64,000 nucleotides of DNA from a virus. Positions within the stretch are counted from its first letter, which is position 1. Every line of letters begins with the position of its first letter. A program made the translations under genes and the position numbers. The notes beneath the pieces are model-generated. The model saw only the letters and a program-made list of their open reading frames with translations. It was not told the origin of the DNA and did no database searches. The stretch lies in the IMG/VR virus record IMGVR_UViG_3300044713_000107, positions 5,930-69,929 of that record. One strand, written 5' to 3'. This document shows positions 1-64,000 of the stretch, in pieces.

Positions 1-1228
1 CGCCGATCTCCGTGCGGTAGCGGTTCAGCGTCCAGGAGCCGTTCCGCAGCCGCATGTCGCGGATGCCTTCGATCGTCGTCGAGTCGCGCATGTCGATGTC
101 GCGGAACTTCAGATGCCAGCCGGTGATCCCGAACCCCTGGCGGGCGAGGTGGAAGTTCAGCTTCTCCAGGACCAACTGCGCGATCGGATCGCAGGTGTTG
201 ACGCGGAACGTCTTGTCCTGTGCTTCGCCTGTGCCGCCGCCGAGGTTCCCCGACTCGATCACCCCGGCCTTCGCGGGAGGGCAGCCGTAGCAGGCGAGGA
301 TCTCGTCGCGCTTCTGGTCCAGAAACGACTCAAGGTCAGCGATCCGGCCCTGCGCGAGCTCGACCAGCGTCGCGCCGCCCTTGGTCGCGATCGGCGTCCC
401 CATGTTCCGAGGGCCCACATTGCGGGCCGCGTACTGCTGCAGCCAACGGTTCATCTCCGGCTGCTGCATCCCAGCGGGGAAGTCGACGTGCACCGTCAGA
501 GGCATGCCCTTACGGAAGTACTCCTTGCCGGTCGACCCCGCAAAAAGCCACGCCGTGATCGGCAGCAGAGCGGCCTGCGTCGGAGAGACACCAAACACGC
601 CGGCGCGCGGCGAGTCGAGAGCGATGTGAATGACATCGCGCGGCTCGAACGTGGCACGCTGCCCGAACTCGGTGATCTGCACGTAGCCGGTGATCTGACC
701 GTGCTCGTCCGCCTTCGGGTACATCGTCGGGCAGTCAAGGTTGTAGAGGGCGACAGGAACGTTCCCCACCCAGGAGACCTCGATGAACGCGTCCCCGAAC
801 ACCAGCAGGTCGGTGATGACGTTCCGGGTGAGCTTGCGGATGTCCTCGTCGGGGTTGCAATACGCCATCAGCCGTTCGAGGGCGAGTACTTCCGGCGGCT
901 TGTCAGGCTGCTCGTGGTCGCCTTCGCCGTCGTCCTGGTCCCAGTCGGTGACGAGGCCCCCGGCGGTGATGGTCCGGGCGATCGCGTTCGTCGCCGCCCA
1001 GGCCCACGGGCACGCGAGGTACGCCTCGTGGAGCTCCTGCATCAGCGAGCTGCGGTCCGTCTGGGTCGACGTACCCATGCCTTGGCGATATTCGGTCAAA
1101 CCGCCGGGCGGAATGCCTACCTCGAAGCCTGCCCGCTCGGGGATCTTCGGCGGACCCGCGAGCGCCGCCTCGAAGACCGGCTGCGGGGCATCCCGGCGGA
1201 ACCATGTGCGCGGGCTCCAAGAAGCCAC
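1..1228 (-). CDS. Phage portal protein (HK97-like), truncated by window edge
   Basis: Manual translation from GTG 1228 is open to the window edge (MASWSPRTW...YLACPWAWAATNAIARTI...DLLVFGDAFIEV...EILACYGCPP); directly follows terminase; absent from ORF track. Confidence 0.88.
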   Translation of the reverse strand, partial: MASWSPRTWFRRDAPQPVFEAALAGPPKIPERAGFEVGIPPGGLTEYRQGMGTSTQTDRSSLMQELHEAYLACPWAWAATNAIARTITAGGLVTDWDQDDGEGDHEQPDKPPEVLALERLMAYCNPDEDIRKLTRNVITDLLVFGDAFIEVSWVGNVPVALYNLDCPTMYPKADEHGQITGYVQITEFGQRATFEPRDVIHIALDSPRAGVFGVSPTQAALLPITAWLFAGSTGKEYFRKGMPLTVHVDFPAGMQQPEMNRWLQQYAARNVGPRNMGTPIATKGGATLVELAQGRIADLESFLDQKRDEILACYGCPPAKAGVIESGNLGGGTGEAQDKTFRVNTCDPIAQLVLEKLNFHLARQGFGITGWHLKFRDIDMRDSTTIEGIRDMRLRNGSWTLNRYRTEIG

Positions 1229-1245
1229 GACTACCCCCTCGCTGG

Positions 1246-2832
1246 TCAGATGAAGGGGGACGTCTGCGTAGTGCCGCGCTGCTCGGCGTCGTCGTCAGCC
1301 CACGGGTCGATCTCGGCCTGGCGTGGCCGGTGGGCGATGCCTTGCCCGAACTCGCCTAGCAGAGCAGCGAGCTGCTCGTCGACTGGCGTGTCGAGGATCG
1401 GGAACTGTGGGCCGCCACCGATTGACATGATCAAATAGCGGCCCGCATCGTACCAATGGTCCGGGGCATCGGTGTCGACGTCCTCAGGCCGGTGCGGATC
1501 CCGGGGCAGTTCGCCCATGGTCTTGGTGAACTGCGGGCACGTTCCGTCTAGGACGTGCAGCATCGGGCAGGTCGCCCATCCCAACTCGCGGTGGTGCGCA
1601 CATGCAGGTGCCTCGGCCAGGTAGGTGTGGTACCTGGCCTTCCCGCCGAGGCGGTCGTTGTCCGCCCGGGTGAGGTGCAGGCCCTCGATGGCCATCTGCT
1701 CGGCGGGCGGCAACGACGAGCCCGTCTTTCCCCACATCGCCGGGTCGGCCGCGATCGACACCAGGGCGTGCCCGGTGTTCGCTTCAAGGATCTGCCGAGC
1801 CTGATCACGCTCAGGGGTCTGCACCATCGTCAGCTCGCGGTAGAACCACAGGCGTCCATCGTTGTCGCGGGCCGCAGCCATGTAGACCGACGGGGCGGCC
1901 CAGCCGTAGTCCATTCCGCCGCGGCGCTGCCAGGCGGCGGGGACGTCGAAGAGCGGGACGACGATTCGGTCGCGCTTCCAGTCGGGGAAGGCGGCGTCAG
2001 GCATGGCGGACCAGTCCCCGTCCTTGATTCGGGCGCGCAGGTCGGGGTCGGAGATGCCTTCGAGGGTCTTGTCATAGTCGCCGACGTAGGGGTTGTCGCT
2101 GGCCTTGGCCGGGATGAAGATCCTGCGCCGTCCCGCCTTGTCGCTGACTTCCCTGGAGCCGTAGTCCGTGGCATCGACGTAGTCCGCTTTGACGACGCCG
2201 TGTCCAACGTGGCCGGGGTTTGATGCGGAGCGGGCCCCGAGGCTTGGCACGCCTTCGACGCCGGAGCGGATGCGCGTGTAGAGGAAGTCGACGACTTCGG
2301 GCGGCATCGTGGTGCGCTCGTCGATGATCAGCATGTTGATCTCGGCCGAGGATAGGGCCGCAGCCTCTTCCATGTTCTTCGCGTGCGCGAAGGTGAGGAT
2401 CGACGCCCCAGGGAATCGCAGCTCGTACTTCGACCCGTTCCACTGGCCGCCGAGGGATTTGGCGTACCCGTAGCGTGCGAGGTTCCGGAGCACGGACTGG
2501 TTCAGCTGCGGGAATGTCTTGCGGAACCAGAAGATCTGGATGCCCGGGTATCGGATGCAGGTGCGGATCGCCAGTGCGAGGAGACTGGCGGACTTTCCGC
2601 CGCCGCCTGCGCCGCCATAGAGGACGTCGAGGTCTTCGTCGGGCAGGTTCAGGAACCGCTCCTGGGGACACTCTCCGCACATCGGTGGTAGCTCGTCCTC
2701 GGGCATGCCCGAGAGGCGGGCGAGCACGCGGGGCTTGCACACCGGCTCGAAGCCGATCACCGCCCAGGGGTCGACCGGCGGCTCGTCGAGCTGGTCTGCG
2801 AGGAGATCGAACGCGTCGAGCACCCCCACCAC
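1246..2832 (-). CDS. terL: Terminase large subunit
   Basis: Walker A YGGAGGGGKS, Walker B LIIDE, coupling motif ASNPG, nuclease acidic motifs GMDYG and DHWYDAGRY. Confidence 0.95.
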   Translation of the reverse strand: MVGVLDAFDLLADQLDEPPVDPWAVIGFEPVCKPRVLARLSGMPEDELPPMCGECPQERFLNLPDEDLDVLYGGAGGGGKSASLLALAIRTCIRYPGIQIFWFRKTFPQLNQSVLRNLARYGYAKSLGGQWNGSKYELRFPGASILTFAHAKNMEEAAALSSAEINMLIIDERTTMPPEVVDFLYTRIRSGVEGVPSLGARSASNPGHVGHGVVKADYVDATDYGSREVSDKAGRRRIFIPAKASDNPYVGDYDKTLEGISDPDLRARIKDGDWSAMPDAAFPDWKRDRIVVPLFDVPAAWQRRGGMDYGWAAPSVYMAAARDNDGRLWFYRELTMVQTPERDQARQILEANTGHALVSIAADPAMWGKTGSSLPPAEQMAIEGLHLTRADNDRLGGKARYHTYLAEAPACAHHRELGWATCPMLHVLDGTCPQFTKTMGELPRDPHRPEDVDTDAPDHWYDAGRYLIMSIGGGPQFPILDTPVDEQLAALLGEFGQGIAHRPRQAEIDPWADDDAEQRGTTQTSPFI

Positions 2833-2838
2833 CCCCGG

Positions 2839-3552
2839 TCAGGCCGCCCGGACCGCCCTCAGCTTCTGGGCGATGACCTGCTTGGCCCGCGTCGTCTGCT
2901 CGGGCGTCAGGCCGGCGGCCACCAACCCGGCTTGGATCGCCTCCATGAACACGGCGGCCTTCTTCTCCTCGATCTTCATGAGGCGCTCATCGATGTTGAG
3001 GCGGGCTATCGTGCCGAGGACCGTGTTGCAGCGGTCCATCGCCCGCTCATACAGGGCGACTTCCGCGCGGAGCTGCTCGCCCGCGCCCCCGAGGTAGCGG
3101 ATGTCAGTGAGAGCGTTGACGCGGTCGGCGAGGGCCTCCTGCCACGCCACGACCTGCCCGGCCAGCTGCGAGAGCGCGGTCAGGGGATTCTCGACCGGGC
3201 CGACGTCTAGTTTGGCGAGGGTCTTGGTGACCTTGACTTCAAGGTCAGCCTCGGCCAGCCGACGCTCGGCCGCCGCCAGGCTCTTGGGCGCTTTGCCGCC
3301 GTGGATGCCGCAGACGTTCTGGCCCTTCATCGCCCAGCACACGCAGCGGTGGCCGGCCTTTTCGGGGTCGGTGTTGTTCTTCGAGTAGTTCGCGGTGCAG
3401 CGGCGCTCGTCAGGGATGTTGTGCTTGAGGCAGTAGTCGGTGCCGGGGCGCTTGGGCTGCTCGCAGCGCTGGCCCCGGAGTTCGGGGCGCTGCCGGTACT
3501 TCTCGCCGTAGATGCCTTGGCAGCGCTGGTCGTCGGGCGGGATCTCGGTCAC
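2839..3552 (-). CDS. Probable terminase small subunit with two Cys/His zinc-finger repeats
   Basis: Adjacent to terL; GGAGG RBS before GTG 3552; CGIHGGKAP motif; helical C-terminus. Confidence 0.7.
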   Translation of the reverse strand: MTEIPPDDQRCQGIYGEKYRQRPELRGQRCEQPKRPGTDYCLKHNIPDERRCTANYSKNNTDPEKAGHRCVCWAMKGQNVCGIHGGKAPKSLAAAERRLAEADLEVKVTKTLAKLDVGPVENPLTALSQLAGQVVAWQEALADRVNALTDIRYLGGAGEQLRAEVALYERAMDRCNTVLGTIARLNIDERLMKIEEKKAAVFMEAIQAGLVAAGLTPEQTTRAKQVIAQKLRAVRAA

Positions 3553-3556
3553 TGGA

Positions 3557-3979
3557 TCACCTCCAGTGCGCGGGCCCGGTGTTGGTGGGCTGCGGGGCGC
3601 GTTCGGGGTGTGGTTCGGGTGTGCAGGAGCACTTCGGGTGCGGGGTCTGGTCGCCGTGGGGGCCGGTGCAGGTGGCCTGGTGGATGAGCCCGGCGGCAGC
3701 CTGGTCGATGGCGTGGTCACCGCACGCGAACACCGCCGTCGTGGAGTCCGTGATCGACGGGAGCGGCCCGAACACGATCGGGTTCTCCGGGTCCTGCAGC
3801 AGGATCCGCTCGGCCCGGATCACGTTGATCCGGGCGTGCTCCGCATCCATCTCCGCCTGCGTCAGGCGGCGCTGCCACTGCACCAGCGCGGGAGCATGGC
3901 AGCGCTCACAGACCGGGCCCGCGGTCATCGGCGGGAGAGGCTGTGCGACGACAGGCTCAGGCGTGCCGAGGTTGGGCAT
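3557..3979 (-). CDS. Hypothetical phage protein (CxxC, CxC motifs)
   Basis: RBS GAGGAGG before ATG; tight packing. Confidence 0.65.
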   Translation of the reverse strand: MPNLGTPEPVVAQPLPPMTAGPVCERCHAPALVQWQRRLTQAEMDAEHARINVIRAERILLQDPENPIVFGPLPSITDSTTAVFACGDHAIDQAAAGLIHQATCTGPHGDQTPHPKCSCTPEPHPERAPQPTNTGPAHWR

Positions 3980-3988
3980 CGATCCTCC

Positions 3989-4363
3989 TCAGCCGATCGC
4001 TACGAGCCGGGAGAAGAACACGCCAGTGACCCAGGCCGCGGCGGTGCTGGTGCCGGGATTGGTGCACACCGTGTACGGGCGGGCGCCTTCGCCGAGGAGC
4101 GTGGTGGCGGCGGGGGTGAGGTTCACGGTCGCGATCCCGCTCGTCGGGGTCGTGACCGTGATGGACCCCTGGGGGTTGCTGCCGCTGGACGACACCTGCA
4201 CGAGTGCGGGGCTGGTCGTGTCTTCGACGGTGGGTCGGATGACCAGTTCGACGACGAGACCGGTGAGGTCGACCGGCGGGCCGCCGGGTGTCTGGGTGAG
4301 CGTGAAAGTCGCGGTCCAGACGAATCCGGCGTTGCAGTACGCGTTGACCTGGGTCGGCAGCAT
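3989..4363 (-). CDS. Beta-rich protein resembling BppU N-terminal/virion adaptor domain
   Basis: PVDLTG..ELVIR and TVNLTPAAT pattern; RBS GGAGGTGA. Confidence 0.5.
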   Translation of the reverse strand: MLPTQVNAYCNAGFVWTATFTLTQTPGGPPVDLTGLVVELVIRPTVEDTTSPALVQVSSSGSNPQGSITVTTPTSGIATVNLTPAATTLLGEGARPYTVCTNPGTSTAAAWVTGVFFSRLVAIG

Positions 4364-4398
4364 CGGTCACCTCCCCGGCGCCGGTCGGTTGTGCTGGG

Positions 4399-4695
4399 TC
4401 AGGCTCCGGCGGTGGGGTCGACGGCCTTCGTGGCGTCGGCGGCAGCGTCGTCGGCGACCTGCACGGCGTCGTGCTCGGCCTCCGCGACGACGGGCTTCGC
4501 GGCGGCGTCAGCGTCCTTGGCGACCTGCTCGCCGTCGGCGACGGCCTCGTGGCCGACGCTGCCAGCGGCGGTCTTGAGCTTCGCGGCGATGGCCTCGCCC
4601 TCCGCGACGACGGGGTGCTCGGCTCCGGTGACGAGGCCCTTGACCTTGGCGAGGAACGCGTGGAAGTCGGCTTCGACCTCGGCGAGGAACGACAT
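4399..4695 (-). CDS. Ala/Asp/Glu-rich repeat protein
   Basis: RBS AAGGAG; repeats PVVAEGEAIA / EAVADGEQVA / PVVAEAEHDA. Confidence 0.7.
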   Translation of the reverse strand: MSFLAEVEADFHAFLAKVKGLVTGAEHPVVAEGEAIAAKLKTAAGSVGHEAVADGEQVAKDADAAAKPVVAEAEHDAVQVADDAAADATKAVDPTAGA

Positions 4696-4722
4696 GGTGA
4701 ACTCCTTGAGGGTGAGGGAGGA

Positions 4723-5364
4723 TCAGAAACGTAGGCCGCGCTGGGCGGCGATCCGGCCGAGTTGGCTGGCGATTGCGTCCTGGAGGTTCTTCTCGGACAG
4801 GACGCTGCCGTCGATGTGCACGTTGACCGTGACCGGAGCAGGCGCATCCGGCATGGGTGTGGCGGGCTGCTCATCGTCATGCGGCCAGTGCCAGGATCCC
4901 TCGGCCTGCACGGTCGGGTCGAAGACCTTGGAGAACCGCAGCTTGAACTGCCCTGCTGGCTGGTCGAGGTTGATGCTCAGTCCGACGGTGTTGCCGCCAC
5001 TGACTGCGTCGGTGATGTGCCCCTCGACGGTGCCCGGCCAGCAGCCTTCGTCGGCGAGCCAGACGTGGACCTTGTCGCCGATCGCAGGCCAGCCCTGTTC
5101 GGGCGTCTCGGGGACGGGGTCGATGCCTTGCTGGGCTCGCCACTCGTTGAGCGTGCACGGGCCAGGCCGGAGATCGGAGGCATCCGGTGTGGGTTCGAGA
5201 CGATAGCTGGCCCACGCCCCGGGCGCGTACGCGGCGACTGCCCCGATGTACGTGTTCAGGGTGAGCGCGAGGCGTCCTGCGTCGTTCTCGTGAGCGGCGT
5301 CGCAGTCGATGTGGTGAACGCGTCCGTCGGGCCGCTCGACGTGGGCGATGAACCGCGAGCTCAC
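4723..5364 (-). CDS. Hypothetical phage protein
   Basis: GTGA start/stop overlap with upstream gene. Confidence 0.6.
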   Translation of the reverse strand: MSSRFIAHVERPDGRVHHIDCDAAHENDAGRLALTLNTYIGAVAAYAPGAWASYRLEPTPDASDLRPGPCTLNEWRAQQGIDPVPETPEQGWPAIGDKVHVWLADEGCWPGTVEGHITDAVSGGNTVGLSINLDQPAGQFKLRFSKVFDPTVQAEGSWHWPHDDEQPATPMPDAPAPVTVNVHIDGSVLSEKNLQDAIASQLGRIAAQRGLRF

Positions 5365-5882
5365 GACGCGGCCCCGACCGGCTGCTCGGCCTTGGTCTCG
5401 ATGTCGATGACCTGCCCGTGAGCGTCGTGGTAGACGACGTAGTCGACGCGCGGCACGTGGTACTCGCCGTTCCAGTCGCTGTAGAGGACCGGCTCGGCAC
5501 GCACCGCGTGAGCGGGCGCGCCGGGAATGTGAACGTCGAGGTCCACCGCGAACGAGTGGATCAGCGGCGTGCGTCGCTGAATGCGGGCACCGTCGCCGAG
5601 AAGGTGCAGGCTGGCCCGGAAGTACGGCTCCAGTTGGACGGACACGCGGATCTTCACCGTGCGCCAGTACTCGGCGCGCTGGGTGCGCTTGGCGTTGATC
5701 CGCTGCTGCCCGGACCGCGTAGACGGCTGCACGGGCACGCGGTGCGGGGCGTTCACACGCTCGGCGATCTCACCGTGCCGCGGGGGCAGTGGAGGGATCG
5801 GCAGCGCGCGGGCCTGGTCGCGGGAGACCTTGCGGCGTGCGCGGCGGGGCAGGGACAGGAAGATGTCGAGGTCGGAGGGCAT
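5361..5882 (-). CDS. Hypothetical phage protein
   Basis: RBS GGAG before ATG 5882 (MPSDLDIFL). Confidence 0.6.
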   Translation of the reverse strand: MPSDLDIFLSLPRRARRKVSRDQARALPIPPLPPRHGEIAERVNAPHRVPVQPSTRSGQQRINAKRTQRAEYWRTVKIRVSVQLEPYFRASLHLLGDGARIQRRTPLIHSFAVDLDVHIPGAPAHAVRAEPVLYSDWNGEYHVPRVDYVVYHDAHGQVIDIETKAEQPVGAAS

Positions 5883-5920
5883 CGTTTCTCCACGGGGTGC
5901 TGTTGGGGTGCGTTGTGGTG

Positions 5921-5962
5921 CGTGCGCGCGGCTCGACGCACCCCTGCGGAGCCGCGCGCACG
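5921..5962 (-). terminator. Hairpin, probable terminator after SGNH gene
   Basis: Perfect 14-bp inverted repeat cgtgcgcgcggctc (5921-5934) / gagccgcgcgcacg (5949-5962). Confidence 0.65.
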
Positions 5963-6003
5963 TAGTAGCCCGACGCACCGCCGGGAGCGCCGGGAGACGA
6001 GGG

Positions 6004-6870
6004 TTACGGCTGCGGAACGTAGCCGGGGATCCACTGCGCTGCAGCGGCAAGGAACGCCTTGCTGATCTTCGTGCACGCCGCGTTCCTGGGGTGCATGCCT
6101 TCGAGAGTGTGGCGCGACGGCGGGGACTGCTGGCCGGGCCACGTGTCGTCCGCGTTCCAGCGAGCCATCGTCGTCGCGGTGCAGTCCGCAATGGTGACCC
6201 GCGGGTCGTTCAGCGCGGCAACAGCGTTCTGCACGTCGGTGTTGCACTGCGCGATGTTCGCCTGGTAGCTCGCGTCGACGTTCTGCGCGATCGGAATCAA
6301 CGCAACCACGATGCCGCGCACCACCGGACTGAACGCCAGTACCTGCTGCAGGAACGTCGTGATGTTCGCCTGGAAGTTCGCCAGGTTCGTCGCGTTCCCA
6401 GCGTCGTTGGAGCCGATGTGCAGGGTGACGATGTCCGGCGTGTTCGCCGTCAGGGCTGCGGCGAGGCCGGAGAGGACGTTCGGCATCTCCCAGCCACCGT
6501 GAGCGTTGTAAGACAACGTCATCGGGATGTTCTGTTGATCGAGGTGGTCGACCATCCACCCGGGGTAGCCGACGCCGTCGGACGATGCGAGGCCCGCGGT
6601 GATGGAGTCACCGCAGCACATGATCTTCACGGCCGCTTTCGGCGCGATGTTCAGTGCGGTGCGGATGTCCTTGCGCTGAAACGCTGCGCTCTCGCGCTGT
6701 TCCAGTAGCAGGACCTCAATCTGGTCCAGGACGGTCTGGTGGTTGTACCGGGCGCAGTTGCCGTCGTAGCCGTTGACCTCGCTCTTGGCGTCGATGTACC
6801 CGGCCAGGGTGCTGCCGTTGGCGCCTGCGGTGCCGCTCTCCCAGTTGGTGGGGTACTGGGGGTATGTCAT
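6004..6870 (-). CDS. SGNH/GDSL-family esterase with N-terminal extension
   Basis: GDSITAG, HGG, IGSND and EGMHP blocks. Confidence 0.88.
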   Translation of the reverse strand: MTYPQYPTNWESGTAGANGSTLAGYIDAKSEVNGYDGNCARYNHQTVLDQIEVLLLEQRESAAFQRKDIRTALNIAPKAAVKIMCCGDSITAGLASSDGVGYPGWMVDHLDQQNIPMTLSYNAHGGWEMPNVLSGLAAALTANTPDIVTLHIGSNDAGNATNLANFQANITTFLQQVLAFSPVVRGIVVALIPIAQNVDASYQANIAQCNTDVQNAVAALNDPRVTIADCTATTMARWNADDTWPGQQSPPSRHTLEGMHPRNAACTKISKAFLAAAAQWIPGYVPQP

Positions 6871-7097
6871 CGCTGCGCTCCAGGTTGGGGGTTGATCGGG
6901 TCGGGCAAGAACTCGGCCGGGCGTCGGGACGGGCACGACTTGCCCGTGGCGTGCCACCACTTGGTCTCGCCCAGCCACGCCGCAGCACCACACCGGGAAC
7001 AGCGGCCCGGGATGGGGTGCCACTCGGCGCGTTGCCTGAACGGGGCGTCGAGGGCACGCCAGGTGTCGTCGGGCTTCTCGTCGTCGGGGTGGGTCAC
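6867..7097 (-). CDS. Small Cys-containing hypothetical protein
   Basis: Four-base overlaps at both ends; CSRC motif. Confidence 0.6.
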   Translation of the reverse strand: MTHPDDEKPDDTWRALDAPFRQRAEWHPIPGRCSRCGAAAWLGETKWWHATGKSCPSRRPAEFLPDPINPQPGAQR

Positions 7098-7219
7098 TCG
7101 GCCTCGTCAATGTCTACGGACTGGCAGGTGCAGCGGCCGTCCTCGTCGCTGGCCCGGCACTGTCCGCCCTGGGCGTGCTCGGCGGCGACGTGGCCGCAAG
7201 TGCAGTAGACGCGCACCAT
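7094..7219 (-). CDS. Small putative zinc-finger peptide
   Basis: MVRVYCTCGHVAAEH...C...CTC; overlaps next gene start. Confidence 0.45.
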   Translation of the reverse strand: MVRVYCTCGHVAAEHAQGGQCRASDEDGRCTCQSVDIDEAE

Positions 7220-7357
7220 CCACCGCCCATCAGGAAGTTGGTGCCGCGACTGTCCAGGGGAAGGCAGCCGCGGCACCTGCCCGTCACCCTCGAAACGGGC
7301 GCGAGCACCCTGCAGCCAAGCCAACGGGGGCGGCCAGCTCATGCAGGGAGTAGAAGG

Positions 7358-7576
7358 TTAAGCAGCCATCGGCCGGCGGGTCTTCGCCCGGGTTTCCGCC
7401 TCGACACGGAGAACGTCCAGTGCTCGATAGCGCGGGTGCACGGCCTTCGGGTTGACCGGTGTCAGTTTGCCGCGGCACTTCCACACCCGTATCCGCCGCG
7501 GATCGACGCCAGCCGCTGCGGCGGCCTCGTTCGTCGTCCAGGTGATCTGAGTGAGGTCCCCGTCGAGGATGACCAT
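7358..7576 (-). CDS. MerR/excisionase-like HTH protein
   Basis: RBS GGAGGTGA before ATG 7576; TTNEAAAAAGVDPRRIRVWKCRGKL. Confidence 0.8.
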   Translation of the reverse strand: MVILDGDLTQITWTTNEAAAAAGVDPRRIRVWKCRGKLTPVNPKAVHPRYRALDVLRVEAETRAKTRRPMAA

Positions 7577-7601
7577 GGTCACCTCCGTGCGGGGCATGCG
7601 A

Positions 7602-7630
7602 AAGGCCCCAGCCGGATGGGCTGGGGCCTT
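7602..7630. terminator. Intrinsic terminator-like hairpin
   Basis: Perfect 12-bp stem aaggccccagcc / ggctggggcctt with 5-nt loop. Confidence 0.75.
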
Positions 7631-7679
7631 CGAAGACATAGTGGTGGTGCGAAAACTGTTTCAGACTTCTGATCGTTTT

Positions 7680-8384
7680 TCAAGCCACCTGGTCAAAAGT
7701 GCTCTCGTTGGCCACGACCCGGGAGTACAACTCGTATTCCTTGACCGTCAACAGCACCCCGCACGCCGGGTTGCGGCACTCGACGTACTCGTCGCCGTCG
7801 TCCCGGGCCAGCGACCGGAGATCGCACTTCGGGCACGGCGCGCCCATCTGAACCCGAAGCTGGTCGCGGCGGGTGAACCGGGTTGCGGCCTTGTGCCAGT
7901 AGTGGATCTGCGAACCGGGGTTCGCTGAGTCGCGGTCGTACGGCTCGCCGGCGGCGGGGTGCAGGGCGAGGGCCCACTCCAGGTGGACGAGCAGGAACGT
8001 CACTGCACCTGAAGCGGTCTGCCCTTCGCCACCACGACCGGGACGGTGGTTGAGGTGGCGCTGCTCGCGGATGTCGTCTTCGAGTTCGATCAGGCCGCCG
8101 ACTATGCGGTCGGTCATCAGTCGGGAGGCTTGGCCGGGCCATGCGGGGTGGAGGCCGTGGCGTCCCATGGTGCCGGTGGTCTTCGGGGTGGTGCCGTGGA
8201 TGGCCTCCAACCAGACGGCGGCGAGGAGTTCGGGGAGTTCCTGCAACTGGTGGTAGGCGCGGCCTTGGCAGCCGAGGCAGTGCACGGGGCTGCCGTAGAC
8301 GGGCTGGAGGTCGTGGGGCTGTTCGGTGGCTTCGGCGCGGCGCCAGGCGTCGTTGTGCCGAGAAGGGCAAGGAGTCAGATTCAA
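7680..8384 (-). CDS. Actinophage zinc-ribbon protein, possible late-gene regulator
   Basis: TTG start overlapping HNH stop, with GGAGG; CLGC and CPKC...C...C motifs; position just before late genes. Confidence 0.6.
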   Translation of the reverse strand: MNLTPCPSRHNDAWRRAEATEQPHDLQPVYGSPVHCLGCQGRAYHQLQELPELLAAVWLEAIHGTTPKTTGTMGRHGLHPAWPGQASRLMTDRIVGGLIELEDDIREQRHLNHRPGRGGEGQTASGAVTFLLVHLEWALALHPAAGEPYDRDSANPGSQIHYWHKAATRFTRRDQLRVQMGAPCPKCDLRSLARDDGDEYVECRNPACGVLLTVKEYELYSRVVANESTFDQVA

Positions 8385-9040
8385 GACGCACCTCCAGCAG
8401 GCTGCGCACGACGGATCTTCGCTTCGATATCCCGGCGCGTCCGACACTCGCGGCACTGACGCGTGTGAGGGCGCTTGGGCGGCCGGTACGTGTTGGCCTC
8501 GGTGAACGAATGCCCGTTCAGGCACTGTTCACGGTCCGCCGGAGCCACGTATCCAGGCTTGGCCACCGACTTGTATGGCCGAATGCGCTTCGGGTTCTGC
8601 TTCGGAGTCGCGCTTCGCTCGCGTTGCCGGATCTCAGCGCAGCGGCGGCACTGGCGGGTGTGAGGCCGACCGGGCGGCCTGTAGATGTTGTCCTCAGTGA
8701 GAGCGTGCCCTCGGAGGCAGTGGGTCTTGCGCTTGTTGATTCCAGACCCGCCGAATCCTCGCAGTACGTTCTCGCCGTTGGTTACGGGCTCAAGGTGCGA
8801 CGGATTTACGCAGAGCGTGTTCCGGCACAGGTGATCCAGGGTGAGGCCGTCGGGTATCGGGCCGATGCACATCTCATATGCCACCCGATGGGCTGCGTAG
8901 GGAAACCCTCGCTTGCCACGCATGATCACGAACCGGCCGTAGCCGCTCTTGGTGCCGCCCGTCCACTCCCAACAGCCGAGCTTCGCCCGTTTGTTGACCT
9001 TCTCCCAGAAGCGTTCGTGCAAGTCTCGTTTGGCGGGCAT
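8381..9040 (-). CDS. HNH endonuclease (HNH_3-like) with two C-terminal zinc-finger repeats
   Basis: CWEWTG, AHRVAY, DHLCRN..CVNPSHL...EN motifs. Confidence 0.9.
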   Translation of the reverse strand: MPAKRDLHERFWEKVNKRAKLGCWEWTGGTKSGYGRFVIMRGKRGFPYAAHRVAYEMCIGPIPDGLTLDHLCRNTLCVNPSHLEPVTNGENVLRGFGGSGINKRKTHCLRGHALTEDNIYRPPGRPHTRQCRRCAEIRQRERSATPKQNPKRIRPYKSVAKPGYVAPADREQCLNGHSFTEANTYRPPKRPHTRQCRECRTRRDIEAKIRRAQPAGGAS

Positions 9041-9172
9041 GCGGGACTCCCGTGGCAGGAGGGGACATGGCTACTGTCAGTATGCGCCATCACGGTGTGT
9101 CACATGAACTGAATGGGCCGCGAGTTCGGCGAATCGCGTCGGATTGTCACACCCGTCACGCACAATGCCCCC

Positions 9173-9382
9173 ATGGCGACGGTGTACACAGTGCAGGCCG
9201 ACAGCAAGTCGGAAGCCACCACGGGGCTGGAGCAGATGTGCGTCGCTCTCGGTCTGGTGCCGATGGCGTCTGGGCGGGTCTTCGAGGTTCCGGGGCGCGG
9301 CGGCAGGTGGATGGCGCGTGCGGTGCCGGATCAGCAGCGGCAGCCGGGCCTCACGTGCACCCTGCCGAACGACGCGTCGTAG
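9173..9382 (+). CDS. Small hypothetical protein on opposite strand
   Basis: ATG 9173 (MATVYTVQADS); overlaps the 3' end of the convergent gene. Confidence 0.45.
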   Translation: MATVYTVQADSKSEATTGLEQMCVALGLVPMASGRVFEVPGRGGRWMARAVPDQQRQPGLTCTLPNDAS

Positions 9383-9813
9383 CAGCGCTCAGGCAGCCGG
9401 GTGGACTGATGGGGTTCGTCCCAGTCGAAAGGTGACGGCGCATCCAGTTGCTCCGCGAGGGCGCTGGCGAGATTGCCGAGCGTGGCTTCCATGGGCGTCC
9501 CGCCTTGGAGGAGGCCGCTCATCGTGCGCAGGCTTCCGGCAGCGGACCGCTTGGCCTCGGCGTAGGCCCGGAGTTCATCGTCGTGGGTGTCCGGTTCGGC
9601 CGGGCGCATCAGCTCCGCGCGAAGGTCTTCCAGCGGGCATCCCGCATCGCACCAGGTCTCGTCGCAGATCGGGCAGCAGGCCCCCTGCCAGCCGCCGCTC
9701 TCTGCGTCCCTGGCTGCTCCGAGGAGCAGCTCGCGCTCGTCGTCGGGCAGCCATGTGGCGGCCGTGCGCAAGGTCGCGATCGTGGTGCGCACGGCGGCGG
9801 GTAGCTCGGTCAT
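9331..9813 (-). CDS. Hypothetical phage protein (CCPIC, CRC)
   Basis: ATGA overlap; RBS AGGAG. Confidence 0.6.
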   Translation of the reverse strand: MTELPAAVRTTIATLRTAATWLPDDERELLLGAARDAESGGWQGACCPICDETWCDAGCPLEDLRAELMRPAEPDTHDDELRAYAEAKRSAAGSLRTMSGLLQGGTPMEATLGNLASALAEQLDAPSPFDWDEPHQSTRLPERCYDASFGRVHVRPGCRC

Positions 9814-9974
9814 GGCTGCTCCTGGCGGTGCTCGTTGCACCAGTCGGCGTGTTCCTGGGCGGCTTCGCGGGTGCCCCAGCGGCCGAGGACTTCGCCTTTG
9901 GTCTGCCTGTCGTAGACGAAATAGACCGGGGTGTGGTCAACGATGCGGCTGAAGGCCACGAAGCGGGCGCTCAC
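9810..9974 (-). CDS. Small hypothetical protein (54 aa)
   Basis: Manual translation VSARFVAFSRIVDHTPVYFVYDRQ...; overlaps at both ends. Confidence 0.6.
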   Translation of the reverse strand: MSARFVAFSRIVDHTPVYFVYDRQTKGEVLGRWGTREAAQEHADWCNEHRQEQP

Positions 9975-10579
9975 CTCGCCGCCTCCCACTTCCCCGTGGC
10001 CGGGTTGTAGCGCTGCCGGGGCGGTCCAGGCGGTGCAGCCGTTGGGTACGGAGCGACGAGCTTCACCGCCTGGTCCACGCCGAAGATGGACTCGATGCCA
10101 GCGAACGTCGGCTTGCCGTCGGCGGGCGGCTCGCTGGTGCCGTACAGCATCATGTTCTCCATGACGCGGTCCGCCTCTTCCCAGACGGCGCGGGTGACGG
10201 GGTCCATGTCGGCGAGCTTGGCCTGGTAGTCGGCCTCGATGTCCGCGAGGAGATCCCCGGTCGTCCGGGTGTCGGCGGCGGGGTCACGGCGCTGCCACTC
10301 CGGATGCTCTGCAACCCACGCGTCGGCGCACGGCTGGCAGGCGGGGACGGCGTAGATGTCACCAGACGACACGCGGCCAGCGAACCCGGTCACGGCCTCG
10401 ATGCCACACCAGGCGCAGTGGTCGCCGTGGCTCCGCTGGCAGTTCTCGTCGGCCAACCAGTAGCCGTGGTGGATGCTCATGCCGCCGTAGGAGCAGTGCT
10501 CGTGGCCTTCAAGGCAGTTCGCGACGGCCGCATCCCAGGCGGACTGGAGGACGGTCTCTTGCTCGCTCATGCGGTCCAT
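9971..10579 (-). CDS. Cys/His-rich hypothetical protein
   Basis: CAWC and CQPC motifs; start approximate. Confidence 0.6.
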   Translation of the reverse strand: MDRMSEQETVLQSAWDAAVANCLEGHEHCSYGGMSIHHGYWLADENCQRSHGDHCAWCGIEAVTGFAGRVSSGDIYAVPACQPCADAWVAEHPEWQRRDPAADTRTTGDLLADIEADYQAKLADMDPVTRAVWEEADRVMENMMLYGTSEPPADGKPTFAGIESIFGVDQAVKLVAPYPTAAPPGPPRQRYNPATGKWEAAR

Positions 10580-10619
10580 GATGCGCCTGCCACGCGGGTT
10601 GCTGCGTCGGGATATGAAG

Positions 10620-10653
10620 AGGCCCCGCTCGACGGGGGACGCGAGCGGGGCCT
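10620..10653 (-). terminator. Terminator hairpin after DUF2079 gene
   Basis: Perfect 12-bp stem aggccccgctcg / cgagcggggcct, followed by CTTC on minus strand. Confidence 0.7.
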
Positions 10654-10700
10654 GCTGGTCCAATTGTGCACGAGCAGAGGGCGACTGGTCGTGGTTCCGT

Positions 10701-12122
10701 TCAGTCTCCCACTCGCTTGAGGACGTACACGCCGTCCTGCTGGAACACGACCCGGTAGCTGCTGCCCGGATGCTCCTGATCAGCCCACGCGGTGACGTTG
10801 CGGACCTGCCACCACTGCGTGTCCATAGCGATGTACTGAGGGCGCGGATCAAACGCGATCCCCCGCCCGCCCTGCCACACAAACGTCGCCGTGTCCTTCG
10901 CAGCCAGGGCGGACAACTGCCCCGGGTCAGCCGCGACGGTCACACCAGGCGGGATCACGCGGTTGGCGGCCAGGAGCGCGGCGGTGTGCGGGCCATGAGG
11001 ATACGTTCCTGAATTGAGGAGATCAGAGAGACCCTGCGGGAGACTGAACGCGGCCACGACCGCCGCAGCGACCAGAACGCCAGGGGCCTGACGCGCGTAG
11101 GAGCGGGCCCACGGGCGCGGCGACATGATCAGACGCTGCCAGCCGTCGGCCGCGGCGAGGAACACGATCGGCATCAGCGGGGCCGAGTAGTGCCAGTACG
11201 TGTTCCAGTACTCGGGGTTCGACGATTCGAACCGCCACAGCAGTGTCGGCACGGCGAGGAGAAGCAGCGGTGAGCGCAGGCACATGAACCCGGTGATGCC
11301 GAGGACCCAACCCAACGTCTGCACCTTGATGGCGGGCCAGACGAGCGCGGCCAGCAGATGCCAGCCACCGCCAGGAAGTTCCGTGAAGTAGGCGTAGTGG
11401 TGGTGCGGGTTGAACATTGGGATCAACACGAACACCTCCGCGAGCGTCGCACCCACGCCAACAAGGGCGAGGAGCGACCCGAGGAGCCGGCGCCCATGCT
11501 GCCACGCCAGCAGCACGCCCAGGGCGGCCACTGTCAGGCCCAAGTCCTCCTTGACCAGCAGCAGCGGCAGCGACCACACCGCAGCCCGCTCCGGACGACC
11601 CAGCAGCAACTGACGGCCCACCACAGCCAGCACGGGGACAGCGAACGCGATCTCGTGGAACCCCGCAGCGACAGCCTGTGCCAACCCCCACGCCAGCCCG
11701 TATGCGACGGTCAGGCACGCGCCCCGGGAGCGGCCCAGGAGACGCACTGCGGTGTCGCCGACCACGCCGACTGAGCTGCCGAAGAGGACGGCCTGCGCGG
11801 TCACGAGCATCAAGGGCGACGGCCACACCCACCACACGGGCGCGAGTAGGGCAATGATCGGCGACCAGTGATCACCGAGCAGATTCATGCCCTTGATCGG
11901 ATCCCACGGCGCGCCATGCGTCGCCCAACCCTTCACGGCCTCCGTGAAGATGGCCGTGTCGTACGTGTAGTCGTCGCCGCGGACCGTCCGGCACACCGCG
12001 AGGATGACCCAGGCTGCGGTGAATGCGAACGCGAGCATGACTGGCGTCGACGGGCGATGCGGGAGGCGCGCCTTGAGCGGGTGCAGGGCGATGGGTCTGG
12101 CAGGGTCACTAACGGAAGTCAC
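10701..12122 (-). CDS. DUF2079-family polytopic membrane protein (putative GT-C glycosyltransferase)
   Basis: YDTAIF, LLGDHWSPI, FHEIAFAVP, LLVKED, HYSAPL motifs; many TM helices. Confidence 0.82.
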   Translation of the reverse strand: MTSVSDPARPIALHPLKARLPHRPSTPVMLAFAFTAAWVILAVCRTVRGDDYTYDTAIFTEAVKGWATHGAPWDPIKGMNLLGDHWSPIIALLAPVWWVWPSPLMLVTAQAVLFGSSVGVVGDTAVRLLGRSRGACLTVAYGLAWGLAQAVAAGFHEIAFAVPVLAVVGRQLLLGRPERAAVWSLPLLLVKEDLGLTVAALGVLLAWQHGRRLLGSLLALVGVGATLAEVFVLIPMFNPHHHYAYFTELPGGGWHLLAALVWPAIKVQTLGWVLGITGFMCLRSPLLLLAVPTLLWRFESSNPEYWNTYWHYSAPLMPIVFLAAADGWQRLIMSPRPWARSYARQAPGVLVAAAVVAAFSLPQGLSDLLNSGTYPHGPHTAALLAANRVIPPGVTVAADPGQLSALAAKDTATFVWQGGRGIAFDPRPQYIAMDTQWWQVRNVTAWADQEHPGSSYRVVFQQDGVYVLKRVGD

Positions 12123-12189
12123 AATTCCCCCTGATTGCTTTCACGTTCCGTTTAATCAAGGTAGACGGCAGCACCGACGAACGAGCGGG

Positions 12190-12771
12190 TTACTGCCAGG
12201 GCGCGGGGCCGGTCCGGCTGGCCCAAGCGGCGAGGGCGTGTTCGTCGAGGAGCCGTAGCCCGACCCGCTTACCGAACGAGGCAGCGTCCTGCGTGAACGA
12301 CGACGTGGTCACGACCGCCGCCAACTGCGCGCCGTGGATGTCGCGGTAGGTCCCGTTCACGGCCTGCAAAGCGGGGGACCGGACGGGGTTGCCGCGGGCG
12401 TACCGCTTCGCCTGGATCAGGATCCGGCGCCCGTCCGGGGCAGTCGCGAGGACGTCAGCGGCGAGGTCACCGCCTCCGCCGACACGCTCGACGTTGCGGC
12501 ATCCGTCGCGGCGGCAGAGGTCGGCGAGGGCGTACTCGAACTGGGTGGGGTCCATCTGCTGAAAGCCGACGATGGCGCGGGCCCGGGTGAGCTTGTGGCG
12601 ACGGTGGTGGTGTCGGCGTCGCACGATCAGGGCGCTTGCCGCGAAGCAGCCGGCCGTGCACAGCACGACAGCGAGCGGGTGCTGCAGGATCGGCCACGCG
12701 ACCGCGAACAGGACCAGGAACGCGATCAGACCGGGGCCGGCGTGGTGCCGGTGCCTCCGTATCCGCCTCAC
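12190..12771 (-). CDS. Membrane-anchored Mrr-like restriction endonuclease
   Basis: QFEYALADL, GGGGDLAADV, ILIQAKRY, VVTTSSFT; two N-terminal hydrophobic helices. Confidence 0.88.
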   Translation of the reverse strand: MRRIRRHRHHAGPGLIAFLVLFAVAWPILQHPLAVVLCTAGCFAASALIVRRRHHHRRHKLTRARAIVGFQQMDPTQFEYALADLCRRDGCRNVERVGGGGDLAADVLATAPDGRRILIQAKRYARGNPVRSPALQAVNGTYRDIHGAQLAAVVTTSSFTQDAASFGKRVGLRLLDEHALAAWASRTGPAPWQ

Positions 12772-12779
12772 TGCCCTCT

Positions 12780-13223
12780 TCACCGCCTGCCCCCGATGCT
12801 GAAGCTGGAGTTGTCGCCGATCTTTACGTTGGAGATCCGGATGCCGCCCGCCACCTTGAGGGCGACGATCGCGACTGCGGCGAGCGCCACGGCGATGCTG
12901 ATCGCGACGACGGCGTGCTCGGCCATGCTCAACCCCTTGAAGAAGACCCACGATCCGCACTCGACGAGCGCCAGGCCGGCGCACCAGCAGAACCCCATGA
13001 AGCCGCATCCGTGCATGCGCGCGGGCAGCGGGTCGTAGGCGGGAAGCGGCTGGGGTTCGGGGTCGGGCTGGTAGTAGGCGATGCCGTTGGCGTCGTGGAG
13101 GACGCGGACACGGGCCGGGGCCGGGATGAGCGGCTGCGGCGTGTAGACGGCCGGGGTGCTGGTGGGCTGCGGGTCTTCGTACGCGGCCCAGTCGAAGACC
13201 TCCTCGCTGCGGTGGTGCTGCAT
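12780..13223 (-). CDS. Two-TM membrane protein (Spd-like candidate)
   Basis: Overlaps traB stop; two C-terminal hydrophobic helices. Confidence 0.6.
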   Translation of the reverse strand: MQHHRSEEVFDWAAYEDPQPTSTPAVYTPQPLIPAPARVRVLHDANGIAYYQPDPEPQPLPAYDPLPARMHGCGFMGFCWCAGLALVECGSWVFFKGLSMAEHAVVAISIAVALAAVAIVALKVAGGIRISNVKIGDNSSFSIGGRR

Positions 13224-15370
13224 CACTGCTCCTGGATGTGGTCGGTGTGGATGTAGTTGGTGCGCTCCCCGCCCGGCTGCACGATCTTCGGCTCGGCCTT
13301 CAGCCACGTGGTGACGGTCTGCCGGGACGGCGCCTTCGCGTTCGGGAACACCGCGCGGAAGGTGTCGAGGATGCCCTCGGGGTTGATGCCTTCCGGGCCG
13401 GAGGAGCGGACGATGCCGTAGACCTGGGGCCAGCGGTCGTCGCTGCTGATGCCGGGGGTGGGCGAGTTCGGACTGGCTGCGGGCGCGGGGGTGTCGTCAG
13501 TGGGGGGCGTCCAGACGCCACCGGCGCCTTCGACGATGTCGCGGAACTGGCGCTCCAGGTCGGCGTCACGGCTGGCGTTCTCGTCCATCGTCTGGTGCAA
13601 GTCCCGCTTCGCCGCATCCGCCTGGTCGATCACAGACTGCGCCTCGGGAGCCAGCGGCCCGGCCTCCGGCTTGCCCCAGTCGGCGGTGACGCTACGGCGG
13701 CGCTCGGGCCGATCCCCGACGATGCTCGTCAGGCCTTCCTCAACTGGGAACGGCGCGGAGCCGAGGCCGAAGAGGTGGTCCGTGTTCTCCCACCGCTTCT
13801 CGTAGGCGTCGCCTGCGGCTTTGCGGGACAGGTCGTCAAGGTCGGGGTGGCGGTCGCTGGTGGCCTTCACGATGTCGGCGATCTGGTTCGGCAGCATCCG
13901 GTACGCCTTGAACGGCCGCGCGGGCTCGTCCAGGATCTTCACGAAGCCGCACCCGGGGTAGGGGGCGTCGTCGGTGCTGATCCGGTCGGACCAGCCGAAC
14001 AGGTACGACATCTCCCGCTCGTCGGACTTCATGCCGATCTTCAGGCCGGACTGGGCCAGCAACTGCGGCTCGCTGATCACATCCTGCGTGGCGCGCAGCG
14101 CGGTGATGAGCGCGTTCACGGCAACGGCGCGGGCGAGCTCGACGACCTGGATGAGGGTGTCGCCGGTCTCCTTCAGGATCTCGTTCTTGCGGGCCTTCGG
14201 GGAGAAGATCTCCGCGATCTCATCGCCGACGATCATGATGCCGGGGACTGCGGCGCACACCGGCAGCTTGTCGTCGTTCGCCTCCAACTCCAGGTGCTTG
14301 TAACCCGGCTTGCGGGCCTTCGCGATCCGCAGCGCGGCCTTCGCCATCGCCAACGCCTTCGCCGGAGTGTCCGCAACCCAGTCGATCGGCGGCTTACCCG
14401 GGCGCCCGGCCTTCTCCCACGCGTGCAGCCACGCCAGCGCGAGACCACCGCCGTTGAGGTCGATCACCCACGTGATGTTGTCGGTCATGCGGACCAGGCC
14501 CGCGACCTCCACGTTCGACAGGTTCGTCTTCCCGGAGCCCTTACGTCCGGCCATGAGCGTCGACAGCTGCCGCAGTGACGGAGCAACGCGCGCACCGTCC
14601 CGGTACACGCCCATCGGCAGGCCGTCGTTCAAAGACAGCGGCGAGTAGTCCGCCGGGTAGGGCTCATCCCCGGCGAGCCGGTTCACGGTCGCCACGTTGA
14701 TCAGCACAGCACCGCGGTGCGCACCCGGGCCGACCTCAACCCCGCAGCCCTCGGGCAGCTTCGCGTCGGCGGCGAGGCCGTCCTCGAACGCCTTGAAGTC
14801 ACGCCACTTCGTGCCGTTGGAGCACTCCCCATCGAGGGTGAACCCGCCGCCGGACTCCCACTGCTCAACGCCGACGATCTGCACGGTCGCACTGGTGCAC
14901 ACCCGGGTCAGACGCTCGGTCCACTCGTCGGCGACCGCGCGCCGCTTGGCGTCCATGCTGGCCGCACGCTCAATCGCCTCGAAGCGGGCCCGTTCGTCGG
15001 CCTTCACCTCCTCGTGGTGGCGTGCGCCCTCGATCGCGGCACCGAGACCGATGCCGCCTGCGATCAGCGCGCCAATCGCCTTGCCCGTCCAGGGACCTTC
15101 AACGGTCGCCCACGAGCACCAGCCGCCGACACCCAGCCACGTGGCGGCACGCATGATCAGGGCTGAGCGGGGGATCCGCTTCTTCCGTCCGGCATACATG
15201 CTGCCGACCAGTCCGGCGCCAGCAGCACCGGCGAGCCAGCCGGGGCCGAGGTGGGCAAGGTGGTGATGGGCGAGTTCGTAGTCGGCCCAGGCAAGCGTGA
15301 GGCTCGTCCAGGTGGCGTTGATGGGGCCGGCGACGGGGCCGTGTCCGGCGTCCCAATCGATGTGCACCAC
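13223..15370 (-). CDS. traB: TraB-like FtsK/SpoIIIE conjugative DNA translocase
   Basis: N-terminal TM helices, Walker A GRKGSGKT, Walker B IVGDE, ATQ and arginine-finger GCGF region, C-terminal winged-helix-like segment. Confidence 0.88.
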   Translation of the reverse strand: MVHIDWDAGHGPVAGPINATWTSLTLAWADYELAHHHLAHLGPGWLAGAAGAGLVGSMYAGRKKRIPRSALIMRAATWLGVGGWCSWATVEGPWTGKAIGALIAGGIGLGAAIEGARHHEEVKADERARFEAIERAASMDAKRRAVADEWTERLTRVCTSATVQIVGVEQWESGGGFTLDGECSNGTKWRDFKAFEDGLAADAKLPEGCGVEVGPGAHRGAVLINVATVNRLAGDEPYPADYSPLSLNDGLPMGVYRDGARVAPSLRQLSTLMAGRKGSGKTNLSNVEVAGLVRMTDNITWVIDLNGGGLALAWLHAWEKAGRPGKPPIDWVADTPAKALAMAKAALRIAKARKPGYKHLELEANDDKLPVCAAVPGIMIVGDEIAEIFSPKARKNEILKETGDTLIQVVELARAVAVNALITALRATQDVISEPQLLAQSGLKIGMKSDEREMSYLFGWSDRISTDDAPYPGCGFVKILDEPARPFKAYRMLPNQIADIVKATSDRHPDLDDLSRKAAGDAYEKRWENTDHLFGLGSAPFPVEEGLTSIVGDRPERRRSVTADWGKPEAGPLAPEAQSVIDQADAAKRDLHQTMDENASRDADLERQFRDIVEGAGGVWTPPTDDTPAPAASPNSPTPGISSDDRWPQVYGIVRSSGPEGINPEGILDTFRAVFPNAKAPSRQTVTTWLKAEPKIVQPGGERTNYIHTDHIQEQ

Positions 15371-15409
15371 GGCTGTGCAGTCCTTTCAGGAGGTGAGGGT
15401 GAGCTGGGG

Positions 15410-16822
15410 TCAGGACAGGTTGGTCGAGACGTCCCACATGCGCTCGCCAGCGATGCCCTTGCGCGGGTTCTCCAGGCGGGCGAGGTCGACCTGGTGGAGG
15501 CTCTTGAACGCGGGCTGCAGCTCGGCGGCGAGCTCGGAGGCCTTCAGCTGGAGACCGTGGATCTGCTTCATCAGGTCGACGATCTGCGGGTCGAGGGGGT
15601 GCTGGGCGTCGGCCTTGTCGACGGTGACCCTCATGGCCTCGGCAACGAGCTCCAGGCCCTCCTGGAGTCCGGCGAAGTCGGCGCCGACCTGGAGCATGCC
15701 GGTGGGTTCGTAGGCGGCTGCGGCGCGGGCCATTTCCATGGCGGGGCCGGTGAAGTGGTGGCCGGGCATGAGGGTTCCTCCGTTGGCGGTTCGGGTGATC
15801 TGGTTGGTGGGCTTGCGGACGACGGACGAGATGGTGGGTTCGGGCTTGGCCGGGTCGGTGGTCTTGTTCTTGCGGTTGGCGCGGTGCTGCTTCCATGCGG
15901 CCCAGGCTTTGGCGAGGCCCTTCTTGATGGACCAGTGGCGCAGCGTGCCCCACACGCCGGTGCGGATGGCGCGGAGGGCGTCGGCGGTGAACCCGCGGGA
16001 CTTCCGTCCGGCTTTCTTCGCGGCAGCCCACGACTTGGTGCGCAGCGGCTTGCTGGTCTTCCACGCCTTCGAGGCACCGGCACCGGCGAGGCGACCGGCA
16101 CCCGCGGCGGCGCGCCCGACGTGACCAGCCGTGGTCTTCGCGGCACGGCTGGCGGCGGACGGGCTCGTCTTCGAGGACTTCTGGGAGCGGTTCGAGTTGC
16201 TGCCGTTGGAGCCGGCGGAGCTGCCTCCATCGCGGCGGTTCCTGGTTCGCTGCGAACCAGGACCGCTAGCCGTGCTTCCGGTTCCGCTTCCGTGCGAACC
16301 AGCGCCCGCAGGCGAGCCGGAACCAGACCGCGAACCACCGCCGCTGGAACCTGCGGAACCCGTTGAGGTACGCCACGGCGAACCAGCCGCCGAGGTTCGC
16401 GAACCACCCGACCCGGAACCACGCGAACCCCAGCTCGAACCCGTGCCGGAACCGCCCCACGAACCGCCGCGTGAACCACCGGAACCGAACCCGCCGGAAC
16501 CGAGCGAGGACCGGCGCCGAACCTGACGGCGCCGGCGAACCACAGCCGCCACCGCCCCCAACGCAACCACCCCGCCAGCCGCGGCCAGCGCGGGCAGACC
16601 ACCCGCCTCCGCCGCAGCCGTCAGGCCCATCGCGGTCGCGTTGCCGGTCGCAGCGAGCGCCGGCCCGGCGGGGATGCCGCGCTTCTTCGCGGGCTTCTCC
16701 TTGGCCTCCTTCGGCTCCGCAGCCTGCTGCCCGGCGGGTACAGCCCACCCGGCGGTGAGAGTCGGCGCGGGGATCGTGATGGTGGCCGGCTCCGGGGCGG
16801 GCGCGACCTGAGTGTCCGCCAC
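15410..16822 (-). CDS. TraA-like transfer accessory protein (TM, Gly/Ser linker, helical C-terminus)
   Basis: RBS AGGGAGG; directly upstream of traB; C-terminal RMWDVSTN motif recalled from actinomycete plasmid tra operons. Confidence 0.6.
   Translation of the reverse strand: MADTQVAPAPEPATITIPAPTLTAGWAVPAGQQAAEPKEAKEKPAKKRGIPAGPALAATGNATAMGLTAAAEAGGLPALAAAGGVVALGAVAAVVRRRRQVRRRSSLGSGGFGSGGSRGGSWGGSGTGSSWGSRGSGSGGSRTSAAGSPWRTSTGSAGSSGGGSRSGSGSPAGAGSHGSGTGSTASGPGSQRTRNRRDGGSSAGSNGSNSNRSQKSSKTSPSAASRAAKTTAGHVGRAAAGAGRLAGAGASKAWKTSKPLRTKSWAAAKKAGRKSRGFTADALRAIRTGVWGTLRHWSIKKGLAKAWAAWKQHRANRKNKTTDPAKPEPTISSVVRKPTNQITRTANGGTLMPGHHFTGPAMEMARAAAAYEPTGMLQVGADFAGLQEGLELVAEAMRVTVDKADAQHPLDPQIVDLMKQIHGLQLKASELAAELQPAFKSLHQVDLARLENPRKGIAGERMWDVSTNLS
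16250..16501. repeat. Polar GAACC/CGGAACC repeat cluster 1
   Basis: About 17 GAACC, including CGGAACC at 16318, 16354, 16414, 16447, 16480, 16495, all in one orientation. Confidence 0.85.
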
Positions 16823-16836
16823 AGCGGGCCTCCCTT

Positions 16837-16935
16837 GGTGTCGTCGTCGGTGTCGTCGTCAAGCGGGATGGGGTGTCATGGGCGCAGGTGGAGGGGGTGA
16901 TCTAGGTGGTGTCGTCGGGCGACGACGACACCACC
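16837..16935. repeat. Intergenic GGTGTCGTCGTC direct repeats plus 13-bp hairpin
   Basis: 12-mer at 16837 and 16849, 10-nt partial at 16908, inverted copy 16921-16932; hairpin 16905-16935. Confidence 0.8.
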
Positions 16936-16939
16936 ACCA

Positions 16940-17830
16940 TCAGTTGGGCGGGCTCTGCTCGTTGGCCTCAGACCAGGCGGTGCGGGCCTCGACGAGCCGG
17001 TTGTAGGAGGTGGTCTTGGACCATCCGGTCTCGTCCATGACGAACTTGAGCTTCACCGTGTCGAAGCCGTGCTCGTCGATCAGGTCGAGGATCTGCCGGA
17101 CCTGCTCGGTGACAGGCGGTATGGCCGGCTGCTGTCCCGAGTTGGCGGCCGGCGCGAGCGCAGGGCGGGCAGCGGCGGCGTTCGGCCTGGTTCGCTTGGG
17201 CTGGTTCCGGACCAGGCTCGGGCCAGTAGCCGGAACCTGCTTCAGGGTGGGCTGCTGAACCGGGTTCGGAACCGTCGACGGAACCTGCGGTGCTGCCGGG
17301 TTCGGAACCTGGGCGGTCGTCTGGCTCACGGGGTTCGGAACCTGGTTCGCCGGGGTTCCAGCGGGCTGGTTCGGAACCTGCGCGGTGGGGTTCGCCGGAA
17401 CCTGAACCTGTGCCGTCACCGCAGGGTTCGGAACCGTCTCCGCGAGCGCGGTTCGGGATTCCGCTTCGGGGTTCGCATGGACTACCGTCTCGGCGAGCGC
17501 GTGGACTCGCCAGATCGTCAACGGAACCAGGATCGACACGAACGCGACGAGCGTGACGGACACCTGAACCTGTCCGGCATCGAGGAGACGGGCGGCGATC
17601 TGAGCGCACGACATGATCGCGAGAGCGAACGCCAAATCCGGGCGACGCCCAGCACGAACCGCAGCCACGACGTACGCGTCGATCGCGAGAGGAAGCGCCG
17701 GAGCAACCCACGACGGGGCGCCGATGATCCGGGCCAGCTGCCACTCGGAGACTGCCGTCCACACGACGCCGGCTGCGACCGACAGGCGGACGAGCCAGAC
17801 AACGGCCGTGTCCCTGGCTCGTTCGCTCAT
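16940..17830 (-). CDS. SpdA/DUF2637-like membrane protein with QVPNP repeats and C-terminal HTH
   Basis: Four TM helices, ALPLAIDAYVVAA motif, C-terminal VMDETGWSKTTSYNRL. Confidence 0.7.
   Translation of the reverse strand: MSERARDTAVVWLVRLSVAAGVVWTAVSEWQLARIIGAPSWVAPALPLAIDAYVVAAVRAGRRPDLAFALAIMSCAQIAARLLDAGQVQVSVTLVAFVSILVPLTIWRVHALAETVVHANPEAESRTALAETVPNPAVTAQVQVPANPTAQVPNQPAGTPANQVPNPVSQTTAQVPNPAAPQVPSTVPNPVQQPTLKQVPATGPSLVRNQPKRTRPNAAAARPALAPAANSGQQPAIPPVTEQVRQILDLIDEHGFDTVKLKFVMDETGWSKTTSYNRLVEARTAWSEANEQSPPN
17231..17435. repeat. Polar CGGAACC repeat cluster 2
   Basis: CGGAACC at 17231, 17267, 17279, 17303, 17336, 17372, 17396, 17429; five occur as GGTTCGGAACC. Confidence 0.85.
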
Positions 17831-17901
17831 GATGGTTCTCCCTCTCGGGTAGGTGCCGGGCAGCGGGGGGACTGCCCGGCGGACTGTGGTGGGCTGGCGT
17901 G

Positions 17902-18153
17902 TCAGGAGGTGGTGTCGTCGGAGCTGGGCCCGGTCTCGATGGCGGCGGCGATGCGGGCGTATGCGGCGGCGAGGGCGGTGTGGGCGTCGACGGTCCGCAT
18001 CTGGTGGGCCTGTTCGCGCTCGGGGTAGCTGCGGCGGAGGAGCTTCGCGGCTTCGTGGGCGTGTTCGACGGCTTTGGTGAGGAGCTCCTCGCGCTTGGGT
18101 TGGTGGTCGCCGAGGTTGATGCGGACTCGGCTGGTGGGCTTGTTGTCGGCCAT
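17902..18153 (-). CDS. Small helical hypothetical protein
   Basis: RBS GAAGGA; inside tra operon. Confidence 0.6.
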   Translation of the reverse strand: MADNKPTSRVRINLGDHQPKREELLTKAVEHAHEAAKLLRRSYPEREQAHQMRTVDAHTALAAAYARIAAAIETGPSSDDTTS

Positions 18154-18285
18154 GCGGGTCCTTCCGTCGGGGTGGGTGGCTTGGGGTCCCGGGCGCGGGC
18201 TTTGCGGTGGGGGAGCCGTGTGGACTCGCGCCCGGGGGTTGGCGGTCGGGTGGTGCGGCCGGTTTCATCCGCACGGCCCGACCAG

Positions 18286-18516
18286 TCAGTTGGCCTGTTG
18301 TGTCAGGCGTTGGTGTGCTTCCTGCGGGTCGAGGAGGACGTCGCGTGCGAGCGTGCCGCGTGAGGGTCCGACGATGCCGTGGGCGGCGAGCTGGTCCATG
18401 AGCCGTTCGGCGGTGGAGAACCGGATGCGGAGCTTGCGCTGGAGCATGTTGGTGGAGCCGAAGCGGGTGGTGGTGATGATCTCGGCGGCCTGGAACAGGA
18501 GGTCGTCGGCGGTCAT
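18286..18516 (-). CDS. Stand-alone FtsK gamma (winged-helix) domain protein
   Basis: AAEIITTTRFGSTNMLQRKLRIRFSTAERLMDQLAAHGIVGPSRGTLARDVL matches FtsK gamma consensus; ATG overlaps upstream stop. Confidence 0.88.
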   Translation of the reverse strand: MTADDLLFQAAEIITTTRFGSTNMLQRKLRIRFSTAERLMDQLAAHGIVGPSRGTLARDVLLDPQEAHQRLTQQAN

Positions 18517-18953
18517 CAGAACGCGGCCCAGGCGTGCGGCTGCCCAAGGACGATGCGGTCGTAGGTGCGCTCGGTGCGCTCGTGGGAACCCTCGGCTTCG
18601 ACGGCGGCGAGCTGGGCACGAACCTGCTGGCGGGTCATCGAGACGGGGCCGTGTGGGGCGGTCGGGATGGAGTCCCAGTCGAGGTCGTGGCTCAGCGGGC
18701 GGGCGGTGAGCGGCCGGGCGGGCGGAGCCGGGCGCGGGCCGAGACCGGAGGGCTTGCGCGGGCCAGGGACGCGGGGGATGGCCGGCTTGTCGTCGTCGGT
18801 GTCCCAGCCCTGCGGGGCTGCTGTGCTGCTGATGGTGCTGGCGATACTCTCCATGTGTCTGCCCATTCGCTTCGGAGTGGTTGGGCGGCTTGGCCCGGTC
18901 GGTGTTCGCGCACTGGTCGGGCCGTCTTGCTGAGAACCGGGTGCGGTTCCCAT
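18516..18953 (-). CDS. Pro-rich hypothetical protein, first gene of tra operon (probably leaderless)
   Basis: ATG 18953 lies 7 nt after a TAGGGT -10; alternative ATG at 18854. Confidence 0.5.
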   Translation of the reverse strand: MGTAPGSQQDGPTSARTPTGPSRPTTPKRMGRHMESIASTISSTAAPQGWDTDDDKPAIPRVPGPRKPSGLGPRPAPPARPLTARPLSHDLDWDSIPTAPHGPVSMTRQQVRAQLAAVEAEGSHERTERTYDRIVLGQPHAWAAF

Positions 18954-18959
18954 GAGACA

Positions 18960-19000
18960 AACCCTAGGGCTTGTTCGTAGGCATGGCAAGCCCTAGGGTT
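18960..19000. promoter_or_regulatory. Symmetric divergent promoter pair / operator
   Basis: Perfect 14-bp IR aaccctagggcttg...caagccctagggtt; minus strand TTGCCA-17-TAGGGT; plus strand TTGTTC-17-TAGGGT. Confidence 0.8.
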
Positions 19001-19044
19001 GGTGTCGTTGGATCTGCACTCCCCAAAGGGAAGGGAGCGCGGGC

Positions 19045-19368
19045 GTGTCGAAGGAGCCCAAGGAGGTGGAGAGGCTGTTGGAAGCCATCGCAGCGTTCGA
19101 GGCCATCGATGACGACGCCGAATGCACGCGCGTCGTGTCTCAAGCACTCAAGGACTGGCCTGAGCTCCACTCGCGCCTTCGCGCGCTGCGGCAGGCCCGT
19201 GTGCAGTCTCTTCGCGAACAGAAACTGTCGTGGGCTCAGATCGCTGAGATCATCGGAGGCGAGATCACGCCCGAGCGTGCCCAGCAGATCGGCAAGGGCC
19301 TCAGTGGCGCCACCCGCAAGAAGGCCAAGCGGGAAGCCGAGGCCGCGGCGGAGAAGCCGGCCGAGTAG
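19045..19368 (+). CDS. HTH repressor candidate of tra operon
   Basis: LSWAQIAEIIGGEITPERAQQI; divergent from tra operon. Confidence 0.75.
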   Translation: MSKEPKEVERLLEAIAAFEAIDDDAECTRVVSQALKDWPELHSRLRALRQARVQSLREQKLSWAQIAEIIGGEITPERAQQIGKGLSGATRKKAKREAEAAAEKPAE

Positions 19369-19415
19369 CCGCCCGCTGTCGCGCCCCGGTGAGCTCTTGC
19401 CGGGGCGTTGTTGTG

Positions 19416-19616
19416 TTACCGGAACCGCAGCGTGCTGGTGGTGCCGCGGGCGAGCTCGGCCGTGTACATCGCACCCCCGGCGAGCTCGGTGTAGTCGGTG
19501 ACGGGCTCGCCAGCCTTGATGAGGGCGACAGCGCAGTCCAGGCACCACGGGGAGGTGGTTTCACGGTCGACGATGACCGCGGCCTGGCCGCAGCTGCCGC
19601 ACTGGTGCTCCGTCAT
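19416..19616 (-). CDS. Small zinc-finger protein
   Basis: CGSC...CLDC; RBS GGAGG. Confidence 0.6.
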   Translation of the reverse strand: MTEHQCGSCGQAAVIVDRETTSPWCLDCAVALIKAGEPVTDYTELAGGAMYTAELARGTTSTLRFR

Positions 19617-19627
19617 CGTTCCTCCGG

Positions 19628-19807
19628 TCATCCCCAGCTGGAACCGCACTGGACGCAGCCCCAGCGGCCACCGCCGGTCTGGTAGGTGCTGCTCGATCCG
19701 CAGACTGGGCAGTTCATGTCCCGGCACTGGTGGTCGGGCTGGTCCTCGTCGGGCATCGTAGCCGGGATGGTGGTGGTGGTCGGGGGTTCGAGCAGGATCA
19801 CGCTCAT
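19628..19807 (-). CDS. Small zinc-ribbon protein
   Basis: CPVC...CVQC; RBS AGGAGG. Confidence 0.6.
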   Translation of the reverse strand: MSVILLEPPTTTTIPATMPDEDQPDHQCRDMNCPVCGSSSTYQTGGGRWGCVQCGSSWG

Positions 19808-19970
19808 GGGGGTGACCTCCTGTCGGTGTACAGGCGTGCAGCGGTAGCGTGGATGACTGGCCGTCACCACGTCGTTGCTGCTTGGGATGTCTCAATCCCA
19901 CCGCGAGCCGGGCCGCAGCACGATGAGGGCAGGGACCATCTGGAATGCAGGTAGCCGACTGGGGGTTGGC

Positions 19971-20603
19971 GTGGATGTCGTTGGCAGGTGGTCGGCCAGG
20001 CGCGCGGTGGCGTTGCAGTTGGCGATGCGGGCCACGAATGAGGGTTTCGCCGGGGTGCTCGGTATCAGCACCAGGACTGTCGCCGCGTGGCATGCGGCCC
20101 CGGAGGTGACGCCTCGGGAGGAGTTCCAGCAGATCCTCGACACCGCGTTCGAGAAGGCCCCGGAGCAGGTGCGTGCCCGCTACGAACAGCTGGTCAAGAC
20201 CCCGGCGGCGGATGTGCAGGCGCTCAGGGTTGCGGTCGCGGTGATCACGCATGAGGGCCGGGTACTGCTGGTGTGCCGCCGCGGCGACGACGCGATCAGC
20301 TGGCAGTTCCCGTCCGGGATCGTAAAGCCAGGCAGCAAGCCCGAGGCCGCTGCGGTGCGTGAGGCGCTGGCGGAGACCGGCGTCCACGTCGCCGTCCAGC
20401 AGCACCTCGGCGAACGCCTCCACCCCGTGACCGGGGTTCAGTGCCACTACCTGCAGTGCAGTTGGCTCGCAGGCGACGCTGCGAATGCGGACCCGGATGA
20501 GAACGTGGCAGTGATGTGGGTCGCGACCGCCGATGTGTCGCGGTTCATCCCAGCGGACAGGATCTACCCGCCCGTCATGGCGGTTCTGGAGGGGAAGCAG
20601 TGA
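19971..20603 (+). CDS. HTH-Nudix fusion with degenerate Nudix box
   Basis: N-terminal FAGVLGISTRTVAAW HTH; Nudix-like WQFPSGIVKPGSKPEAAAVREALAETG. Confidence 0.82.
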   Translation: MDVVGRWSARRAVALQLAMRATNEGFAGVLGISTRTVAAWHAAPEVTPREEFQQILDTAFEKAPEQVRARYEQLVKTPAADVQALRVAVAVITHEGRVLLVCRRGDDAISWQFPSGIVKPGSKPEAAAVREALAETGVHVAVQQHLGERLHPVTGVQCHYLQCSWLAGDAANADPDENVAVMWVATADVSRFIPADRIYPPVMAVLEGKQ

Positions 20604-20992
20604 GCGAGCAGGGGATCAGCGCGGCGATCATCGTCCACGACGGGCGGGTGCTCATGGCCCGGCGCCGCGTCACGGAGGGCGAGCTGTCGTGGCAGTTCCC
20701 CGCGGGCGGCATCGAGGCGGGGGAGTCGGCGGAGCAGGCCGCAGTCCGCGAGACCGTCGAGGAGACCGGCCTCACCGTCAGCGCGGTGAAGGTGCTCGGG
20801 GAGCGCGTCCACCCGAAGACCGGCCGGCACATGTCCTACGTCGCCTGCACAGTCGAGGGCGGCGCGGCAACGGTCGCGGACGACGAGGAACTTGCTGAGG
20901 TCCGCTGGGCGACACTCGCCGACCTCCCGCAGCTCGTGCCGTACGGCTTGTTCCCGGTTGTGCAGCAGTACCTCGACGCCGAGCTCGCGTAG
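20600..20992 (+). CDS. Nudix hydrolase (pSAM2 Pif-like candidate)
   Basis: Intact box GGIEAGESAEQAAVRETVEETGL; 130 aa. Confidence 0.9.
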   Translation: MSEQGISAAIIVHDGRVLMARRRVTEGELSWQFPAGGIEAGESAEQAAVRETVEETGLTVSAVKVLGERVHPKTGRHMSYVACTVEGGAATVADDEELAEVRWATLADLPQLVPYGLFPVVQQYLDAELA

Positions 20993-21007
20993 CATCCACC
21001 GCAAGCA

Positions 21008-21050
21008 CGACTGAGCCCGACCCCAACTGCCATGGGGTCGGGCTCAGTCG
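21008..21050. terminator. Bidirectional terminator between convergent genes
   Basis: Perfect 18-bp stem cgactgagcccgacccca / tggggtcgggctcagtcg. Confidence 0.85.
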
Positions 21051-21059
21051 CGTGCAAGG

Positions 21060-21587
21060 TCAGGCTGCGATCTCCCCGCCGCCGAGGTACTCGTCGAACG
21101 ACGTGCCCATTGCCTCGCATGCCTCACGCGGATTCGCCGAACCGGGGGCGAGATCCTGAAGCGCGAGCACCTTGTCGCACATCGCCGCGTTGGTGCTGTA
21201 GGCGCGCTCCTGCTTCAGGTACTCCTGCCGCTTCGCCTCGATCGCATCCCAGGACGAGACCTCGATCAGCGCCTGCTCGATCCACTTCTCGCCCGTCTCG
21301 GTGGTGCGCCGGATACCGACGACCGCGTTCTTCGTCAGCTGCTCGCCGTCGTGGGAGAACATGACCTTCTGCTGCTGCACGAACCAGGTCACGACGGCGT
21401 TCGAGCCGCGCCGCAGGATGTCCGCCTCCAGATCCATCGCCCAGCGCCGCTGAGCCTGGATCGCGTCGCGCCAGATGCTGATGAAGGCAGCGATGCGGTC
21501 GGGCGTCCGCTTCGAGCTGGCGATCACCTCCCGCATCGCCTCGTCGAACTCGTCGTTGTCGACGTCCGACCACCAGGGCTTGCGCAC
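21060..21587 (-). CDS. Hypothetical protein coupled to ParB-like gene
   Basis: GGAGG RBS; GTG adjacent to upstream stop. Confidence 0.65.
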   Translation of the reverse strand: MRKPWWSDVDNDEFDEAMREVIASSKRTPDRIAAFISIWRDAIQAQRRWAMDLEADILRRGSNAVVTWFVQQQKVMFSHDGEQLTKNAVVGIRRTTETGEKWIEQALIEVSSWDAIEAKRQEYLKQERAYSTNAAMCDKVLALQDLAPGSANPREACEAMGTSFDEYLGGGEIAA

Positions 21588-21588
21588 A

Positions 21589-22581
21589 TCAACCTCCAAC
21601 TATCAGGGACAGGCCCGCGGGGCGCTCCCGCAAGGCTTCGATGCGACCGACGTAGTCGGCCACGGACTTGGCCAGCTGGCGCAGGTCTTCCATCTGGCGC
21701 TCGTCGGCGCCGGCCGCGACCTGTTCCGGGGTGAACATCCCGATCAGGCCGAAGGAACGGGCGAGCTCCTTCTGGAAGTTGTGCTGCCACTGCTTGCGAC
21801 GGATCTCCTCGGCGGCGCCGGAGGATTCGAGGTAGTCGCGGACAGGGGCGACCAGGGCGTCGGCTTCGGCCTGCTTGACCTTCTTGAAGGCCGGGTCGAC
21901 CTTGCCGGTGCGGTCCATCACGGCCTGGGCCTCGCGAGCGGCTTCGCGCACCGGCTCGGGTGCCTCCAGGTCGCGGGCGGCCTCGACGACATGCCGGGCC
22001 TTCTCCAGGGTCCGGCCGGACATGCCAGTTGCCTTGGCGATCTGATCCCGAGTCTTCAGCGACGGCTTCGGTGCTTCGGCGGCAACGACGCTCGGTGGAA
22101 AATTTCCACCGAGCGTCGACTTGGCTTCTGGCTCGACGGCGACGAGTACGGGTGCTTCTGGATCGGCGGCTAGGCGCGCCTTTGCGGCTTGGGGGCCGCC
22201 GGCGCGCTGGCCCGCCAGGCGGCGTTCGGCTGCGCGCTGCTCCTCAATGCCGCGGATCCGCTCGGCGTGCTCAACCGCCTCGGTGGGCGTGAATGCCTCG
22301 CGCTCGGTGTTCTCTTCGCCCTCGGCGAGCAGGGCCTCCAGTTCGTCGGCGAGAGACCCGGCGACGTGGGCGTCGATCGTGTCGCGGCCGAGTAGCCGGT
22401 GGGCTTCGATGCGCCGACCGCCAGCGACGAGGGCGTAGCCGCCGCCGTCGGGCCGGACGACGATCGGCTGGAGAAGCCCTCGCTCTTTGATGGATTTTGC
22501 AAGGGAATCGATGTTGCGCATCTCCTGGCGCGCCCTGTCGCCAATGGTGATGCGGTCGAGGGATATGGCGTTGACGATCAA
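21589..22581 (-). CDS. ParB N-terminal domain protein with HTH
   Basis: SIKERGLLQPIVV, VAGGRRIEA, EENTERE; TTG start with GGAGG. Confidence 0.85.
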   Translation of the reverse strand: MIVNAISLDRITIGDRARQEMRNIDSLAKSIKERGLLQPIVVRPDGGGYALVAGGRRIEAHRLLGRDTIDAHVAGSLADELEALLAEGEENTEREAFTPTEAVEHAERIRGIEEQRAAERRLAGQRAGGPQAAKARLAADPEAPVLVAVEPEAKSTLGGNFPPSVVAAEAPKPSLKTRDQIAKATGMSGRTLEKARHVVEAARDLEAPEPVREAAREAQAVMDRTGKVDPAFKKVKQAEADALVAPVRDYLESSGAAEEIRRKQWQHNFQKELARSFGLIGMFTPEQVAAGADERQMEDLRQLAKSVADYVGRIEALRERPAGLSLIVGG

Positions 22582-22738
22582 GAGCGGACCTCCGCAGACG
22601 TCTGACCGATACTCACTATGAGTGAACGACTGGGGGATGCGCAAAGAGCCCGAGGCTGACGTGCTATGGAGTCCCGAATGGTGTGACTTTCCGGGCGCGC
22701 TGACGGCCCTTCAAGTCACACGCAGTTGCGACGCTCGC

Positions 22739-22772
22739 AAAAGCGCCCGCGCTCCGAAGAGAGCAGGCGCTT
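22739..22772 (-). terminator. Terminator with C(UUCG)G loop and U tract
   Basis: Minus strand aagcgcctgctctcTTCGgagcgcgggcgcTTTT. Confidence 0.75.
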
Positions 22773-22808
22773 CGTTGTGCTCAGTCCCGCGGTGGGCGAT
22801 GAAACAGG

Positions 22809-23228
22809 TCACGCCCTGTTCAGGAAGATCTTCGCTCCGTTGTGGCACAGGATCGTCGCCCCGTACCCGACCGCGGGCGGTGCTGGCCGGCGCGAGTACA
22901 GGTCCACGGCCGCGATCTCCCCGGCGTCGGCGTCGAGGACCGCGGCGATGAGCGCTGCTTCGAGGTGCTCGGGCGTGCCGGGAGTGCCGCTTACGGCAGG
23001 GGCGTCGGGCTTCTCGCCGAGGACCGGCTCTCCCTCGGGCTGGTCGTACTTGTCGCCCGGCGCGGACGCGGCCACGACCTGCCAGCGCGACGTCTTCCCG
23101 CCCGCCTGCACCGTCACCAGATGCGGGCGCAGACTCCGGCCGTCAGTCTCCGGCGTCAGCTCGGCAGTCACCCCATCGAGCGAGTTGGCGGCGGACACAA
23201 GCAGGCGGGCGAAACGATCAGGGCGCAT
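22809..23228 (-). CDS. Hypothetical protein
   Basis: Follows XRE gene; normal codon pattern. Confidence 0.6.
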   Translation of the reverse strand: MRPDRFARLLVSAANSLDGVTAELTPETDGRSLRPHLVTVQAGGKTSRWQVVAASAPGDKYDQPEGEPVLGEKPDAPAVSGTPGTPEHLEAALIAAVLDADAGEIAAVDLYSRRPAPPAVGYGATILCHNGAKIFLNRA

Positions 23229-23237
23229 GCGGGCACG

Positions 23238-23834
23238 CTACCCCTCAGCCTCGGGCGGCTCCGGCGGGACCTGCCGCGGACGGCCACCGACACCACGCTG
23301 CACGCCAGGAGTGCGCCCACGGTTGCGGGAGATGCGCGCGCTGAGCTCCTCGGTCACCTTGTGCGACGGGTCCGGCTCCTTGGTGGCCCGATACTTCCGC
23401 AGACCCGGTGCCCTTGACGTGGTCTGAAAGTCGTTCCATACCGCGCCGTCGTCATCAGCGGGCAAGTCGAGCGGCTGCTCGGCGAGGGCCCACGACCAGG
23501 CGAGGTCGGCGCTCACGCTGCCGTGGCCGGTGATCTCGATGTCGCTGTTGGGGTCGGCAGTCGGGGGCAGGAGTAGCGCGACCGGACTGACGCGGAGTGC
23601 GACGGCCAGCGCCATCAGGTCGTCGACGTCGACCTTTCGGGCTCGGGACTCGATGCGGCTGATCGCGCTGGGGGCGATCGGCCGGCCTGCGGCGGCGAGC
23701 AGCTTGGAGAGGTCGTAGGTCGACAGACCGCGGACTTCTCGTAGGGATACGAGGTTCCTCGCGACTGCCTGACCTGTGGGTCCGACCTCGTTGGTCTTGC
23801 GCGTTGCCTTCTCGCGCGCTTCGTCCGCTGCCAT
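23238..23834 (-). CDS. XRE-family repressor
   Basis: LREVRGLSTYDLSKLL...SAISRIES...VDVDDLMALAVALRVSP. Confidence 0.9.
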   Translation of the reverse strand: MAADEAREKATRKTNEVGPTGQAVARNLVSLREVRGLSTYDLSKLLAAAGRPIAPSAISRIESRARKVDVDDLMALAVALRVSPVALLLPPTADPNSDIEITGHGSVSADLAWSWALAEQPLDLPADDDGAVWNDFQTTSRAPGLRKYRATKEPDPSHKVTEELSARISRNRGRTPGVQRGVGGRPRQVPPEPPEAEG

Positions 23835-23869
23835 GTCCGCAGCATCCCATGTCTATGTGCCCGCGCCTA

Positions 23870-23914
23870 TCGACACGGGCCGCCATCCACGTATATGCTG
23901 CGTAATAAGCAGCA
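23870..23914 (+). promoter_or_regulatory. Promoter and operator for xis-like gene
   Basis: TCGACA-18-TATGCT; IR tgctgc-N7-gcagca overlapping the -10. Confidence 0.5.
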
Positions 23915-23939
23915 CACACCATCAAGGAAAAGGCATGTG

Positions 23940-24164
23940 ATGTTGGAACTGGCGCGTCCCCTCAGGGACGACGAGCTGCTGACCCCCATCGAGGTCAGCA
24001 AAATGACCAAGCTCGCCCTGCGCACCCTCGCCGACAAGCGATGGAAGGGAACGGGCCCCGACTACATCAAGCTCAGCCCCGGCAGGAACGGCCACGTGCG
24101 TTACTGGCGCAGCGCCGTCCTTGCGTGGCTGAACGAACACGACGACCTCGCGGACGCAGCATGA
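23940..24164 (+). CDS. AlpA/excisionase-like HTH protein
   Basis: LLTPIEVSKM...TLADKRWKGTGPDYIK...VRYWRSAVLAWL. Confidence 0.85.
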   Translation: MLELARPLRDDELLTPIEVSKMTKLALRTLADKRWKGTGPDYIKLSPGRNGHVRYWRSAVLAWLNEHDDLADAA

Positions 24165-24742
24165 TCGAGCTCGACCGACGTCGGACCGCCGTGTACCGCT
24201 TCTACGACGCACGCGACAACCTGCTGTACGTCGGAGTGGCAGTGAACCCAAAGAGCCGCTGGTACGGGCACAGGGACGACAAGCCTTGGTGGCCCGAGGT
24301 GACCACTAGGACGATCGAGTGGTTCGACGATCGGCGTGCCGCCGAGCGCGCCGAGTTCGAGGCCATCCAGAAGGAACGTCCTCGCTACAACATCCACCCG
24401 ACGTTCTGGCCCAAGGAACCCGTCGCGGCCGACCCTGACGAGCCCGGCATCGAGTTCGTCGAATGGGTCCGGCGCACCGCACTGGCCAAGGGCTATCGCC
24501 TCGGCGAGCGCGGAGCAATGCCCGCTCTGGCCCGTGCCGGCGACATGGATCTGAACATCCTGAAGAACTTTCTCGCCCCCAAGGGGCCCACCCAGAAGTG
24601 GCGGCGAAGCCCATTCGTGCCGTATCCGCCGAGCGTTGCGTTGCTCCGTGGCGTCGCCAAGGCATTTGGGCTGCCGCTGGACGACGTGATCATTCGCGCC
24701 GGACTCGCGGAGATCGACGACTTCACCCGAGGCAAGTCCTGA
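24161..24742 (+). CDS. GIY-YIG nuclease-like domain fused to XRE/CI-like HTH
   Basis: AVYRFYD...LLYVGV...RWYGH...AEFEAI...PRYN; C-terminal EFVEWV...GY...LLRGVAKAFGL. Confidence 0.8.
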   Translation: MIELDRRRTAVYRFYDARDNLLYVGVAVNPKSRWYGHRDDKPWWPEVTTRTIEWFDDRRAAERAEFEAIQKERPRYNIHPTFWPKEPVAADPDEPGIEFVEWVRRTALAKGYRLGERGAMPALARAGDMDLNILKNFLAPKGPTQKWRRSPFVPYPPSVALLRGVAKAFGLPLDDVIIRAGLAEIDDFTRGKS

Positions 24743-24842
24743 ACATGCGAAAGGCCCAGCGCGGGAACGCCGGGCCTCGCAACTCACTACGCGCCGCTGG
24801 CCTCGACAACCGGGCGCGCTGTTCTTGAAGGGATGCATTGCC

Positions 24843-25295
24843 ATGGTGGCATACGACGAACGATCCGTCAGCCCCACACCGGAGCACGGAACCGAGCAGG
24901 CCATCGACGCCGCCGCGCTCCAGCTCGCCCGTGAGATCCGCGCCTACGCCCAGGCGAACCCCCAGCACGGGATCCCCGCCGGGCAGCGCCTCACCGTCGC
25001 GCAGACGCTGGCGTTCGACTCCCTGATCCCGCTCCTCGTCGCGGTCCACGACCAGCTCGACGACATCTTCCCCGGCGCCAAGACGCAGCTGGAGCGGAAG
25101 CGGGACGTGCTGCTGAACATGCTGACGACGTACATGCTGCCCGAGCTGTTGAACGCGTCCGCCGAGGCCGCCACAGGCGAGAAGCCGGACCACAACCGCA
25201 TCCACACCGCGGTGTACGGCGACGTCGACAGCCTCTTCGACTTCGTGCTGCACCGCGCCAACGACGCCGTCCGCGAAGCCAAGCGAACCGTCTAA
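24843..25295 (+). CDS. Hypothetical protein
   Basis: RBS GAAGGG; helical product. Confidence 0.6.
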   Translation: MVAYDERSVSPTPEHGTEQAIDAAALQLAREIRAYAQANPQHGIPAGQRLTVAQTLAFDSLIPLLVAVHDQLDDIFPGAKTQLERKRDVLLNMLTTYMLPELLNASAEAATGEKPDHNRIHTAVYGDVDSLFDFVLHRANDAVREAKRTV

Positions 25296-25352
25296 CCCAC
25301 AAGCTCCCTGCGCCGCCCGGTGCAGGGCCGCCACAACCCTTAGGAGCACGTC

Positions 25353-25559
25353 ATGTCCAACGTCACCGCGATCCCCGTTCCGGACCGCAAGACGTTCCTC
25401 GTCGAGCAGATCGACGACACCCACACCGTCACCACCATCCCCGGGTTCGGCGGCTGGGGCACCTGGTACGAGGTCTGGGACGTCACGAAGGGCCGCACCA
25501 TCGGCGGTGCCAACCGGCGCCACCTCGTCCCGGCACTGATCGCCCGCACCGCCGCCTGA
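25353..25559 (+). CDS. Small hypothetical protein
   Basis: RBS TAGGAG. Confidence 0.65.
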   Translation: MSNVTAIPVPDRKTFLVEQIDDTHTVTTIPGFGGWGTWYEVWDVTKGRTIGGANRRHLVPALIARTAA

Positions 25560-25568
25560 CACACCAAA

Positions 25569-25597
25569 GGGCCGCCCCAGGGAAAGTGGGGCGGCCC
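25569..25597. terminator. GC hairpin upstream of rep
   Basis: Perfect 11-bp stem gggccgcccca / tggggcggccc. Confidence 0.6.
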
Positions 25598-25639
25598 ACA
25601 CCAACCGTACCGCCACGCACAGGAGTCGGAGTAGGACAC

Positions 25640-26521
25640 GTGGGCGACAGCGACGCCGGACAGCCATCCGGCAAGAAGCGCGCAGAGACGCGCTACTGCC
25701 GTGTCCCGCAGTGGCTCTACAGCGCTGGCGTCTCACTCCAGGCCATCGCCGCATACGGCTGGCTGCACGGCCGCTACGGATTCCTGCCCGTGATCAACCC
25801 GTCGTACGCGACGCTCGCCGAGGAGCTCCACTGCAGCCGCGGCAGTGTCATCACCTACCTGAAAGAGCTGGTCCGGGTCGGTGCGATCCGCATCAACGTG
25901 GGCGGCCCGAAGGGTCGAACGATCAACACCTACGAGATCGCGTTCGACGCTCCGTTCCCCGTAAGTGGTCAGTCGGCTGACCACTTGAAGGGTGCCGAGA
26001 GCTCCCAAGTGGTCAGCGGGCTGACCACTACTGGTCAGCCCGCTGACCAGAGCCCCGGTCAAAGTGGTCAGCGGGCTGTACCCGAAGAAGAAGTAGTTAA
26101 GAACGGGAAGACTCTCTCTGCTCGCATGCCCCGTCAGCCCCAGCCGTCTCCCGCTCCAGTCGAGAGAGAGACGGTTGCTTCGCAGGACAAGCTGACGACC
26201 GCGCAGCGGATCGTTCGCACTGCCGCCGTCGTAGCCGAAGCAGACGAAGACACGTTCATCGCCTGGGTGCGCGCCAAGCACCCGCCAGCCGGCCCGCAGT
26301 TCTGGCGCAAGGTCTCCGCCCAGGGCGATCTGCCCGAGCTCGTCGAGGCCTGGCGCGCCGACCAGCCTTCCCGGCCCACGCTGTCGCTCATTCCCGACTG
26401 GTGCGGCCACTGCAACCGCGGCCAGCAGCCCGCCAGCATCGCCGAACGCATCAACGAGACAACCGACGGCCGCATCGAACAGTGCCGGGCCTGCCACCCG
26501 GCCCGACGTGCCGCCGCCTGA
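25640..26521 (+). CDS. Replication initiator A (HTH_36-like, lambda O-type layout)
   Basis: PSYATLAEELHCSRGSVITYLKEL...NTYEI; internal iterons; upstream of dnaB. Confidence 0.8.
   Translation: MGDSDAGQPSGKKRAETRYCRVPQWLYSAGVSLQAIAAYGWLHGRYGFLPVINPSYATLAEELHCSRGSVITYLKELVRVGAIRINVGGPKGRTINTYEIAFDAPFPVSGQSADHLKGAESSQVVSGLTTTGQPADQSPGQSGQRAVPEEEVVKNGKTLSARMPRQPQPSPAPVERETVASQDKLTTAQRIVRTAAVVAEADEDTFIAWVRAKHPPAGPQFWRKVSAQGDLPELVEAWRADQPSRPTLSLIPDWCGHCNRGQQPASIAERINETTDGRIEQCRACHPARRAAA
25963..26078. repeat. Palindromic iterons, putative origin A
   Basis: TGGTCAG-N4-CTGACCA at 25963-25986, 26007-26030, 26031-26050; half site 26062-26078. Confidence 0.85.
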
Positions 26522-26531
26522 AAGGACCCCC

Positions 26532-27890
26532 GTGCAGACCGCACCCGACCCGTTCGACGACCTCGTAGACGAGCCCGAGCCCGATCCGATCCTCGACGCC
26601 GAGCAGGCTGTCCTCGGGTCGATGATGCTCGACCGCGACACCATCCCCGACGTCAACGCGATCCTCGCTCCGCGCGACCACTCCCGTCCGGCGCACACCA
26701 CGATCCACGAGGCCGTCAATGCCCTGTTCCAGCGCGGCGAGCCGTGTGACCCGATCACCGTCACCCGGGAACTCATGGCCCGTGGCGATCTCGCCCGCGT
26801 CGGCGGAGCGTCCTACGTTCACGGCTGCGTCGAGGCCGTTCCGACGGTCGCGAACGCCGAGTACTACGCCGAGATGATCCACGAGCGCGGCGTGTTCCGG
26901 CGCCTGGAGGCCGCGGGGATCGGCATCGTGCAGCTCGGGCAGCAGCGCCTCGGGAACGCCGTCGAGGCGGTCGACAAGGCGCAGGCCGAGCTGTTCACCA
27001 TCGCCGAGGAGCGGGCGAGCGAAGACGTCGTCCCGGTCGGGCAGACGCTCACAATCACGCTGGACGCGATGGAGGAGCGGCAGAACAGCGACCAGGCGAA
27101 GATGCCCGGCGTGCCGACGGGCTTCACCGATCTGGACACGCTGACTGGTGGCCTCCGCGGCGGCCAGATGATCGTAGTTGCCGCACGGCCAGCCATGGGC
27201 AAGTCCACCGTGGCGCTCGACTTCGCCCGCTCCGCTGCGATCAAGCACGGCATGACGACGGCGTTCTTCTCGCTGGAGATGGGACGTCAGGAGATCGAGG
27301 AGCGTCTCATCTCGGCGCAGTCCCGGGTTGCCCTGCACCACATCCGCCAGGGGACACTCACCGACGACGACTGGACCAGGATCGGCCGCCACACTGGCGA
27401 GATCCTGGAAGCGCCGCTGCTGCTTGACACCTCGACGAACCTGACCGCTATGGACATCCGGGCGAAGTCCCGCCGGTTGGCGCAGAAGCACGACCTGAAG
27501 CTCGTGATCGTGGACTACCTGCAGCTGATGCAGTCCGGGGGAGCGAAGTCCGAGACGCGGCAGCTCGAAGTCACTGAGATCAGCCGGAACTTGAAGCTGT
27601 TGGCCAAGGAGCTCGACGTTCCCGTGGTCGCCCTGTCGCAGCTGAATCGTGGTCCGGAGCAGCGCGCCGACAAGCGGCCGATGGTCTCCGACCTCCGTGA
27701 GTCGGGCTCCATCGAGCAGGACGCGGACATGGTCATCCTGTTGCACCGCGAGGACGCCTACGAGAAGGAATCCCCCCGCGCCGGCGAGGCCGACCTCATC
27801 GTGGCCAAGCACCGCGGCGGCCCCACGGCGACGATCACAGTCGCCGCCGCGCTCCACTATTCGCAGTTCGTCGACATGGCGCAGAGCTGA
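26532..27890 (+). CDS. dnaB: Replicative DNA helicase
   Basis: AARPAMGKST, FFSLEM, IVDYLQL, LSQLNRG, DLRESGSIEQDAD, IVAKHRGG. Confidence 0.97.
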   Translation: MQTAPDPFDDLVDEPEPDPILDAEQAVLGSMMLDRDTIPDVNAILAPRDHSRPAHTTIHEAVNALFQRGEPCDPITVTRELMARGDLARVGGASYVHGCVEAVPTVANAEYYAEMIHERGVFRRLEAAGIGIVQLGQQRLGNAVEAVDKAQAELFTIAEERASEDVVPVGQTLTITLDAMEERQNSDQAKMPGVPTGFTDLDTLTGGLRGGQMIVVAARPAMGKSTVALDFARSAAIKHGMTTAFFSLEMGRQEIEERLISAQSRVALHHIRQGTLTDDDWTRIGRHTGEILEAPLLLDTSTNLTAMDIRAKSRRLAQKHDLKLVIVDYLQLMQSGGAKSETRQLEVTEISRNLKLLAKELDVPVVALSQLNRGPEQRADKRPMVSDLRESGSIEQDADMVILLHREDAYEKESPRAGEADLIVAKHRGGPTATITVAAALHYSQFVDMAQS

Positions 27891-27977
27891 CCCACGCTCA
27901 CCCGCGCGTCCCGGGTCTCACTGCACGCACACTGATAGCCAACACCTATCAACCAACCCTCAACGATAGGACCACCG

Positions 27978-29111
27978 ATGAGCGATCTGACGCTGACCGA
28001 CCTGTTCCCGCCCGAGGCGCTTGCCGCCGCGATCGACGCTGGGCACGTGACCCGCAAGCAGCACCCGACACTGCCCCTGTCGATCTACACCTACACGCGG
28101 GAGTGCCAGTACGGGCACATCTGGACCCCCGTCACGATGCAGTGCCGGGGCCTGATCGCTGACGACGCGTCGGGGCGCATCGTGGCCCTGCCGTTCCCGA
28201 AGATCTTCGTGACGGGCATGCACGGCGTCCACGACTTCGCCCCCGCGCTGCCCGCCGAGCCGTTCGAGATCTTCGAGAAGGCCGACGGCAGCCTCATCAT
28301 CCTGTTCCACCACGGCGGGCGCTGGCACGCCGCCTCAAAGGGCTCGTTCATCAGCGAGCAGGCCACCTGGGCGCAGCAGTTGCTCGACGCCTCCGACCTG
28401 ACCCGCCTTGACCCGCAGTTCACCTACCTCGCCGAGGCCATCTACCCCGGCAACCGAATCGTCGTTGACTACGGCCAGCGCGAGGCCCTGATGCTCCTCG
28501 CCGCGTACCGGCCAGCGGACGGCACCGAGGAGCTCCTGTCGACGGTCGCGGCGCACTGGGAGCCGATAGGCCCGGTCGTGCGCTCCTGGGGTCTGTCGTC
28601 GGACATCGCGGTGCTGGAGAAGCTCGCTGCGGAGTCGACCACCGTCGACGGCCAGGAGGTCGGCGGCGTGGACGAGGAGGGCTACGTCATCCGCTTCCAG
28701 TCCGGGCTGCGCGCCAAGGTGAAGCTTGCCGCCTACCTCAAGCTGCACAAGCTGTTCACTGGCACGAACGAGCGCACCATCTGGGAAGTCCTCGCGTCCG
28801 GCCAGGACCCGGCCGTCCTCTTCGACCAGGTCCCCGACGAGTTCGCCGACTGGGCCCGCCAGATCGCGGACGGGCTGCACGAGCAGCACCGGCAGCTCCT
28901 CGCCGAGGCCACCGCGGACTATGCGGAGGTACTCGCCCAGCTCCCTGCCGGTTGCGACCGCAAGTCGTTCGCGCTCCTGGCCAAGGAGACCCGGCACCGC
29001 TCCGCGCTCTTCCTGCTCGTGGACGGCCGCGTCGACGCGGCGAGCGCCTGGGCGTGGAAGCAGCTCAAGCCCCGCGGCGACAAGCCGTTCAAGACCGACG
29101 AGGAAGGCTGA
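27978..29111 (+). CDS. T4 Rnl1-like RNA ligase
   Basis: QCRGLI, LPFPKIF, motif I EKADGS, SKGSF, AEAIYP, EEGYVIR, KVK. Confidence 0.9.
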   Translation: MSDLTLTDLFPPEALAAAIDAGHVTRKQHPTLPLSIYTYTRECQYGHIWTPVTMQCRGLIADDASGRIVALPFPKIFVTGMHGVHDFAPALPAEPFEIFEKADGSLIILFHHGGRWHAASKGSFISEQATWAQQLLDASDLTRLDPQFTYLAEAIYPGNRIVVDYGQREALMLLAAYRPADGTEELLSTVAAHWEPIGPVVRSWGLSSDIAVLEKLAAESTTVDGQEVGGVDEEGYVIRFQSGLRAKVKLAAYLKLHKLFTGTNERTIWEVLASGQDPAVLFDQVPDEFADWARQIADGLHEQHRQLLAEATADYAEVLAQLPAGCDRKSFALLAKETRHRSALFLLVDGRVDAASAWAWKQLKPRGDKPFKTDEEG

Positions 29112-29113
29112 CC

Positions 29114-30031
29114 ATGCCCACCATCCACTTCACTACCGGCCTGCCGGCCAGCGGCAAGACCACGTACGCCATGGAGCTGTTGCGCCAGTCGAACGGCTCG
29201 ATGCGCAGGGTCAACCTCGACGACATCCGCGCGATGCTCGACCAGGCCGGCGACACCAAGGTCTGGACGCACCGGCACGAGGCGACCGCGCAGGCCGTCC
29301 AGGAGGCCGCTGTGCGTGCGGCGGTGAAGGACGGCTTCGACGTGGTCGTCGACAACACCCATCTGACGCCGCGGATGCCGGGCCGGCTCAAGCAGGTGCT
29401 CGGCGAGTTCGACGAGCTGACGTTCGTGGTCCACGACTTCACGGACGTCCCGCTTGCCGAGTGCCTGATCCGTGACGCGAAGCGGGAGAAGCCGGTGGGG
29501 GAGGAGGCGATCCGACGGCTCCACTCCCGGCACGTCTCGGCGACGAAGGGCGGATGGCGGCTCACCCCAGAGTGGCTCGCCGACCGAGTCCCCGTGCACC
29601 CGTACGAGCCAGATGCGTCGCTGCCTGCGGCGGTCATGTGCGACATCGACGGCACCCTCGCACTCCACACCGACCGCGGCCCTTACGACTTCGACCGCTG
29701 CATGAGCGACGGGCTGAACCTGCCGGTGTTCGAGGCCCTGACGATGTACCGGAACTCTGGGCACGCGATCGTGCTGCTGTCCGGGCGGCAGGAGGAGTAT
29801 CGGCGGCACACGGAGCAGTGGCTTGCCGAGTTCAAGGTGCCGTACGACGAGCTGTGGATGCGCGGAGTCGGCGATCGGCGCCGGGACGACATCGTCAAGG
29901 CCGAGCTGTTCGACGCGCACGTCCGGGACCGGTTCAACGTCCGGGTGAGCCTCGACGACCGTGACCGTGTCGTGCGCCTGTGGCGCCGGCTGGGCTTGCC
30001 GACGTGGCAGGTCAACTACGGCGACTTCTGA
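29114..30031 (+). CDS. Polynucleotide kinase/3'-phosphatase (T4 PseT-like Pnkp)
   Basis: P-loop GLPASGKTT, VVDNT; HAD CDIDGTLA, LSGR, LDDR. Confidence 0.93.
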   Translation: MPTIHFTTGLPASGKTTYAMELLRQSNGSMRRVNLDDIRAMLDQAGDTKVWTHRHEATAQAVQEAAVRAAVKDGFDVVVDNTHLTPRMPGRLKQVLGEFDELTFVVHDFTDVPLAECLIRDAKREKPVGEEAIRRLHSRHVSATKGGWRLTPEWLADRVPVHPYEPDASLPAAVMCDIDGTLALHTDRGPYDFDRCMSDGLNLPVFEALTMYRNSGHAIVLLSGRQEEYRRHTEQWLAEFKVPYDELWMRGVGDRRRDDIVKAELFDAHVRDRFNVRVSLDDRDRVVRLWRRLGLPTWQVNYGDF

Positions 30032-30050
30032 GACGGACACCGACCCCGGT

Positions 30051-30257
30051 CTAGCTGTCGGGGTCGGTGGTCTTGCCGCGGCGCTTCTTCGTGACGAGGT
30101 CGTGGAGTGCTTCGACGACGAGGTCTGAGTGCTTGCGGCCTTCGTCTTCCGCGATCTGCTCGACCTCGGTCCAGAGTGCGGCCGGCGGTCGGAAGGACTT
30201 GACCGGCGTTTGGCCGGTCTTGGGCCTGCCGGGGCTCTTGGGCGGGGTTCCTGTCAT
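30051..30257 (-). CDS. Ribbon-helix-helix regulator
   Basis: GRPKTGQTPVKSFRPPAALW...SDLVVEAL. Confidence 0.75.
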   Translation of the reverse strand: MTGTPPKSPGRPKTGQTPVKSFRPPAALWTEVEQIAEDEGRKHSDLVVEALHDLVTKKRRGKTTDPDS

Positions 30258-30288
30258 ACAGAAAAGGATAGCTGTCTGGGCCTATGGG

Positions 30289-30317
30289 TTGACAAGGGTC
30301 TGCGACGGGTCCATTCT
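30289..30317 (+). promoter_or_regulatory. Housekeeping-sigma promoter
   Basis: TTGACA (30289-30294), 17-nt spacer, CATTCT (30312-30317). Confidence 0.75.
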
Positions 30318-30358
30318 TGTATTACGGAAAAGGGAATGGACCAGCCAAGGAGCCCGCC

Positions 30359-30535
30359 ATGGCCACCGAGCAGCAGATCGCCGAGGCCCGCCAGGCCCTC
30401 GCCAACGCTGACCGCACCGAGCTCATCTACGGCGTCGACAGCGAACCCGCCCAAGACGTGCGACGCGCCGCCGACAAGCTCGCACTCCACGCCCTCATCG
30501 CCGGCGCCACACCGGAGCAGCTCGGCCAGCACTGA
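30359..30535 (+). CDS. Small hypothetical protein
   Basis: RBS AAGGAG; first gene after promoter. Confidence 0.65.
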   Translation: MATEQQIAEARQALANADRTELIYGVDSEPAQDVRRAADKLALHALIAGATPEQLGQH

Positions 30536-30584
30536 ACGCACCTGCTCATCGTCCGCAACGAGATCGAAGCCTGAGGAGGCCGCC

Positions 30585-30881
30585 GTGAGTAACGTGGTCC
30601 GGCTCGGCCGAAGCCCGTCCGAGCCTCGTCGTGGCCGTCAGTGCGTGTGTGGCGCGTTCTGGCGGCCGGGATTCGCATCCGATCCGGCATGGCTGCTCAC
30701 CGCTGACCCGGAGTTGAGTTTCTTCGTGGGCGTGCTGTCGTGCCACTGCTGCGGGCGCAAGAAGTTGGACGTGATCCGGGAGCAGGCCGAAGCCGCCCGC
30801 GCCGCGAAGCCCTCGGTGATCGTCGTGGAGCGGGAGGAGCGCGAGCCGGCCCCGGTGATCGAGCTCCGATCCCGCGAATGA
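30585..30881 (+). CDS. Zinc-binding hypothetical protein
   Basis: RBS GAGGAGG; CVC...CHCC. Confidence 0.6.
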   Translation: MSNVVRLGRSPSEPRRGRQCVCGAFWRPGFASDPAWLLTADPELSFFVGVLSCHCCGRKKLDVIREQAEAARAAKPSVIVVEREEREPAPVIELRSRE

Positions 30882-31011
30882 GCAGCCCGCCACGCCTGTT
30901 GGCCTGCGGTGTTAAGGCCAGCGGATGTTGCCGTTCGGCTGATGTCGATCACCAGATCACGAGAAGATATACCTACTCAGAACCCCACAATTGCCGTGAA
31001 AGGTAACCCTC

Positions 31012-31476
31012 ATGGGAATGAGCGCTGATGGCCTCCTCGTCTACGGCTACGACCTTGGCGGCAGCGAGGAGTGGAAGATTCGCGAGACCGGCGAGTACGG
31101 CGAACCGAACCTGCCCTGGTATGGCGACGAGGACGACTTCGGGACCGTGGCCATGCGCCGGCTCCGCGCCGAGGTCGCTGGGTTCACGGAGACCTGGGAG
31201 ACCCGCACCGGCGACGGCTACCACACGCGGGAGCGAGAGGCCGACAAGAGCCTGGGCGTGGACCTGGAGTTCTACTGCTCGCACGACTACCCGATGCACA
31301 TCCTTGGCGCCGCGAAGATCTGCGTCGATCAGGGCTACACGCACCTGCTCGACTTCGACGACCTTCGGCAGCGCCAGGAAGGCTGCGACGAGAAGCTGCA
31401 GCGGGCGATCACTGCACTCGGCGTCACGCCGCTGCAGGACCGGCCGGGCTGGCTCCTCGCCTCGATCTACGGCTGA
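31012..31476 (+). CDS. Acidic hypothetical phage protein
   Basis: RBS GAAAGG; LVYGYDLGG motif. Confidence 0.7.
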   Translation: MGMSADGLLVYGYDLGGSEEWKIRETGEYGEPNLPWYGDEDDFGTVAMRRLRAEVAGFTETWETRTGDGYHTREREADKSLGVDLEFYCSHDYPMHILGAAKICVDQGYTHLLDFDDLRQRQEGCDEKLQRAITALGVTPLQDRPGWLLASIYG

Positions 31477-31522
31477 CCCGAGCACCCTCGCCTGACTCCC
31501 GACCCTCGAAACGGAGCACCCC

Positions 31523-31957
31523 GTGACCAACGTCCGCGCCCTCACAGTCAAGCAGCCCTGGGCGTCGCTGATCGCCATGGGCATCAAGGACATCGAGAAC
31601 CGCACCTGGGTCCCCGCCCAGTTCCACGGCCCCATCCTCATCCACGCCGGCGCCAGCCCGGACAAGCAGGCCATGCAGCGGGCCCAGGTCACCGGATCGC
31701 TCGGCGGCACCCGCCTGGACGAACTGCCCGCGTCCGCGATCATCGCGGTGGTCGGGACCGTTCGCGCGCACCGGGACAGCATCGGTGGCCACTGTGAGCC
31801 GTGGGGTCTCGACGACTGCTGGCACTGGGTCCTGTCCGACGTCCGCCAGCTCCCTCGGCCCATCCCCGCCACGGGCAGGCTCGGCCTGTGGAAGCCCGAC
31901 GCCGACCTGCTCGCCGCCGTCGAAGCCCAGTACACCGACATGGAGGTGGCGTGGTGA
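31523..31957 (+). CDS. ASCH-domain protein
   Basis: ALTVKQPWASLI..GIKDIENRTW...ILIHAG...GRLGLW. Confidence 0.9.
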   Translation: MTNVRALTVKQPWASLIAMGIKDIENRTWVPAQFHGPILIHAGASPDKQAMQRAQVTGSLGGTRLDELPASAIIAVVGTVRAHRDSIGGHCEPWGLDDCWHWVLSDVRQLPRPIPATGRLGLWKPDADLLAAVEAQYTDMEVAW

Positions 31958-32730
31958 TCCGCATCGACCCAGCGAACACCCGCTGGTACCCACGCCAGCA
32001 CACCCGCAAAGGCCACATCGACGAACCGACCTGGGCCGCCTCCACCTGGCAGTCCTCGCACCCGGCCCGGCGCGTCGAAGACCGCGAGCACGAACGGCAA
32101 CGCCGCGAAGCGAACCCCGTTCTCACCCCCGGCATGCTCGTCATCTTCCACCGGAAACCGTGCCGCATCGTCGAGATCCGCGAGCACGCCGCAGACCTGT
32201 GGCCCGAGCAGTACGAGCGTGGCCTCGCCGAAGCCCAGCGCGCCTGGGACCGCGACCCCCGGTTCGGCGACCGCCCAGAGCGGGCCACCTGGCGGAAGCG
32301 ACCCATCGACATCGCCCTCGTCGCCGACGAGCCCGGCGCCAGCGAGCAGCACTGGTGCGTGCCCGCGAACCGTGACTGGGACGTGCTGCCCGAGCACTAC
32401 ATGATCTGCCGCCAGTGCGGGCAGCTCCCGCCGTGCGACGACGAGTTGGCCGAGCATGTCATCCAGCACGCCGTCGGCCAGGCCGAGCACCTGATGTCGA
32501 TCCAGCGCGGCTGCTGCCTTGGTTGCGGGGAGCCGATCACGCACCGCATGAAGGCGACCCGCTTCCCCGGCCCGAACCTGTGGCGCCCTGACTTGGGCGA
32601 CGGCTCGGCGGTGTTCCATGCCCGGCAGGGCTGCGACAGCTTCACGTACCGGTATCGGGAGCAGTGGGAGGCCGCACGGAAGGCCGAGCAGCCGGCCGGG
32701 CAGTTGACGCTGGACGAGGGGAGCGCCTGA
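31954..32730 (+). CDS. Cys-rich hypothetical phage protein
   Basis: Overlapping start/stop; CRQC, CCLGC. Confidence 0.65.
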   Translation: MIRIDPANTRWYPRQHTRKGHIDEPTWAASTWQSSHPARRVEDREHERQRREANPVLTPGMLVIFHRKPCRIVEIREHAADLWPEQYERGLAEAQRAWDRDPRFGDRPERATWRKRPIDIALVADEPGASEQHWCVPANRDWDVLPEHYMICRQCGQLPPCDDELAEHVIQHAVGQAEHLMSIQRGCCLGCGEPITHRMKATRFPGPNLWRPDLGDGSAVFHARQGCDSFTYRYREQWEAARKAEQPAGQLTLDEGSA

Positions 32731-32903
32731 TGGCCCGTCCGGAGCCTGCCCGCATGAACTGCCCGCGCTGCGGCGAGGAACTGCTGCTGCCGATCACCGT
32801 CTGGGGCGACACCGACAGTCCCAAGCCGCTGTTCCACGTCGCCATCAGCACCGAGCCCGTCGAACGGCACGTCGCCCGCTGCGGCGACGACCCGACTGCC
32901 TGA
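32730..32903 (+). CDS. Small zinc-ribbon protein
   Basis: TGATG overlap; CPRC. Confidence 0.55.
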   Translation: MARPEPARMNCPRCGEELLLPITVWGDTDSPKPLFHVAISTEPVERHVARCGDDPTA

Positions 32904-32951
32904 CCCGTCCGCCTGGTTGCGGCCAGGCAGCCACCACGAAGGAGACCCGCC

Positions 32952-33536
32952 GTGAAGAAGATCCCCACCGTGTTCCTGCGTGACCCTGATGACCGTGCCC
33001 ACGTCCTGCCTGAGGTCAACCCCGACTGTCAGTGGGTTCTCGACGGCGAAGGGCGCGCGACCCGCAAGTACGACGGCACCTGCACCTTGTTGGACGAGCT
33101 CGGCAAGTGGTGGGCCCGGCGCGAGGTCAAGCCTGGGAAGCCGCTGCCCGCCGACTACTGGCTCATCGAGGGCGACGAGGTCACCGGGAAGCTGTTCGGC
33201 TGGGAGCCGATCGGCCAGTCCGCGTTCGCCAGGTTCCACGCCGAAGCCCTCGACAACCACCGCGGCACCAACAACGGGATCTACACGCCGCGCCCCGGCA
33301 CCTACGAGCTGATCGGGCCGAAGGTCAACGGGAACCCGGAGCGGGAGCAGCGGCACTGGCTGATCGAGCACGCCAAGGCGGAGCGCATCCGCCAGCTCGA
33401 CGAGCTGACCTTCGACGGCATCCGCGAGGTGGTGCTCGCCCTGGCCGAGGCCGACGGCTGCGAGGGCATCGTCTGGCACCACCCCGACGGCCGCATGGCG
33501 AAGATCAAGGCACGCGACTTCAAGGCCGGTGCGTGA
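32952..33536 (+). CDS. Second ligase-fold nucleotidyltransferase, probably DUF5565/RLIG1-like RNA ligase
   Basis: MKKIPTVF, motif I RKYDGT, YELIGPKVNGNP, EGIVW, AKIK. Confidence 0.75.
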   Translation: MKKIPTVFLRDPDDRAHVLPEVNPDCQWVLDGEGRATRKYDGTCTLLDELGKWWARREVKPGKPLPADYWLIEGDEVTGKLFGWEPIGQSAFARFHAEALDNHRGTNNGIYTPRPGTYELIGPKVNGNPEREQRHWLIEHAKAERIRQLDELTFDGIREVVLALAEADGCEGIVWHHPDGRMAKIKARDFKAGA

Positions 33537-33820
33537 TGCCCAAGCTGATCCGCCAGCTCCTCGACGGTGTCACCCACTCCGGCCCGTCGTACAACCCGCC
33601 TGTGTTGCCGCGTCGTGGTGACGCCGTCGAGGCGTGGCTCAAGCAGCAGCGGGACGGCGCCGCCGACTACCCCGAGGCGTACCAGGCCACCGACGGCCTG
33701 CTGGACCTGTACCGCCTCCACGCCGACACGGGTACGCCGCTGCACGAGCACGTCTGCGAAGGCGGCAACCGCGACGACTGCGCCGGCTGCTACGACGCAC
33801 AGAACGGAGCGACCGCGTGA
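33536..33820 (+). CDS. Hypothetical protein
   Basis: TGATG overlap. Confidence 0.6.
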   Translation: MPKLIRQLLDGVTHSGPSYNPPVLPRRGDAVEAWLKQQRDGAADYPEAYQATDGLLDLYRLHADTGTPLHEHVCEGGNRDDCAGCYDAQNGATA

Positions 33821-34281
33821 CCGCCCAAACCATCGTCGATCTCCGCCGCGAGCTGGAGAAGGCCCGCATCACCCTCATCGCCGCCCAGTCCCATCTCGCC
33901 GCGCACGCGGAAGCGAACGCCGCCCTGCACTGCGCCGCGACGGTGATGTACTCGCCGCTGCACGCCCAAGTCACCGCCGCCATCGCACAGATCGAACACG
34001 CCCTCACGCGCACCGAGCAGGCGTACATCGACGCCAGCCGCACCCCGCAGCGCGACCGCGACATGGAGCAGCTCGGCGCGATCCTCCTCGACCTCGACCG
34101 GTGCACCCACGGCCGCCACTCTCTCGACCCGTGCGGTGACTGTGGCGGGAAATCGCGCGGTAACCCGTATCTCCGTCCTGGTGAGGGGATCGGCTACACG
34201 GTGCATGGGCAGTCGATCGTCATACCCGAGGCGGCTGACCGGCACAACCCGAAGGCATGGAAGGTAGGCCCCAATGACTGA
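33817..34281 (+). CDS. Hypothetical protein with DLDRCTHGRH..DPC..C motif
   Basis: GTGA overlap. Confidence 0.6.
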   Translation: MTAQTIVDLRRELEKARITLIAAQSHLAAHAEANAALHCAATVMYSPLHAQVTAAIAQIEHALTRTEQAYIDASRTPQRDRDMEQLGAILLDLDRCTHGRHSLDPCGDCGGKSRGNPYLRPGEGIGYTVHGQSIVIPEAADRHNPKAWKVGPND

Positions 34282-34477
34282 CCAGGAGTTCGGCCGCCCG
34301 TTCAACCTGACCACCGCTGAGGGCTCGCGCTTCCACGGCGTTGAGTTCCCGTCCGGGCACGTCGTCCTCGCGAACGAGGGCGGCCTCGTGACCGCCTACA
34401 TGTCCCTGGCTGTGATGCTCAACTTCCCGGACATGGCCGACGCCACCATCGAACGGCCTGCGGCGGGGGAGGGCTGA
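34274..34477 (+). CDS. Small hypothetical protein
   Basis: Operon packing; GVEFPSGHVV. Confidence 0.6.
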   Translation: MTDQEFGRPFNLTTAEGSRFHGVEFPSGHVVLANEGGLVTAYMSLAVMLNFPDMADATIERPAAGEG

Positions 34478-34818
34478 TGGGCATCGACGAACTCGCGGCC
34501 CTGGTGCGCGCGGGCCTGGATGCCGACGAGCAGCCCGCTAAGGGACTCCTCGGTGCCGCGCGGTTCCTGGACCGCACACCGGACTTCTACGGCGCTGGTG
34601 GGCCCGCTGCTGAGGCGTTGTGGCGACGCTTCAGCGAGGCCCGTGTGTTGGCGGAGGTGGCGTCGAAGCGGGAGTTGGTTGCCAGGCTGCTCCGCGAGAA
34701 GCACCACGCCGACTGCGTGTCCAGCATCGACGTCTGGTGTGACTGCGGCCGGGACGCCCGCGTGCTCGCCGTACTCCAACTCCTCGCCACCCCCTACCAG
34801 GAGGTCGAACGTGGCTGA
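34477..34818 (+). CDS. DUF6221-like protein
   Basis: ARVLAEVASKR...LQLLATPY pattern. Confidence 0.55.
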   Translation: MGIDELAALVRAGLDADEQPAKGLLGAARFLDRTPDFYGAGGPAAEALWRRFSEARVLAEVASKRELVARLLREKHHADCVSSIDVWCDCGRDARVLAVLQLLATPYQEVERG

Positions 34819-35086
34819 TCCTGGACAGCGTCTCTACGAAGCCCTCCGCATCGGACACGCCGGCTGGGCGGTCCTCGACAGCGACCTCCGCGAATACTGG
34901 GCCAGCATCGAGTCCACTGCGCGCCGACAGGCAGCCGAAGACCTTCGCGCCTGGGGCGAGGAAGGGCATCTGCGCCGGGCCGTGGACCAGTACGGTGCTC
35001 CCCTTCACCAGTCGCCGTTCTACATGTACGAGGACGCCGATCGGGCCGCCGACTGGATCGACCTCGACAAGCAGGAGACACCGTGA
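34811..35086 (+). CDS. Hypothetical protein
   Basis: RBS GGAGG; GTG 34811. Confidence 0.55.
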   Translation: MADPGQRLYEALRIGHAGWAVLDSDLREYWASIESTARRQAAEDLRAWGEEGHLRRAVDQYGAPLHQSPFYMYEDADRAADWIDLDKQETP

Positions 35087-35232
35087 TCCATCTGCACAAG
35101 TGGGGCCGCTGGCAGGACGCCCAAGCCACCTACAGTTCCCCGCTGTTCCCGAAGCTGGGCGAGTCCCAGGGTCTGATACAGATCCGGGCGTGTGAACGCT
35201 GCGGCAAGAAGAAGATCCGGGAGGTACGGTGA
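35083..35232 (+). CDS. Small zinc-finger peptide (49 aa)
   Basis: HKWGRW...RACERCG; overlaps at both ends. Confidence 0.55.
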   Translation: MIHLHKWGRWQDAQATYSSPLFPKLGESQGLIQIRACERCGKKKIREVR

Positions 35233-35843
35233 CAGACACTCTGCGGGACCAGATCCACGCGATCCTCGACGGCGGCATCTCCTGCGGTGCCTGCGGTACG
35301 CCCGACTGGTACACCGGCCAGATCATGGCCGTCGTCGAGCAGCAGGCAGCCGACGACCTGGCTCTGTGGCGGTCTGCGGCGTACCAGCACGCCCGCGAAC
35401 GCGACCAAGCCCGCGAGACGCTCGCCAAGGTGCGGGAGTACCTGGAGACCAGCGACGACGACGGCGTGCGCACCCGCCAGCACATCCTCGGCATGCTCGA
35501 CCGGGCCGGCGTGCCCAGCGGCTTCCGCTGGCACGTCCTGAGCCAGTGCCCGGACGAACAGGCGTGCACCATCCACGGCCGCAACGACGAGCCAGCAGCC
35601 TGCCCGCCAGCCTGCGCCGAAGCGCACACCTACGACGGCGACTGCCAGCAAAGCCCGTACCTCGACGGCGTGATCGGTAGCGGATGGGACAACGGCCGCG
35701 AATCGTGGGTGTGGCGCTGCGAAGACGCGCCCGGCTGCGACGGCCTCCTCAGCCTCGGCCATGGTTCAGCAGCGGAGGCAAGGCGCTCCTACGACCGGCA
35801 CTGCAACCGCGAGCACGGACCGGCTGTCAGTGCCACGTCGTAG
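35229..35843 (+). CDS. Cys-rich hypothetical protein
   Basis: GTGA overlap; CGAC, CPPAC. Confidence 0.6.
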   Translation: MTDTLRDQIHAILDGGISCGACGTPDWYTGQIMAVVEQQAADDLALWRSAAYQHARERDQARETLAKVREYLETSDDDGVRTRQHILGMLDRAGVPSGFRWHVLSQCPDEQACTIHGRNDEPAACPPACAEAHTYDGDCQQSPYLDGVIGSGWDNGRESWVWRCEDAPGCDGLLSLGHGSAAEARRSYDRHCNREHGPAVSATS

Positions 35844-35893
35844 CGTCGTTTCCAGCGCACCACGCCCGCCAGGGCCACGATCGAGCGCGACGG

Positions 35894-35929
35894 GCCGGGC
35901 CAGCTCCAACACACGGGAGACGGCCCGGC
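35894..35929 (+). terminator. Hairpin ending the small-gene operon
   Basis: gccgggcc..ctcc / ggag..ggcccggc followed by tt. Confidence 0.55.
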
Positions 35930-35957
35930 TTACTCACGTTCCGTGATCGGGATCGTG

Positions 35958-36006
35958 GGCCGTGCAGCTTTTGTTTCTCTCTGGAGGTAACAAACGCTGC
36001 ACAGCC
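35958..36006. other. Long AT-containing hairpin, possible structured RNA or operator
   Basis: gtgcagcttttgtt / aacaaacgctgcac with one mismatch; encloses GGAGG. Confidence 0.55.
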
Positions 36007-36119
36007 GCCGCATAGTCGTAGCAGCCAGTGACTAGCGGCCCAACTACTAGTCCAGTAGCTACTAGTAGGTAGATAGTAGCTGTACGCCCGCTGGTACGGC
36101 GTTCCCCGTAGAGATACCT

Positions 36120-36135
36120 TCGAACATGTGAGCGA
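36120..36135. promoter_or_regulatory. Candidate LexA (SOS) box
   Basis: TCGAAC-ATGT-GAGCGA versus actinobacterial TCGAAC-N4-GTTCGA; overlaps TACCTT -10 and start codon. Confidence 0.5.
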
Positions 36136-36547
36136 GTACAGGTCTCCGGTTCCTCCAGGCTGGCCGAAGCAAGTCGACCGCCCCGGCGCACCCGACAGCG
36201 GCTGGGAGACCAGCGCCGTCCGCTGGCTCTACGACCAGGCCCCCGGCGCGTGGCGAGACGGCCTCAATGGACGCCAATACCCCGACCGGCCCCTCATGCT
36301 CGCCCGGGACGTCCGCTATCTCGTCGACGGCCAGATCAACGGGCTACGTGAGGCATACAGGCGCGCCCGCGTCGAACTCGCCGAGAAGTTCGAGCCGAAC
36401 CAGATCGCCGAGCAACTCAACATGTACCAGCAGGAAGCCGCACGCCTCGAAGCGCTCCTCAAACAAGTCCAAGTCGTCGAAGACGCGCTGTCGGGCATCA
36501 GATGGGTGCCCAGGAAAGCCGACGTCACCTTCGACACCCTCAACTGA
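36128..36547 (+). CDS. Conserved actinobacterial hypothetical protein
   Basis: WP..V..PG...WE.SAVRWL...YRRARVEL pattern recalled from Streptomyces proteins. Confidence 0.75.
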   Translation: MSEYRSPVPPGWPKQVDRPGAPDSGWETSAVRWLYDQAPGAWRDGLNGRQYPDRPLMLARDVRYLVDGQINGLREAYRRARVELAEKFEPNQIAEQLNMYQQEAARLEALLKQVQVVEDALSGIRWVPRKADVTFDTLN

Positions 36548-36555
36548 GCCGGCGC

Positions 36556-36744
36556 CTACTGCATGCCGGGCAACACGTCCTGCTCCACCTCGAAGCCGCG
36601 CGGCGTCAGCGGCACCTCGTGGCGGCATGCGGCCCCGCGCCGATACAACCGCGCGACCGGATCCGTGAGCGGCCGACCGCACGCCTCACAGCGCACCACC
36701 CTGCGCTCAGGTGGCACGCTGCCAGGAAGAAGCAGTTGGGTCAT
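36556..36744 (-). CDS. DUF6011-like zinc finger
   Basis: CEACGRPLTDPVAR...GAAC. Confidence 0.75.
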   Translation of the reverse strand: MTQLLLPGSVPPERRVVRCEACGRPLTDPVARLYRRGAACRHEVPLTPRGFEVEQDVLPGMQ

Positions 36745-36884
36745 CGGCCCGTCGGGGAACCAGCACCCGGACCAGGCGGCGGCACAGGCTCCTCGGGCGT
36801 CTCCCTGGACGGCATCGCACGATGGCCGCCCTTCGACACCATCGCCCGCAACTCCGCCGAGGTCAGCCGCTTCTCGCTGCTCAC
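36741..36884 (-). CDS. Small hypothetical protein
   Basis: Overlaps at both ends. Confidence 0.5.
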   Translation of the reverse strand: MSSEKRLTSAELRAMVSKGGHRAMPSRETPEEPVPPPGPGAGSPTGR

Positions 36885-37357
36885 GTCGTCTCCTGGTTGT
36901 TCGGAACGGTTTCCTCGCCGACACCCGAACAACTCGCATCCGGGCGCGGGCCACGCCAGTCCACCGCGGCGTCCGGGCAGGTCTCCCGGTGCTCGCCGTC
37001 GACGTACTCCAGCCACGACTGCCCACACGAGCACGTCCGCCGCCAGCCCGCGAATGCCTGACGGCCGCCCGCGTAGTGGTGCTCCAACGGGCCCACGTAC
37101 AGCGGGCAGTACATCAGGTGCCCCAGCCGCTTCTTCGTCCGCGCGAACTCGGACTCCGGATGCGGGGCGTTGCAGCGCAGGCACTGCCCACGACGCCAGC
37201 GGACGGACATGCTGCGGGCGTCGTACAGCGGCGCGATCAGCTCATCCCACACGACGTCGGCGGTCTCGGCCGGGAGCAGACTCAGAAGACGCTGGGCGGC
37301 CTCCTCGCGGCCCAGCACGACCGGCAGGTGCAGATCGGTATTCAGCGGCTCACGCAT
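36881..37357 (-). CDS. Cys-rich hypothetical protein
   Basis: Operon packing; CLRC, CSC. Confidence 0.6.
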   Translation of the reverse strand: MREPLNTDLHLPVVLGREEAAQRLLSLLPAETADVVWDELIAPLYDARSMSVRWRRGQCLRCNAPHPESEFARTKKRLGHLMYCPLYVGPLEHHYAGGRQAFAGWRRTCSCGQSWLEYVDGEHRETCPDAAVDWRGPRPDASCSGVGEETVPNNQETT

Positions 37358-37706
37358 GCTCGTCCTCCTCGGGCTTGGGCATCGGCGGCAGGTGCAAGTC
37401 GACGAACACGGGCACCTGAGCCGTTGTCGACGCGCTGGGACGCTCCCACTGCGGTTCGCAGTCAGGCGGCTCCAACTGGGCGGGCACTCTGGGCGGGAGA
37501 TGGCCGGCGACCCACGCGGTCCGGGTCACCTGCCGGGACATGAACTCGACGTGATCCTCGCCGTGCAGGGCGACTTCGTGGTCGTAGGCGTTCACAGCAT
37601 CACGGAGGAAGCCGTTGAACTCGCGAGTGTGCTGCTTGCCCTGGAAGTACGTGATGCGGACGGCGTACTCGGTGATGCGCTGGACGTCGGTGGTGGGCTC
37701 GATCAT
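37350..37706 (-). CDS. Hypothetical protein
   Basis: RBS AGGAG before ATG 37706. Confidence 0.55.
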   Translation of the reverse strand: MIEPTTDVQRITEYAVRITYFQGKQHTREFNGFLRDAVNAYDHEVALHGEDHVEFMSRQVTRTAWVAGHLPPRVPAQLEPPDCEPQWERPSASTTAQVPVFVDLHLPPMPKPEEDEHA

Positions 37707-37717
37707 CGGTGGTGCTC

Positions 37718-37924
37718 CTAGCGGCGTTCGTGTTCGGGCTGGCGGGCAGGCAGGCGGTGCAGTTCTTCGAGGTAGGCGATGGCGTAGTCCTGGTTGACGG
37801 TCGACCAGATCGCGGCCAGCTTGAGCCGGTTTCGGCGTTCGACCCGGTGCACCATGACTCGGCCCACGATCAGCCCGGCCGCGACCACGCCAACCGCCAC
37901 CATCCACGCCCACACGGCCGTCAC
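37718..37924 (-). CDS. Small membrane protein
   Basis: N-terminal TM helix. Confidence 0.6.
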   Translation of the reverse strand: MTAVWAWMVAVGVVAAGLIVGRVMVHRVERRNRLKLAAIWSTVNQDYAIAYLEELHRLPARQPEHERR

Positions 37925-38226
37925 CGCTCGGCCTCTGTCAGATTCAGCGGGCCGATGATCTTCTGCCGGAAGCCCAACGCCACAGCATGCGCCCTATTCC
38001 GCGCACCCAACTGCTTGAACATGACCCGCAGGATCGTCTTCACCGTGTCCTCCGCGATGTACAAGCGGCCACCGATCTCCACGTTCGACAAGCCACACGC
38101 AACCAGGCACAACACCTGCCGCTGGCGTGCCGTCAACAAGCCGCCGGCCGCCATGGCATCGTGCTCCCGCACACTGTCCTGCGCGGCCAGCACAGCCGCG
38201 ACCGTGTCCTGCACCGTCGGCGTCAT
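37921..38226 (-). CDS. LuxR-type HTH regulator
   Basis: LTARQRQVL...GLSNVEIG..L.IAEDTVKT...LGARNRAHAV. Confidence 0.9.
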   Translation of the reverse strand: MTPTVQDTVAAVLAAQDSVREHDAMAAGGLLTARQRQVLCLVACGLSNVEIGGRLYIAEDTVKTILRVMFKQLGARNRAHAVALGFRQKIIGPLNLTEAER

Positions 38227-38414
38227 CTGCTCGTCTCCTGCTCGGGCAGTTCACGGAACGAGATCGTGACGGGCTGCGTGGTGCCGCAGTTGCTGCACCG
38301 GACCGCGAACTCGTGATGCACCGCGTCCACAAACTCCGAGTTGGCGATCTCGTCCAGCAGATGCTGCTGCTCGGCGTCAGCAGCAGGCAGCGCAGTGATG
38401 TCGGTCTTCGTCAT
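38223..38414 (-). CDS. Small hypothetical protein
   Basis: ATGA overlaps; CSNC. Confidence 0.55.
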   Translation of the reverse strand: MTKTDITALPAADAEQQHLLDEIANSEFVDAVHHEFAVRCSNCGTTQPVTISFRELPEQETSR

Positions 38415-38884
38415 GACGGGTTCTCCTTCGCGATCGTGTCGAGGTCTCTGGCTGCCATTCGCAGCAGCAGCGGATCCGATGCCGGGCCTGCTTCGACCCG
38501 GTCAGCGGTCGAACGCAACAGGGCAGCGGTCGACCGGCAGGCACTGATGGCGTCCGCGAGCTCCTTCGCGTGCTTGTACGCGGCGTTCCGCCAGCCCTCG
38601 ACCTCCGTGTTCAGCGCGGCGACCTTCGCGGCGTGCCGCTCGTCCGAGCAGACCAGCGGGATGCCAACGCGAAGCCGCTCCAACTCCGGCTGCACGACGG
38701 CGGCCATCAGGTCGGCGATAGCGTCGACCGGGCCCTCAATGGCCGTGACCTGGTCGAAGTTCAGCACCGTGGCTTGGATCGGATGCGCCGCATCACACGC
38801 AGCCGGGTCCGGGCAGTCGTCGTCGCACAACCGCCCGGCCTCACGCAGCGCCTCGGCGATCCGGGCACGCAGGTCATCAGCCAC
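38411..38884 (-). CDS. Hypothetical coiled-coil protein
   Basis: RBS GGAG before GTG 38884. Confidence 0.55.
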   Translation of the reverse strand: MADDLRARIAEALREAGRLCDDDCPDPAACDAAHPIQATVLNFDQVTAIEGPVDAIADLMAAVVQPELERLRVGIPLVCSDERHAAKVAALNTEVEGWRNAAYKHAKELADAISACRSTAALLRSTADRVEAGPASDPLLLRMAARDLDTIAKENPS

Positions 38885-39218
38885 GGCGGGTCTCCTTCCG
38901 CCGCTCGTGCATGCGGATCGCGTCAGCAACCGTGAATCCGTTCACCGTCACCAACGGCGCGGCCTCGCGGGCGAGCTTCAACGCCGTGTCCAGGTCGAAG
39001 CGATGCTCAGCAAGCCACTCGTCCTCACGCGCCGACGGCCGCATCTCGTACTCCCAGGCGCCCGCCGCCGAGAGGCAGCACCCGTGGCGGAGGACTGCCC
39101 AACGGTCGCGGCCTCGGTACTCGACGGTGATCTCGAACGCGCCGCCGTCCATGACGCCTTCGGGTACGCAGTTGACGGTGTAGCGGTCCGCACGCACGGC
39201 AGGCTCAGGCACGGTCAT
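38877..39218 (-). CDS. Conserved actinophage hypothetical protein
   Basis: ITVEYRG..RWAV...WEYE..PSARED.W...RFDL..AL. Confidence 0.7.
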   Translation of the reverse strand: MTVPEPAVRADRYTVNCVPEGVMDGGAFEITVEYRGRDRWAVLRHGCCLSAAGAWEYEMRPSAREDEWLAEHRFDLDTALKLAREAAPLVTVNGFTVADAIRMHERRKETRRG

Positions 39219-39552
39219 CACGGGCCTCCCCGAGAATCGCCCGCGCCGTCGCCAGAGCGAGCTCGTCGAACCGGTCGGTCTCCTGGATGTCCGCCTCCGG
39301 GTCGAAGCGGCCAGCAGCCGCGTCCAGCCAGTTGGACAGCGCCAACGCCACGCCCGGGTGCAGCGTTGCCACGTACTCGCTGACGCCGCCCCAAAACGCG
39401 AGCAGGATCGGCGCGTCCTCACCGGGCGCGGTCAACACGCCCTGCTTCTCCGGGAACGGCTTCTGGATCCACGGCGTCGGCACGTGCCCGACATCAGCGT
39501 TCAGCTCCCGCAGACGGGCAGACGCGGCACGCAATGTCTCAATGTCGTTCAT
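39205..39552 (-). CDS. Hypothetical protein
   Basis: PTPW...YVATLHPGVALAL..WL pattern. Confidence 0.6.
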   Translation of the reverse strand: MNDIETLRAASARLRELNADVGHVPTPWIQKPFPEKQGVLTAPGEDAPILLAFWGGVSEYVATLHPGVALALSNWLDAAAGRFDPEADIQETDRFDELALATARAILGEARDDRA

Positions 39553-39791
39553 GAGGTCTCCTGGGTGGTGTTGGTGTCGGCCATGCGCAGCACGGCCTCC
39601 ATCGCTGCCGCACGGTCACGCGGGTCGTGCCAGAACGTCTCCGCCCCAAGCACCTCGACGACCTTGAACAGCACCTCGTTGCGGTGCACCGCCTCGTACT
39701 CGTCGAGCAGCTCGTCGACCTCGCTGACGGGCCGGTTCGCCATCGCGAACGCGAGCCCGAACGGCACGCGGATGTCATCCCGGGCGCTCAT
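39549..39791 (-). CDS. Small hypothetical protein
   Basis: ATGA overlaps. Confidence 0.55.
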   Translation of the reverse strand: MSARDDIRVPFGLAFAMANRPVSEVDELLDEYEAVHRNEVLFKVVEVLGAETFWHDPRDRAAAMEAVLRMADTNTTQETS

Positions 39792-40294
39792 CGGGTCGCC
39801 TCCCCGGCAGCCGGCACAGCCAGGTCGAGCGCGGCCCGTACGTCGTCGGCGAACAGGAAGCCCTTCCCGTCCTCGTTCTTCCAGACACGAACCTGGGCGA
39901 TCGCGTGGACCTTCGCCTCGGCCTTCTTGCGGGCGAGAGTCGCGGCAATGGCCTTCTCCATGCGCTCCTGTGCGCGCTCCACGGCCTCGTCACGCTCGCG
40001 ACGCTCACGCGCCAACTCAGACCGGAGGCGCTTCACCTCGTGCGCCTCGCCCAGGTAGTTGTCCATCGCGGCGCGGTACTCGAACTCCCAGAACAGGAGC
40101 TCGCCGAGACGCTGCTCCGACTCGAAGCGGAGGCCGTCGATCACGGGCATCACGGCGTCGGCGTACAACTCCCGGACCCGCACACAGTCCGCACACCCGG
40201 TCTCGCCGGGCTCGAAACCACACTCGCCACAGAACGCGCCAGCGGTCGACAAGGCGGCGAGCACCTGCTCGCGCTCGGGCATTTCCTTGCTCAC
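39788..40294 (-). CDS. Coiled-coil hypothetical protein with CxxC
   Basis: Operon packing. Confidence 0.6.
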   Translation of the reverse strand: MSKEMPEREQVLAALSTAGAFCGECGFEPGETGCADCVRVRELYADAVMPVIDGLRFESEQRLGELLFWEFEYRAAMDNYLGEAHEVKRLRSELARERRERDEAVERAQERMEKAIAATLARKKAEAKVHAIAQVRVWKNEDGKGFLFADDVRAALDLAVPAAGEATR

Positions 40295-40530
40295 CAGTTC
40301 TCCTCTCCAGTGCTCGGGTAGGCGGCCAGGAAGATCGGGCAGCGATCCGCATGGTCGTTCGGGTTCGGGTAGCAGTCACAGGCACGCAACTTGGCCAGCT
40401 CGGCGCGGAGGCGGTCCAGCTCCGCCAGCAGCACGCCCACGGTCGTGGTGTCGCGCCAGTCCGGGTGCGTGGTCCGCTCGAACTCAGCGCGGATCTGCTG
40501 CTCGCGCTCGGGGGACAGGGGCCCGGTCAC
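40291..40530 (-). CDS. Hypothetical protein
   Basis: GTGA overlap; LLAELDRLRAEL. Confidence 0.6.
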   Translation of the reverse strand: MTGPLSPEREQQIRAEFERTTHPDWRDTTTVGVLLAELDRLRAELAKLRACDCYPNPNDHADRCPIFLAAYPSTGEENW

Positions 40531-40703
40531 CGCAGGTCTCCTTCGTGCTGCTTCCGCCACTCGTAGCGAAGCGCGGCCATCTCCTCGCAGATCGCATCGA
40601 AGTTGGCCTGAGCCCGGGACAACGCCTTCCGGGCGTCCTCCGCGTTCGCTTGCAGCCGCCGCATCTGCTTCTCGTACTCGGCCTCAGACAGTTCGTCAGG
40701 CAT
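40527..40703 (-). CDS. Small coiled-coil protein
   Basis: RBS GGAG before ATG 40703. Confidence 0.55.
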   Translation of the reverse strand: MPDELSEAEYEKQMRRLQANAEDARKALSRAQANFDAICEEMAALRYEWRKQHEGDLR

Positions 40704-40729
40704 CGGGGGTCTCCTTCGGGGTGGTGGGG

Positions 40730-41767
40730 TCAAGCCGCGGCACGAGCCGCAAGAAACGGAACACCAGCAGCAGCCGACACAACATGCGCCGCCAACAACG
40801 GCGGCACAGCGTTACCGACCTGAAGCGACCGCTGGCCCTTGTTTCCCTGGAACGGGTAGCCATCAGGGAAGCCCTGCAGACGGCCGGCTTCCTCGACCGT
40901 CAGATTCAGGTGACCGCCGGCCTGCTTCCCACCGACATGCCCGACCGTCCCGGTGACAGTCGGCGCCGGACGCCGCCAAGCCCAATGGCTGGGGTTGTCC
41001 ATCGCCGCGCGCATCGCCTTACGGCTCGTCGACGAGAACGGCTCAGCGCCGCCCGTCTCCGTGCCGCCGCCCGTCACCGTCGGCGCCGGCCGCCGGGTGT
41101 AGCCCCAGCCGAGCGTGTCCGCCATCGTCCGCCACGGCAGCAGCGCCGGACCGAACAGGTCGTCAGCCGGATGCTCGGCATGCGTCGGAGCAGGCGGCGA
41201 AACCTGCCGCACCCGGGACGCGACCAGGAACGCCCTGCGGCGCGCCTGCCCCAGGCCGTAGTCCGCGGCGTGGAGGATCCCGCACCACGAGCTGTAGCCC
41301 CAGCCGGTGAGGATCTCGCCGTAGTGCCGCCACAGCGGCAGGACCGCGGGGACCTGCTCCATGGCTATCCACTCGGGGCGGATCGCCTCCAGGTAGCGCA
41401 TCGGCTCGGCGGCCAGCAGTGACCGCGGGTCCTTGCAGTCGGCGAGCAGTTGCGGGCGGGAGTCGCGGCCGTGGGCCAGGTCGTGGACCGCCTGGTGCAC
41501 GAGCGGCTCGTCGTCCAGGCCGGCCATCTTGCCTCCCTGGGACCAGGTCTGGCACGGCGGCGAAGCGATCACGGCGCGGACGTTGCCGACCATCCGAGCA
41601 ACGGTGAGGGCGGCGACGTCGGCCTGGACCGTGGTGTGTCCGGCGGCGCGGCGGGTGTTGCAGGCGGCGGTGTCGAACTCCACGCCGACGTCCCGCACGT
41701 CGAGCATTCGCAGGGCCTCGCTCCAGCCTCCGGGGCCCGCGAACAGGTCCAGAATCACGGCGGTCAT
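40730..41767 (-). CDS. C5-cytosine DNA methyltransferase
   Basis: DLFAGPGG, ASPPCQ, MEQV, QARRRAF, LQGFP, QVGNAVPP. Confidence 0.92.
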   Translation of the reverse strand: MTAVILDLFAGPGGWSEALRMLDVRDVGVEFDTAACNTRRAAGHTTVQADVAALTVARMVGNVRAVIASPPCQTWSQGGKMAGLDDEPLVHQAVHDLAHGRDSRPQLLADCKDPRSLLAAEPMRYLEAIRPEWIAMEQVPAVLPLWRHYGEILTGWGYSSWCGILHAADYGLGQARRRAFLVASRVRQVSPPAPTHAEHPADDLFGPALLPWRTMADTLGWGYTRRPAPTVTGGGTETGGAEPFSSTSRKAMRAAMDNPSHWAWRRPAPTVTGTVGHVGGKQAGGHLNLTVEEAGRLQGFPDGYPFQGNKGQRSLQVGNAVPPLLAAHVVSAAAGVPFLAARAAA

Positions 41768-41842
41768 GCGGTTTCTCCAGTTCGGGCTGGGGCTTCGGGG
41801 TGGTGGGGTCGCGCCAACAGGAACAACCCCAAGGCGGGCAGG

Positions 41843-42148
41843 TCAGTCTTCGTTCTCGAAGTACGTGGTGATGGCGGCGTGGCGCTTCCAGCGGTCCGTG
41901 AACGCCTCCACGGACACATCGCCCTCCGTGTACGCGGCAAGCCCGAACACACCCAACTCCGTGTCGTCGTAGACCGCGACGACCTGATACGGCCAGTCGC
42001 CAACGAGACGGCCGTCGATACCGGCCAGCTCCCGCCAGCCGGTGCCGGTGAGCAGCTCGATCCAGTCGTAGCCGCTGTCACACAGGGCCGGGTTGGGCAG
42101 CTCGGGCAGGAGCGCGGTGGCGGCCTCGATGCTGAGGATCTCGGTCAT
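41843..42148 (-). CDS. Hypothetical protein
   Basis: RBS GGAG; LGDW-like LVGDWPY. Confidence 0.65.
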   Translation of the reverse strand: MTEILSIEAATALLPELPNPALCDSGYDWIELLTGTGWRELAGIDGRLVGDWPYQVVAVYDDTELGVFGLAAYTEGDVSVEAFTDRWKRHAAITTYFENED

Positions 42149-42163
42149 GGCGGTGGTCTCCGA

Positions 42164-42466
42164 TCAGGCGGTCGGGTCGGTGGGGCGCGGCAGTAGTTGG
42201 CCCTCGGAGTTGACCGGGTGGGCGTGGCGGGTGCCACAGAAGCGGCAGCCGGCCTCGATGGCGGCGCAGTCGGTGGTGGCCTCGGCTGCCTGCAGAGTGC
42301 AGACGTTGCGGTCGTCGCCGTCCCACTTCACGGCGATCCACAGGCCCTGGAACTGGCCCGGCATGTCGTGCAGGTCGACGGCGTCGCCGACGTTGAGGTC
42401 GCGCAGGCTCTCACCGTTGTCGAGCTCGATGGCCCAGTGGTCGACGGTGATCTCTCGGACGGGCAC
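42164..42466 (-). CDS. Hypothetical protein
   Basis: RBS AGGAG. Confidence 0.6.
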   Translation of the reverse strand: MPVREITVDHWAIELDNGESLRDLNVGDAVDLHDMPGQFQGLWIAVKWDGDDRNVCTLQAAEATTDCAAIEAGCRFCGTRHAHPVNSEGQLLPRPTDPTA

Positions 42467-42475
42467 GGCGGGCTC

Positions 42476-42706
42476 CTAGGCGGTGGCGGTGGGGTGCGGG
42501 TTGCGGCACGTCGGGCCGTAGATGTCGGCGGACCGAACGTGGTCGATCTGGCAGTGACCGGACTCGTCGACGTTGCCCTCCCACATGCACGGGGACAGGT
42601 CGATCTCGTGGTCGTCGCACCGGTCCATCCCGTACTTCGAGTGGGTGGCCCCGGCACTGCACCACTCCCGGCCGTCGATGTGGGCGCAGAGGAAGGTGAA
42701 CGGCAT
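42476..42706 (-). CDS. Cys/His-rich small protein
   Basis: RBS GGAG before ATG 42706. Confidence 0.55.
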   Translation of the reverse strand: MPFTFLCAHIDGREWCSAGATHSKYGMDRCDDHEIDLSPCMWEGNVDESGHCQIDHVRSADIYGPTCRNPHPTATA

Positions 42707-42719
42707 GACGGGCTCCAGT

Positions 42720-42998
42720 TCAGGCGGCGGTGCTGGGGGTGTGGGTGAGCGGTTCGGTGCGGGCGGCGTACACCGCGTCACGGTGCGCATCCATCGCGGA
42801 CTCACGGTCATCAGTCCGCTCGTTGTACTTGTCGATCACCCAGCGGCCCACGGAACGGCCCGTGTTCGCGCGGTCCTCGGACTCGTCGAACACGACCGTG
42901 TCGTAGCGGCCACGACAGATACGGATCGTCGACACGAGCAGGACACGGTCACCGCCATGGACGGGGGTCGTACGGACGGTCTCAGGCAGACAGGACAT
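42720..42998 (-). CDS. Hypothetical protein
   Basis: RBS AGGAG; VSTI...YDTVVF. Confidence 0.6.
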   Translation of the reverse strand: MSCLPETVRTTPVHGGDRVLLVSTIRICRGRYDTVVFDESEDRANTGRSVGRWVIDKYNERTDDRESAMDAHRDAVYAARTEPLTHTPSTAA

Positions 42999-43086
42999 GA
43001 CGGGCTCCTAGGCGGCGAGGGTGAGGCGGTTGTTGGGGCTGAGTGCCTGACGGGCTGCCCGTACGAGACGGGCAGCCGACCGGCCA

Positions 43087-43509
43087 TCAGACGAAGCACG
43101 CGAACCCGAACGTCTGGTCGACGCCGGTCTCGTCCAGCACCTCGATGTCCGTCGCGGCGTCGCGGTCCGCGAGACGCATCACCACCCGGCCGACACGCTC
43201 GACACCCGCGGCAGTCAGCACGCGCTCCTTGACGCCCTCGGCGGTGCGGTACCGCAGCGTGAACACGGGCTCCGGCGTCCAGTCCCGCCCGTACGCGGTC
43301 AGCTCGACGTAGGCGTTCCGGTTCCGGTCGTGGCCAGTGGAGAGGAGGCCCATGCGGGCGGCACGACCGACAGCGGCGGGGATGTGGTTCTGGGCGTCGC
43401 CCATGCCCCAGCCGAGCGCGGCCACGTCGGTGCGGAGGTAGGTGCTGGACTGCAGGCGGCGCATGACGTCGGCGACGGTCGCGGTACGGAGAGCGGCGGT
43501 GGTGAGCAT
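43087..43509 (-). CDS. Hypothetical protein with winged-helix-like N-terminus
   Basis: RBS AGAGG; helical N-terminus then VELT. Confidence 0.55.
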   Translation of the reverse strand: MLTTAALRTATVADVMRRLQSSTYLRTDVAALGWGMGDAQNHIPAAVGRAARMGLLSTGHDRNRNAYVELTAYGRDWTPEPVFTLRYRTAEGVKERVLTAAGVERVGRVVMRLADRDAATDIEVLDETGVDQTFGFACFV

Positions 43510-43566
43510 CGGGGCCTCTTTCGGACTGGCGGTACGCGGACGGGCGGCGGGTGCGGCGAAGTCGGT

Positions 43567-43974
43567 CTATGCGACCTCCGCGAGGACATGGACGGGGACG
43601 AGGTGCGCGGTCCGGCTGTAGCTGCGGAGGCCGGACTCGATGGCCGGGTCGCCGGGCACGTACACGTGGGCGTGGATCCATCGGCCGGTGGTGCGGTGGC
43701 GGACCCAGGCCTTGAGCGGGTTGCGGTGGTTGGTGAGCCGGTAGGCGGTGGCGATGTGGCGGCCGGCCCAGGAGTGGTAGCCGTCCTTGAACTCCGGCTC
43801 CACGCCGTAGCCGTCGAGGATCGTGTTGACGGTGACGAGCTGCCCGAGGTCGAGCATCTGCTGGACCTGGGTGCCGTCGAGGAGGCGGAAGAGGAGGTCG
43901 GTGGGGAGCTGCATGACGCGGCCGAGGATCGCGGTGACCTGGCGGGTGATCGAGCGGCGGGCGGTGGCGTTCAC
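43567..43974 (-). CDS. Hypothetical protein, first gene of leftward module
   Basis: RBS AGGGGAG before GTG 43974. Confidence 0.65.
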   Translation of the reverse strand: MNATARRSITRQVTAILGRVMQLPTDLLFRLLDGTQVQQMLDLGQLVTVNTILDGYGVEPEFKDGYHSWAGRHIATAYRLTNHRNPLKAWVRHRTTGRWIHAHVYVPGDPAIESGLRSYSRTAHLVPVHVLAEVA

Positions 43975-44022
43975 GGTGGCTCCCCTGGTGCAGTGGGCCG
44001 CTGTGCGCTTCCCTCTGCTCCA

Positions 44023-44094
44023 ATTATGTAGCCCTACGCGTAGCGCTGTCCATAGGTGTGGTGTAGCAATATTGAGAGCCCTACATGTAGCGCT
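44023..44094. promoter_or_regulatory. Operator pair and leftward promoter
   Basis: 18-bp repeats agccctacgcgtagcgct (44030-44047) and agccctacatgtagcgct (44077-44094); minus strand TGGACA-18-CATAAT brackets the first. Confidence 0.7.
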
Positions 44095-44135
44095 CCGATG
44101 CGCCCTATCCGTAGTACTCCAACCCGTGAGACCAT

Positions 44136-44655
44136 GACGACCATGACCAAGACCTGGAAGCCCGACGACGAAACCGCAGAGATCTTCGCCACCTACAGGG
44201 ACGCCATCGAAACCGAACGCCGACTCAAGCCCGACGTGCGGGAACGCGCCGAAGCCGCCCTCAAAGCCGGAGCCACCGGAACCCAGCTCTCCCGCCTCAC
44301 CGGCATGACACCCGAGGTCTTCCGACGCATGGCCCGCGACCTCGAACTCCCCGTCGACCCGCGCTACGCCGAACGCGCCGCAGCCAGCCGCCGAAAGCCC
44401 CGAACCGACGCCGCGAAAGCCACCGCGACCGAACCCCGCGAGCGCCCGTCCCCGCAGCCGGACGCGGAGCAGCCCAACCCCGTCCCGCAGCTGACTGATC
44501 GACAGGCCGCCGAGCTGGCCACGCGCGCCTACCCCAAGGCCGACCCGCGCCAGTACGAACTGCTGGCCAACGCTTCCGCCAACGGAGACCGCGCCGTCAT
44601 CCGGGCCGCACTCGACATGGGCCTGCTCGACGCAACGGACCTGCTCATCACCTGA
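44136..44655 (+). CDS. HTH regulator divergent from leftward module
   Basis: ALKAGATGTQLSRLTGMTPEVFRRM; start approximate. Confidence 0.7.
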
Positions 44656-44814
44656 GCCGCCCCGCCCCGCTGCCGCCGGCCCTGCCTGCCGCGCGGCATT
44701 TCGTGCTGCCCAGAACGCGCGAGCTGACGACAGAACGTTCCCGTACTGACGCCCTGTGACCTGCCCCACAGCCGAATCCTTGCCGCGCACCGAAACGCTG
44801 AGCACGCTGGGCGC

Positions 44815-45042
44815 ATGGACCAAATCCCACGCCAACACCCCGTCGAAATCAGCGTGTTCAACCCCTGCGACCGCATGCGGCAAGTCCGCATCGCCCGCCC
44901 CGGCCACACGCCCCTGTGGGTCCAATGCCAGTCGCAGGCCGAGCTTGAGTCTGCGATCAACACGCACCGCCCCGGCATCGACCACACCGACCCCGAACAG
45001 GTCCACTGGATCGACCACCCCGGCGAATGGTCCGGCATCTGA
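44815..45042 (+). CDS. Small hypothetical protein
   Basis: Fills gap up to convergent gene. Confidence 0.5.
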   Translation: MDQIPRQHPVEISVFNPCDRMRQVRIARPGHTPLWVQCQSQAELESAINTHRPGIDHTDPEQVHWIDHPGEWSGI

Positions 45043-45047
45043 CCCGC

Positions 45048-45554
45048 TCACCGGGCCACCTGCTGGGTGGTGAAGTTCCGGTACGGCAACCCCGCAGCCT
45101 TGATGCGCCGCCAGCAGTCGTGCGTGCCCCGATTCCGCTGCTGCCCGCCGACCTCCGGAACGAGGAACACCAGCGCCAGCACACCACCCGGCACGGCCTG
45201 CGCGGTGACGTGCTCGACCATGCGCTGGTTACGGCGCGCACCCTCCGCCGGGCAGTACGTGCCGCCACCGCGCTGCGGACGCCGATGGTCTTTCGCGCAC
45301 TCGGCGGTGCAGTTGCCCGCCCAGTCCGCGCGGAAGATCCGCCAGTTGACGCCACGCGCCTGCCGCCGTTCAGCCCACTCCTGCGCCAGCAGGTCCGCGC
45401 CGCGCGCGCCGCCGTGGACGACGACGAGGTCGTTGAAGCCGCGGCCCATCGCTTCCGTCCACGCGTGGTCGAGAGCGTTCCGGAGCAGGCGGTGGTCGTT
45501 GAACTGGCGGCTGCCGGTGACGAGCAGCAGCGCCGGCTGCTCGCGGGCCGTCAC
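45048..45554 (-). CDS. DUF2493/YspA-like SLOG-family protein
   Basis: LLVTGSR, VVVHGGARGAD, ADW, RRNQRM, GTHDC. Confidence 0.85.
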   Translation of the reverse strand: MTAREQPALLLVTGSRQFNDHRLLRNALDHAWTEAMGRGFNDLVVVHGGARGADLLAQEWAERRQARGVNWRIFRADWAGNCTAECAKDHRRPQRGGGTYCPAEGARRNQRMVEHVTAQAVPGGVLALVFLVPEVGGQQRNRGTHDCWRRIKAAGLPYRNFTTQQVAR

Positions 45555-45841
45555 GCTGCCGCCTCCGGCTCGTCGTTGCGGCCGAAGCGGTAGTCCGTGC
45601 CGGGCTTCTGCCAGCACACGCCCCACGGCTGCTCGACGGGTACGAGCTTTGCCTTGCTCGGGTGGACGCAGTGCCGGTCGATGCCGGGCTTGCCGCGGCG
45701 GTGCATCTCGGCGGCCGAGTCGGAGTTGAACGTCTCGTGGCAGACGGGGCAGTGGGCGCGGCGGAGTCCGGTCCAGGTTTTGCCGCACTCGCCGTGGGTG
45801 ATCGCGCCCCGAAGCGTCACGGGAGTCTCGGTGTTGTTCAT
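45551..45841 (-). CDS. Phage FDXHR-like zinc-binding protein
   Basis: CGKTWTGLRRAHCPVCHETFNS...MHR...C. Confidence 0.75.
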   Translation of the reverse strand: MNNTETPVTLRGAITHGECGKTWTGLRRAHCPVCHETFNSDSAAEMHRRGKPGIDRHCVHPSKAKLVPVEQPWGVCWQKPGTDYRFGRNDEPEAAA

Positions 45842-45935
45842 AAGTGCCTCGATTCGCTGTCGTAGTCGTGCTCAGATCGATCGGGGGGCCTCCGCTGTAG
45901 CGGCGGAGGAACGGGGGTCTCGTGCGTGGCGCTGG

Positions 45936-46178
45936 CTACGACTGCGAGGGCGGCGTCTTCGGCAGGACGCCGGTCCTCGCCGACGGCCGCCTGGGGCGCT
46001 TCCTGCCACCAGGCGGAGGCGGCGGCGGATCAACCGGACGCGCCTCAGCCGCCGCCATCGCCGCCAACTTCGCGATCCGCCCCAACAGCAACGGCGTGAC
46101 CGGCCAACGCTCCTGCTCCGCGTGCTGCATGAGGCGGCGTCGGATCCGCCACTCGACGGCGGAGATCGTCACGGACAT
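45936..46178 (-). CDS. Possible small hypothetical protein
   Basis: RBS GGAGGA. Confidence 0.45.
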   Translation of the reverse strand: MSVTISAVEWRIRRRLMQHAEQERWPVTPLLLGRIAKLAAMAAAEARPVDPPPPPPGGRKRPRRPSARTGVLPKTPPSQS

Positions 46179-46275
46179 GCGGTCCTCCTGGGGGTGCGGC
46201 GGCGTTCCTGTGGGCGGCGAATGAGACGGGGTGTCAACAAGCGGCTGGCTGCGGATCGGCCCGGCTGGCGGCTGG

Positions 46276-46893
46276 TCAGCTGGCTTCCGGTCGCGCGGCG
46301 TAGGCCTCTTTCCGCGACGGGTGTGTGTCCTGCAGGACCCGATGCCGGGTGGGCGTGCGGCACGGGTTGCCTGCGTAGGCCCGGCAGTAGGGGCAGTCGA
46401 CGGCGATGTCCGGGTGTGCGAGCTTCATCGCACCCCAGCCGGTCAGGGATTCAGCGAGCTGCAACCGGATGTGGTCCGGCATGTACTGGCGCTTCTCGGG
46501 CTTGATGACGTTGCGTTCGATGCCTGCGGTGAGTTCTTTGACGTCGTAGACCGGGGCTCGGCCTGTGACGACGGCGCTGCGCTCGGCGTGCAGCTGGCGT
46601 CGGTAGTCCTTCTCGTCGTCGGGGTCGGCACGCGGTGGTGTCTCGACGTGGCGTTCGAGGCGGCGCCTCGTCTCGGCTTTCCACTTCGCGGCTATGTCCG
46701 CGGGCAGGACGGGGAACGGCGAGGTGGCGTAGTGCTGGCCGACGGCGTCGAGGGCGAACTGCAGCGGGACGTCCTTGAGGACGGTGGCCCACATGGCGAC
46801 TTGGCCGCGTTGCTCGGCGGGGTCTTCACGGAGGACGCGGGGGTCGGCGTAGCTGATCTGCTTGAGGAGTTCGGGGACGTCTTGGAGGTTCAT
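46276..46893 (-). CDS. Helicase-loader-like protein with C-terminal zinc finger
   Basis: VAMWATVL..V....AL.AV..HY......VLPADI; CPYCRA..G.PC...H..R; follows rep. Confidence 0.7.
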   Translation of the reverse strand: MNLQDVPELLKQISYADPRVLREDPAEQRGQVAMWATVLKDVPLQFALDAVGQHYATSPFPVLPADIAAKWKAETRRRLERHVETPPRADPDDEKDYRRQLHAERSAVVTGRAPVYDVKELTAGIERNVIKPEKRQYMPDHIRLQLAESLTGWGAMKLAHPDIAVDCPYCRAYAGNPCRTPTRHRVLQDTHPSRKEAYAARPEAS

Positions 46894-47765
46894 GCGGTTT
46901 CCCCGCTTTCGATGGCTTGGGCGGCGATTTCGGCGGCGATGGCGTCGTAGCCGGAGCGGGCGGCGTTGCGGGCGGCGGCCTTGGGGTCGGCGGCGTGGAT
47001 GGGCACGACTGCGGCGCCGGGCTGTGGGGGCGCGGGCCTGCGGGTGCGGTGCCAGGTGTCGTAGAAGAGCCGGCTGCTGACGGCGGGGCCTTTGAGGGTC
47101 TGCATGACGCTGATGGCGAGGCTGACCATGAGCGGGACGCCGAGGCGTTTGATGTCGTTGTGGAGCCGGAACGCGTCGTCGCCTTTGAAGCTCCAGGGCA
47201 CGTTGATGCCTGCGGCGCTGATGGCGTCGGCGAGTTCGATGCACCAGATGGGGAAGTCGTCGTCGGGGTCGCGGCGGGCGATCTCGCGGGAGGTCGCGGG
47301 CGCGCGCGTTGATGATTGGTTCCCTGACGGTTCCTCTGATGGTTCTAGTGATGATTCGGGTGAACTTTGGACGGGGTTTCGTGTCGCAAAGTTCGGGGTT
47401 TCGTGCTCAAAGTTCGGGGTTTCTGTCGCAGAGTTCGGGGTTTCTCGCTCCGTTACCCCGTCAGATGTGCGGGGTTTCTGGGCGGATACCCCGTCGATCT
47501 GACGGGGTTTCGGGATGATCTGATACCGGTTCCGGCGGTGTCGGCCGCCGCCGAGACCCACCGCCAGTTCGCCGATTTCGATCAGGTTGGCGATGCCCTT
47601 CTGGACCGCGCGCGGGGACAACAGCGTCCGGTTGGCGATGTCCTCGATGGACGGCCACGCGAACCCGTTCTCGTCGGCCCGGTCCGCGATGGCGAGCATG
47701 ACGAGTCGGGCTCCGTTACGGGACTGGGAGTTCTCCCAGACCCAGTTCGTGACCTTGATGCTCAC
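46890..47765 (-). CDS. Replication initiator B (HTH_36-like)
   Basis: ARLVMLAIADRADENGFAWPSIEDIANRT...NRYQI; internal iterons. Confidence 0.85.
   Translation of the reverse strand: MSIKVTNWVWENSQSRNGARLVMLAIADRADENGFAWPSIEDIANRTLLSPRAVQKGIANLIEIGELAVGLGGGRHRRNRYQIIPKPRQIDGVSAQKPRTSDGVTERETPNSATETPNFEHETPNFATRNPVQSSPESSLEPSEEPSGNQSSTRAPATSREIARRDPDDDFPIWCIELADAISAAGINVPWSFKGDDAFRLHNDIKRLGVPLMVSLAISVMQTLKGPAVSSRLFYDTWHRTRRPAPPQPGAAVVPIHAADPKAAARNAARSGYDAIAAEIAAQAIESGETA
47372..47511. repeat. Direct-repeat iterons, putative origin B
   Basis: CGGGGTTTC at 47372, 47394, 47415, 47436, 47470, 47503; first four spaced 21-22 bp. Confidence 0.85.
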
Positions 47766-47838
47766 GTAGGTCTTCTCTCGGAAGTGAGCGGACGGATGGA
47801 GGATGCGGGGCGGCCGGCGGACCGCCCCGCGGGTGGGG

Positions 47839-48681
47839 CTACTTGGGCTCGGGGAACGGCTCGGGCTTCGCGCCACCGGCGCGCCAGACGAGGATCTGGA
47901 CGGTCTTGCCTTCGCGGAAGAGGTTCCAGGCCTTGATGACGAGGGCGTTTACGTGCGTCTCGTCGGGGCGTCCTTGCTGGTTGGCGAGGTTGGCCAGGGC
48001 GCGGCGCAGGGCGTAGATGGGGTCTTCGCCGTCGAGGCCGACGCCGTCGCCGAGACGCGCGAAGAAGTACGCGCAGTCGCTCTTGTCGATGCTGTTGAAC
48101 AGCCAGTGGCACAGCGCGGCGGTGCTGCCGTTGAGGGCGATCACGGAGCGGACGCGCTCGGCGATTTCGGCGGACCGGCGCAGCTCGGGGTGCTCGTTGA
48201 GGATTTCGAGGAGCTGCCGGTTGGTGACGGTGGCGTTGCCGCCCCGCTTGAGGTTCTTTCGGTAGCCCTGCTTCCACTTCGCGACGCGCAGGAGCGCGGC
48301 GGCGAGGATGACGACGTGGGCCTCGCCGCGGAGCTTGAGGACGTCGGCCATGGTGCGCTTGGCGCCGGTGTCCATGGTGTCCTGGGTGTGGTTCGGCAGG
48401 TCCCGGACGACGAGGAGGCGGATCGTGACGCCGGACTGCACGATCGCGGCGAGGCGGTGCTGGCCGTCGAGGAGGGTGCCGTCGGCGGCGAACTTGATGG
48501 ACTGCCCGTCTTCGAGCCACGCGCCGGAGGCCATGTCGGTGGCGTAGCCGTTGACGACGCGCTCGCGGAGGTTGCGGTTGTGGGTGTTGCGCTGGAGCCA
48601 TTCCTTGGCCATGGCGGGCGTGATCGCGGTGACTTCGTAGGTCGGGCCGTTGTCGAGGGTTCCCTGTACGGTGGTGCTCAT
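47839..48681 (-). CDS. ParB/Srx-like DGQHR-domain protein
   Basis: ITPAMA...NTHNR...LLDGQHRLAAI. Confidence 0.8.
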   Translation of the reverse strand: MSTTVQGTLDNGPTYEVTAITPAMAKEWLQRNTHNRNLRERVVNGYATDMASGAWLEDGQSIKFAADGTLLDGQHRLAAIVQSGVTIRLLVVRDLPNHTQDTMDTGAKRTMADVLKLRGEAHVVILAAALLRVAKWKQGYRKNLKRGGNATVTNRQLLEILNEHPELRRSAEIAERVRSVIALNGSTAALCHWLFNSIDKSDCAYFFARLGDGVGLDGEDPIYALRRALANLANQQGRPDETHVNALVIKAWNLFREGKTVQILVWRAGGAKPEPFPEPK

Positions 48682-48684
48682 CTC

Positions 48685-49488
48685 TTACTGCTCCTTATTG
48701 AGGGTGTCGGCGACGTCGCGCAGGGCGTCGCTGGTCTTGTGGAGGCTCGCCGCCCACCAGCGGCGGGCCTCCTCGTTTGTGGTGGTGCCGAGGTCCATGG
48801 CTTGGATCAGGGCGGTGGTGTTCTCCAGTGCCGTGATGAGGTCGGGCATCTGGTGGTGGGTCTGGTCCCGGTTGCGGTTGAACCGGTCGTCTTCGCGGAG
48901 TCGGCCGAGGCGCTCGCTGGTCTTGGCGAGGTCGAGGGCGGCTTCGGCGAATGCTTCGGGGAGCGGCCGGCGCTTCGGCTTCGACGGCTCTGCCACAGGC
49001 TCGGGGGGCCGGATGGTGACGGTCGGCGTGATGGTCTCGGTGCCCGCCATCTCGACCAGGTCTGCGGGCTCGTCGTCCATGACCCAGTCCGCGCCGGCGA
49101 AGAGTTCCGCCTCGGTTGCCGCGGCTGGCCGACTGGCGGTGTACGACTTGCCGTCGGCTCCCGTGATCGAGGTAGGTGACTCAATTTGAGTCACGTCCTT
49201 GAGGACGGTGTTGTAGGCCGCCCCTGTGGCGGAGGCGATTGCGCGGACGCTGAGGCCGCTCTCGCGGAGGCTGGCGACGACTTCCTGTCGCTCCTCGCGG
49301 GGCAGCCGGAGGCGCGCGGCGCCGAACTCGGCGTTGCAGTAGTCGTCCCAGTTGCTGTAGCCGAGGGCGGCCCAGGCGCGGCTGGTGTACGCCTCCTGGA
49401 TGAGGAGCCAGGTGCCTTCGACGGCGACCTTGATGCGGTCGGTGAGGGTCCGCGCCTGCTCCTTGTCGACGGTCACGATGTCGGTCAT
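48685..49488 (-). CDS. HTH-containing phage protein
   Basis: RAWAALGYSNWDDYC...GLSVRAIASATG. Confidence 0.75.
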   Translation of the reverse strand: MTDIVTVDKEQARTLTDRIKVAVEGTWLLIQEAYTSRAWAALGYSNWDDYCNAEFGAARLRLPREERQEVVASLRESGLSVRAIASATGAAYNTVLKDVTQIESPTSITGADGKSYTASRPAAATEAELFAGADWVMDDEPADLVEMAGTETITPTVTIRPPEPVAEPSKPKRRPLPEAFAEAALDLAKTSERLGRLREDDRFNRNRDQTHHQMPDLITALENTTALIQAMDLGTTTNEEARRWWAASLHKTSDALRDVADTLNKEQ

Positions 49489-49661
49489 GCGGGTGGTCCT
49501 CCCTTCTGGTTGTTGTCGGTCTTGAGGTGGTGGCCTGGGAGGTGATCCGGGCATCTGGGGCCTGCGGGGAACGGGCTTGCCTTCTTGCCGCACCGGCCGG
49601 TTGGCAGGCCCCAGTTGCAGCCCGCGTTGAGGCGGTCGGGTGGTACGCCCGGCGCGGTCAC
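49485..49661 (-). CDS. Small Cys-containing protein
   Basis: Overlaps at both ends; C..C..CPDH. Confidence 0.5.
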   Translation of the reverse strand: MTAPGVPPDRLNAGCNWGLPTGRCGKKASPFPAGPRCPDHLPGHHLKTDNNQKGGPPA

Positions 49662-49879
49662 GGACTGGCCCCTATGCGGCGTTCGCGGGCGGCGAGTCCG
49701 GCGCGGATGCCGTAGGCGGTGTTCTCGTCGGTGGCGCGCGCGTCGTCGAGGCAGGCCCACACGACGGGGCAGCGGTGGCAGATGTTCTTCGCGGCCCGCT
49801 GGTCCTCTTTGTCGTCGGAGAACCACAGTTCGGGGTCGACGCCCCGGCATACGGCCTGTTCGCGCCAGTCGTCGTTCAT
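49658..49879 (-). CDS. whiB: WhiB-family Fe-S regulator
   Basis: W...A.C...DPELWF...ICHRCPV...C...GIRAGL. Confidence 0.88.
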   Translation of the reverse strand: MNDDWREQAVCRGVDPELWFSDDKEDQRAAKNICHRCPVVWACLDDARATDENTAYGIRAGLAARERRIGASP

Positions 49880-50322
49880 GCGACGGCCTCCGCCTTGGCT
49901 TTGGCCCTGATGATGCGGCGGCGAATGTTGTGCGGCTCCTCGCCGAGGAGTTGGGCGATCTGCACGTAGTTGAGGCCGCGCCGGTGGAGGTCGAGGGCCT
50001 GCGTGAGCTGGTCTTCGGGGAGGACGAGGGGGGTCCACTGGTTGCGGGCGTTGGCGCGGATGCTGCCGCTCGCGGTGCCCGGGTTGGTGGGGCGCCCGTT
50101 CTCGTCCCAGGTGATGTAGGCGAGGGTGTCGTTGATGTCGGCGTCGGGGTTGACGAGGCCGGCGAGGACCACGATCAGGGCGGGGATCTCGACGTCGTCG
50201 AGCTGGCCGAGGACGTAGCGGATGTCCTGCTCGTTGCCGTCGCCGTGGACGATGCAGGCGAGTTGCGCGGCAACGGGGAGCATGCGTTCGGCGAGGTCGC
50301 CGCGCTGTTCGGCGGTCAGCAT
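49876..50322 (-). CDS. Hypothetical protein with C-terminal HTH
   Basis: GLNYVQIAQLLG. Confidence 0.7.
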   Translation of the reverse strand: MLTAEQRGDLAERMLPVAAQLACIVHGDGNEQDIRYVLGQLDDVEIPALIVVLAGLVNPDADINDTLAYITWDENGRPTNPGTASGSIRANARNQWTPLVLPEDQLTQALDLHRRGLNYVQIAQLLGEEPHNIRRRIIRAKAKAEAVA

Positions 50323-50840
50323 CACGCCACCGCCTTGGCGAGCTGGGGCCACTTCATCTTGTCGAGGGATGCGCGCTGGGCGGCGGGGAGCTCGAACTCG
50401 GCGTGCCCGAGCCAGTCGAGGCCGGCCCAGCGGAGCCAGGCGGCGTCGCACTGGTTGTCGTCGCCGAACTCGCGGTTGGCCCGCTTGAGTGCGGCGATGG
50501 CCATGGGGGTCTTGTCTCCGTTGCCCTTGCCGGTGGCGTACTTCTTCAACGTGGCGGGGACGACGAGCGCGTAGGGGATTCCGGCTTCAAGGAGGGCGGC
50601 GCGGGCGACGCCGTGGACCATCCCGGTGATCCCGGCGGACTTGGCGTGTACGGGGAGGTCTTCGACGACGGCGAGGTCTGCGCCGGGCGCGAGGGCGTTG
50701 GCGAGGGTGTGGGCGATGTGGAGGAGTCGGGCGTCGCCATCCTTGGCATTGGTTTTGATGGTGTGCGTCGTGCCGTCGGGGAGGCAGATCCCGGTGGCGG
50801 TGAGGCTGAGGTCGAGGCCGATGACGCGGGGCGTGTTCAT
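50322..50840 (-). CDS. RuvC-like Holliday junction resolvase
   Basis: VIGLDLSLTATG, VVEDL, KKYATGKGN, DDNQCDA. Confidence 0.88.
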   Translation of the reverse strand: MNTPRVIGLDLSLTATGICLPDGTTHTIKTNAKDGDARLLHIAHTLANALAPGADLAVVEDLPVHAKSAGITGMVHGVARAALLEAGIPYALVVPATLKKYATGKGNGDKTPMAIAALKRANREFGDDNQCDAAWLRWAGLDWLGHAEFELPAAQRASLDKMKWPQLAKAVA

Positions 50841-51154
50841 GCCGCCCTCCGGTATGAGCGCCGGCTGCGGCCGACGCCGACGTGGTTGGCGCGCTCTTCG
50901 GGGGTGAGGCCGCCTCGGATGCCGTTGCGACTCTCCGCCTTGGTGCGCTTCTCCTCGTCAAGGGCGTCGTCGAGGCAGAACTGTCGGACCGGGCAGGTGG
51001 CGCAGATGCTCTTGGCCTCTTCGACCTTCGGCAGACAGGCGGGGTCGACGTAGCTGATCGGGAAGAACAGCTCGGCGTCATCGGGGCCGCAGGCAGCGCG
51101 GACCTGCCAGTTGGTGTTGTCGGTCTCACGGATTCGGATGCGTGCGGTGCGCAT
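50837..51154 (-). CDS. whiB: WhiB-family Fe-S regulator
   Basis: W...AAC...DAELFF...ICATCPV...C...GIRGGLTPEER. Confidence 0.88.
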   Translation of the reverse strand: MRTARIRIRETDNTNWQVRAACGPDDAELFFPISYVDPACLPKVEEAKSICATCPVRQFCLDDALDEEKRTKAESRNGIRGGLTPEERANHVGVGRSRRSYRRAA

Positions 51155-51228
51155 GGTGTCCTCCTTTCTGGAGGCGTGGGAGGGTTGGGGTGCCAGCCCG
51201 CTCAATGGCCCTGAGCGGGCTGGCGTGT

Positions 51229-51414
51229 TCAGTCGTCGTGGTCGAGGCCGAGGACTGCGAGGAGTTCGCGGAGTTCGGCGGCTGGCTGGCTGGTGGTGAG
51301 GGCGTGGGCGGCGAGCTTGAGCTGGGCGCGGCGCCGCTCTTTGCTGGTGTTGTGGGCGGCTCCGGCGAGTAGTGCGCCTTTGCCGTCGCCGCTGATTTCG
51401 TCGATGGCGCCCAT
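51229..51414 (-). CDS. Small hypothetical protein
   Basis: TGATG overlap. Confidence 0.55.
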   Translation of the reverse strand: MGAIDEISGDGKGALLAGAAHNTSKERRRAQLKLAAHALTTSQPAAELRELLAVLGLDHDD

Positions 51415-51626
51415 CAGCTGGACCGCTGCCCGGGGATACGGCCGTCGTTGATGGACTCGCGGACGAGTTCGAGCTTCTGGGTGGCCTTGGTGATCTCGTC
51501 GAGGTGGCGCTGGCGGCGGCGCTCGGCGATGTCGTCGATGTAGGCCCAGGCTCCGGCGAGGAAGAACAGGGCCCCGCAGATCATGAAGATCGCGAAGGGG
51601 TAGCCGTACGGGTGCGTGATGGTCAC
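51414..51626 (-). CDS. Small membrane protein
   Basis: One TM helix; RBS GGA before GTG 51626. Confidence 0.55.
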   Translation of the reverse strand: MTITHPYGYPFAIFMICGALFFLAGAWAYIDDIAERRRQRHLDEITKATQKLELVRESINDGRIPGQRSS

Positions 51627-51661
51627 GGCGGTGGTTCCGTTCAGTCGGTGCTGGTGGTGGG

Positions 51662-52033
51662 CTAGCGCTGGCCGCGGGTGAGGATCTGCTCGGCCGTCGA
51701 CCAGGGGCCGCACGGCCACGCGATGAGCGCGCCGGTCAGGGAGCAGGCCTCGCACAGTGCGCCGGGCTGCGTGGGGTCGGCGTGCGGCCGCGGCCGGTGG
51801 CTGTCGCGGAGCTGGGTGAGGTCTTCGCGCATCCGCTTGATCTCGGCGCACGCGTTGGAGCCCTGGAACACCGCCTGCTGGACGGCTTCCATGAACTGGC
51901 GGGCCTCGTCCGGGGTGGGCGGGGCGGCGTTGGGTCCGCGGAAGCTGAAGGTGACCATGGTGACGAGCGCGGTACCGATGGCCTTGTGGGCGGTGTCGAG
52001 GTCGAACGGCGGCAGGTCGGTGGGCGTGTTCAC
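51662..52033 (-). CDS. Hypothetical protein with zinc-finger tail
   Basis: LCEAC...WPC. Confidence 0.6.
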   Translation of the reverse strand: MNTPTDLPPFDLDTAHKAIGTALVTMVTFSFRGPNAAPPTPDEARQFMEAVQQAVFQGSNACAEIKRMREDLTQLRDSHRPRPHADPTQPGALCEACSLTGALIAWPCGPWSTAEQILTRGQR

Positions 52034-52626
52034 GGGGTGGCTCCTTCGGGCTGGAGGGTGGCGTGGACTTTGGTGACGGCGGCGAGTCCGGCGGTCATGG
52101 AGATCTCGCTCGGGCCGGCTCCGGGTAGCGCGCCGGGCGCGGTGGCCCACGCTTCGAGGGCCGCTTGGTCGCCGGTCTTGGTGCCCCAGGTGAGCGGCGG
52201 CAGGGAGTCCACGGCTGCGGGGAGGACGGGCATCGTGGGCGGGATGGCGACGATGGGGATGACGGCGGTGTCGCCTTCGCCTATCGCGTCGCGGAGTTCG
52301 GAGACGTCGACCGCCTGGGTGTCCGCGTTCGACGCGGGGGTGTCGCGGCAGCCCGGCTCGATCGGCGCCGGAACCGGCTCCGTACCGGGAACACCCGCGT
52401 CTGCGCCGAGGAGATGCTGCAGGTGCTGGACTTCGGCCCGGGAACGCCGGAGCAGGTTGAGGTGGTAGTTGGAGCGGCGGCGGGCCTCGTCACGCTCCTC
52501 CCGCATGGTGGCGAGCTCGTCGCGAAGCCGGTCAACGAGACCAGCCTCCGTGTGACGGCCCAGCCGGGGCGCATCCTCGGCAGGAGCGGCCTTCGCAGCG
52601 AAGCTGATGCGGTCCAGAAGTCTCAT
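52030..52626 (-). CDS. Hypothetical coiled-coil/Pro-rich protein
   Basis: ATGA overlaps. Confidence 0.55.
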   Translation of the reverse strand: MRLLDRISFAAKAAPAEDAPRLGRHTEAGLVDRLRDELATMREERDEARRRSNYHLNLLRRSRAEVQHLQHLLGADAGVPGTEPVPAPIEPGCRDTPASNADTQAVDVSELRDAIGEGDTAVIPIVAIPPTMPVLPAAVDSLPPLTWGTKTGDQAALEAWATAPGALPGAGPSEISMTAGLAAVTKVHATLQPEGATP

Positions 52627-53036
52627 GCCGCAACCTCCTCGGCGGTGTTGGTGGTGATGGGCTCAAGCCATTCGTCGATCTGCTCGCCCAGCTCGGCGGC
52701 CTGCGCCTGCTCCTTGGCGTGGCGGGTCTGCCACTCCTGGTGGTCGGCGGCGTGCTGGTCGACGAGGGCGGGGATCTGCCGGAGCGCGTCCTGGAGGTCC
52801 AGGCCGTACATGGGGTGGCCGGACGCGATGGCGTCGACGGGGGTGATCCAGTCGCTGCCGTTCCAGATGGAGCGGTCGTCGACGCCGTGCCGGAAGACAC
52901 CCCAGCGGCCGGAGCCGATGAGGTCGGTCTGGACGGCGATGAGCTGCGACGGCGCGTCGGGGACGGTCCACACGAACCCGGTCGCGTGCTGCATGGCGGT
53001 GAGCAACTGGTCCTTCGTCAGCGGGCGAACGCTCAT
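52623..53036 (-). CDS. Hypothetical protein
   Basis: ATGA overlaps. Confidence 0.55.
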   Translation of the reverse strand: MSVRPLTKDQLLTAMQHATGFVWTVPDAPSQLIAVQTDLIGSGRWGVFRHGVDDRSIWNGSDWITPVDAIASGHPMYGLDLQDALRQIPALVDQHAADHQEWQTRHAKEQAQAAELGEQIDEWLEPITTNTAEEVAA

Positions 53037-53332
53037 CGGGCACCTGCCTGGCGACGCAGGCGGCCGAGCTCGGCGCGGGCCTGGGACTGCTTCCGCTCCA
53101 CGTCTCGCTTCCACGGCAGGGACACCGCCACGGCCGGGATCTTCAGCATCTGGGTGTACCGCTGCAGATCGTTGAAAGCGTCGGCAGCGGTGCGCTCGCG
53201 GATCGGCTCGCTGGCCAGCTCGGCGCGGAGCGCGGCGTTGCGGATCTCCCGGTCCGCGATCTGCTGGAACAGGACCCGCTGCCACGGACTCAGGGTGCTG
53301 GTGGGGCGGACGTGCGACGTGTCGACCGACAC
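53033..53332 (-). CDS. Hypothetical protein
   Basis: GGAGG before GTG 53332. Confidence 0.5.
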   Translation of the reverse strand: MSVDTSHVRPTSTLSPWQRVLFQQIADREIRNAALRAELASEPIRERTAADAFNDLQRYTQMLKIPAVAVSLPWKRDVERKQSQARAELGRLRRQAGAR

Positions 53333-53358
53333 GAGAACCTCCAGGAAGGAGAGGGTGG

Positions 53359-53484
53359 TTACTGCTGCTCGGGGCCCGGTTCGGGCTTCTTCCGGCGCGT
53401 GTGGGGCAGCTGCGAGGCCGCGATCAGCGACAGGGCGAAGACGCCCAGGAACGCCACGACAACGGAGGTCCAATCGACGCCCAT
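53359..53484 (-). CDS. Small membrane peptide
   Basis: TGATG overlap; one TM helix. Confidence 0.5.
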   Translation of the reverse strand: MGVDWTSVVVAFLGVFALSLIAASQLPHTRRKKPEPGPEQQ

Positions 53485-54074
53485 CAGGCACCGCCGGTGA
53501 CGGCGTCGTAGAGGTCGCGGGCCCAGCGGCAGTCGCCGAGCGCGGTGTGAGCGACATCGCCGGACGGGCGCGGCACACCGACCGCCTCGGAGATCTCCCA
53601 CGACCGCCACGGACGACCCAGCGCCGCGGTCTCGCCGTGCGCGTACAGCCAGCCGGCTGCCATCGCGACGACGTCGTCAGGCCGGTAGTGCCACGGGATG
53701 CGCCTGCCGTGGTCCTGCAGCAGCGCGGTCAGGAACCGGTCGTCGAACGCCGGGTTCGACCCGATCAGAACCCCGCCGCTGAGAGTGTCCTGGAGGTCGT
53801 AGAGGAACTCCGGGAGCGTGAGCCGGAAGGTGGGCTTGCCGTCAACGATGCAGGCGGCGTCCCAGCCGTCTGGGACGACGAACCGCTCGTGGTAGCGGCC
53901 GATCTCCAACGCCTTCGGCTCGGCTTCGGTCAGGTCGGGGCGGACCTGCCACACCGTCTCGACGTCCTTCGCGTCGGGCTCGCGGAGGATGACCGCGATC
54001 TCCCACACGTGGTGACGTCGCACATCGAGGCCCGTGGTCTCCGTGTCGACGAAGATCAGGTTCTGGTCAGCCAC
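53484..54074 (-). CDS. DEDDh 3'-5' exonuclease
   Basis: FVDTETTGL, GSNPAFD, HTALGD. Confidence 0.9.
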   Translation of the reverse strand: MADQNLIFVDTETTGLDVRRHHVWEIAVILREPDAKDVETVWQVRPDLTEAEPKALEIGRYHERFVVPDGWDAACIVDGKPTFRLTLPEFLYDLQDTLSGGVLIGSNPAFDDRFLTALLQDHGRRIPWHYRPDDVVAMAAGWLYAHGETAALGRPWRSWEISEAVGVPRPSGDVAHTALGDCRWARDLYDAVTGGA

Positions 54075-54174
54075 GACGACCACCACCCCGACGCCCGGTC
54101 AGCCACGCGTCGACACCCAGGAGCAGCAGCGCCGCAATCGCGACCGCCCACACACCCCACATCGGCCCAGTCAC
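54067..54174 (-). CDS. 35-aa membrane peptide
   Basis: Manual translation VTGPMWGVWAVAIAALLLLGVDAWLTGRR; overlaps both neighbours. Confidence 0.5.
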   Translation of the reverse strand: MTGPMWGVWAVAIAALLLLGVDAWLTGRRGGGRRG

Positions 54175-54899
54175 GCCGACTCACCGCCCTGGATCGCCGG
54201 GAACTCGCGGCCGATGGCGTCGAGCTCCAGGAGCATCTGCACGTTGTCCGACGCGGCCTGTATCCGGCGCACCGTCACCAAGGCGACACCGACGAGGTAC
54301 TGCACGGCGTGCGCGTGGATCTCCCAGCGCGTGTCGGTCGGCCAGAACAGGTCCTCGTACTGCTTGCGCGGCGCGCCCGTGAGCTTGAGGATGCTCGCGG
54401 ACTTGAGGACCCGCTTCCAGGCGTGCTCGTCCATGCCGAGGCCGTGGTGTGCCCGGCCAATCGCCGCAGCGGCCTCCCACGACAGCGTCGTCGGCAGCGA
54501 CCCGTGGACGCGGTCGCCGCCGGGCAGCTCGTACCGGCCGTGCTTCCTCAGGGCCGGCAGGACGTCGTGGAAGATCCACCGCTGGAACCGTTCGACCTGA
54601 GCCCGGATCTCCTCGTTCTTGATCCGCGCTGCCTGCCGCTGACCGATCACCCGATACAGGCCCGGCTCGGAGATGAAGCGCACTTCCTGCAGGCCACCGG
54701 GGGTGGGAGCTAGTGCCCACCCTTTCTCGTCCTCTGGAATGGATCGGAGCATGTCCTTAGCCGATCCGAAAGCCAGGCCGCGCGCGATTCCCGGCGCCAG
54801 CGCGCGGAAGGAGTCACCAGCCGCGATGAGCTCGATATCGAACTCGCTGTTCGTAAAGTGCTCGATGCCCGACTGTGGGTGCATGTTGGGAGTCGCCAC
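54171..54899 (-). CDS. Bro-N domain antirepressor
   Basis: TPGGLQ..RFISEPGLY...FQRWIFHDVLPALRKHGRY. Confidence 0.88.
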   Translation of the reverse strand: MATPNMHPQSGIEHFTNSEFDIELIAAGDSFRALAPGIARGLAFGSAKDMLRSIPEDEKGWALAPTPGGLQEVRFISEPGLYRVIGQRQAARIKNEEIRAQVERFQRWIFHDVLPALRKHGRYELPGGDRVHGSLPTTLSWEAAAAIGRAHHGLGMDEHAWKRVLKSASILKLTGAPRKQYEDLFWPTDTRWEIHAHAVQYLVGVALVTVRRIQAASDNVQMLLELDAIGREFPAIQGGESA

Positions 54900-54974
54900 G
54901 GAGGGTGCTCCTTCCTCTGGTTGGTTCGGATGGATCAGGCGGGGCCGCAGGCGCAGGACGGCCCCGCGAGATGG

Positions 54975-55421
54975 CTAGAACGGGTGGGTCTCAATCCGGC
55001 CGCCAGCACCGCGCAGCGACGGCACCGTCCGCATTGCCTCCAGCACCAGCCGGTCGACACGGGTCTCGATGTCCGTCAGCCCGGCGTTGTCAGCGGCGAG
55101 CTCCAGCTCTCGGGCCCTGGCCGCCTGCTCGTCGCTGCCAGACACGTACGCGCCGGCGATGTGTCGAGCCAGGTCGCTACGCAGCGCATCCACACGGCTC
55201 GTCGCGGTTTCGGCTTTTGGAGGAGCCCACGCTGCGGGGCTTCCGCCGAGGGCGACGATCCGGGAGCGGGCCTCGTCTGCGACGTCCACGCCGCCGCGCC
55301 TGAGCTCCTCCGCGATCGACCATGCCCACGTGCGGGTCGCCAGCGGGCCATCGAGCATCGCCTCCGCCAGGTGGCCCACGACGACACGCAGCAGGACGGC
55401 AGACTCCAAGTTGGCGTTCAT
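54975..55421 (-). CDS. Hypothetical protein
   Basis: ATGA overlap. Confidence 0.6.
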   Translation of the reverse strand: MNANLESAVLLRVVVGHLAEAMLDGPLATRTWAWSIAEELRRGGVDVADEARSRIVALGGSPAAWAPPKAETATSRVDALRSDLARHIAGAYVSGSDEQAARARELELAADNAGLTDIETRVDRLVLEAMRTVPSLRGAGGRIETHPF

Positions 55422-56437
55422 GCCGCACCGCCCATCAAGAGACGCGACGTGGTGGCCTGGATCGGGCCGACACCGGCCTGGGACGGCTGCATGTCGTGCT
55501 CGTTGACGAACTCGGCGTCCACCTGCTCACGCGACAGACCAAACCGCTCACCCGCCGCGTACAGCGCAGCCAGTGCGTCCTCGTGGGACGGCTCCGCCTC
55601 GGTCTTCTTCGCAGCCCGCTTCGGCGCAGGGGCCTGCGTGATCTCGTCGATGGTCTGACGCGGCGCAGGGAACTCCTCCTCCACGCTGATCTCGCCCCGC
55701 TGGATCGACCGGAACGTGATGCTCAGCTGCGCCACGTCGTGCTCCGTCCACTTCGCCGACGGACGACCACCGAGGCGCTTCTCCAGCTGATCCGTGGTCA
55801 CCCCCAGGCCGGCGAAAGCCCGGATCGCGTCCGCGATGCGCTGCGGCAGCGGCACACCACCGCCGTCGCGGAGCGTCTGGTTGCACAGCTCCTTCGCCTT
55901 CTCGACGAACCACGGCGGGAGGATCGCGAAGATCGCCTCACGGACCCGGCGGGCACCGTTGTTCGCGTTGTTCTCGTAGATGTCCCGCATGTCCGTGAGC
56001 TTCTCCGGGCCGCCCTTCTTGTCCCTCATGTGCGGGACGATGAACGTGGAGGCGTTGCGGGTGTTCGTCTGCACGTCCCACGCGAACGCCTGCATCTCCG
56101 ACTGGGCGTAGTCGTCGTCACGGCGCATCTCCGTCAGCCCGTATTGGACGTTGCCCCAGCAGCGGGCGAGCTCGCGGGCCAGGTGCACCGAGGGGCCGGT
56201 CACGGCGCCGCCAGCGCGGGGGAAGCGGTAGAACGCCTTCTCTGCGAGACCCATCTGGCGGCAGGACATCTCCAGCTCGACCAGGGCCTGCTGGACGTTG
56301 CGGGGGCACTGCTGGGCGACGACGATCGCGGCCTGGACCTCGGCGACGGCGCGGGACTGCTCGACGGCGGTTCCCTGCCCGAGCCGGGCCGGAACGGGGG
56401 GCGCCTGCACGGTCGCGGGCGCGTACTGCTGACTCAT
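55418..56437 (-). CDS. Putative single-strand annealing recombinase
   Basis: Coupled to RecE-like gene; FYRFPR.G..VTGPSVHLARELARCWGN; family unresolved. Confidence 0.6.
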   Translation of the reverse strand: MSQQYAPATVQAPPVPARLGQGTAVEQSRAVAEVQAAIVVAQQCPRNVQQALVELEMSCRQMGLAEKAFYRFPRAGGAVTGPSVHLARELARCWGNVQYGLTEMRRDDDYAQSEMQAFAWDVQTNTRNASTFIVPHMRDKKGGPEKLTDMRDIYENNANNGARRVREAIFAILPPWFVEKAKELCNQTLRDGGGVPLPQRIADAIRAFAGLGVTTDQLEKRLGGRPSAKWTEHDVAQLSITFRSIQRGEISVEEEFPAPRQTIDEITQAPAPKRAAKKTEAEPSHEDALAALYAAGERFGLSREQVDAEFVNEHDMQPSQAGVGPIQATTSRLLMGGAA

Positions 56438-56447
56438 CGAAAGGCTC

Positions 56448-57311
56448 CTATCGGTACTCGCGCTCAACCCAGGCGGGGAGCGTGATCTCAGGCAGTCGGG
56501 GGCGGGCGTCGACCATGTAGTCCGACCACTCGCCGGAGGCGGTGCACTCGGCGTAGGCGTAGATCGCCATCTCGGCGAACCGCTTGCCGATGTCCAGGGC
56601 GACCGTGTCGAGCTCGACGATCGTGATCAGGTACGGGGCGGTCTTCTCCTGGAACACGAACCGGAACCACGGGTCGGGGTCGCACAGGCCCAGGGCCTTC
56701 ACGCCGGCCAGGTACCAGGCGGCCTGGATGTGGTAGCCGTACTTCCACACATCCCGCTGGATCGAGTCCAGGTCTGCGGCGGTGGTCGTCTTGTAGTCGA
56801 CGACCTGGTCGGGGCGCAGCCAGTCGGGGCGGCATCGCAGCGTCACACCCGTGCCGTGGTGCAGCCAGTACAGGGACTGCTCGGCGTGGCCGGTGCCCGG
56901 GGCGAACAGCGCGCCGGCGACCGGGTGGTCCCGTACGACGCGGGCCATGGCCTGGAGCTCGACGTACTGGCTCTCCAGGACGGGGACGGCACCGCGGGCG
57001 CGCGCTTCTTCCTGCGCCTCCTCGGCGGCCTTGGACCGCCAGCTGTTGAACTCGCAGACCGCGATCTCCGGGCCGTCGTCCAGGATCAGGGTGTGCGCGG
57101 CGGTGCCGAAGTCGAAGTGCGGCTTCGGCCCCTCCGGGTGGTCCATCGCGTACCGGAACTTCGCCGGGCACGACGGGGCAAGGAGCTTCCGCGCGCCCGA
57201 CGACGACAGCGTTGTGGTGTCGGCGTGGTACTCGGCGAGCGGGATGTCGGAGTACACGCCCGGCTCACGCGACGCCGCGAGAGGTATCGGTGTCTCAGCC
57301 AGCAACGTCAT
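56448..57311 (-). CDS. RecE/exonuclease VIII-like PD-(D/E)XK nuclease
   Basis: YHAD..LSSSG, FDFGTAAH, RCRPDWL, VVDYKTT, YGYHIQAAWY. Confidence 0.9.
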   Translation of the reverse strand: MTLLAETPIPLAASREPGVYSDIPLAEYHADTTTLSSSGARKLLAPSCPAKFRYAMDHPEGPKPHFDFGTAAHTLILDDGPEIAVCEFNSWRSKAAEEAQEEARARGAVPVLESQYVELQAMARVVRDHPVAGALFAPGTGHAEQSLYWLHHGTGVTLRCRPDWLRPDQVVDYKTTTAADLDSIQRDVWKYGYHIQAAWYLAGVKALGLCDPDPWFRFVFQEKTAPYLITIVELDTVALDIGKRFAEMAIYAYAECTASGEWSDYMVDARPRLPEITLPAWVEREYR

Positions 57312-57573
57312 AGCGGGGGCCGTCCGATCGGGTGTAGTAGCGGCGGCCGGGGGTCTCGTGCAGGTCCAGGACGCCCTCGGCGTGAAGACGTGCCAGGTCG
57401 TGGCGCATGGTGCGGCGCAGGATGTGCGTGAGGCGGGCGTCGTGGTGGTACAGGCGCTTCAAGCGGCCGGGCGTCCACTCGCCGCTCTGGCGGTCCACGG
57501 CGGCACGCAGGATCGCGAGGCGCTCACCAGTCCTGAGCGGCAGGGCCTTCATCGGCTGCACGGTGGTCGTCAT
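57295..57573 (-). CDS. Small winged-helix protein
   Basis: WTPGR...RRTMRHDLARLHAEGVL. Confidence 0.65.
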   Translation of the reverse strand: MTTTVQPMKALPLRTGERLAILRAAVDRQSGEWTPGRLKRLYHHDARLTHILRRTMRHDLARLHAEGVLDLHETPGRRYYTRSDGPRYDVAG

Positions 57574-57803
57574 GCCGCACCGCCAGTCGTGACCTCACGC
57601 CGCACGGTGTAGGTGCCGTTGGGGCGGATCAGGACGGTGTCGCCGAAGTACGCCACAATGTGGTCCGGGCGCCGGCCGATCCGCATCCCGACGGTGATGA
57701 TCTCGTCGCCGATCCACGTCGTGAACGGCTTCGCGAAGACGTTGAACCGGTCGAGCTCCGCGTCGATCAGCGGATAGCTCGCGGGCGTCAGCAGGCGGTT
57801 CAT
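57570..57803 (-). CDS. Small hypothetical protein
   Basis: ATGA overlaps. Confidence 0.6.
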   Translation of the reverse strand: MNRLLTPASYPLIDAELDRFNVFAKPFTTWIGDEIITVGMRIGRRPDHIVAYFGDTVLIRPNGTYTVRREVTTGGAA

Positions 57804-58168
57804 GCGGCCTCGACCGCCTCGTGGTTGTCGGTGGCGTGCTTGTCCTGGCGGGCGCACCAGGCCGAGCAGTACGCCTGACCGGCCGCGACGATCTGCGGGC
57901 AGTACACGTGAGCGCACTGGGACACGGCAGCCCAGGCGGCAGTGGCCTGACGCGTCGACCAGGTGAAGTTGTGGCCGTTCACCAGCGCGCCGTGCACGTC
58001 CGTGCCCTGCTCGGCGTGGTCCACAGCGCACACCACGAACCCCGTAACCGAGCCCGTGTGCGGCATGTTCGACGGGCACAGGACCGGCTCGGCTCGCTGC
58101 ACCGGGGCGGGGATGTCCCACAACTTGGCGTTCTCGCCCGTGTACTGGGCCAGCGACACGGCGCTCAC
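57800..58168 (-). CDS. Cys/His-rich hypothetical protein
   Basis: C..H...H, C..VYC...YCSAWC. Confidence 0.55.
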   Translation of the reverse strand: MSAVSLAQYTGENAKLWDIPAPVQRAEPVLCPSNMPHTGSVTGFVVCAVDHAEQGTDVHGALVNGHNFTWSTRQATAAWAAVSQCAHVYCPQIVAAGQAYCSAWCARQDKHATDNHEAVEAA

Positions 58169-58377
58169 GCGGCACGCGCCATGCTGTGCAGGGCGCGGAT
58201 CTCGTCCGCCGCGTCGCCGTGCAGCAGGCACGAGCCGCTGTCCGCGACCGCGTGCGCCACCACGTTCTTCGGCCCCCACGACTGGTCCATGCACAGGCGG
58301 GACACCTGGATCGACAGTTCACGGACCGTCAAACCCAGCTCGGCCGCCAGGTCGTTCACACTGATCTGCGCGCTCAT
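58165..58377 (-). CDS. Small HTH-like protein
   Basis: ISVNDLAAELGLTVRE. Confidence 0.55.
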   Translation of the reverse strand: MSAQISVNDLAAELGLTVRELSIQVSRLCMDQSWGPKNVVAHAVADSGSCLLHGDAADEIRALHSMARAA

Positions 58378-58694
58378 GCCGCCGCCCCCATCTCGGGGAG
58401 CTGGTCGCCGCGGACCACCGTGACGGGGAACTCGTGGACCGTCGCCGTCGCCGTAGCAAGGTGGTCGGTGACGTGCGCGTCCGGGCGCTGGTCTGCGTAG
58501 TCGTACAGGGCGACGATCCACGCCGACCACGCCGTCACCGAGTCGACCAGGACGATCAACACGTCCGCCCGCTCGATGATCTCCGTGGCCTGCCAGGCGG
58601 CAGGAAGCTGGTCGTCCGCCTGCAAGAGCGCCATCAGCGCCTCACTCGCGGGGGAGTGCGATCCGATCGGACCGCTACTCTGGGAAGGCGTCAT
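58374..58694 (-). CDS. Hypothetical protein
   Basis: RBS GAAGGAG. Confidence 0.6.
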   Translation of the reverse strand: MTPSQSSGPIGSHSPASEALMALLQADDQLPAAWQATEIIERADVLIVLVDSVTAWSAWIVALYDYADQRPDAHVTDHLATATATVHEFPVTVVRGDQLPEMGAAA

Positions 58695-58737
58695 CGCCTA
58701 CTCCTTCGGTTGAACCTGAAGTGGGTGGTGGTGCTGG

Positions 58738-58770
58738 GCCGTCCGGTGACGCGGGCGGCCTTCTTCTTTT
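58738..58770. terminator. GC hairpin with T tract on plus strand
   Basis: ggccgtccg..cgggcggcc followed by ttcttctttt. Confidence 0.5.
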
Positions 58771-58776
58771 CCGCTG

Positions 58777-58980
58777 CTATGCGGCGGCGGGGCCGGCGTG
58801 CTGCTCGATGAGCAGGGCGTCTTCGGCGCGGCGCTGGATGATGCGGGCTTCGATCGCTTCAACGGTCTTGTCCGGGTGGCCCGGATACCAGGCGGCCTCG
58901 GCGGCTTCGCGGGCGGGGAGGGATTCGCGGGCTTCGATGGCGCGGATGTAGGCGCGGGCGAAGTCGTCTATGGCGCTCAT
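58777..58980 (-). CDS. Small hypothetical protein
   Basis: ATGA overlap with cro-like gene. Confidence 0.65.
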   Translation of the reverse strand: MSAIDDFARAYIRAIEARESLPAREAAEAAWYPGHPDKTVEAIEARIIQRRAEDALLIEQHAGPAAA

Positions 58981-59225
58981 GCGGCGACCGGCTCGGGCTC
59001 GGCGTTGTCGTCCTCGTTGAGGATGAGTCCGTCGACGGTGAGGCCGTAGGGACGGCCAAGAGCTCGGAAAGTCGCGACCTTGGGTTCGTTGGTGGCGTCG
59101 GGTCGGGCGAGTCGGGAGATGGTGGCCGGGGAGACGCCGGTTCGGGCGGAGATCATGGTGTCGGTGGTGTCTCCGTGAGCCTTTGCTGCTGCCCGGAGTC
59201 GCTCGACGTTGAGGCGGGTGGTCAT
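58977..59225 (-). CDS. Cro-like XRE HTH protein
   Basis: RBS AGGAGG; ISARTGVSPATISRL; divergent from CI-like gene. Confidence 0.8.
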   Translation of the reverse strand: MTTRLNVERLRAAAKAHGDTTDTMISARTGVSPATISRLARPDATNEPKVATFRALGRPYGLTVDGLILNEDDNAEPEPVAA

Positions 59226-59239
59226 GTTCACCTCCTGTT

Positions 59240-59318
59240 TTACGTCTGCGGAAGAGCTTCCGTTGGCGAAAACAGTAGGCGGATGGCGACGCGTGCGCAA
59301 GCTCTTACGCAGACGTAA
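59240..59318. promoter_or_regulatory. Operator pair of immunity region
   Basis: 20-bp inverted repeat (59240-59259 / 59299-59318, one mismatch); core TTACG-N4-CGTAA. Confidence 0.75.
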
Positions 59319-59479
59319 GAGTAAAGCTATGGCAAACCGCTTGGCGTGAACATGAGCCCAAATGTGGCGTCTGAGTGAAGGTGTGGCTTACCCTCTGACC
59401 ACTGCCCTTTCGTGCATGAAAGAGTTGCCGCAGACGCAACAAAGCCCGCTAGCCTGCCAACATGGGAAGCGATGTCGAC

Positions 59480-59911
59480 ATGACGCCATCAGAGGAGTTC
59501 GCTGCCTGGCTCGAACCCGCCATGCGCCGCGCGGGCTACGACCTCGACCGGCTCAGCGGCGGACGCACAGCCTTCGCCGAAGCAGTCGGCGTCTCAGGAG
59601 CCACCGTCACACGCTGGCTCTCCGGCAAGTCCATGCCAGACCCCGACAAGTTCGAATCGATCGCGACGGCCCTCAAGGTCAACCCGATCGACATGCTGCA
59701 CGGAATTGGCGTTCTTTCAGCCAAACCGGCTGCAACAAGCCGTGAAACAGCAGTACGATCGCGTCCCATCACCCCCTCAGAAGCCGCCGACGCGCTAGGC
59801 ATTGACGACCCATACGACCGTCAGATGTTCACTGCGATGGTCAAACAACTCGCCAAACGCCCCAAGCTCACCGCCGCGCCCGACCAGGGGAGTTCTGCAG
59901 CCGAGGGATAG
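59480..59911 (+). CDS. CI-like XRE repressor
   Basis: AFAEAVGVSGATVTRWLSGKSMPD...IATAL. Confidence 0.9.
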   Translation: MTPSEEFAAWLEPAMRRAGYDLDRLSGGRTAFAEAVGVSGATVTRWLSGKSMPDPDKFESIATALKVNPIDMLHGIGVLSAKPAATSRETAVRSRPITPSEAADALGIDDPYDRQMFTAMVKQLAKRPKLTAAPDQGSSAAEG

Positions 59912-59923
59912 CGGGGGCACGCC

Positions 59924-60451
59924 GTGAAAACAGCCTGGAGACTGGCCTACATCACCACCATCACGGCCGCCCTCGCCGGGCTCGGAGCCATCGCCTACTG
60001 CGTCGCCCACAACCGCCCCACCCTCGCCATCGGCAGCCTCGCGGCCTTCCTCGTCGCCGTCATCGCCTTCCGCATGGTCTGGGAGATCGACGTCCTCCAC
60101 CGCCGCCGCGTGCGCCTCGCCGCCCAGGAGCGAGGCTTCGAAGCCGACCGCGGAGTGTTCGAGCAGGACAAGGAACGCGCGATGCGTGACCTCTCGGACC
60201 GGGAACGGGCCATGCGCGACCAGGCCACGATCGAGCGCAAGAACCTGCGCCGCGAAATCGAGGCTGAGCGCGACCGGCTGGAGACCGACCTCGCCAACAA
60301 GAAGGCCCTCATCGAGCGCAAGGCGGTCCAACTCGCCTTCCAGATGGCCGAGAACGGCATAGCAGACGAGCAACGACCCGCCGATGTGATCGTGCTGCCC
60401 GTCGGCCAGAACGCACCCACCATCATGGGAACCGGCACCACGCACCCATAG
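59924..60451 (+). CDS. Membrane protein with coiled coil (lysogen-expressed candidate)
   Basis: Two N-terminal TM helices; between repressor and integrase. Confidence 0.7.
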   Translation: MKTAWRLAYITTITAALAGLGAIAYCVAHNRPTLAIGSLAAFLVAVIAFRMVWEIDVLHRRRVRLAAQERGFEADRGVFEQDKERAMRDLSDRERAMRDQATIERKNLRREIEAERDRLETDLANKKALIERKAVQLAFQMAENGIADEQRPADVIVLPVGQNAPTIMGTGTTHP

Positions 60452-60471
60452 CCCGCACCCTCGGGGGGACC

Positions 60472-62052
60472 ATGCTGACCCAGACTCGCCAGAACCTGCA
60501 GCCCGTCGAGCTGATCCCCGCCCTCGGATACATCCGCGTCAGCGCATGGTTCGAAGAGAAGATCAGCGACGAGATCCAGAAGGCCTCCATCGAAGACGGC
60601 GCCCGCCGCCGAGGACGCCGCATCGTCGCCTGGATCACCGACCTCGACGCCACCGGCCGCAACTTCAAACGCAAGATCATGGAAGCGATCGGCGCAGTCG
60701 AAACCGGCGAAGCCGAAGGCGCCCGCGAGATCTGGGTGTGGAAATACTCCCGCTTCGGCCGCAACCGCCACGGCGTCGCCGTCAACCTCGCCCGCGTCGA
60801 ACAAGCCGGCGGCCACCTCATCTCCTCCACCGAGGAAGTCGATGCCACCACCGCCACAGGCCGCTTCACCCGCGGCATGCTGTTCGAACTCGCCGCGTTC
60901 GAGAGTGATCGCATCGGCGAGCAGTGGCGCGAAACCCACGAATACCGGCGCGTCCACGGCCTGCCCGCTACCGGCGGCGAACGCTTCGGCTACCTGTGGC
61001 ACCGCCGCGAGATGGACAACGGCATCCTCACCGTCCCCGAGAACTACGAGCCGAACCCGGACTCGGCAGAAGCCGTCAAACAGATCTACGAGGACTACGC
61101 CCACCACGACGCGTCGTTCCGCGACCTGGCCGACACCCTCAACGACGCCCGGATCCTCAACCCCGGAGCCATCACCGCCGACAGATGGAAGCGGCAGACA
61201 CTGCGCTACTACCTCGACTCCGGCTTCGCCGCAGGCCTGCTCCATGTCCACCGCGGTGACAAGAACTGCCCGGCAAGTCAACGGTGCCCGCACGTCGTGG
61301 AGCACTACGGCTACATCCCAGGCGCGCAACCGCCCATCATCTCGGACGACCTATGGGCGGCATACCGGGAACGCCGAGGCCAGCGCAAGGAGCTCCCGCC
61401 CCGGTCCCGTATCCCCCGCTACCCGTTCTCTGGTCTTGCTAAGTGCGGGCTGTGCGGGGGTGCCGCAGTTGCCGCGAACGGTTCAGGTGGCCGGCGCGGC
61501 TACATGTACCGCTGCTCGGTCAAGTACACCGAGCCCGAGCTCGGCCGGTGCCGTGGGGCGGTTGTGCCGTCGAAGTGGGTTGAGGCTGAGGTGCTGCGGT
61601 GGCTGGGGAAGGCTGCGGTCGAGATCGACCGGAGGCTGCAGGGGACGGTGCTGACGCCGAAGAAGGCCGAGCCGCGCGTTGACTCGCGGAAGCGGGAGCG
61701 GCTGGCCGCCGAGGTGACGAAGATTCAGCAGGGCCTCGACCGGGCGTCGACGGCTTACGCGATGGGTGACATGCCGCGTGACAGCTACCTGCGGGTCCGT
61801 GATGAGCTCACGGCGAAGCGGGAGCAACTCGACTCGCAGCTCGGCGGCTTGCGGGCCGAGGAACGCGAGGAGTCGAAGACTACGTGGGAAATGCGGGGTG
61901 CCGTGGTCCGCAGTCTCCTGGAGGAGTGGGACACGCTTTCGGTGTCCGGCAAGCGGGATTTGCTGTCGAGGGCTGTGACGGAGATCAGGGTGTTTCCGAC
62001 CGGGATGGAGCCCCGTGTGGTGTGCGTTCCCCGGGAAGGCTTTGTGTTTTAG
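60472..62052 (+). CDS. Large serine recombinase (phage integrase)
   Basis: YIRVS catalytic motif, SRFGRN, LAAFESDRI, recombinase domain, zinc ribbon CGLCG...YRC...C, coiled coil. Confidence 0.95.
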   Translation: MLTQTRQNLQPVELIPALGYIRVSAWFEEKISDEIQKASIEDGARRRGRRIVAWITDLDATGRNFKRKIMEAIGAVETGEAEGAREIWVWKYSRFGRNRHGVAVNLARVEQAGGHLISSTEEVDATTATGRFTRGMLFELAAFESDRIGEQWRETHEYRRVHGLPATGGERFGYLWHRREMDNGILTVPENYEPNPDSAEAVKQIYEDYAHHDASFRDLADTLNDARILNPGAITADRWKRQTLRYYLDSGFAAGLLHVHRGDKNCPASQRCPHVVEHYGYIPGAQPPIISDDLWAAYRERRGQRKELPPRSRIPRYPFSGLAKCGLCGGAAVAANGSGGRRGYMYRCSVKYTEPELGRCRGAVVPSKWVEAEVLRWLGKAAVEIDRRLQGTVLTPKKAEPRVDSRKRERLAAEVTKIQQGLDRASTAYAMGDMPRDSYLRVRDELTAKREQLDSQLGGLRAEEREESKTTWEMRGAVVRSLLEEWDTLSVSGKRDLLSRAVTEIRVFPTGMEPRVVCVPREGFVF

Positions 62053-62081
62053 GCATCATGACGGACAAGGTCGTGCCTAAA
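62048..62081. other. Candidate att junction
   Basis: Imperfect IR tttaggca (62048-62055) / tgcctaaa (62074-62081) overlapping the integrase stop. Confidence 0.35.
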
Positions 62082-62501
62082 GCATGCCTGATGGGCCGTC
62101 GGGAGCCTCGCCGCACCGCTTGCTGAGCTCGGCGCAGAGGCCGAGCAGGTCCTTGGCGGTGGTGCGGAGTCGGGCGAATTGGTGGGCGCGCTCGGCGTCG
62201 TCGAGTCGGTTGATGTCGGTGTGCTCGGCTGCGGTGAGGTTTCGGTGGGCGGTGATCCAGCGCAGGCCTTCGGAGGGGGAGAGGCCGGGCGGAGGGGATG
62301 GATCGTGGTCGTTCACTGTTCCTCGCGAGGGTGGAGCGGAAGCACGTTGTGCGATTGGCATATGACGCTTAGGCATAGTGCCCGATAAGTTGTGGCTTAG
62401 CACTAGCTGTTCGAACGTTTGACCTACTCTTTGCTCCTTGATCCAGTTTCATGACAGATCTGACAGTGACAAGATGATCATGGTGCCGCGAGCGTTCAAG
62501 G

Positions 62502-62759
62502 GTGCCAACCCCGCCCGAGCCCTGGATCATCAACCAGCGAATCCAGATTGGCAGCCGGCTCCGCGCCCTGCGAGAGTGGCGCAACCTCTCCCAAGAAGAC
62601 CTCGGCCTTGCAGCAGGCCTGTCCGCGTACTCCGTCTACCGCGCAGAACACGGCGTCACGAGCCTCAACCTTGACCACCTGATGCGGTACGCGCGCGTCC
62701 TCAAAGTGCCCCTGGTGTGGTTTTTCACCGACAACTCAGAACTTCCCGGCGACGACTGA
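62502..62759 (+). CDS. XRE-family HTH protein
   Basis: IGSRLRALREWRNLSQEDL...SVYRAEHG. Confidence 0.85.
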   Translation: MPTPPEPWIINQRIQIGSRLRALREWRNLSQEDLGLAAGLSAYSVYRAEHGVTSLNLDHLMRYARVLKVPLVWFFTDNSELPGDD

Positions 62760-62873
62760 TCCAGCACCACCAAGCCGCCTGGGTGAACCGTCGGGAAACG
62801 CTGGCCAAGAGGTTGCTGTGAGCCGTGGTGAACCGCGACGCGCACGGCGCGCGGCATCAGCCGCACGCCCCAG

Positions 62874-63104
62874 TCAACGGGCCGTCAGCCGGTTCCGGTC
62901 CGCGGTGTGGCAGGTGCAGTCGCAGCCGTGAACCCGGCCGCTGACCTTGTACACACCGACCGGGCACACGTGGGTGTCGCCTGTGCTGCCGCCCTTGCAC
63001 TCACCGAACAGGTACCGGTCCGGCGCCTGCCACGTGCGGACGCCCGGCTCCGGGAACGTGAACGGCTCCCGGCACTCGGGGTATGGCGGCCGTGGGGCGG
63101 TCAC
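62874..63104 (-). CDS. Small Cys-rich protein
   Basis: GTGA overlap; CDCTCH. Confidence 0.5.
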   Translation of the reverse strand: MTAPRPPYPECREPFTFPEPGVRTWQAPDRYLFGECKGGSTGDTHVCPVGVYKVSGRVHGCDCTCHTADRNRLTAR

Positions 63105-63253
63105 CGGCCACCGTCCTCGCGCTTGGCGACCTCGGCGGCGCGCTGGTAGTCCTCGAAGCGGAGCGGACGCCCCTCCGAGTCGGTGAGGGGTCGGCCGTTC
63201 TCCATGACCAGGTAGCCGCCGGAACGGGGGTCGTGCTCCACAGTCCGGCTCAC
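63101..63253 (-). CDS. Small hypothetical protein (50 aa)
   Basis: Manual translation VSRTVEHDPRSGGYLVMENG...; overlaps both neighbours. Confidence 0.5.
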   Translation of the reverse strand: MSRTVEHDPRSGGYLVMENGRPLTDSEGRPLRFEDYQRAAEVAKREDGGR

Positions 63254-63663
63254 GCTGCACCCTCCAAGGGCAGCAGCAATGCCCGACGCAGCGCCCCGGC
63301 ATCGACCAGACCATCCGGCCCGTCAGGATCCGGCGGACAGAGCCAGAACAGGCCAGGAGGCTCTATCGTCGTCCAGCCAGGCAAACCGACGTACGCGGTC
63401 TCACCGAGGGCCTGAGTACCCGCCACACGCCAGCCATCGGCCGTACCGAGGGGCACCAGGAAGTACAGGCGCGGCGACATGCTGTTCTGATCCCACGCGA
63501 CAGGTCCCGGGTCCCGCCCGGTCTCGTGGTCGAGGACTTCAAGCGCATCAAGGCCGCGCTGCTGGGGGACGACGATCGCGTCCCACCAGCGTCCGGCCTG
63601 AACGGCGCTGATCGTGTTGTCCGGTGGCATCCACACCGGGCGGAGGGGCCTCGTCGCCCGCAT
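63250..63663 (-). CDS. Streptomyces conserved protein usually found next to XRE regulators
   Basis: AGRWWDAI, GPV..D, RLYFLVP motifs. Confidence 0.75.
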   Translation of the reverse strand: MRATRPLRPVWMPPDNTISAVQAGRWWDAIVVPQQRGLDALEVLDHETGRDPGPVAWDQNSMSPRLYFLVPLGTADGWRVAGTQALGETAYVGLPGWTTIEPPGLFWLCPPDPDGPDGLVDAGALRRALLLPLEGAA

Positions 63664-63757
63664 CGCGCACTCTCCCTGTGGTAGCTGGTGTACTCACAGG
63701 GTGGGTGGATGCCATGCCCTCAACCATCACAGTTTTGTGATGGTTCTTGACACTGGG

Positions 63758-64000
63758 TTACATGCCGACCCATTGGGCGAAGTTGGAGAGCGTGTCCGGG
63801 GCCTGCCGCTTCGCGTTGACCAGCCCAGCCACGGTGTCCCGCACGGACGCCGAGTAGCGGACCTGCTGAGGGGCAAGCTTCCGCGCCTCCAGCAAAGACC
63901 TGAACGCGGCGTCCGTGCGGCCAGTCCACAACTGGGCGCGCGCGATCTCCGCCCGGTGATGGGCCGCACGGGACGCGGGCCAGTCTGCGGGCACGCTCAC
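63758..64000 (-). CDS. C-terminus of XRE-TPR-type regulator (truncated)
   Basis: AHHRAEIARAQLW...SLLEARKLAPQQVRY. Confidence 0.75.
   Translation of the reverse strand: MSVPADWPASRAAHHRAEIARAQLWTGRTDAAFRSLLEARKLAPQQVRYSASVRDTVAGLVNAKRQAPDTLSNFAQWVGM

Follow-up and report, generated by a model that had tools for sequence, protein, structure and literature searches.

What is a TraB-like DNA pump doing beside the packaging genes of a tailed phage? The question is raised by a 64,000-nucleotide stretch (here called the window) of the 80.8-kb soil-metagenome virus contig IMGVR_UViG_3300044713_000107, which an initial annotation had read as an integrated prophage with an actinomycete conjugation operon, or as a phage that had captured the core of an AICE or plasmid. 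Beyond the window, the record continues to the major capsid gene at its left end and to lysin genes and the gene for an 1138-aa tail protein at its right end, so that terL and portal on one side and the integrase on the other do not bracket the element as had been supposed. The record thus begins and ends within structural genes and has its integrase in the interior; it contains no host flank or att junction and so does not support the label of integrated prophage. About 81 kb of the genome is in the record, with completeness put at 82% by CheckV. The contig represents the greater part of a temperate tailed phage of Streptomyces type, as a permuted, unintegrated genome. The window covers the non-structural two-thirds of this siphovirus, whose host probably belongs to the Streptomycetaceae. 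A DNA megablast of window positions 1-25000 against phages gave 0 matches, and in a Pfam search of about 100 ORFs most early genes were without a match.

As the source is a metagenome, and as two gene blocks converge near 36.5 kb, the contig might be an assembly chimera of a phage and a conjugative element. We consider this extremely unlikely, since Logan's independent assembly of the source run, the product of a second assembler, returns window positions 1-20000 in a single piece with 0 differences, and since the same linkage is found in a closed circular replicon, in a complete chromosome, in pZL12 (discussed below) and in 25 IMG/VR records. Runs X2 and X3 gave short fragments only. Assembly "joints" called from read mapping were noise, with sides of 20 to 25 letters and 85% likeness. 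The 9-36 kb region, described initially as a single operon, comprises at least four transcription blocks, as gene strand changes at about 19.7, 21.0, 23.9 and 36.5 kb; a sigma-70 promoter scan of 11.5-21.5 kb found no promoter.

The phage character of the element is plain from its packaging, integration and switch genes. The portal gene (positions 1-1228, minus strand; PF04860, E = 1.4e-22) extends leftward beyond the window and, on the whole-record gene map, reaches record position 5595. It is adjoined directly upstream by terL (1246-2832, minus), which has weak Pfam matches to Terminase_6N and Terminase_3 (E = 6e-4 and 4e-3) and matches the Hiyaa terminase by tblastn (E = 4e-9). A terS candidate (2839-3552, minus) lies directly upstream of terL; its product is without a Pfam match and is 36% identical to that of the gene preceding the terminase in a relative, L012. 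Toward the other end of the window, a divergent pair of HTH genes at 59010-59911 (cro-like, 59010-59240, minus; cI-like, 59462-59911, plus; matches to HTH_3, HTH_31 and, weakly, P22_Cro) is homologous to the divergent pair of L012 and adjoins a large serine integrase gene (60472-62052, plus; Resolvase, Recombinase and Zn_ribbon_recom domains). The integrase is 45 kb from the tra-like block and has phage genes on both sides. Portal, terL, the serine integrase and the CI/Cro-like pair, together with the two Nudix genes described below, are as the initial annotation had named them. With virion genes, an integrase and an immunity switch, the element is a temperate tailed phage with a phiC31-type integrase. 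An ARAGORN call of tRNA-His at 16502-16576, considered as an att site, lies inside an ORF, is without Rfam support and was rejected as a false call. Between the blocks at the two ends of the window are genes for an HTH_36 initiator-like protein, a DnaB helicase, a T4-type RNA ligase and Pnkp (25586-30031, plus) and a ParB_N-domain protein (21589-22644, minus; PF02195, E = 1e-11), and no ParA was found in the whole record with the AAA_31 and CbiA profiles.

The pump itself is encoded at 13223-15370 (minus strand), and the 715-aa product is identified as a TraB-like dsDNA translocase by its Walker motifs, by AF2 and Foldseek and by its match to PHROG 31069 (E = 3.5e-89). Hydrophobic N-terminal TM helices are at about residues 42-115, Walker A reads GRKGSGKT and Walker B reads IMIVGDE. 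Foldseek pairs the AF2 model (pLDDT 77) with the FtsK motor structures 2iut, 2ius and 6t8b (E = 6.5e-15 to about 1e-14, probability 1.00) and also with TcpA, a conjugative coupling protein. Residues 647-707 form a predicted C-terminal domain of three helices and a hairpin, winged-helix-like in the AF2 model. The protein is thus membrane anchored, has the FtsK fold and is built like TraB, as had been proposed; judged from sequence and model, the architecture appears to be of TraB type, with a membrane anchor, an FtsK motor and a C-terminus for which repeat binding is putative. The PF01580 profile does not match it, and a phmmer search against PDB sequences returned nothing meaningful. Its homologues include pZL12-71 and, on the small plasmids pFQ12 and pSQ10, the genes at the tra position. 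In a tree, the phage translocases form their own clade (support 100/99), apart from the plasmid versions.

The translocase gene is part of a conserved leftward block where the early genes meet the packaging genes, in the order small protein, free FtsK gamma domain, small protein, DUF2637-position protein, 470-aa protein, translocase, 148-aa protein and Mrr-fold protein. The 470-aa membrane protein (15410-16822, minus), an open frame always paired with the translocase gene, has an N-terminal TM segment, a G/S/R-rich linker of about 120 aa and a conserved C-terminal domain of about 220 aa. Its RBS and GTG start are kept in four elements and its C-terminal domain in L012, L005, Hiyaa gp101, pFQ12 and pDSM40587; in the ESM Atlas this domain found only unnamed actinobacterial clusters below 0.9. 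Upstream of it, the DUF2637-position membrane protein (16940-17833, minus) has about four TM helices, a disordered V/P/N/Q-rich linker and a C-terminal three-helix HTH-like domain. PF10935 (DUF2637) is matched by 12 of the 21 same-position proteins in relatives (best E = 1.6e-40); the protein in the window has no PF10935 match, and its C-terminal half shares 52% identity with the L012 DUF2637 protein. The C-terminal domain is predicted by AF2 with pLDDT above 90 in a model whose mean pLDDT is 52. As a fold search with that model found generic helical hairpins only (Z of 7.3 or less), the HTH label is drawn from the confident three-helix prediction. Downstream of the translocase gene and translationally coupled to it is the gene for the 148-aa protein (12780-13226, minus), which is without a family match and is 65% identical to its counterpart at the same position in L012.

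Genes of this block had been called TraA-like and SpdA-like, names that we could not sustain. They find no family match in Pfam, NCBIfam (ten tra-block proteins searched) or PHROGs, and pIJ101 Tra, SpdA, SpdB, KilB and KorA show no similarity in any of the six frames of the record (nothing better than E = 0.14 for SpdA, SpdB and KilB). A profile of the position-equivalent proteins reached a probability of 0.5% against pIJ101 SpdB. The record also has no GntR regulator (PF00392), and so no kil-kor pairing. L012 has a GntR+UTRA gene near its cassette. A 33-nt inverted repeat (18941-19019) between the leftward block and a rightward small gene is a candidate operator or promoter region.

Two further features of the neighborhood invite the view that the cassette serves exclusion or immunity, in which case the translocase and Nudix proteins would block or expel DNA arriving from related phages or plasmids, like pSAM2 Pif. 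Two adjacent Nudix hydrolase genes (19875-20992, plus; 19875-20603 and 20516-20992; PF00293, E = 7e-16 and 8e-24) adjoin the block and are homologous to pZL12-76, near the pZL12 tra locus, and the block is closed by a Mrr_cat restriction-endonuclease-fold protein (12190-12783, minus; PF04471, E = 2e-24), 87% identical to the same-position L012 gene. Moreover, FtsK/HerA-fold ATPases are known in defense systems and appear among the lower-ranked Foldseek matches of the translocase. However, the Nudix genes are on the strand opposite to the tra-like block and form a separate unit, the best fold matches are FtsK and the conjugative coupling protein rather than HerA, and the repeat arrays described next, being on the element's own DNA, fit self-loading rather than exclusion of non-self. 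We therefore regard an exclusion role as improbable.

The two membrane-protein genes upstream of the translocase gene carry in their linkers two arrays of the hexamer GGTTCS. The proximal array (16189-16541) has 23 copies, read mostly as Gly-Ser (GGT-TCS), and the distal array (17189-17660) has 22 copies, many of them as the palindrome GGTTCCGAACC, read as Val-Pro-Asn. Together they place 45 of the 143 copies in the window within 1.5 kb, where about 2 would be expected. The arrays come at a cost in codon usage: GGT makes up 56% of Gly codons in the proximal array versus 10.5% in background genes, and GTT makes up 57% of Val codons in the distal array versus 6.5%, so that these rare codons are about 5 to 9 times above background. 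In at least 20 elements, one element-specific hexamer forms a pair of clusters upstream of the TraB-like gene, from about -2400 to -1800 and from about -1250 to -750. An element's own proximal hexamer occurs a median of 9 times in its own distal array, versus a median of 1 in elements with a different motif. The motifs are oriented, and the two arrays are mostly of opposite orientation. Against a special role for the arrays, the repeated core measures only 6 bp and falls within coding sequence of low complexity, a setting in which slippage makes repeats as well.

In the TraB-clt systems of pSVH1 and pIJ101, clt consists of direct 8-bp repeats bound by TraB, a membrane-anchored hexameric FtsK-type pump with a C-terminal wHTH, and accessory membrane proteins (Spd) are encoded in the same operon (PMC4447253). 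The phage locus resembles these systems in the anchored pump, the predicted winged-helix-like C-terminus, the short repeats as a putative cis site and the accompanying membrane proteins, and we propose the two GGTTCS arrays as a candidate clt on this pattern. It is unlike them in having no sequence similarity to pIJ101, no PF01580 match and no GntR-type TraR/KorA, and in its repeats: in the classical systems a small number of 8-bp repeats mark the 3' end of traB, whereas here about 45 6-bp cores form two upstream arrays in coding linkers. In plasmid homologues, compact arrays of repeats sit just 3' of the tra gene, where clt classically lies.

Which protein might read the arrays? The recognition helix of the TraB wHTH is identical in the motif classes CGCCCC and CGCYAC, and covariation with TraB is only partial; a simple correspondence between wHTH and motif was set aside as not clean, classes B and C sharing one helix. 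The sequence of the DUF2637-position HTH follows motif class better than does that of the TraB wHTH. A third protein of interest is the free-standing FtsK gamma domain (76 aa; 18286-18516, minus; PF09397, 67 bits, E = 9e-20), which is fused to the C-terminus of the TraB-like protein in L029, L030, L032 and L037. The PF09397 domain in the block, pump-fused in these relatives, and the short oriented motifs recall the FtsK gamma/KOPS system; the differences are that gamma is free-standing here and absent in most relatives, and that the motifs are clustered rather than spread along a chromosome arm. As a universal array reader gamma was rejected, being present in only 5 of the 25 relatives. Tentatively, the large, phage-specific TraB-like clade may be an apparatus of temperate Streptomyces phages dedicated to virion-free spread, with oppositely oriented hexamer arrays, overprinted at a cost in codon usage on the disordered linkers of the two membrane-protein genes, as its clt and the DUF2637-position HTH as their reader, and may have been missed by AICE and conjugation surveys, in which it would go uncounted because PF01580 misses it. 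The TraB wHTH or the free or fused gamma domain may be further readers.

The initial annotation had proposed searching other genomes for the combination of terL, traB and an integrase; it was found many times, so that the combination is not unusual. The translocase occurs in 25 IMG/VR records, of which five are proviruses and eleven have serine or tyrosine integrases. Hiyaa-like phages and a closed Streptomyces phage-"plasmid" of 51.7 kb have it too, and pZL12 has a more distant form; homologues number at least 284 in all. It is always upstream of packaging genes in a conserved cassette, and in ten other records the portal gene follows 5-18 kb downstream on the same strand. The TraB-like module is common among such phages, and an isolated event in which one phage took up a conjugative element does not describe it.

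This bears directly on the proposal that the phage recently captured a pSAM2-type AICE or plasmid core (rep, par, tra, spd and pif). The 12-36 kb region does hold TraB-like, Nudix and ParB_N genes and an initiator-like gene with DnaB, and homologues of DnaB and of the cassette are present on plasmid pDSM40587. Like pSAM2-type AICEs, the element combines an integrase, an FtsK-type transfer gene and Nudix genes. AICEs are recognized by clustered Int, Rep (RepSA, RepAM or Prim-Pol) and Tra (PF01580) genes, with int at one end (PMC3218068). In contrast, the record of an approximately 80- to 100-kb genome has a full virion set, an integrase away from the tra region and no RepSA, RepAM, Prim-Pol or DUF3631 (the DUF3631 negative is weak, as its control matched nothing anywhere), nor does it have GntR or ParA. 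GC is even across the window, with no step, and the att-like repeats or IS that might flank a captured block were not found. The same gene order is present in L012, unrelated phages carry the cassette at the same place, and the phage translocases form a clade of their own. Recent capture thus appears very unlikely.

A close precedent in organization is pZL12 (NC_013420), reportedly a Streptomyces plasmid-phage described by Zhong et al. in 2010 (J Bacteriol 192:3747). It is a tailed-phage genome with the FtsK/TraB-like pZL12-71 (28% identity over 63% of the query), which is preceded by a large gene and a membrane-protein gene and followed by a small gene, the set lying directly upstream of terminase and portal, with a Nudix gene nearby and an integrase gene present. 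BLASTP of the 470-aa protein against pZL12-72 was marginal (E = 8e-4), and the 148-aa protein found no match in pZL12-70 (E = 0.9). The two elements differ in that pZL12 has ParA/ParB and GntR and lives as a plasmid, whereas our record has no ParA or GntR and has a large serine integrase; of the parAB pair of a pZL12-type phage-plasmid, only the ParB_N-domain protein is present. Further, the pZL12 translocase is in a different clade, and no clear hexamer array was found in pZL12.

Closer in sequence are the cassettes of cultured elements. The Hiyaavirus phages (Hiyaa, Galactica, Spocter and Keanu) encode an "FtsK-like DNA translocase" of the same family (PHROG 31069) with 34% identity at 98-99% coverage, gp101 of Hiyaa is homologous to the upstream partner gene, and two arrays of the phage's own hexamer (CGGATC) lie in the upstream genes. 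The rest of the Hiyaa genome is unrelated, however, with no integrase annotated in the parts of the record examined and the cassette in the right arm rather than beside terL on the linear map. Lytic Hiyaa-type phages carry the cassette too, and its role need not depend on lysogeny or conjugation. The circular 51.7-kb "plasmid" NZ_CP108596.1 of Streptomyces sp. NBC_01177 and a prophage in S. canus CP108818.1 have full tailed-phage sets, the same cassette upstream of terS and terL, translocases 51-56% identical to ours and paired arrays of their own hexamers, and the NBC_01177 element has a serine recombinase. They differ in those hexamers (GGGGCG and GTAGCG) and in structural and most early genes, which are unrelated to those of the window.

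What, then, does the pump do? By analogy with pZL12, the most likely function is virion-independent movement of phage dsDNA through the mycelium. [quoted passage not shown] In this model, the membrane-anchored hexameric pump would load at the GGTTCS arrays as a clt-like cis site and would carry the phage's circular dsDNA genome through the cross-walls of a hypha, and perhaps from one hypha to another, so that phage or prophage could spread through the mycelium without virions. Gene identities, fold, synteny, distribution and the arrays with their codon cost are observed; we infer the binding of the arrays, the transported substrate and any transfer, and we give the explanation as a whole (temperate phage, pump and clt-like arrays leading to virion-free spread) a probability of roughly 55%. 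Counting against a transfer reading are the failure of PF01580 to match the protein, the lack of a GntR kil-kor pairing and the lack of any tie between the spd-position proteins and named Spd families, and further the partial covariation of motif and TraB, the lack of a clear array in pZL12 and the presence of the cassette in lytic Hiyaa-type phages.

Phage genes of the ftsK, parB and whiB kinds are usually interpreted in another way, as acting on host development or segregation, and phage ftsK-like genes have been seen as possible manipulators of development (PMC10117723, PMC13587820). Here, the pump might clear or partition DNA of the phage, the prophage or the host at the septa of sporulation or of vegetative growth, and spores or compartments would in this way receive the genome. 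The free gamma domain, the ParB_N protein and the presence of the cassette in lytic Hiyaa-type phages would all suit such a role. Yet the translocase is homologous to plasmid tra-position genes and pZL12-71 and is not close to chromosomal FtsK, and element-specific arrays on the phage itself point to the phage genome as the substrate. On this evidence, we regard a developmental or segregation role as unlikely, and we favor movement of the phage genome without virions.

If the cassette does move phage genomes between compartments or hyphae, many temperate Streptomyces phages would have a second, virion-free route of spread. In practice, searches that rely on PF01580 do not see the clade. Cultured carriers exist in phage Hiyaa, the NBC_01177 circular element and the S. 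canus prophage, and the arrays could be removed by synonymous recoding with the proteins left intact. Such a route would bypass receptor-based resistance and, in the bacteria that are the main producers of antibiotics, would blur the boundary that separates prophages from conjugative elements.

The window comprises bases 5930-69929 of an 80,846-bp IMG/VR virus record, classed as linear, assembled from a soil metagenome and 82% complete by the CheckV estimate. GC is even across the window (65-71%), and a GC3-based call predicts about 113 genes for the window and 130 for the record. The left part of the window carries terL (1246-2832) and the portal gene (from 1228 past the left window edge), both on the minus strand, with a major capsid protein (SU10_MCP match) left of the portal at the very end of the record. 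A large serine integrase (60472-62052) and a divergent HTH pair (59010-59911) bear out the integrase and CI/Cro-like genes of the initial annotation, which had taken terL/portal and the integrase to bracket a conjugation operon in a prophage. Phage genes, however, lie on both sides of the integrase: to its right the record encodes a 394-aa HTH protein, two lysin-type proteins (Rv2525c-like glycoside hydrolase and NlpC/P60-like) and a 1138-aa tail protein that extends to the other record end. Because the contig ends fall within the head-tail module, the integrase is internal and host DNA is absent from the record, the record is an unintegrated permutation of a temperate phage genome rather than a prophage with terL and the integrase at its borders. 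Misassembly is extremely improbable, since Logan's independent assembly of the source run returns window 1-20000 as a single piece with zero differences.

The leftward tra-like block encodes a 715-aa protein (13223-15370, minus) that has no match in Pfam, NCBIfam or PDB sequences but belongs to PHROG 31069, "FtsK/SpoIIIE-like" (E = 3.5e-89). It has three to four hydrophobic helices at its N terminus, a Walker A motif (GRKGSGKT) and a Walker B motif (IMIVGDE). The best structural matches to its AlphaFold model (pLDDT 77) are the FtsK motor domain and the pCW3 coupling protein TcpA (E of about 1e-14), and the C terminus is modeled as a short domain of three helices plus a hairpin. The FtsK-type TraB gene proposed earlier is thus upheld as a protein of predicted TraB-like architecture. 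PF01580 (FtsK_SpoIIIE), a marker in AICE surveys (PMC3218068), detects no member of this protein's clade, and most clade members are annotated as "hypothetical protein" in public genomes.

A gene with a conserved C-terminal domain of about 220 aa always precedes the translocase gene, as seen in L012 (the closest relative, a Logan contig), NBC_01177, Hiyaa (gp101), pFQ12 and pDSM40587. The window's copy is a 470-aa open reading frame (15410-16822, minus) with a conserved ribosome-binding site and a GTG start, encoding a single transmembrane segment and a linker of ~120 aa rich in G, S and R. A tRNA-His called by ARAGORN at 16502-16576 is a false positive that could misdirect att-site searches; it lies within the transmembrane and linker part of this frame, and Rfam finds no tRNA there. 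Upstream of the 470-aa gene is a membrane-protein gene (16940 to ~17833) whose product is predicted to combine a disordered V/P/N/Q-rich linker with a C-terminal domain confidently modeled as three helices. The equivalent position is held by a DUF2637 protein in 12 of 21 relatives, and the window's own protein is too divergent to match that profile. Farther upstream, a 76-aa protein is a free-standing FtsK gamma domain (PF09397, 67 bits); this domain is fused to the pump C terminus in four relatives and free and downstream in one. The pump gene is followed by a coupled 148-aa gene and then an Mrr-fold gene. A 33-nt inverted repeat with CCCTAGGG (18941-19019) separates the head of the block from a rightward 107-aa gene and may act as the block's control region; a terminator-like hairpin (19381-19408) follows the 107-aa gene. 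A GDSL lipase/acylhydrolase gene (6004-6870) and a DUF2079 membrane-protein gene (10701-12038) lie cargo-like between the block and terL; the lipase is kept in L012, which has a TROVE/vWA gene in place of DUF2079.

At least 284 close homologues of the translocase were found, mostly in Streptomyces and many in chromosomes or on 50- to 100-kb contigs. L012 (50.7 kb) shares 82% translocase identity and the order DnaB, cassette, terminase, and its CI/Cro-like pair immediately adjoins the DnaB module. In a Streptomyces canus chromosomal prophage, terminase, portal, protease and capsid genes lie 4 kb downstream of the cassette. The closed circular 51.7-kb "plasmid" of Streptomyces sp. NBC_01177, with the same cassette (51% identity), is a whole phage encoding terS, terL, portal, capsid, tape measure and serine recombinase. 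The translocase is also carried by Hiyaa-type lytic phages (34%) and by pZL12 (28%), in which a membrane protein, a large protein, an FtsK-like protein and a small protein beside terminase and portal match the cassette order; a GntR gene and a Nudix gene lie nearby. The 25 IMG/VR records with the translocase include five proviruses and two sequences complete with terminal repeats; a large serine recombinase is encoded by three of the 25 and a tyrosine integrase by eight, and every carrier with a detectable portal has it 5 to 18 kb downstream on the same strand. The combination of terL, traB and integrase is therefore not unique, the check in other genomes that the initial annotation had proposed being positive many times. 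In a maximum-likelihood tree, 21 phage and provirus translocases form a single clade (support 100/99), apart from the versions in pFQ12, pSQ10, pDSM40587 and pZL12, with canonical TraB very distant. Given this homologue spread, the downstream portals and the phage-only clade, the sequence comparisons indicate that the phage association is old and general.

Recent capture of a conjugative element, in the form of an AICE or plasmid core as first proposed, is consequently very improbable. RepSA, DUF3631, Prim-Pol, GntR and ParA were not found in the record (the DUF3631 search being weak, as its control matched nothing), nor were att-like direct repeats or insertion sequences flanking the block. 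The names "TraA-like" and "SpdA-like" likewise find no support, as the genes have no family match in Pfam, NCBIfam or PHROGs and pIJ101 Tra, SpdA, SpdB, KilB and KorA show no similarity to any frame of the record. The 29-kb linear Streptomyces plasmid pDSM40587 carries both a cassette of the window's type (960-5236; TraB-like gene plus large upstream gene) and a canonical system (7144-14749; FtsK/SpoIIIE TraB, DUF2637, GntR and kilB); the two systems thus occur together without being redundant copies.

The hexamer GGTTCS occurs 143 times in the window, 45 of them within 16189-17660 (2.3% of the window), where dinucleotide-preserving shuffles (86 copies per window) predict about 2. The proximal array places 23 copies in the linker of the 470-aa gene, translated as Gly-Ser; the distal array places 22 in that of the membrane-protein gene upstream of it, translated as Val-Pro-Asn and many of them forming the palindrome GGTTCCGAACC. 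Rare codons are forced, GGT making up 56% of Gly codons there versus 10.5% elsewhere and GTT 57% of Val codons versus 6.5%. Because two genes translate one DNA word in different frames and pay for it in codon usage, the pattern argues that the DNA motif is primary and the peptide secondary, with slippage in low-complexity coding DNA as a partial alternative for how the repeats arose. More than 20 related elements have dense element-specific hexamer clusters at about −2400 to −1800 and −1250 to −750 from the pump start, usually oppositely oriented: SGAACC in the window, L012 and L018 (another related element), CGCCCC in three elements, CGCTAC or CGCCAC in 11, CGGATC in Hiyaa, and CGGACC, CGGGCA, CGTTGC and CGAAGC in one each. 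The proximal hexamer reappears in the same element's distal cluster in a median of 9 copies, versus a median of 1 in elements of another motif class. The plasmid homologues differ, with compact arrays directly 3' of the tra-position gene, the usual place of Streptomyces plasmid clt loci, which are described as direct 8-bp repeats recognized by the cognate TraB (PMC4447253). Candidate clt loci are seven ACGCAA copies at 12-bp spacing in pFQ12 (~6941-7070) and eight CGTAAC/GTTACG copies in pSQ10 (~370-500).

Among candidate readers of the arrays, the TraB wHTH helix does not differ between the CGCCCC and CGCYAC classes. Motif class is followed more closely by a predicted HTH-like C-terminal domain of the upstream membrane protein, which has its own type in each of classes A, B, C1 and C2, with B and C2 differing slightly in both domain and motif. 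Physical linkage may explain this match, the domain being encoded a few hundred bases from the arrays.

The 9- to 36-kb stretch, initially read as one operon, resolves by gene strand into at least four transcription blocks: a minus block to ~19.6 kb; a plus block with the two adjacent Nudix genes (19875-20603 and 20516-20992), as annotated; a minus block at 21.0-23.8 kb including a ParB_N protein; and a plus block at 23.9-36.5 kb with an HTH_36 initiator-like protein, DnaB, RNA ligase and Pnkp. The T4-type RNA ligase (PF09511) and Pnkp (HAD_PNKP plus AAA_33) genes at 27978-30031 immediately follow DnaB, and an RLIG1-type ligase-like gene lies 3 kb beyond (32952-33536); both ligases and Pnkp together resemble an RNA-repair set, which probably counters host anticodon nucleases. 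As the two HTH_36 initiator-like genes (25586-27890, plus, beside DnaB; 46276-47765, minus, beside a phage zinc-finger protein) occupy convergent blocks meeting at ~36.5 kb, the phage genome may contain two replication modules or be pieced together from two early regions. Other identifiable early genes encode a C5 cytosine methyltransferase (40730-41767; 49% identical to pZL12-28), a YspA/SLOG-family protein (45048-45554), a Bro-N protein (54171-54899) and a DUF3799 PD-(D/E)XK exonuclease (56448-57257).

The initial observation is thus partly confirmed and its interpretation partly supported. A temperate phage encodes what is, by its predicted structure, a membrane-anchored FtsK-fold pump, its gene being part of a conserved multigene block that also specifies membrane proteins, and the phage DNA itself bears element-specific repeat arrays. 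FtsK/TraB-like loci were already known from Streptomyces phages and phage-plasmids, and recent phage papers list FtsK-like genes among possible manipulators of development, so neither the idea nor the gene class is new. The novelty lies in the phage-specific clade with its fixed position, the make-up of the cassette, the gamma domain in free or fused form and the paired arrays. As the most probable mode of action, we propose that the arrays serve to load the pump on the circular phage genome and that the pump would then carry this DNA through cross-walls or from hypha to hypha, by analogy with the spread of plasmids through TraB and Spd proteins (PMC4447253) and with the reported transfer of pZL12. 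A role of the pump in segregation or development is less probable, and one in exclusion or immunity, exerted jointly with the Nudix genes, is more doubtful still. The element makes virion-independent spread of temperate phages directly testable.

What the first reader, a model, noticed from the sequence alone, without database searches (positions are those of the whole stretch)
16250..17435. Same polar 7-mer written into two adjacent genes in different reading frames: candidate clt/TraB recognition locus
Seen: CGGAACC occurs 6 times in the TraA-like gene (read as GGT-TCC, Gly-Ser) and 8 times in the SpdA-like gene (five read as CAG-GTT-CC, Gln-Val-Pro, the others GTT-CC after a different codon), all in one orientation. 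It forces GGT and GTT codons, which are disfavoured in high-GC hosts. Known: TraB binds directional 8-bp repeats (TRS) in clt via its C-terminal winged helix. Inference: selection is on the DNA motif, and the low-complexity protein linkers are a by-product.
Basis: partly seen in the sequence, partly recalled or inferred. Interest (0 to 1): 0.78.

Follow-up and report, generated by a model that had tools for sequence, protein, structure and literature searches.

The report
DNA docking words written into linker codons
A tailed Streptomyces-type phage carries, next to a plasmid-style DNA pump gene, two dense arrays of a short DNA word hidden in the codons of two floppy protein linkers; the word is selected as DNA rather than as peptide, so it is probably a protein docking site for moving the DNA between cells.

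Summary
Observation confirmed. CGGAACC occurs 6 and 8 times on the + strand at the stated places (31 in the window against 14.5 expected). It is the commonest long form of a 5-bp core, GGTTC/GAACC. Forty-seven cores, in both orientations, form two ~350-bp arrays in the linker codons of two membrane-protein genes upstream of a TraB/FtsK-type translocase, in a tailed phage.

Selection is on the DNA. Recoding the same peptides with the contig's codon usage gives 0.3 copies per gene, against 6 and 9 observed. The core is read in all three codon phases and both strands. Six relatives keep 35-50 cores with different linker peptides. Across 47 related loci the two linkers share an element-specific word (19/47 against 6% for mismatched pairs).

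Polarity is not conserved. The word class tracks TraB's recognition helix poorly (ARI 0.56) and tracks the C-terminal three-helix domain of the "SpdA-like" membrane protein well (ARI 0.9; the two are genetically linked, which confounds this).

Best reading: a clt-like docking array, more likely read by that membrane protein than by TraB. This is a new variant of a known kind. The scan has noted similar arrays before on other DNA.

The parts
13223..15370 (-). TraB/FtsK-type membrane dsDNA translocase gene (P0003, 715 aa; Walker A GRKGSGKT)
   Evidence: PHROG 31069 FtsK/SpoIIIE-like, E 3.5e-89. AlphaFold2 model has mean pLDDT 82.5. Foldseek matches FtsK motor domain 2iut at E 2e-14 and TcpA 6o1x at E 3e-14. 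Pfam and NCBIfam give no hit at E 0.01.
13241..13438 (-). Codes the C-terminal three-helix plus wing domain of TraB (residues ~645-710; putative recognition helix PSRQTVTTWLKA)
   Evidence: Helices 647-656, 664-674 and 683-692 and strand 705-707, with pLDDT about 90-95. Weak Pfam HTH hit DUF4817, E 0.0033.
15410..16822 (-).
   Evidence: Translation. GTG start preceded by AAGGGAGG. C-terminal domain is conserved next to traB in most of the ~60 related loci fetched. 37% identity to phage Galactica gp98, E 1e-26. No Pfam, NCBIfam or PHROG family.
16189..16541 (.). Array A: 24 GGTTC/GAACC cores (19 GAACC and 5 GGTTC on the + strand), including 6 CGGAACC, in the linker codons of gene A
   Evidence: Codon null: 6 GGTTCCG observed against 0.32 expected; 20 GGTTC against 2.7 expected; none of 2000 resamples reaches either.
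16940..17830 (-).
   Evidence: Translation and start with GGGAG ribosome-binding site. The 559-aa ORF 16940-18619 is spurious in its first 263 residues. Homologues include DUF2637 proteins.
17189..17528 (.). Array B: 23 GGTTC/GAACC cores (12 GGTTC and 11 GAACC on the + strand), including 9 CGGAACC and 5 GGTTCGGAACC, in the linker codons of gene B
   Evidence: Codon null: 9 observed against 0.27 expected; none of 2000 resamples reaches it.
16961..17125 (-). Codes the C-terminal three-helix (HTH-like) domain of gene B, the favoured candidate reader of the arrays
   Evidence: AlphaFold2 helices 41-55, 62-69 and 73-92 of the 97-residue construct, pLDDT 85-92. Foldseek gives only weak hits, mostly HTH domains, E >= 0.4. 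Clusters of this domain match word classes with ARI 0.91-0.95.
18286..18516 (-). Free-standing 76-aa FtsK gamma-domain ORF in the same leftward gene string
   Evidence: Pfam FtsK_gamma PF09397, E 8e-18. Start at MTADD. The same small ORF stands upstream of gene B in L065/L066. A gamma-like tail is fused to TraB in L031, L045, L046 and L051.

Best explanation
The 7-mer is the commonest extended form of a 5-bp word, GGTTC/GAACC. About 47 copies, on both strands, are packed into two ~350-bp arrays 650 bp apart.

The arrays coincide with the codons for the disordered linkers of two consecutive membrane-protein genes. These lie directly upstream of a TraB/FtsK-type dsDNA translocase gene, in a temperate Streptomyces-type tailed phage.

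Shown: the word is maintained as DNA, not as peptide. The same design recurs in many related phages, plasmids and integrated elements, with a different word in each element and the word shared by both linkers.

Inferred: the arrays are a cis-acting docking platform for a DNA-binding protein of the transfer module, functionally a clt-like site.

It would coat both arrays and hold the element's DNA at the membrane beside the TraB pore. This resembles SpdA2 binding sps inside its own gene. TraB's own winged helix is the less likely reader.
For: (1) Clustering. The window holds 31 CGGAACC against 14.5 expected. GAACC reaches 19 and 13 per kb in the two genes against about 1 per kb elsewhere.

(2) Codon null. 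With the peptides fixed and the contig's codon usage, GGTTCCG is expected 0.32 and 0.27 times; 6 and 9 are observed. None of 2000 resamples, and none of 2000 within-gene synonymous shuffles, reaches the observed counts.

(3) Reading frames. The core is read in all three codon phases and both strands, as Gly-Ser, Gly-Phe, x-Val-Pro, x-Asn-Pro, Glu-Pro and x-Thr-x.

(4) Relatives. L004, L035, L064, L066 and L067 keep 35-50 cores in the same two linkers. Their linker peptides and orientation mix differ; for example, L004 uses Pro-Glu-Pro via CCGGAACC.

(5) Across 47 loci:
- The top hexamer of linker A is among the top three of linker B in 19 loci. The rate is 6.1% for mismatched pairs and 0/45 for a traB coding control.
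- The top 7-mer of linker A is enriched in region B at p < 1e-3 in 16 loci, down to 2.5e-21.
- The second cluster of A's word lies 2.0-2.7 kb upstream of traB in most loci.
- At least 8 different words are seen.

(6) No long tract is shared by the two linkers. The longest common substring is 11-19 nt, the same as controls, so gene conversion does not explain the shared word.

(7) The neighbour is an FtsK-type motor with a winged-helix tail.

(8) Reader. Word class matches clusters of gene B's C-terminal domain (ARI 0.95 and 0.91 at 55-60% identity). It matches TraB's recognition helix less well (ARI 0.56) and wHTH clusters worse still (<= 0.50). Word classes are polyphyletic on the TraB motor tree.

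(9) Precedents. clt loci consist of element-specific 7-9-bp repeats bound by the Tra protein (PMC4447253; PMC3583192). SpdA2 binds a site inside its own coding region (PMC4170104).
Against: - No binding or transfer data exist for this element.
- The association of word class with gene B's C-terminal domain is confounded by linkage. Array B lies in the same gene and array A is about 0.5 kb away. The clustering threshold was also chosen after looking at the data.
- The HTH nature of that domain rests on an AlphaFold2 model with only weak Foldseek matches (E >= 0.4) and no Pfam hit.
- About 47 sites is far more than the 4-9 repeats of described clt loci.
- In roughly a third of related loci no shared word was detected, so the design is not universal.
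- The arrays fold somewhat better than shuffles as RNA (z -2.2 and -3.2), leaving room for a structural role.
Confidence: 0.55

Rival explanations
1. First reader's reading. The arrays are a classical clt made of polar TraB recognition sequences. They are read by helix 3 of TraB's own C-terminal winged helix, which loads the hexameric motor in a defined direction.
For: Published precedent: TraB of pSVH1 recognises repeated 8-bp motifs through helix alpha-3 of its wHTH, and clt repeats are plasmid-specific. P0003 has an FtsK-type motor and a confident three-helix plus wing tail. The 7-mer CGGAACC is 15:2 in one orientation in the window. At a coarse level the helix classes go with word families: HAATIGRW with CCGC[CT][AC]C, SRxx[VI]TxW with GGTTC in six loci, and TRQTITRW-type with CGGACC.
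Against: The identical helix SRSAITDW occurs with GGTTC (L004), CGCCAG (L044) and CGAAGC (L047). HAATIGRW occurs with CGCYAC, CGCCCC and CGCCACG. Six different helices occur with CGCCACG. ARI is 0.56 or lower, against about 0.9 for gene B's domain. The core occurs on both strands in the window (32:18), and the orientation mix differs among close relatives, so polarity is not conserved.
Confidence: 0.2
2. The arrays serve another element-encoded or host DNA-binding protein and another function. Candidates are a partition centromere for the ParB-like protein, a target of the free-standing FtsK gamma protein, or operator-like sites of a tra regulator.
For: A ParB-like gene lies at 21589-22644. 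A gamma-domain ORF lies at 18286-18516 in the same gene string. L067 also has ParB_N upstream and L065/L066 also have the gamma ORF. Dense arrays of short words in mixed orientation resemble plasmid centromeres (own knowledge: ParR/parC, omega heptads).
Against: The arrays always sit in the two genes next to traB, including in loci integrated in chromosomes. The gamma domain is present only in some relatives and is fused to TraB in others. There is no genome-wide strand skew of the word: outside the arrays 11 copies lie on + and 8 on -.
Confidence: 0.1
3. There is no DNA-level function. The linkers are low-complexity peptide repeats that grew by slippage, and the repeated codons are left over from recent duplication.
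For: Five of the gene B copies share a longer unit, CAGGTTCCGAACCC, coding QVPNP. The commonest neighbour spacing is 12 bp, which is four codons. Some relatives have arrays in one linker only (L047, L044) that look like plain peptide repeats.
Against: Tandem Repeats Finder finds no array. The same word occurs in two unrelated peptide contexts, three phases and both strands. Relatives change the peptide but keep the word. The within-element match of the two linkers (19/47 against 6%) has no explanation under slippage. No long tracts are shared.
Confidence: 0.08
4. The signal acts at RNA or single-strand level. The complementary words would give mRNA structure, or rare-codon runs would slow translation of the linkers after the membrane segments.
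For: As RNA the linker segments fold better than shuffles: z -2.2 (4 of 200 shuffles as good) and z -3.2 (0 of 100). GGT and GTT are rare codons here.
Against: Any sequence full of a word and its complement folds better than its shuffles. In other elements the words use common codons, for example CGCCAC. The two arrays in the window are mostly co-oriented, so they cannot pair with each other.
Confidence: 0.05

Closest known systems
clt loci with Tra/TraB recognition repeats of Streptomyces conjugative plasmids (pSVH1 8-bp TRS; pJV1 nine 9-bp repeats; pWTY27 TGACACC/CCCGCCC; pIJ101)
   Same: Clusters of element-specific 5-9-bp words lie next to the gene of an FtsK-like membrane translocase that moves double-stranded DNA. 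In pWTY27, part of clt lies inside the tra coding region.
   Different: There are about 47 cores in two arrays instead of 4-9 repeats in 50-175 bp. The arrays lie upstream of traB, inside the linker codons of two other genes. Orientation is mixed. Binding and cis requirement are untested.
SpdA2 and its sps site of pIJ101 (Thoma et al. 2014, PMC4170104)
   Same: A transfer/spread-region protein binds a DNA site that lies inside its own coding sequence. SpdA was proposed as the interface between the DNA and the translocation apparatus.
   Different: sps is a 12-bp palindrome present in 1-3 copies and highly conserved between plasmids. Here the word is 5-7 bp, present in dozens of copies, element-specific, and also written into the next gene. 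Gene B (296 aa, membrane protein) has no demonstrated homology to the ~135-aa SpdA proteins.
FtsK gamma / KOPS and SpoIIIE / SRS
   Same: A winged-helix domain of an FtsK-type motor reads short DNA words. A gamma domain is encoded in the operon.
   Different: KOPS are polar and skewed over a whole replicon. Here the word is confined to two arrays, without genome-wide skew and with both orientations.
tra locus of the Streptomyces plasmid-phage pZL12 / phiZL12
   Same: A tailed phage or plasmid with the same gene trio: membrane protein with a helical C-terminus, large Gly/Ser-linker protein, and FtsK-like gene (28% identity to P0003). [quoted passage not shown]
   Different: No single dominant word was seen in the pZL12 linkers. 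Homology of gene A to gp72 is weak (E 8e-4). The primary paper was not available.
Plasmid centromere arrays (ParR/parC, omega-protein heptads) - from own knowledge
   Same: Many short repeats in direct and inverted orientation are coated by a small DNA-binding domain to make a handle for a motor.
   Different: Those arrays are intergenic and linked to par genes. These are in coding linkers and linked to traB in every context examined.

Membership tests
clt locus with TraB recognition sequences | Cluster of short (7-9 bp) repeats close to the gene of the FtsK-like Tra protein | tested here: met
   Two arrays of 24 and 23 cores lie 0.8-2.2 kb upstream of the traB start.
clt locus with TraB recognition sequences | Repeat sequence is specific to the element and differs between related elements | tested here: met
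   At least 8 word classes among 47 related loci.
clt locus with TraB recognition sequences | Neighbouring Tra protein is a membrane FtsK/SpoIIIE-like ATPase with a C-terminal winged helix | tested here: met
   PHROG 31069, E 3.5e-89. Foldseek matches the FtsK motor at E 2e-14. Four N-terminal helices and a three-helix plus wing tail.
clt locus with TraB recognition sequences | Repeats are bound by the cognate TraB through the recognition helix of its wHTH | tested here: inconclusive
   Binding is not testable here. As a comparative proxy, identical helices go with different words and different helices with the same word. ARI is 0.56, against about 0.9 for gene B's domain.
clt locus with TraB recognition sequences | Repeats are direct (one orientation) | tested here: not met
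   The 7-mer is 15:2 in the window, but the core is 32:18. Relatives have 20:22, 18:17 and 30:20.
clt locus with TraB recognition sequences | Required in cis for transfer or mobilisation | not testable with these tools
   Needs mating assays.
SpdA2/sps-type autologous site | Binding sites lie inside the coding region of the binding protein's own gene | tested here: inconclusive
   Array B lies inside gene B, but binding by its product is only inferred from the comparative pattern.
SpdA2/sps-type autologous site | Protein carries a DNA-binding (HTH) domain | tested here: inconclusive
   The model shows a three-helix domain with pLDDT 85-92. Best Foldseek rows are TetR, Lrp, sigma-4 and Z-alpha HTH domains, but with E >= 0.4. 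No Pfam family.
SpdA2/sps-type autologous site | 12-bp palindrome conserved between plasmids | tested here: not met
   The word is 5-7 bp and element-specific. Palindromic pairs are a minority (5 GGTTCGGAACC among 50 cores).
FtsK gamma / KOPS | Replicon-wide strand-skewed distribution of the word | tested here: not met
   Outside the arrays the 80.8-kb contig has 11 copies on + and 8 on -.
Partition centromere | Repeat array adjacent to and co-inherited with par genes | tested here: inconclusive
   A ParB-like gene lies 4 kb away, but the arrays follow traB in all loci. Presence of par genes in relatives was not surveyed.

The most novel reading that the evidence does not exclude
A general rule for a large family of TraB-carrying actinomycete phages, phage-plasmids and integrated elements. 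The cis site of the transfer module would be dual-coded in the linker codons of two membrane-protein genes and read by the HTH tail of one of those proteins. That protein would then form a membrane-tethered docking platform that hands double-stranded DNA to the TraB pore. Tailed phage genomes could thus spread cell-to-cell like conjugative plasmids, and the DNA word would dictate the sequence of the protein linkers.
Probability: 0.3. Interest if true: 0.8.

Novelty: new variant of a known kind. Interest (0 to 1): 0.62.

Why it matters
clt sites are known for only a handful of Streptomyces plasmids. A 2022 survey states that none is described even for the archetypal AICE pSAM2 (PMC9513070).

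If these arrays are the cis site of this TraB family, three things follow:
- They give a sequence rule for finding transfer sites in many phages, plasmids and integrated elements.
- They show a clear case of DNA-binding sites dictating the sequence of protein linkers, that is, dual coding.
- They make testable the idea that tailed phages of mycelial actinomycetes can also move as double-stranded DNA through a conjugation-type pump.

They also explain why gene callers mis-annotate these genes.

Tried and rejected
- Tandem Repeats Finder on 15400-18700 found only short weak rows and no array over the motif clusters.
- Pfam and NCBIfam on the three proteins gave nothing at E 0.01. Pfam at E 10 on gene B, its tail and gene A's C-terminus gave nothing useful.
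- A PDB sequence search with P0003 and with a profile found nothing.
- The ARAGORN tRNA-His call at 16502-16576 inside gene A has no Rfam support at E <= 1 and is taken as a false positive.
- Vogelmann 2011 and the pZL12 paper are not held. The pSVH1 TRS sequence is therefore cited from memory only and not used as evidence.
- Gene conversion between the two linkers is rejected. The longest shared substrings are 11-19 nt, the same as controls.
- Dimer-site architecture: palindromic pairs are a minority and have no consistent spacer.
- Helical phasing: the spacing mode of 12 bp cannot be separated from codon periodicity.
- Complex prediction of the TraB tail with gene B's tail returned no verdict; it is evidence neither for nor against.
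- Foldseek on gene B's tail gave no match at E <= 0.001.
- The all-k-mer sharing statistic was dominated by base composition and was replaced by statistics on repeated k-mers.
Full report
**1. What is there**

The window is part of a single 80,846-bp contig that the tools treat as a virus record. It encodes:
- a large terminase subunit (1246-2838);
- a DnaB-like helicase, an RNA ligase, a methyltransferase and a ParB-like protein.

The finding lies in a leftward gene string, listed here in order of transcription:
- a 76-aa free-standing FtsK gamma ORF (18286-18516; Pfam E 8e-18);
- a small ORF (17902-18153);
- gene B (16940-17830, 296 aa from an ATG with a GGGAG ribosome-binding site; the longer ORF to 18619 is spurious);
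- gene A (15410-16822, 470 aa);
- a 715-aa gene (13223-15370, P0003);
- an Mrr-type endonuclease gene and a DUF2079 gene.

P0003 matches no Pfam or NCBIfam model. It does match PHROG 31069 'FtsK/SpoIIIE-like' (E 3.5e-89). Its AlphaFold2 model (pLDDT 82.5) superposes on FtsK motor domains and the TcpA coupling protein (E about 1e-14). It has four N-terminal helices and a confident C-terminal three-helix plus wing domain. By architecture it is a TraB-type translocase.

Its relatives are the 'FtsK-like DNA translocase' of Streptomyces phages Galactica, Hiyaa, Spocter and Keanu, the plasmid-phage ZL12, and proteins of Streptomyces, Frankia and Nocardiopsis plasmids.

**2. The observation**

The window has 31 copies against 14.5 +/- 3.6 expected.

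Small corrections:
- Six rather than five copies in gene B are read CAG-GTT-CCG.
- Gene B has a ninth co-oriented copy at 17522.
- There is one reverse copy in each gene.

More important, the unit is the 5-bp core GGTTC/GAACC. There are 24 cores at 16189-16541 and 23 at 17189-17528, on both strands (32 against 18 in gene sense). The two arrays are separated by 652 bp. The rest of the 13.8-kb neighbourhood has 41 cores in all. No long-period tandem repeat underlies them.

**3. Is it DNA or peptide?**

The peptides were held fixed and codons drawn from the contig's own usage (53 ORFs, 17,129 codons). Under that null, GGTTCCG is expected 0.32 times in gene A and 0.27 times in gene B. It is observed 6 and 9 times. 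None of 2000 resamples reaches the observed value. Neither does any of 2000 shuffles that keep each gene's own codon counts.

GGT is 41% of Gly codons in gene A (14% in the contig). GTT is 39% of Val codons in gene B (8% in the contig).

The core is read in all three phases and both strands, as Gly-Ser, Gly-Phe, x-Val-Pro/Gln/Arg, x-Asn-Pro/Gln, Glu-Pro and x-Thr-x.

**4. Relatives with the same word**

About sixty loci encoding relatives of P0003 were fetched from GTDB genomes and IMG/VR. Three more came through homologues of gene B's C-terminal domain.

L004, L035, L064, L066 and L067 carry that domain. All have 35-50 GGTTC/GAACC cores in the same two linkers. Their linker peptides differ: L004 writes Pro-Glu-Pro with CCGGAACC where the window writes Gln-Val-Pro-Asn with CAGGTTCCGAAC. 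The ratio of the two orientations also differs. In L035 and L064-L067 even the membrane domain of gene B is of another type (DUF2637).

Homologues keep the DNA word and not the peptides.

**5. Relatives with other words**

In most loci the commonest non-trivial 7-mer of the 3.4 kb upstream of traB lies in two clusters, at about -2.5 to -1.8 kb and -1.3 to -0.8 kb. The word differs between elements:
- CGCCCCG, CCGCTAC, CGCCACC and CGCCACG;
- CCGGACC in the Hiyaa-like phages;
- CGGTACC and CCGGGCA, among others.

Tests that choose the word from linker A only:
- It is enriched in the gene B region at p < 1e-3 in 16 of 47 loci, down to 2.5e-21.
- The top hexamer of A is among the top three of B in 19 of 47 loci. 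The rate is 6.1% of 1982 mismatched pairs and 0 of 45 for a traB coding control. Eleven of 19 TraB similarity clusters contain such a locus.
- The densest 400-bp window of A's word lies upstream of A rather than anywhere else in 39 of 47 loci.
- Sharing of repeated 7-mers is 127 on the diagonal against 29 off it, while controls are nearly flat.

The two linkers share no tract longer than controls do (11-19 nt). Duplication or gene conversion therefore does not explain the shared word. In many elements the two arrays are inverted relative to each other. In the window they are mostly co-oriented.

**6. Who reads it?**

This cannot be settled without experiments, but the comparative pattern is informative.

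The putative recognition helix of TraB corresponds to P0003 residues 681-692, PSRQTVTTWLKA.
- It is identical (SRSAITDW) in L004 (GGTTC), L044 (CGCCAG) and L047 (CGAAGC).
- HAATIGRW occurs with CGCYAC, CGCCCC and CGCCACG.
- Six different helices occur with CGCCACG.

On a maximum-likelihood tree of the TraB motor domain the word classes are polyphyletic. GGTTC needs at least 2 changes and CGCCACG at least 3.

The adjusted Rand index between word class and TraB helix is 0.56, and at most 0.50 for wHTH clusters. For clusters of gene B's last 75 residues it is 0.95 and 0.91 at 55-60% identity.

That domain folds as three helices (pLDDT 85-92). Its best, though non-significant, structural neighbours are HTH domains.

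Caveats: gene B's tail is physically linked to both arrays, and the clustering threshold was chosen post hoc. A complex prediction between the two tails returned no verdict (see Tried and rejected).

**7. Mechanism proposed**

Shown: two DNA-selected arrays of an element-specific word lie in the linker codons of the two genes upstream of a TraB-type motor, across many elements.

Inferred: they are docking sites for a DNA-binding protein of the transfer module, that is, a clt-like site.

Inferred, more weakly: the membrane-anchored gene B protein binds them with its C-terminal domain and holds the DNA at the membrane next to the TraB pore. This is comparable to SpdA2 binding sps inside its own gene, and to the proposal that SpdA connects the DNA substrate to the translocation apparatus.

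The statement in PMC3583192 that pZL12 transfer needs the major tra gene plus two adjacent genes fits either a protein or a cis role for this trio.

**8. Rivals**

- TraB's own winged helix as reader (0.2).
- Another reader or function, such as the ParB-like or gamma protein, or a regulator (0.1).
- Peptide repeats without DNA function (0.08).
- RNA structure or translational pausing (0.05; RNA folding z -2.2 and -3.2).

**9. Novelty**

Known from the literature:
- short element-specific repeats next to tra genes (clt);
- a site inside a spd gene (sps).

Not described in the papers I could read:
- dozens of copies written into the linker codons of two adjacent genes;
- the word shared by both linkers and changing from element to element;
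- the arrangement in tailed phages as well as plasmids and integrated elements.

PMC9513070 notes that no clt is known even for pSAM2.

Earlier notes of this scan describe similar arrays on other genomes, with the words CCGACAC, TGCCAG, GGTCCGG and ACCGCGNNTCC. They agree with this reading but are not independent evidence.

Verdict: observation confirmed; interpretation partly supported; new variant of a known kind.

Noticed in passing
window 16502-16576 (-): ARAGORN calls a tRNA-His inside gene A, directly beside the last CGGAACC. Rfam finds no tRNA there at E <= 1. It is probably a false positive, possibly helped by the T-loop-like GGTTCG words.
   Followed up: partly
L031, L045, L046, L051 (traB 3' ends); window 18286-18516; L065 5644-5874; L066 705-935: The FtsK gamma domain is a mobile accessory of this TraB family. 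It is fused after the winged helix of TraB in four relatives and is a free-standing 76-aa ORF upstream of gene B in the window and in L065/L066.
   Followed up: partly
L003 4218-5546 (Hiyaa gp100); L066 2385-3245; L001 3668-4513; L064 7089-7895: Gene A homologues are mis-annotated in public records and by gene callers. They are called on the opposite strand, truncated, or left as an unannotated gap, presumably because of the dual-coded low-complexity linker.
   Followed up: partly
window 16940-18619 (-): The longest ORF over gene B (559 aa) is spurious in its first 263 residues. That part is a Pro/Arg-rich out-of-frame reading across the gamma ORF and the small ORF. The real start is ATG 17830.
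   Followed up: yes
window 10701-13008 (-); L064, L066, L067 downstream of traB: An Mrr_cat restriction-endonuclease-like gene and a DUF2079 membrane-protein gene follow traB in conserved order in the window and in three relatives. A role in the transfer module or in exclusion is possible.
   Followed up: no
window 19875-20992 (+) and 21589-22644 (-): There are two tandem NUDIX genes, the first with a weak HTH_23 hit, and a ParB-like gene upstream of the tra string. L067 also has ParB_N upstream.
   Followed up: no
L051, L031, L045 linkers: In the CGCCACG class the half-sites sometimes abut to give the perfect 12-bp palindrome CGTGGCGCCACG. In the window the analogous pair is GGTTCGGAACC (5 copies). 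Such pairs are a minority of sites.
   Followed up: partly
L002 (Galactica), L003 (Hiyaa), L052-L054, L057: The Hiyaa-like phages use CCGGACC / GACCCCGGA. From memory this resembles the pSVH1 TraB recognition sequence; the paper was not available to check.
   Followed up: no

Follow-up and report, generated by a model that had tools for sequence, protein, structure and literature searches.

The locus described here raises the question of what a single FtsK gamma domain, encoded as a gene of its own, could do for the virus that carries it. The window, meaning the whole stretch of DNA that was analysed, comprises 64,000 nucleotides and is part of an IMG/VR record (IMGVR_UViG_3300044713_000107) with a total length of 80,846 bp. 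The record encodes a major head protein, a portal, a protease-like protein and a large terminase, as well as a serine integrase, DnaB, an RNA ligase/PNKP, a C5 methylase, a ParB_N protein and two Nudix proteins. As a virus record with head, portal, terminase and serine integrase genes, the element is, by its gene content and by the homologues of its 715-aa protein, a temperate tailed phage of Streptomycetaceae and not a conjugative plasmid. An earlier note on this DNA had placed the gamma gene in a transfer operon. This stands in so far as a TraB/FtsK-like translocase is encoded in the same operon; the setting is that of a tailed temperate phage and not of a plasmid. A megablast search of 12 kb against a plasmid collection returned no match. 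Among sequencing runs, the locus was detected in soil-metagenome DNA runs only, of which one may be its source, and in no RNA run. The genome contigs that were searched held FtsK-type genes at 51-63% identity only and no close prophage copy, so that the host can be placed no lower than the family.

The product of the gene, P0001, is one complete FtsK gamma winged-helix domain.

18286..18516, minus strand: free-standing FtsK gamma gene, product P0001, 76 aa (translation, Pfam, AF2 and Foldseek, homologues, dN/dS)

P0001 matches the Pfam family FtsK_gamma (PF09397) with an E-value of 7.6e-19; the score of 67.6 bits exceeds the cut-off of 30.6, and the alignment spans positions 3-62 of the 63 in the profile. 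This HMM match, which had been proposed as a check, bears out the earlier view that the 76-aa ORF, with the motifs quoted for it, is a gamma domain and nothing else. The sequence can be aligned to the PDB gamma domains of E. coli and P. aeruginosa, and an AF2 model built on nine homologues reaches a pLDDT of 88.5. The best PDB matches of the model in Foldseek are 2J5P, 2VE8 and 2VE9 (TM 0.7-0.88, rmsd 1.1-2.0 Å), and its winged helix superposes on the solved gamma structures. MarR/GntR-type regulators are returned below these in the same search. P0001 thus shares the family and the fold, three helices plus wing, of the known gamma domains (PF09397; E. coli 2J5P; P. aeruginosa 2VE8/2VE9; the XerD-gamma fusion 5DCF). 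It differs from them in having no linker and no tether to a motor, in an extra predicted C-terminal helix (residues 64-75), and in recognition-helix residues that are unlike those of both E. coli and actinobacterial FtsK. In cellular FtsK/SpoIIIE, gamma is covalently attached C-terminal to the alpha-beta motor, whereas P0001 is a separate gene with its own start and its own stop, and the motor gene lies ~3 kb away.

The boundaries of the gene are well marked. In the third-position GC plot, the P0001 frame is coding only from ~18330 to 18516, and upstream of this the coding frame switches. This change of frame supports the 76-aa reading. A 224-aa stop-to-stop ORF in the same frame was considered as the gene and ruled out by the GC frame plot and the homologue lengths. 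The start codon of P0001 (ATG, 18516-18514) and the stop codon of the ORF before it (TGA, 18518-18516) overlap as ATGA, which confirms the translational coupling within the operon that had been noted earlier. With the coding frame starting near the ATG, the ATGA overlap and relatives that start at the same methionine, the gene is real, free-standing and coupled.

A database search for relatives of P0001 returned eight further protein clusters, all of 74-76 aa and all with the same start methionine at the domain boundary. The length is thereby kept across nine clusters down to an identity of 57%. The dN/dS is 0.17 between relatives and 0.37-0.59 in comparisons with P0001, a range that leaves out L011, where the gene is offset by one codon. 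By these ratios, the P0001 gene is under purifying selection. The earlier note had named decay without conservation as the outcome that would undo its reading, and these lengths and a dN/dS below 1 describe the opposite. In a gamma-domain tree, built on 66 columns only and with long branches, the free proteins group in a single clade (95/88), separate from the gamma domains that are fused to motors, which have long branches. This separation hints at separate recruitments and suggests that gamma joined the motor module more than once. In PLSDB, three matches (H1, H27 and the H17/H18 pair) have no annotated feature; the feature table is incomplete, and its gaps could fit full-length FtsK-like genes.

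The gamma gene stands second in a minus-strand operon, which begins at a divergent control region. The order is ORF X, gamma, a 132-nt structured spacer, an 83-aa ORF, a DUF2637-like gene, a motor-adjoining gene, the gene of a 715-aa protein, a 148-aa gene, Mrr_cat and DUF2079. Related loci (L numbers) were compared by blastp at the level of ORFs.

18941..19368, plus strand: probable operon control region, comprising the 33-nt inverted repeat I1 (18941-19019) and a divergent 107-aa HTH-like gene (19045-19368)
18516..18866, minus strand: ORF X, ~112-116 aa, from the sequence; start possibly as far as 18989, stop overlapping the gamma ATG
18154..18285, minus strand: 132-nt spacer 3' of gamma with two GC-rich hairpins (RNA fold -61.2 kcal/mol, z -3.0; alignment A3)
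18188-18197 / 18227-18236: inverted repeat I2, in the spacer
17902..18153, minus strand: 83-aa ORF, the next gene of the operon (GC3 gene call)
16940..17830, minus strand: 296-aa ORF, homologue of DUF2637 proteins (52% identity to the DUF2637 gene of L009), containing the second array
17231-17522: second GGTTCCG array, inside the 296-aa ORF, reading CGGAACC on the plus strand
16318..16501, minus (operon) strand: first polar GGTTCCG array, 6 copies (7-mer count)
15410..15955, minus strand: conserved gene directly upstream of the motor, which it always adjoins (79% identity in L009; 50% in L067 and L043)
13223..15370, minus strand: FtsK/TraB-like DNA translocase P0010, 715 aa (phrog_31069, AF2, Foldseek)
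12780..13226, minus strand: conserved 148-aa gene after the motor (synteny in L009 and L011)
12190..12783, minus strand: Mrr_cat restriction-endonuclease-like gene, end of the conserved module (Pfam PF04471, 2.1e-24; synteny in L009, L011, L067 and L101)

Homologues of ORF X lie upstream of gamma in L005 and L008/L009, and a further one is found in L101, a locus without gamma. The 3' part of the spacer is likewise conserved in L101 (blastn of L101 against L008), which makes the spacer a probable part of the next gene's leader. Its hairpins are kept in L005 and L008; in the second stem, at least one change seems to be compensatory. The 83-aa ORF that follows (17902..18153) has no match in Pfam or PHROG. 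In one free-gamma lineage, a weak T5orf172/MUG113-like gene is located between gamma and the DUF2637 gene (L011:7395-8192 and L012:11313-12110).

The largest protein of the module, P0010, matches phrog_31069, annotated as FtsK/SpoIIIE-like, at 3.5e-89, and has no Pfam match, PF01580 included. In its AF2 model (pLDDT 80), four helices at the N-terminus precede a RecA-like ATPase, and residues 647-712 form a C-terminal winged helix. The best PDB matches of the model in Foldseek are the FtsK motor (2IUT/6T8B) and the FtsK-like coupling protein TcpA (6O1X), with E-values of ~1e-15. An FtsK-like P-loop motor fold with N-terminal helices and a C-terminal winged helix is the layout of TraB-type proteins. 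From the PHROG match, the modelled architecture and the FtsK/TcpA structure matches, TraB is a fair name for P0010. At least 284 homologues were found, mostly in genomes of Streptomyces, Streptacidiphilus and Actinacidiphila; others occur in the Streptomyces phages Galactica, Hiyaa, Spocter, Keanu and ZL12 and in a Thermobifida phage.

Two winged helices are therefore encoded in the operon, that of P0001 and that of the motor (647-712), and they are unrelated in sequence. P0001 was also considered as the TraB-type DNA-reading domain itself and ruled out: it matches PF09397 and the FtsK gamma structures, and the sequence of the motor helix differs. This agrees with the earlier proposal that P0001 resembles chromosomal FtsK gamma rather than the C-terminus of TraB, and P0001 is 51-66% identical to actinobacterial FtsK gamma domains. 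To our knowledge, TraB of the pSVH1 type has no FtsK gamma. In L005 (13247-15274) and L011 (9487-11526), the motor slot is occupied by a P-loop ATPase of ~675 aa. The L005 protein has 24% identity to P0010 over 207 aa and a Pfam FtsK_SpoIIIE match; the L011 protein has no significant similarity to P0010. The flanking genes are still homologous, which indicates that the motor was either replaced non-orthologously or has diverged extremely.

The relationship of gamma to the motor takes three forms. In all free-gamma lineages with enough context (the window, L008/L009, L005 and L011), a P-loop FtsK-like ATPase of 675-715 aa is encoded downstream in the same operon, and the short contig of P0003 has the same module start. 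In the second form, at least five homologous motors carry gamma fused at their C-terminus. P0011, a 792-aa protein of the provirus L067, is 52% identical to P0010 over residues 2-699 and ends in a Pfam-significant FtsK_gamma domain. This domain follows the motor's own winged helix via a low-complexity linker of ~20-35 aa, with no stop between. Four more fusions of the same build (P0084, P0087, P0088 and P0092; 782-795 aa; Streptomyces) are present among the best 120 of the at least 284 motor homologues. The motors of the fusions are homologous to P0010 (52-56% identity), and the attached domain is of the same family as P0001. At L067, the one fusion locus examined, the flanking genes are also the same, with a homologue of the 15410 gene upstream and Mrr_cat downstream. 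The arrangement differs: in the fusions gamma is covalent and follows the motor winged helix, whereas here it is a separate gene ~3 kb upstream.

In the third form gamma is missing. L101 is the closest motor relative on a long contig, with a motor 82% identical to P0010, the same GGTTCCG arrays, and ORF X and the flanking DNA conserved. Gamma is absent from it, and two unrelated small ORFs fill the slot. Gamma was also absent from L102, from L103 and from the complete 51.7-kb plasmid of Streptomyces NBC_01177, which carries the motor. In the cultured Streptomyces phages that have a homologue of the motor, no gamma match was obtained. Judged by its absence from the closest motor relative, gamma is optional and dispensable for the motor module. 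The site of the swap lies between ORF X and the DUF2637 gene: L008:9795-10231 holds a 69-aa ORF and gamma, and L101:4719-5174 holds unrelated ORFs of 92 and 54 aa. The earlier proposal that gamma acts in trans with TraB thus gains indirect support, as the same domain is fused C-terminally to homologous motors, and is tempered by L101, which does without it. A complex prediction with motor residues 130-715 and gamma, both entered as alignments, gave ipSAE values of 0.01 and 0.00, which is evidence neither for nor against contact.

The polar arrays in the operon seem to go with one of the two winged helices, that of the motor. GGTTCCG occurs on the operon strand in 15 copies within 16318-17522, against 7 elsewhere in the window, and its relative positions are unchanged in L009, which carries a free gamma, and in L101, which lacks the gene. 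Across five motors compared, the array word covaries with the recognition helix of the motor winged helix (PSRQTVTxWLKAEP vs PHAATIGRWLxADP). As the same word is present in gamma-less L101 and the covariation is with the motor recognition helix and not with gamma, the GGTTCCG arrays are most simply viewed as a candidate clt-like site of the motor. If gamma does read DNA, its target must then be a different one.

Each motor lineage has its own arrayed 7-mer, mostly on one strand (the window, L009, L101, L102, L103, L043, L067 and L011). Other words are CGCTACG in L102, GTAGCGG, the same word inverted, in L103, and GCCGAAG in L011. Typically, two such blocks precede the motor gene at distances of ~1 and 2 kb; in L011 they lie closer to it (-591 to -174). 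P0010 can be compared in this respect with the TraB/clt system of the Streptomyces conjugative plasmid pSVH1. The two share the FtsK-like motor fold, the N-terminal helices and the C-terminal winged helix, and the polar arrays of short words near P0010 are like the 8-bp clt repeats. They differ in that the element here is a tailed phage and the word is GGTTCCG, not GACCCGGA. Recognition of 8-bp repeats in clt by plasmid TraB is stated in a passage of PMC4447253 that cites Vogelmann 2011.

Searches for a word that gamma might read were also made. The E. coli KOPS, GGGNAGGG, occurs 9 times in the window against 14.7 expected and is not enriched, although this is the E. coli consensus and that of the host may differ. 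The pSVH1 TRS, GACCCGGA, is not enriched either (7 against 5.4 expected). In the 80.8-kb genome as a whole, a de novo search for 8-mers that are over-represented or skewed to one strand produced no convincing candidate word for gamma.

The reading preferred here, to which a probability of about 0.45 is given, makes gamma an optional accessory that reads DNA for the translocation module of the phage. It draws on the fusions, taken as Rosetta-stone evidence, and on the constant sharing of an operon with an FtsK-like ATPase, even a highly diverged one. P0001 would derive from a captured FtsK-type gene of an actinobacterium and would have been retained as a separate protein of 76 aa, encoded in a promoter-proximal, variable slot of the TraB/FtsK-like operon. 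There it may serve the translocation module as an optional second DNA-reading head. We infer that it binds DNA, that it has a target word of its own and that it contacts the motor, physically or functionally. The words bound would be short and other than the GGTTCCG arrays, and the protein would guide, load or gate the phage pump, as the covalently attached gamma does for FtsK. Loading of FtsK at KOPS by gamma is described in passages of PMC3130261. Bacillus phages fuse gamma to the small terminase, part of another DNA-translocating machine (PMC8190038). A bolder version of the accessory reading, and a rather improbable one, has the locus encoding a split FtsK-type machine. Here the free gamma would be a detachable specificity subunit that docks on the TraB-like hexamer or on adjacent DNA and adds a second word recognition, derived from host FtsK. 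This would allow directional, virion-free movement of the phage's own DNA, and possibly of the host chromosome next to it, from one hyphal compartment or mycelium to another.

The recognition helix offers a means of weighing this accessory role against one directed at the host. At the turn and the recognition helix, most free gammas read RVGFAKAGQLMD, which is near to the host-like form, that of actinobacterial FtsK being RVGFAKAGRLMD. P0001 and its 96%-identical twin read RIRFSTAERLMD. P0001 departs from its relatives at six positions of this region (RIRFSTAER vs the clade consensus RVGFAKAGQ). At the residues aligned with E. coli N1296, R1300 and E1303, which we take to be the KOPS-contacting positions of the helix, P0001 has S, R and D, and the host-type actinobacterial domains have A, R and D. 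Seven of the nine free-gamma proteins have Q at the residue aligned with R1300, presumably the arginine that contacts KOPS; P0001 keeps R. The fused gammas vary at the recognition helix still more than the free ones. Together, the dN/dS values (0.17 vs 0.37-0.59), the helix changes in P0001 and the variability of the fused domains suggest a DNA specificity that is diversifying, rather than one kept to mimic the head of host FtsK.

Mimicry is the basis of the first alternative, a possible but doubtful one. It holds that gamma imitates the head of host FtsK and either competes for KOPS-like words or for the Xer partner, or activates Xer away from the septum, thereby disturbing or exploiting host chromosome processing during infection or lysogeny. 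The 51-66% identity to actinobacterial FtsK gamma and the near host-like helix in most of the free clade speak for this reading, as does its location in a replaceable slot of the kind occupied by morons. Passages of PMC3130261 report that the isolated E. coli gamma suffices to activate XerCD-dif recombination in vivo and in vitro. The six clade-departing residues of P0001, however, are not expected of a mimic, and the Q at the R1300-aligned position in most free gammas also counts against this role. In the contexts seen, a free gamma is found only within the motor operon, and the phage integrase is of the serine type, not the Xer type. The lack of KOPS enrichment in the window points in the same direction, with the reservation made above that the host's word may differ from that of E. 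coli.

The second alternative, an unlikely one, makes P0001 an ordinary small winged-helix DNA binder of the early operon, derived from gamma and independent of the translocase. It could be a regulator or an accessory of the nucleoid or of partition. The position of gamma as second gene after the divergent control region and its inverted repeat fits with this, as do the MarR/GntR-type regulators below the gamma structures in the fold search and a ParB_N gene nearby in two lineages. A dedicated divergent HTH-like gene, however, already stands at the control region. It has homologues in L005 and L008, with a weak HTH_23 match in relatives. No known regulator family is built on PF09397, and a regulator independent of the translocase would hardly explain the recurrent covalent fusion to the motor. 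As to the control region itself, the 33-nt inverted repeat (18941-19019) is 82% complementary and contains CCCTAGGG. Matches to miRNA families in Rfam are spurious products of this repeat, and nothing real was found in Rfam; a sigma-70 promoter scan found nothing.

The third alternative, a decayed and functionless fragment of a captured FtsK gene, has in its favour the absence of gamma from L101 and the relaxed dN/dS (0.37-0.59) and clustered recognition-helix changes on the P0001 branch, but is highly improbable in view of an intact ORF of constant length across nine clusters down to 57% identity, a start exactly at the domain boundary with translational coupling, strong third-position GC, a dN/dS below 1 and a confident predicted fold.

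Free phage gamma domains are already known. Single FtsK_gamma ORFs occur in some phages, with their role described as unknown, and a TerS-gamma fusion is present in the Bacillus phages Sam46 and Sam112 (PMC8190038). These are likewise phage-borne gamma domains outside FtsK. P0001 differs in that it lies in an actinophage TraB-like operon and not beside a terminase, and in that homologous motors carry gamma fused. What is new is this context, a free gamma in a phage TraB-like operon, along with the fused, free and absent states within one motor family. The locus supplies a concrete and testable partner for a free gamma, namely a phage TraB/FtsK-like pump with natural gamma-plus, gamma-minus and gamma-fused variants. 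Should the accessory reading be true, the sequence-reading head of a hexameric DNA translocase can be a separate subunit. The view that some temperate Streptomyces phages move DNA through the mycelium in a conjugation-like manner that does not depend on virions would gain support as well. Should the link to the motor be false, P0001 would be one more small uncharacterised putative DNA binder.

Gamma domains are also present in actinophage proteins of the phrog_6152 type, which are ~350-375 aa long with gamma at the C-terminus. Examples are gp52 of Gordonia phage Kiko and, among Mycobacterium phages, gp55 of Purky and gp46 of Rebel, annotated as "FtsK-like DNA translocase" or as sliding clamp. 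Their gamma domains are 43-53% identical to P0001. In these proteins, gamma is fused to an N-terminal domain of ~280 aa and encoded among RecT/RusA recombination genes; it is neither free nor near a translocase. A further arrangement is seen in metagenomic proteins, including P0133 (729 aa) and P0134 (204 aa), in which FtsK gamma stretches follow one another in tandem, two or three per protein. P0134 consists almost entirely of three gamma domains and resembles, as a natural counterpart, the engineered gamma3 construct.
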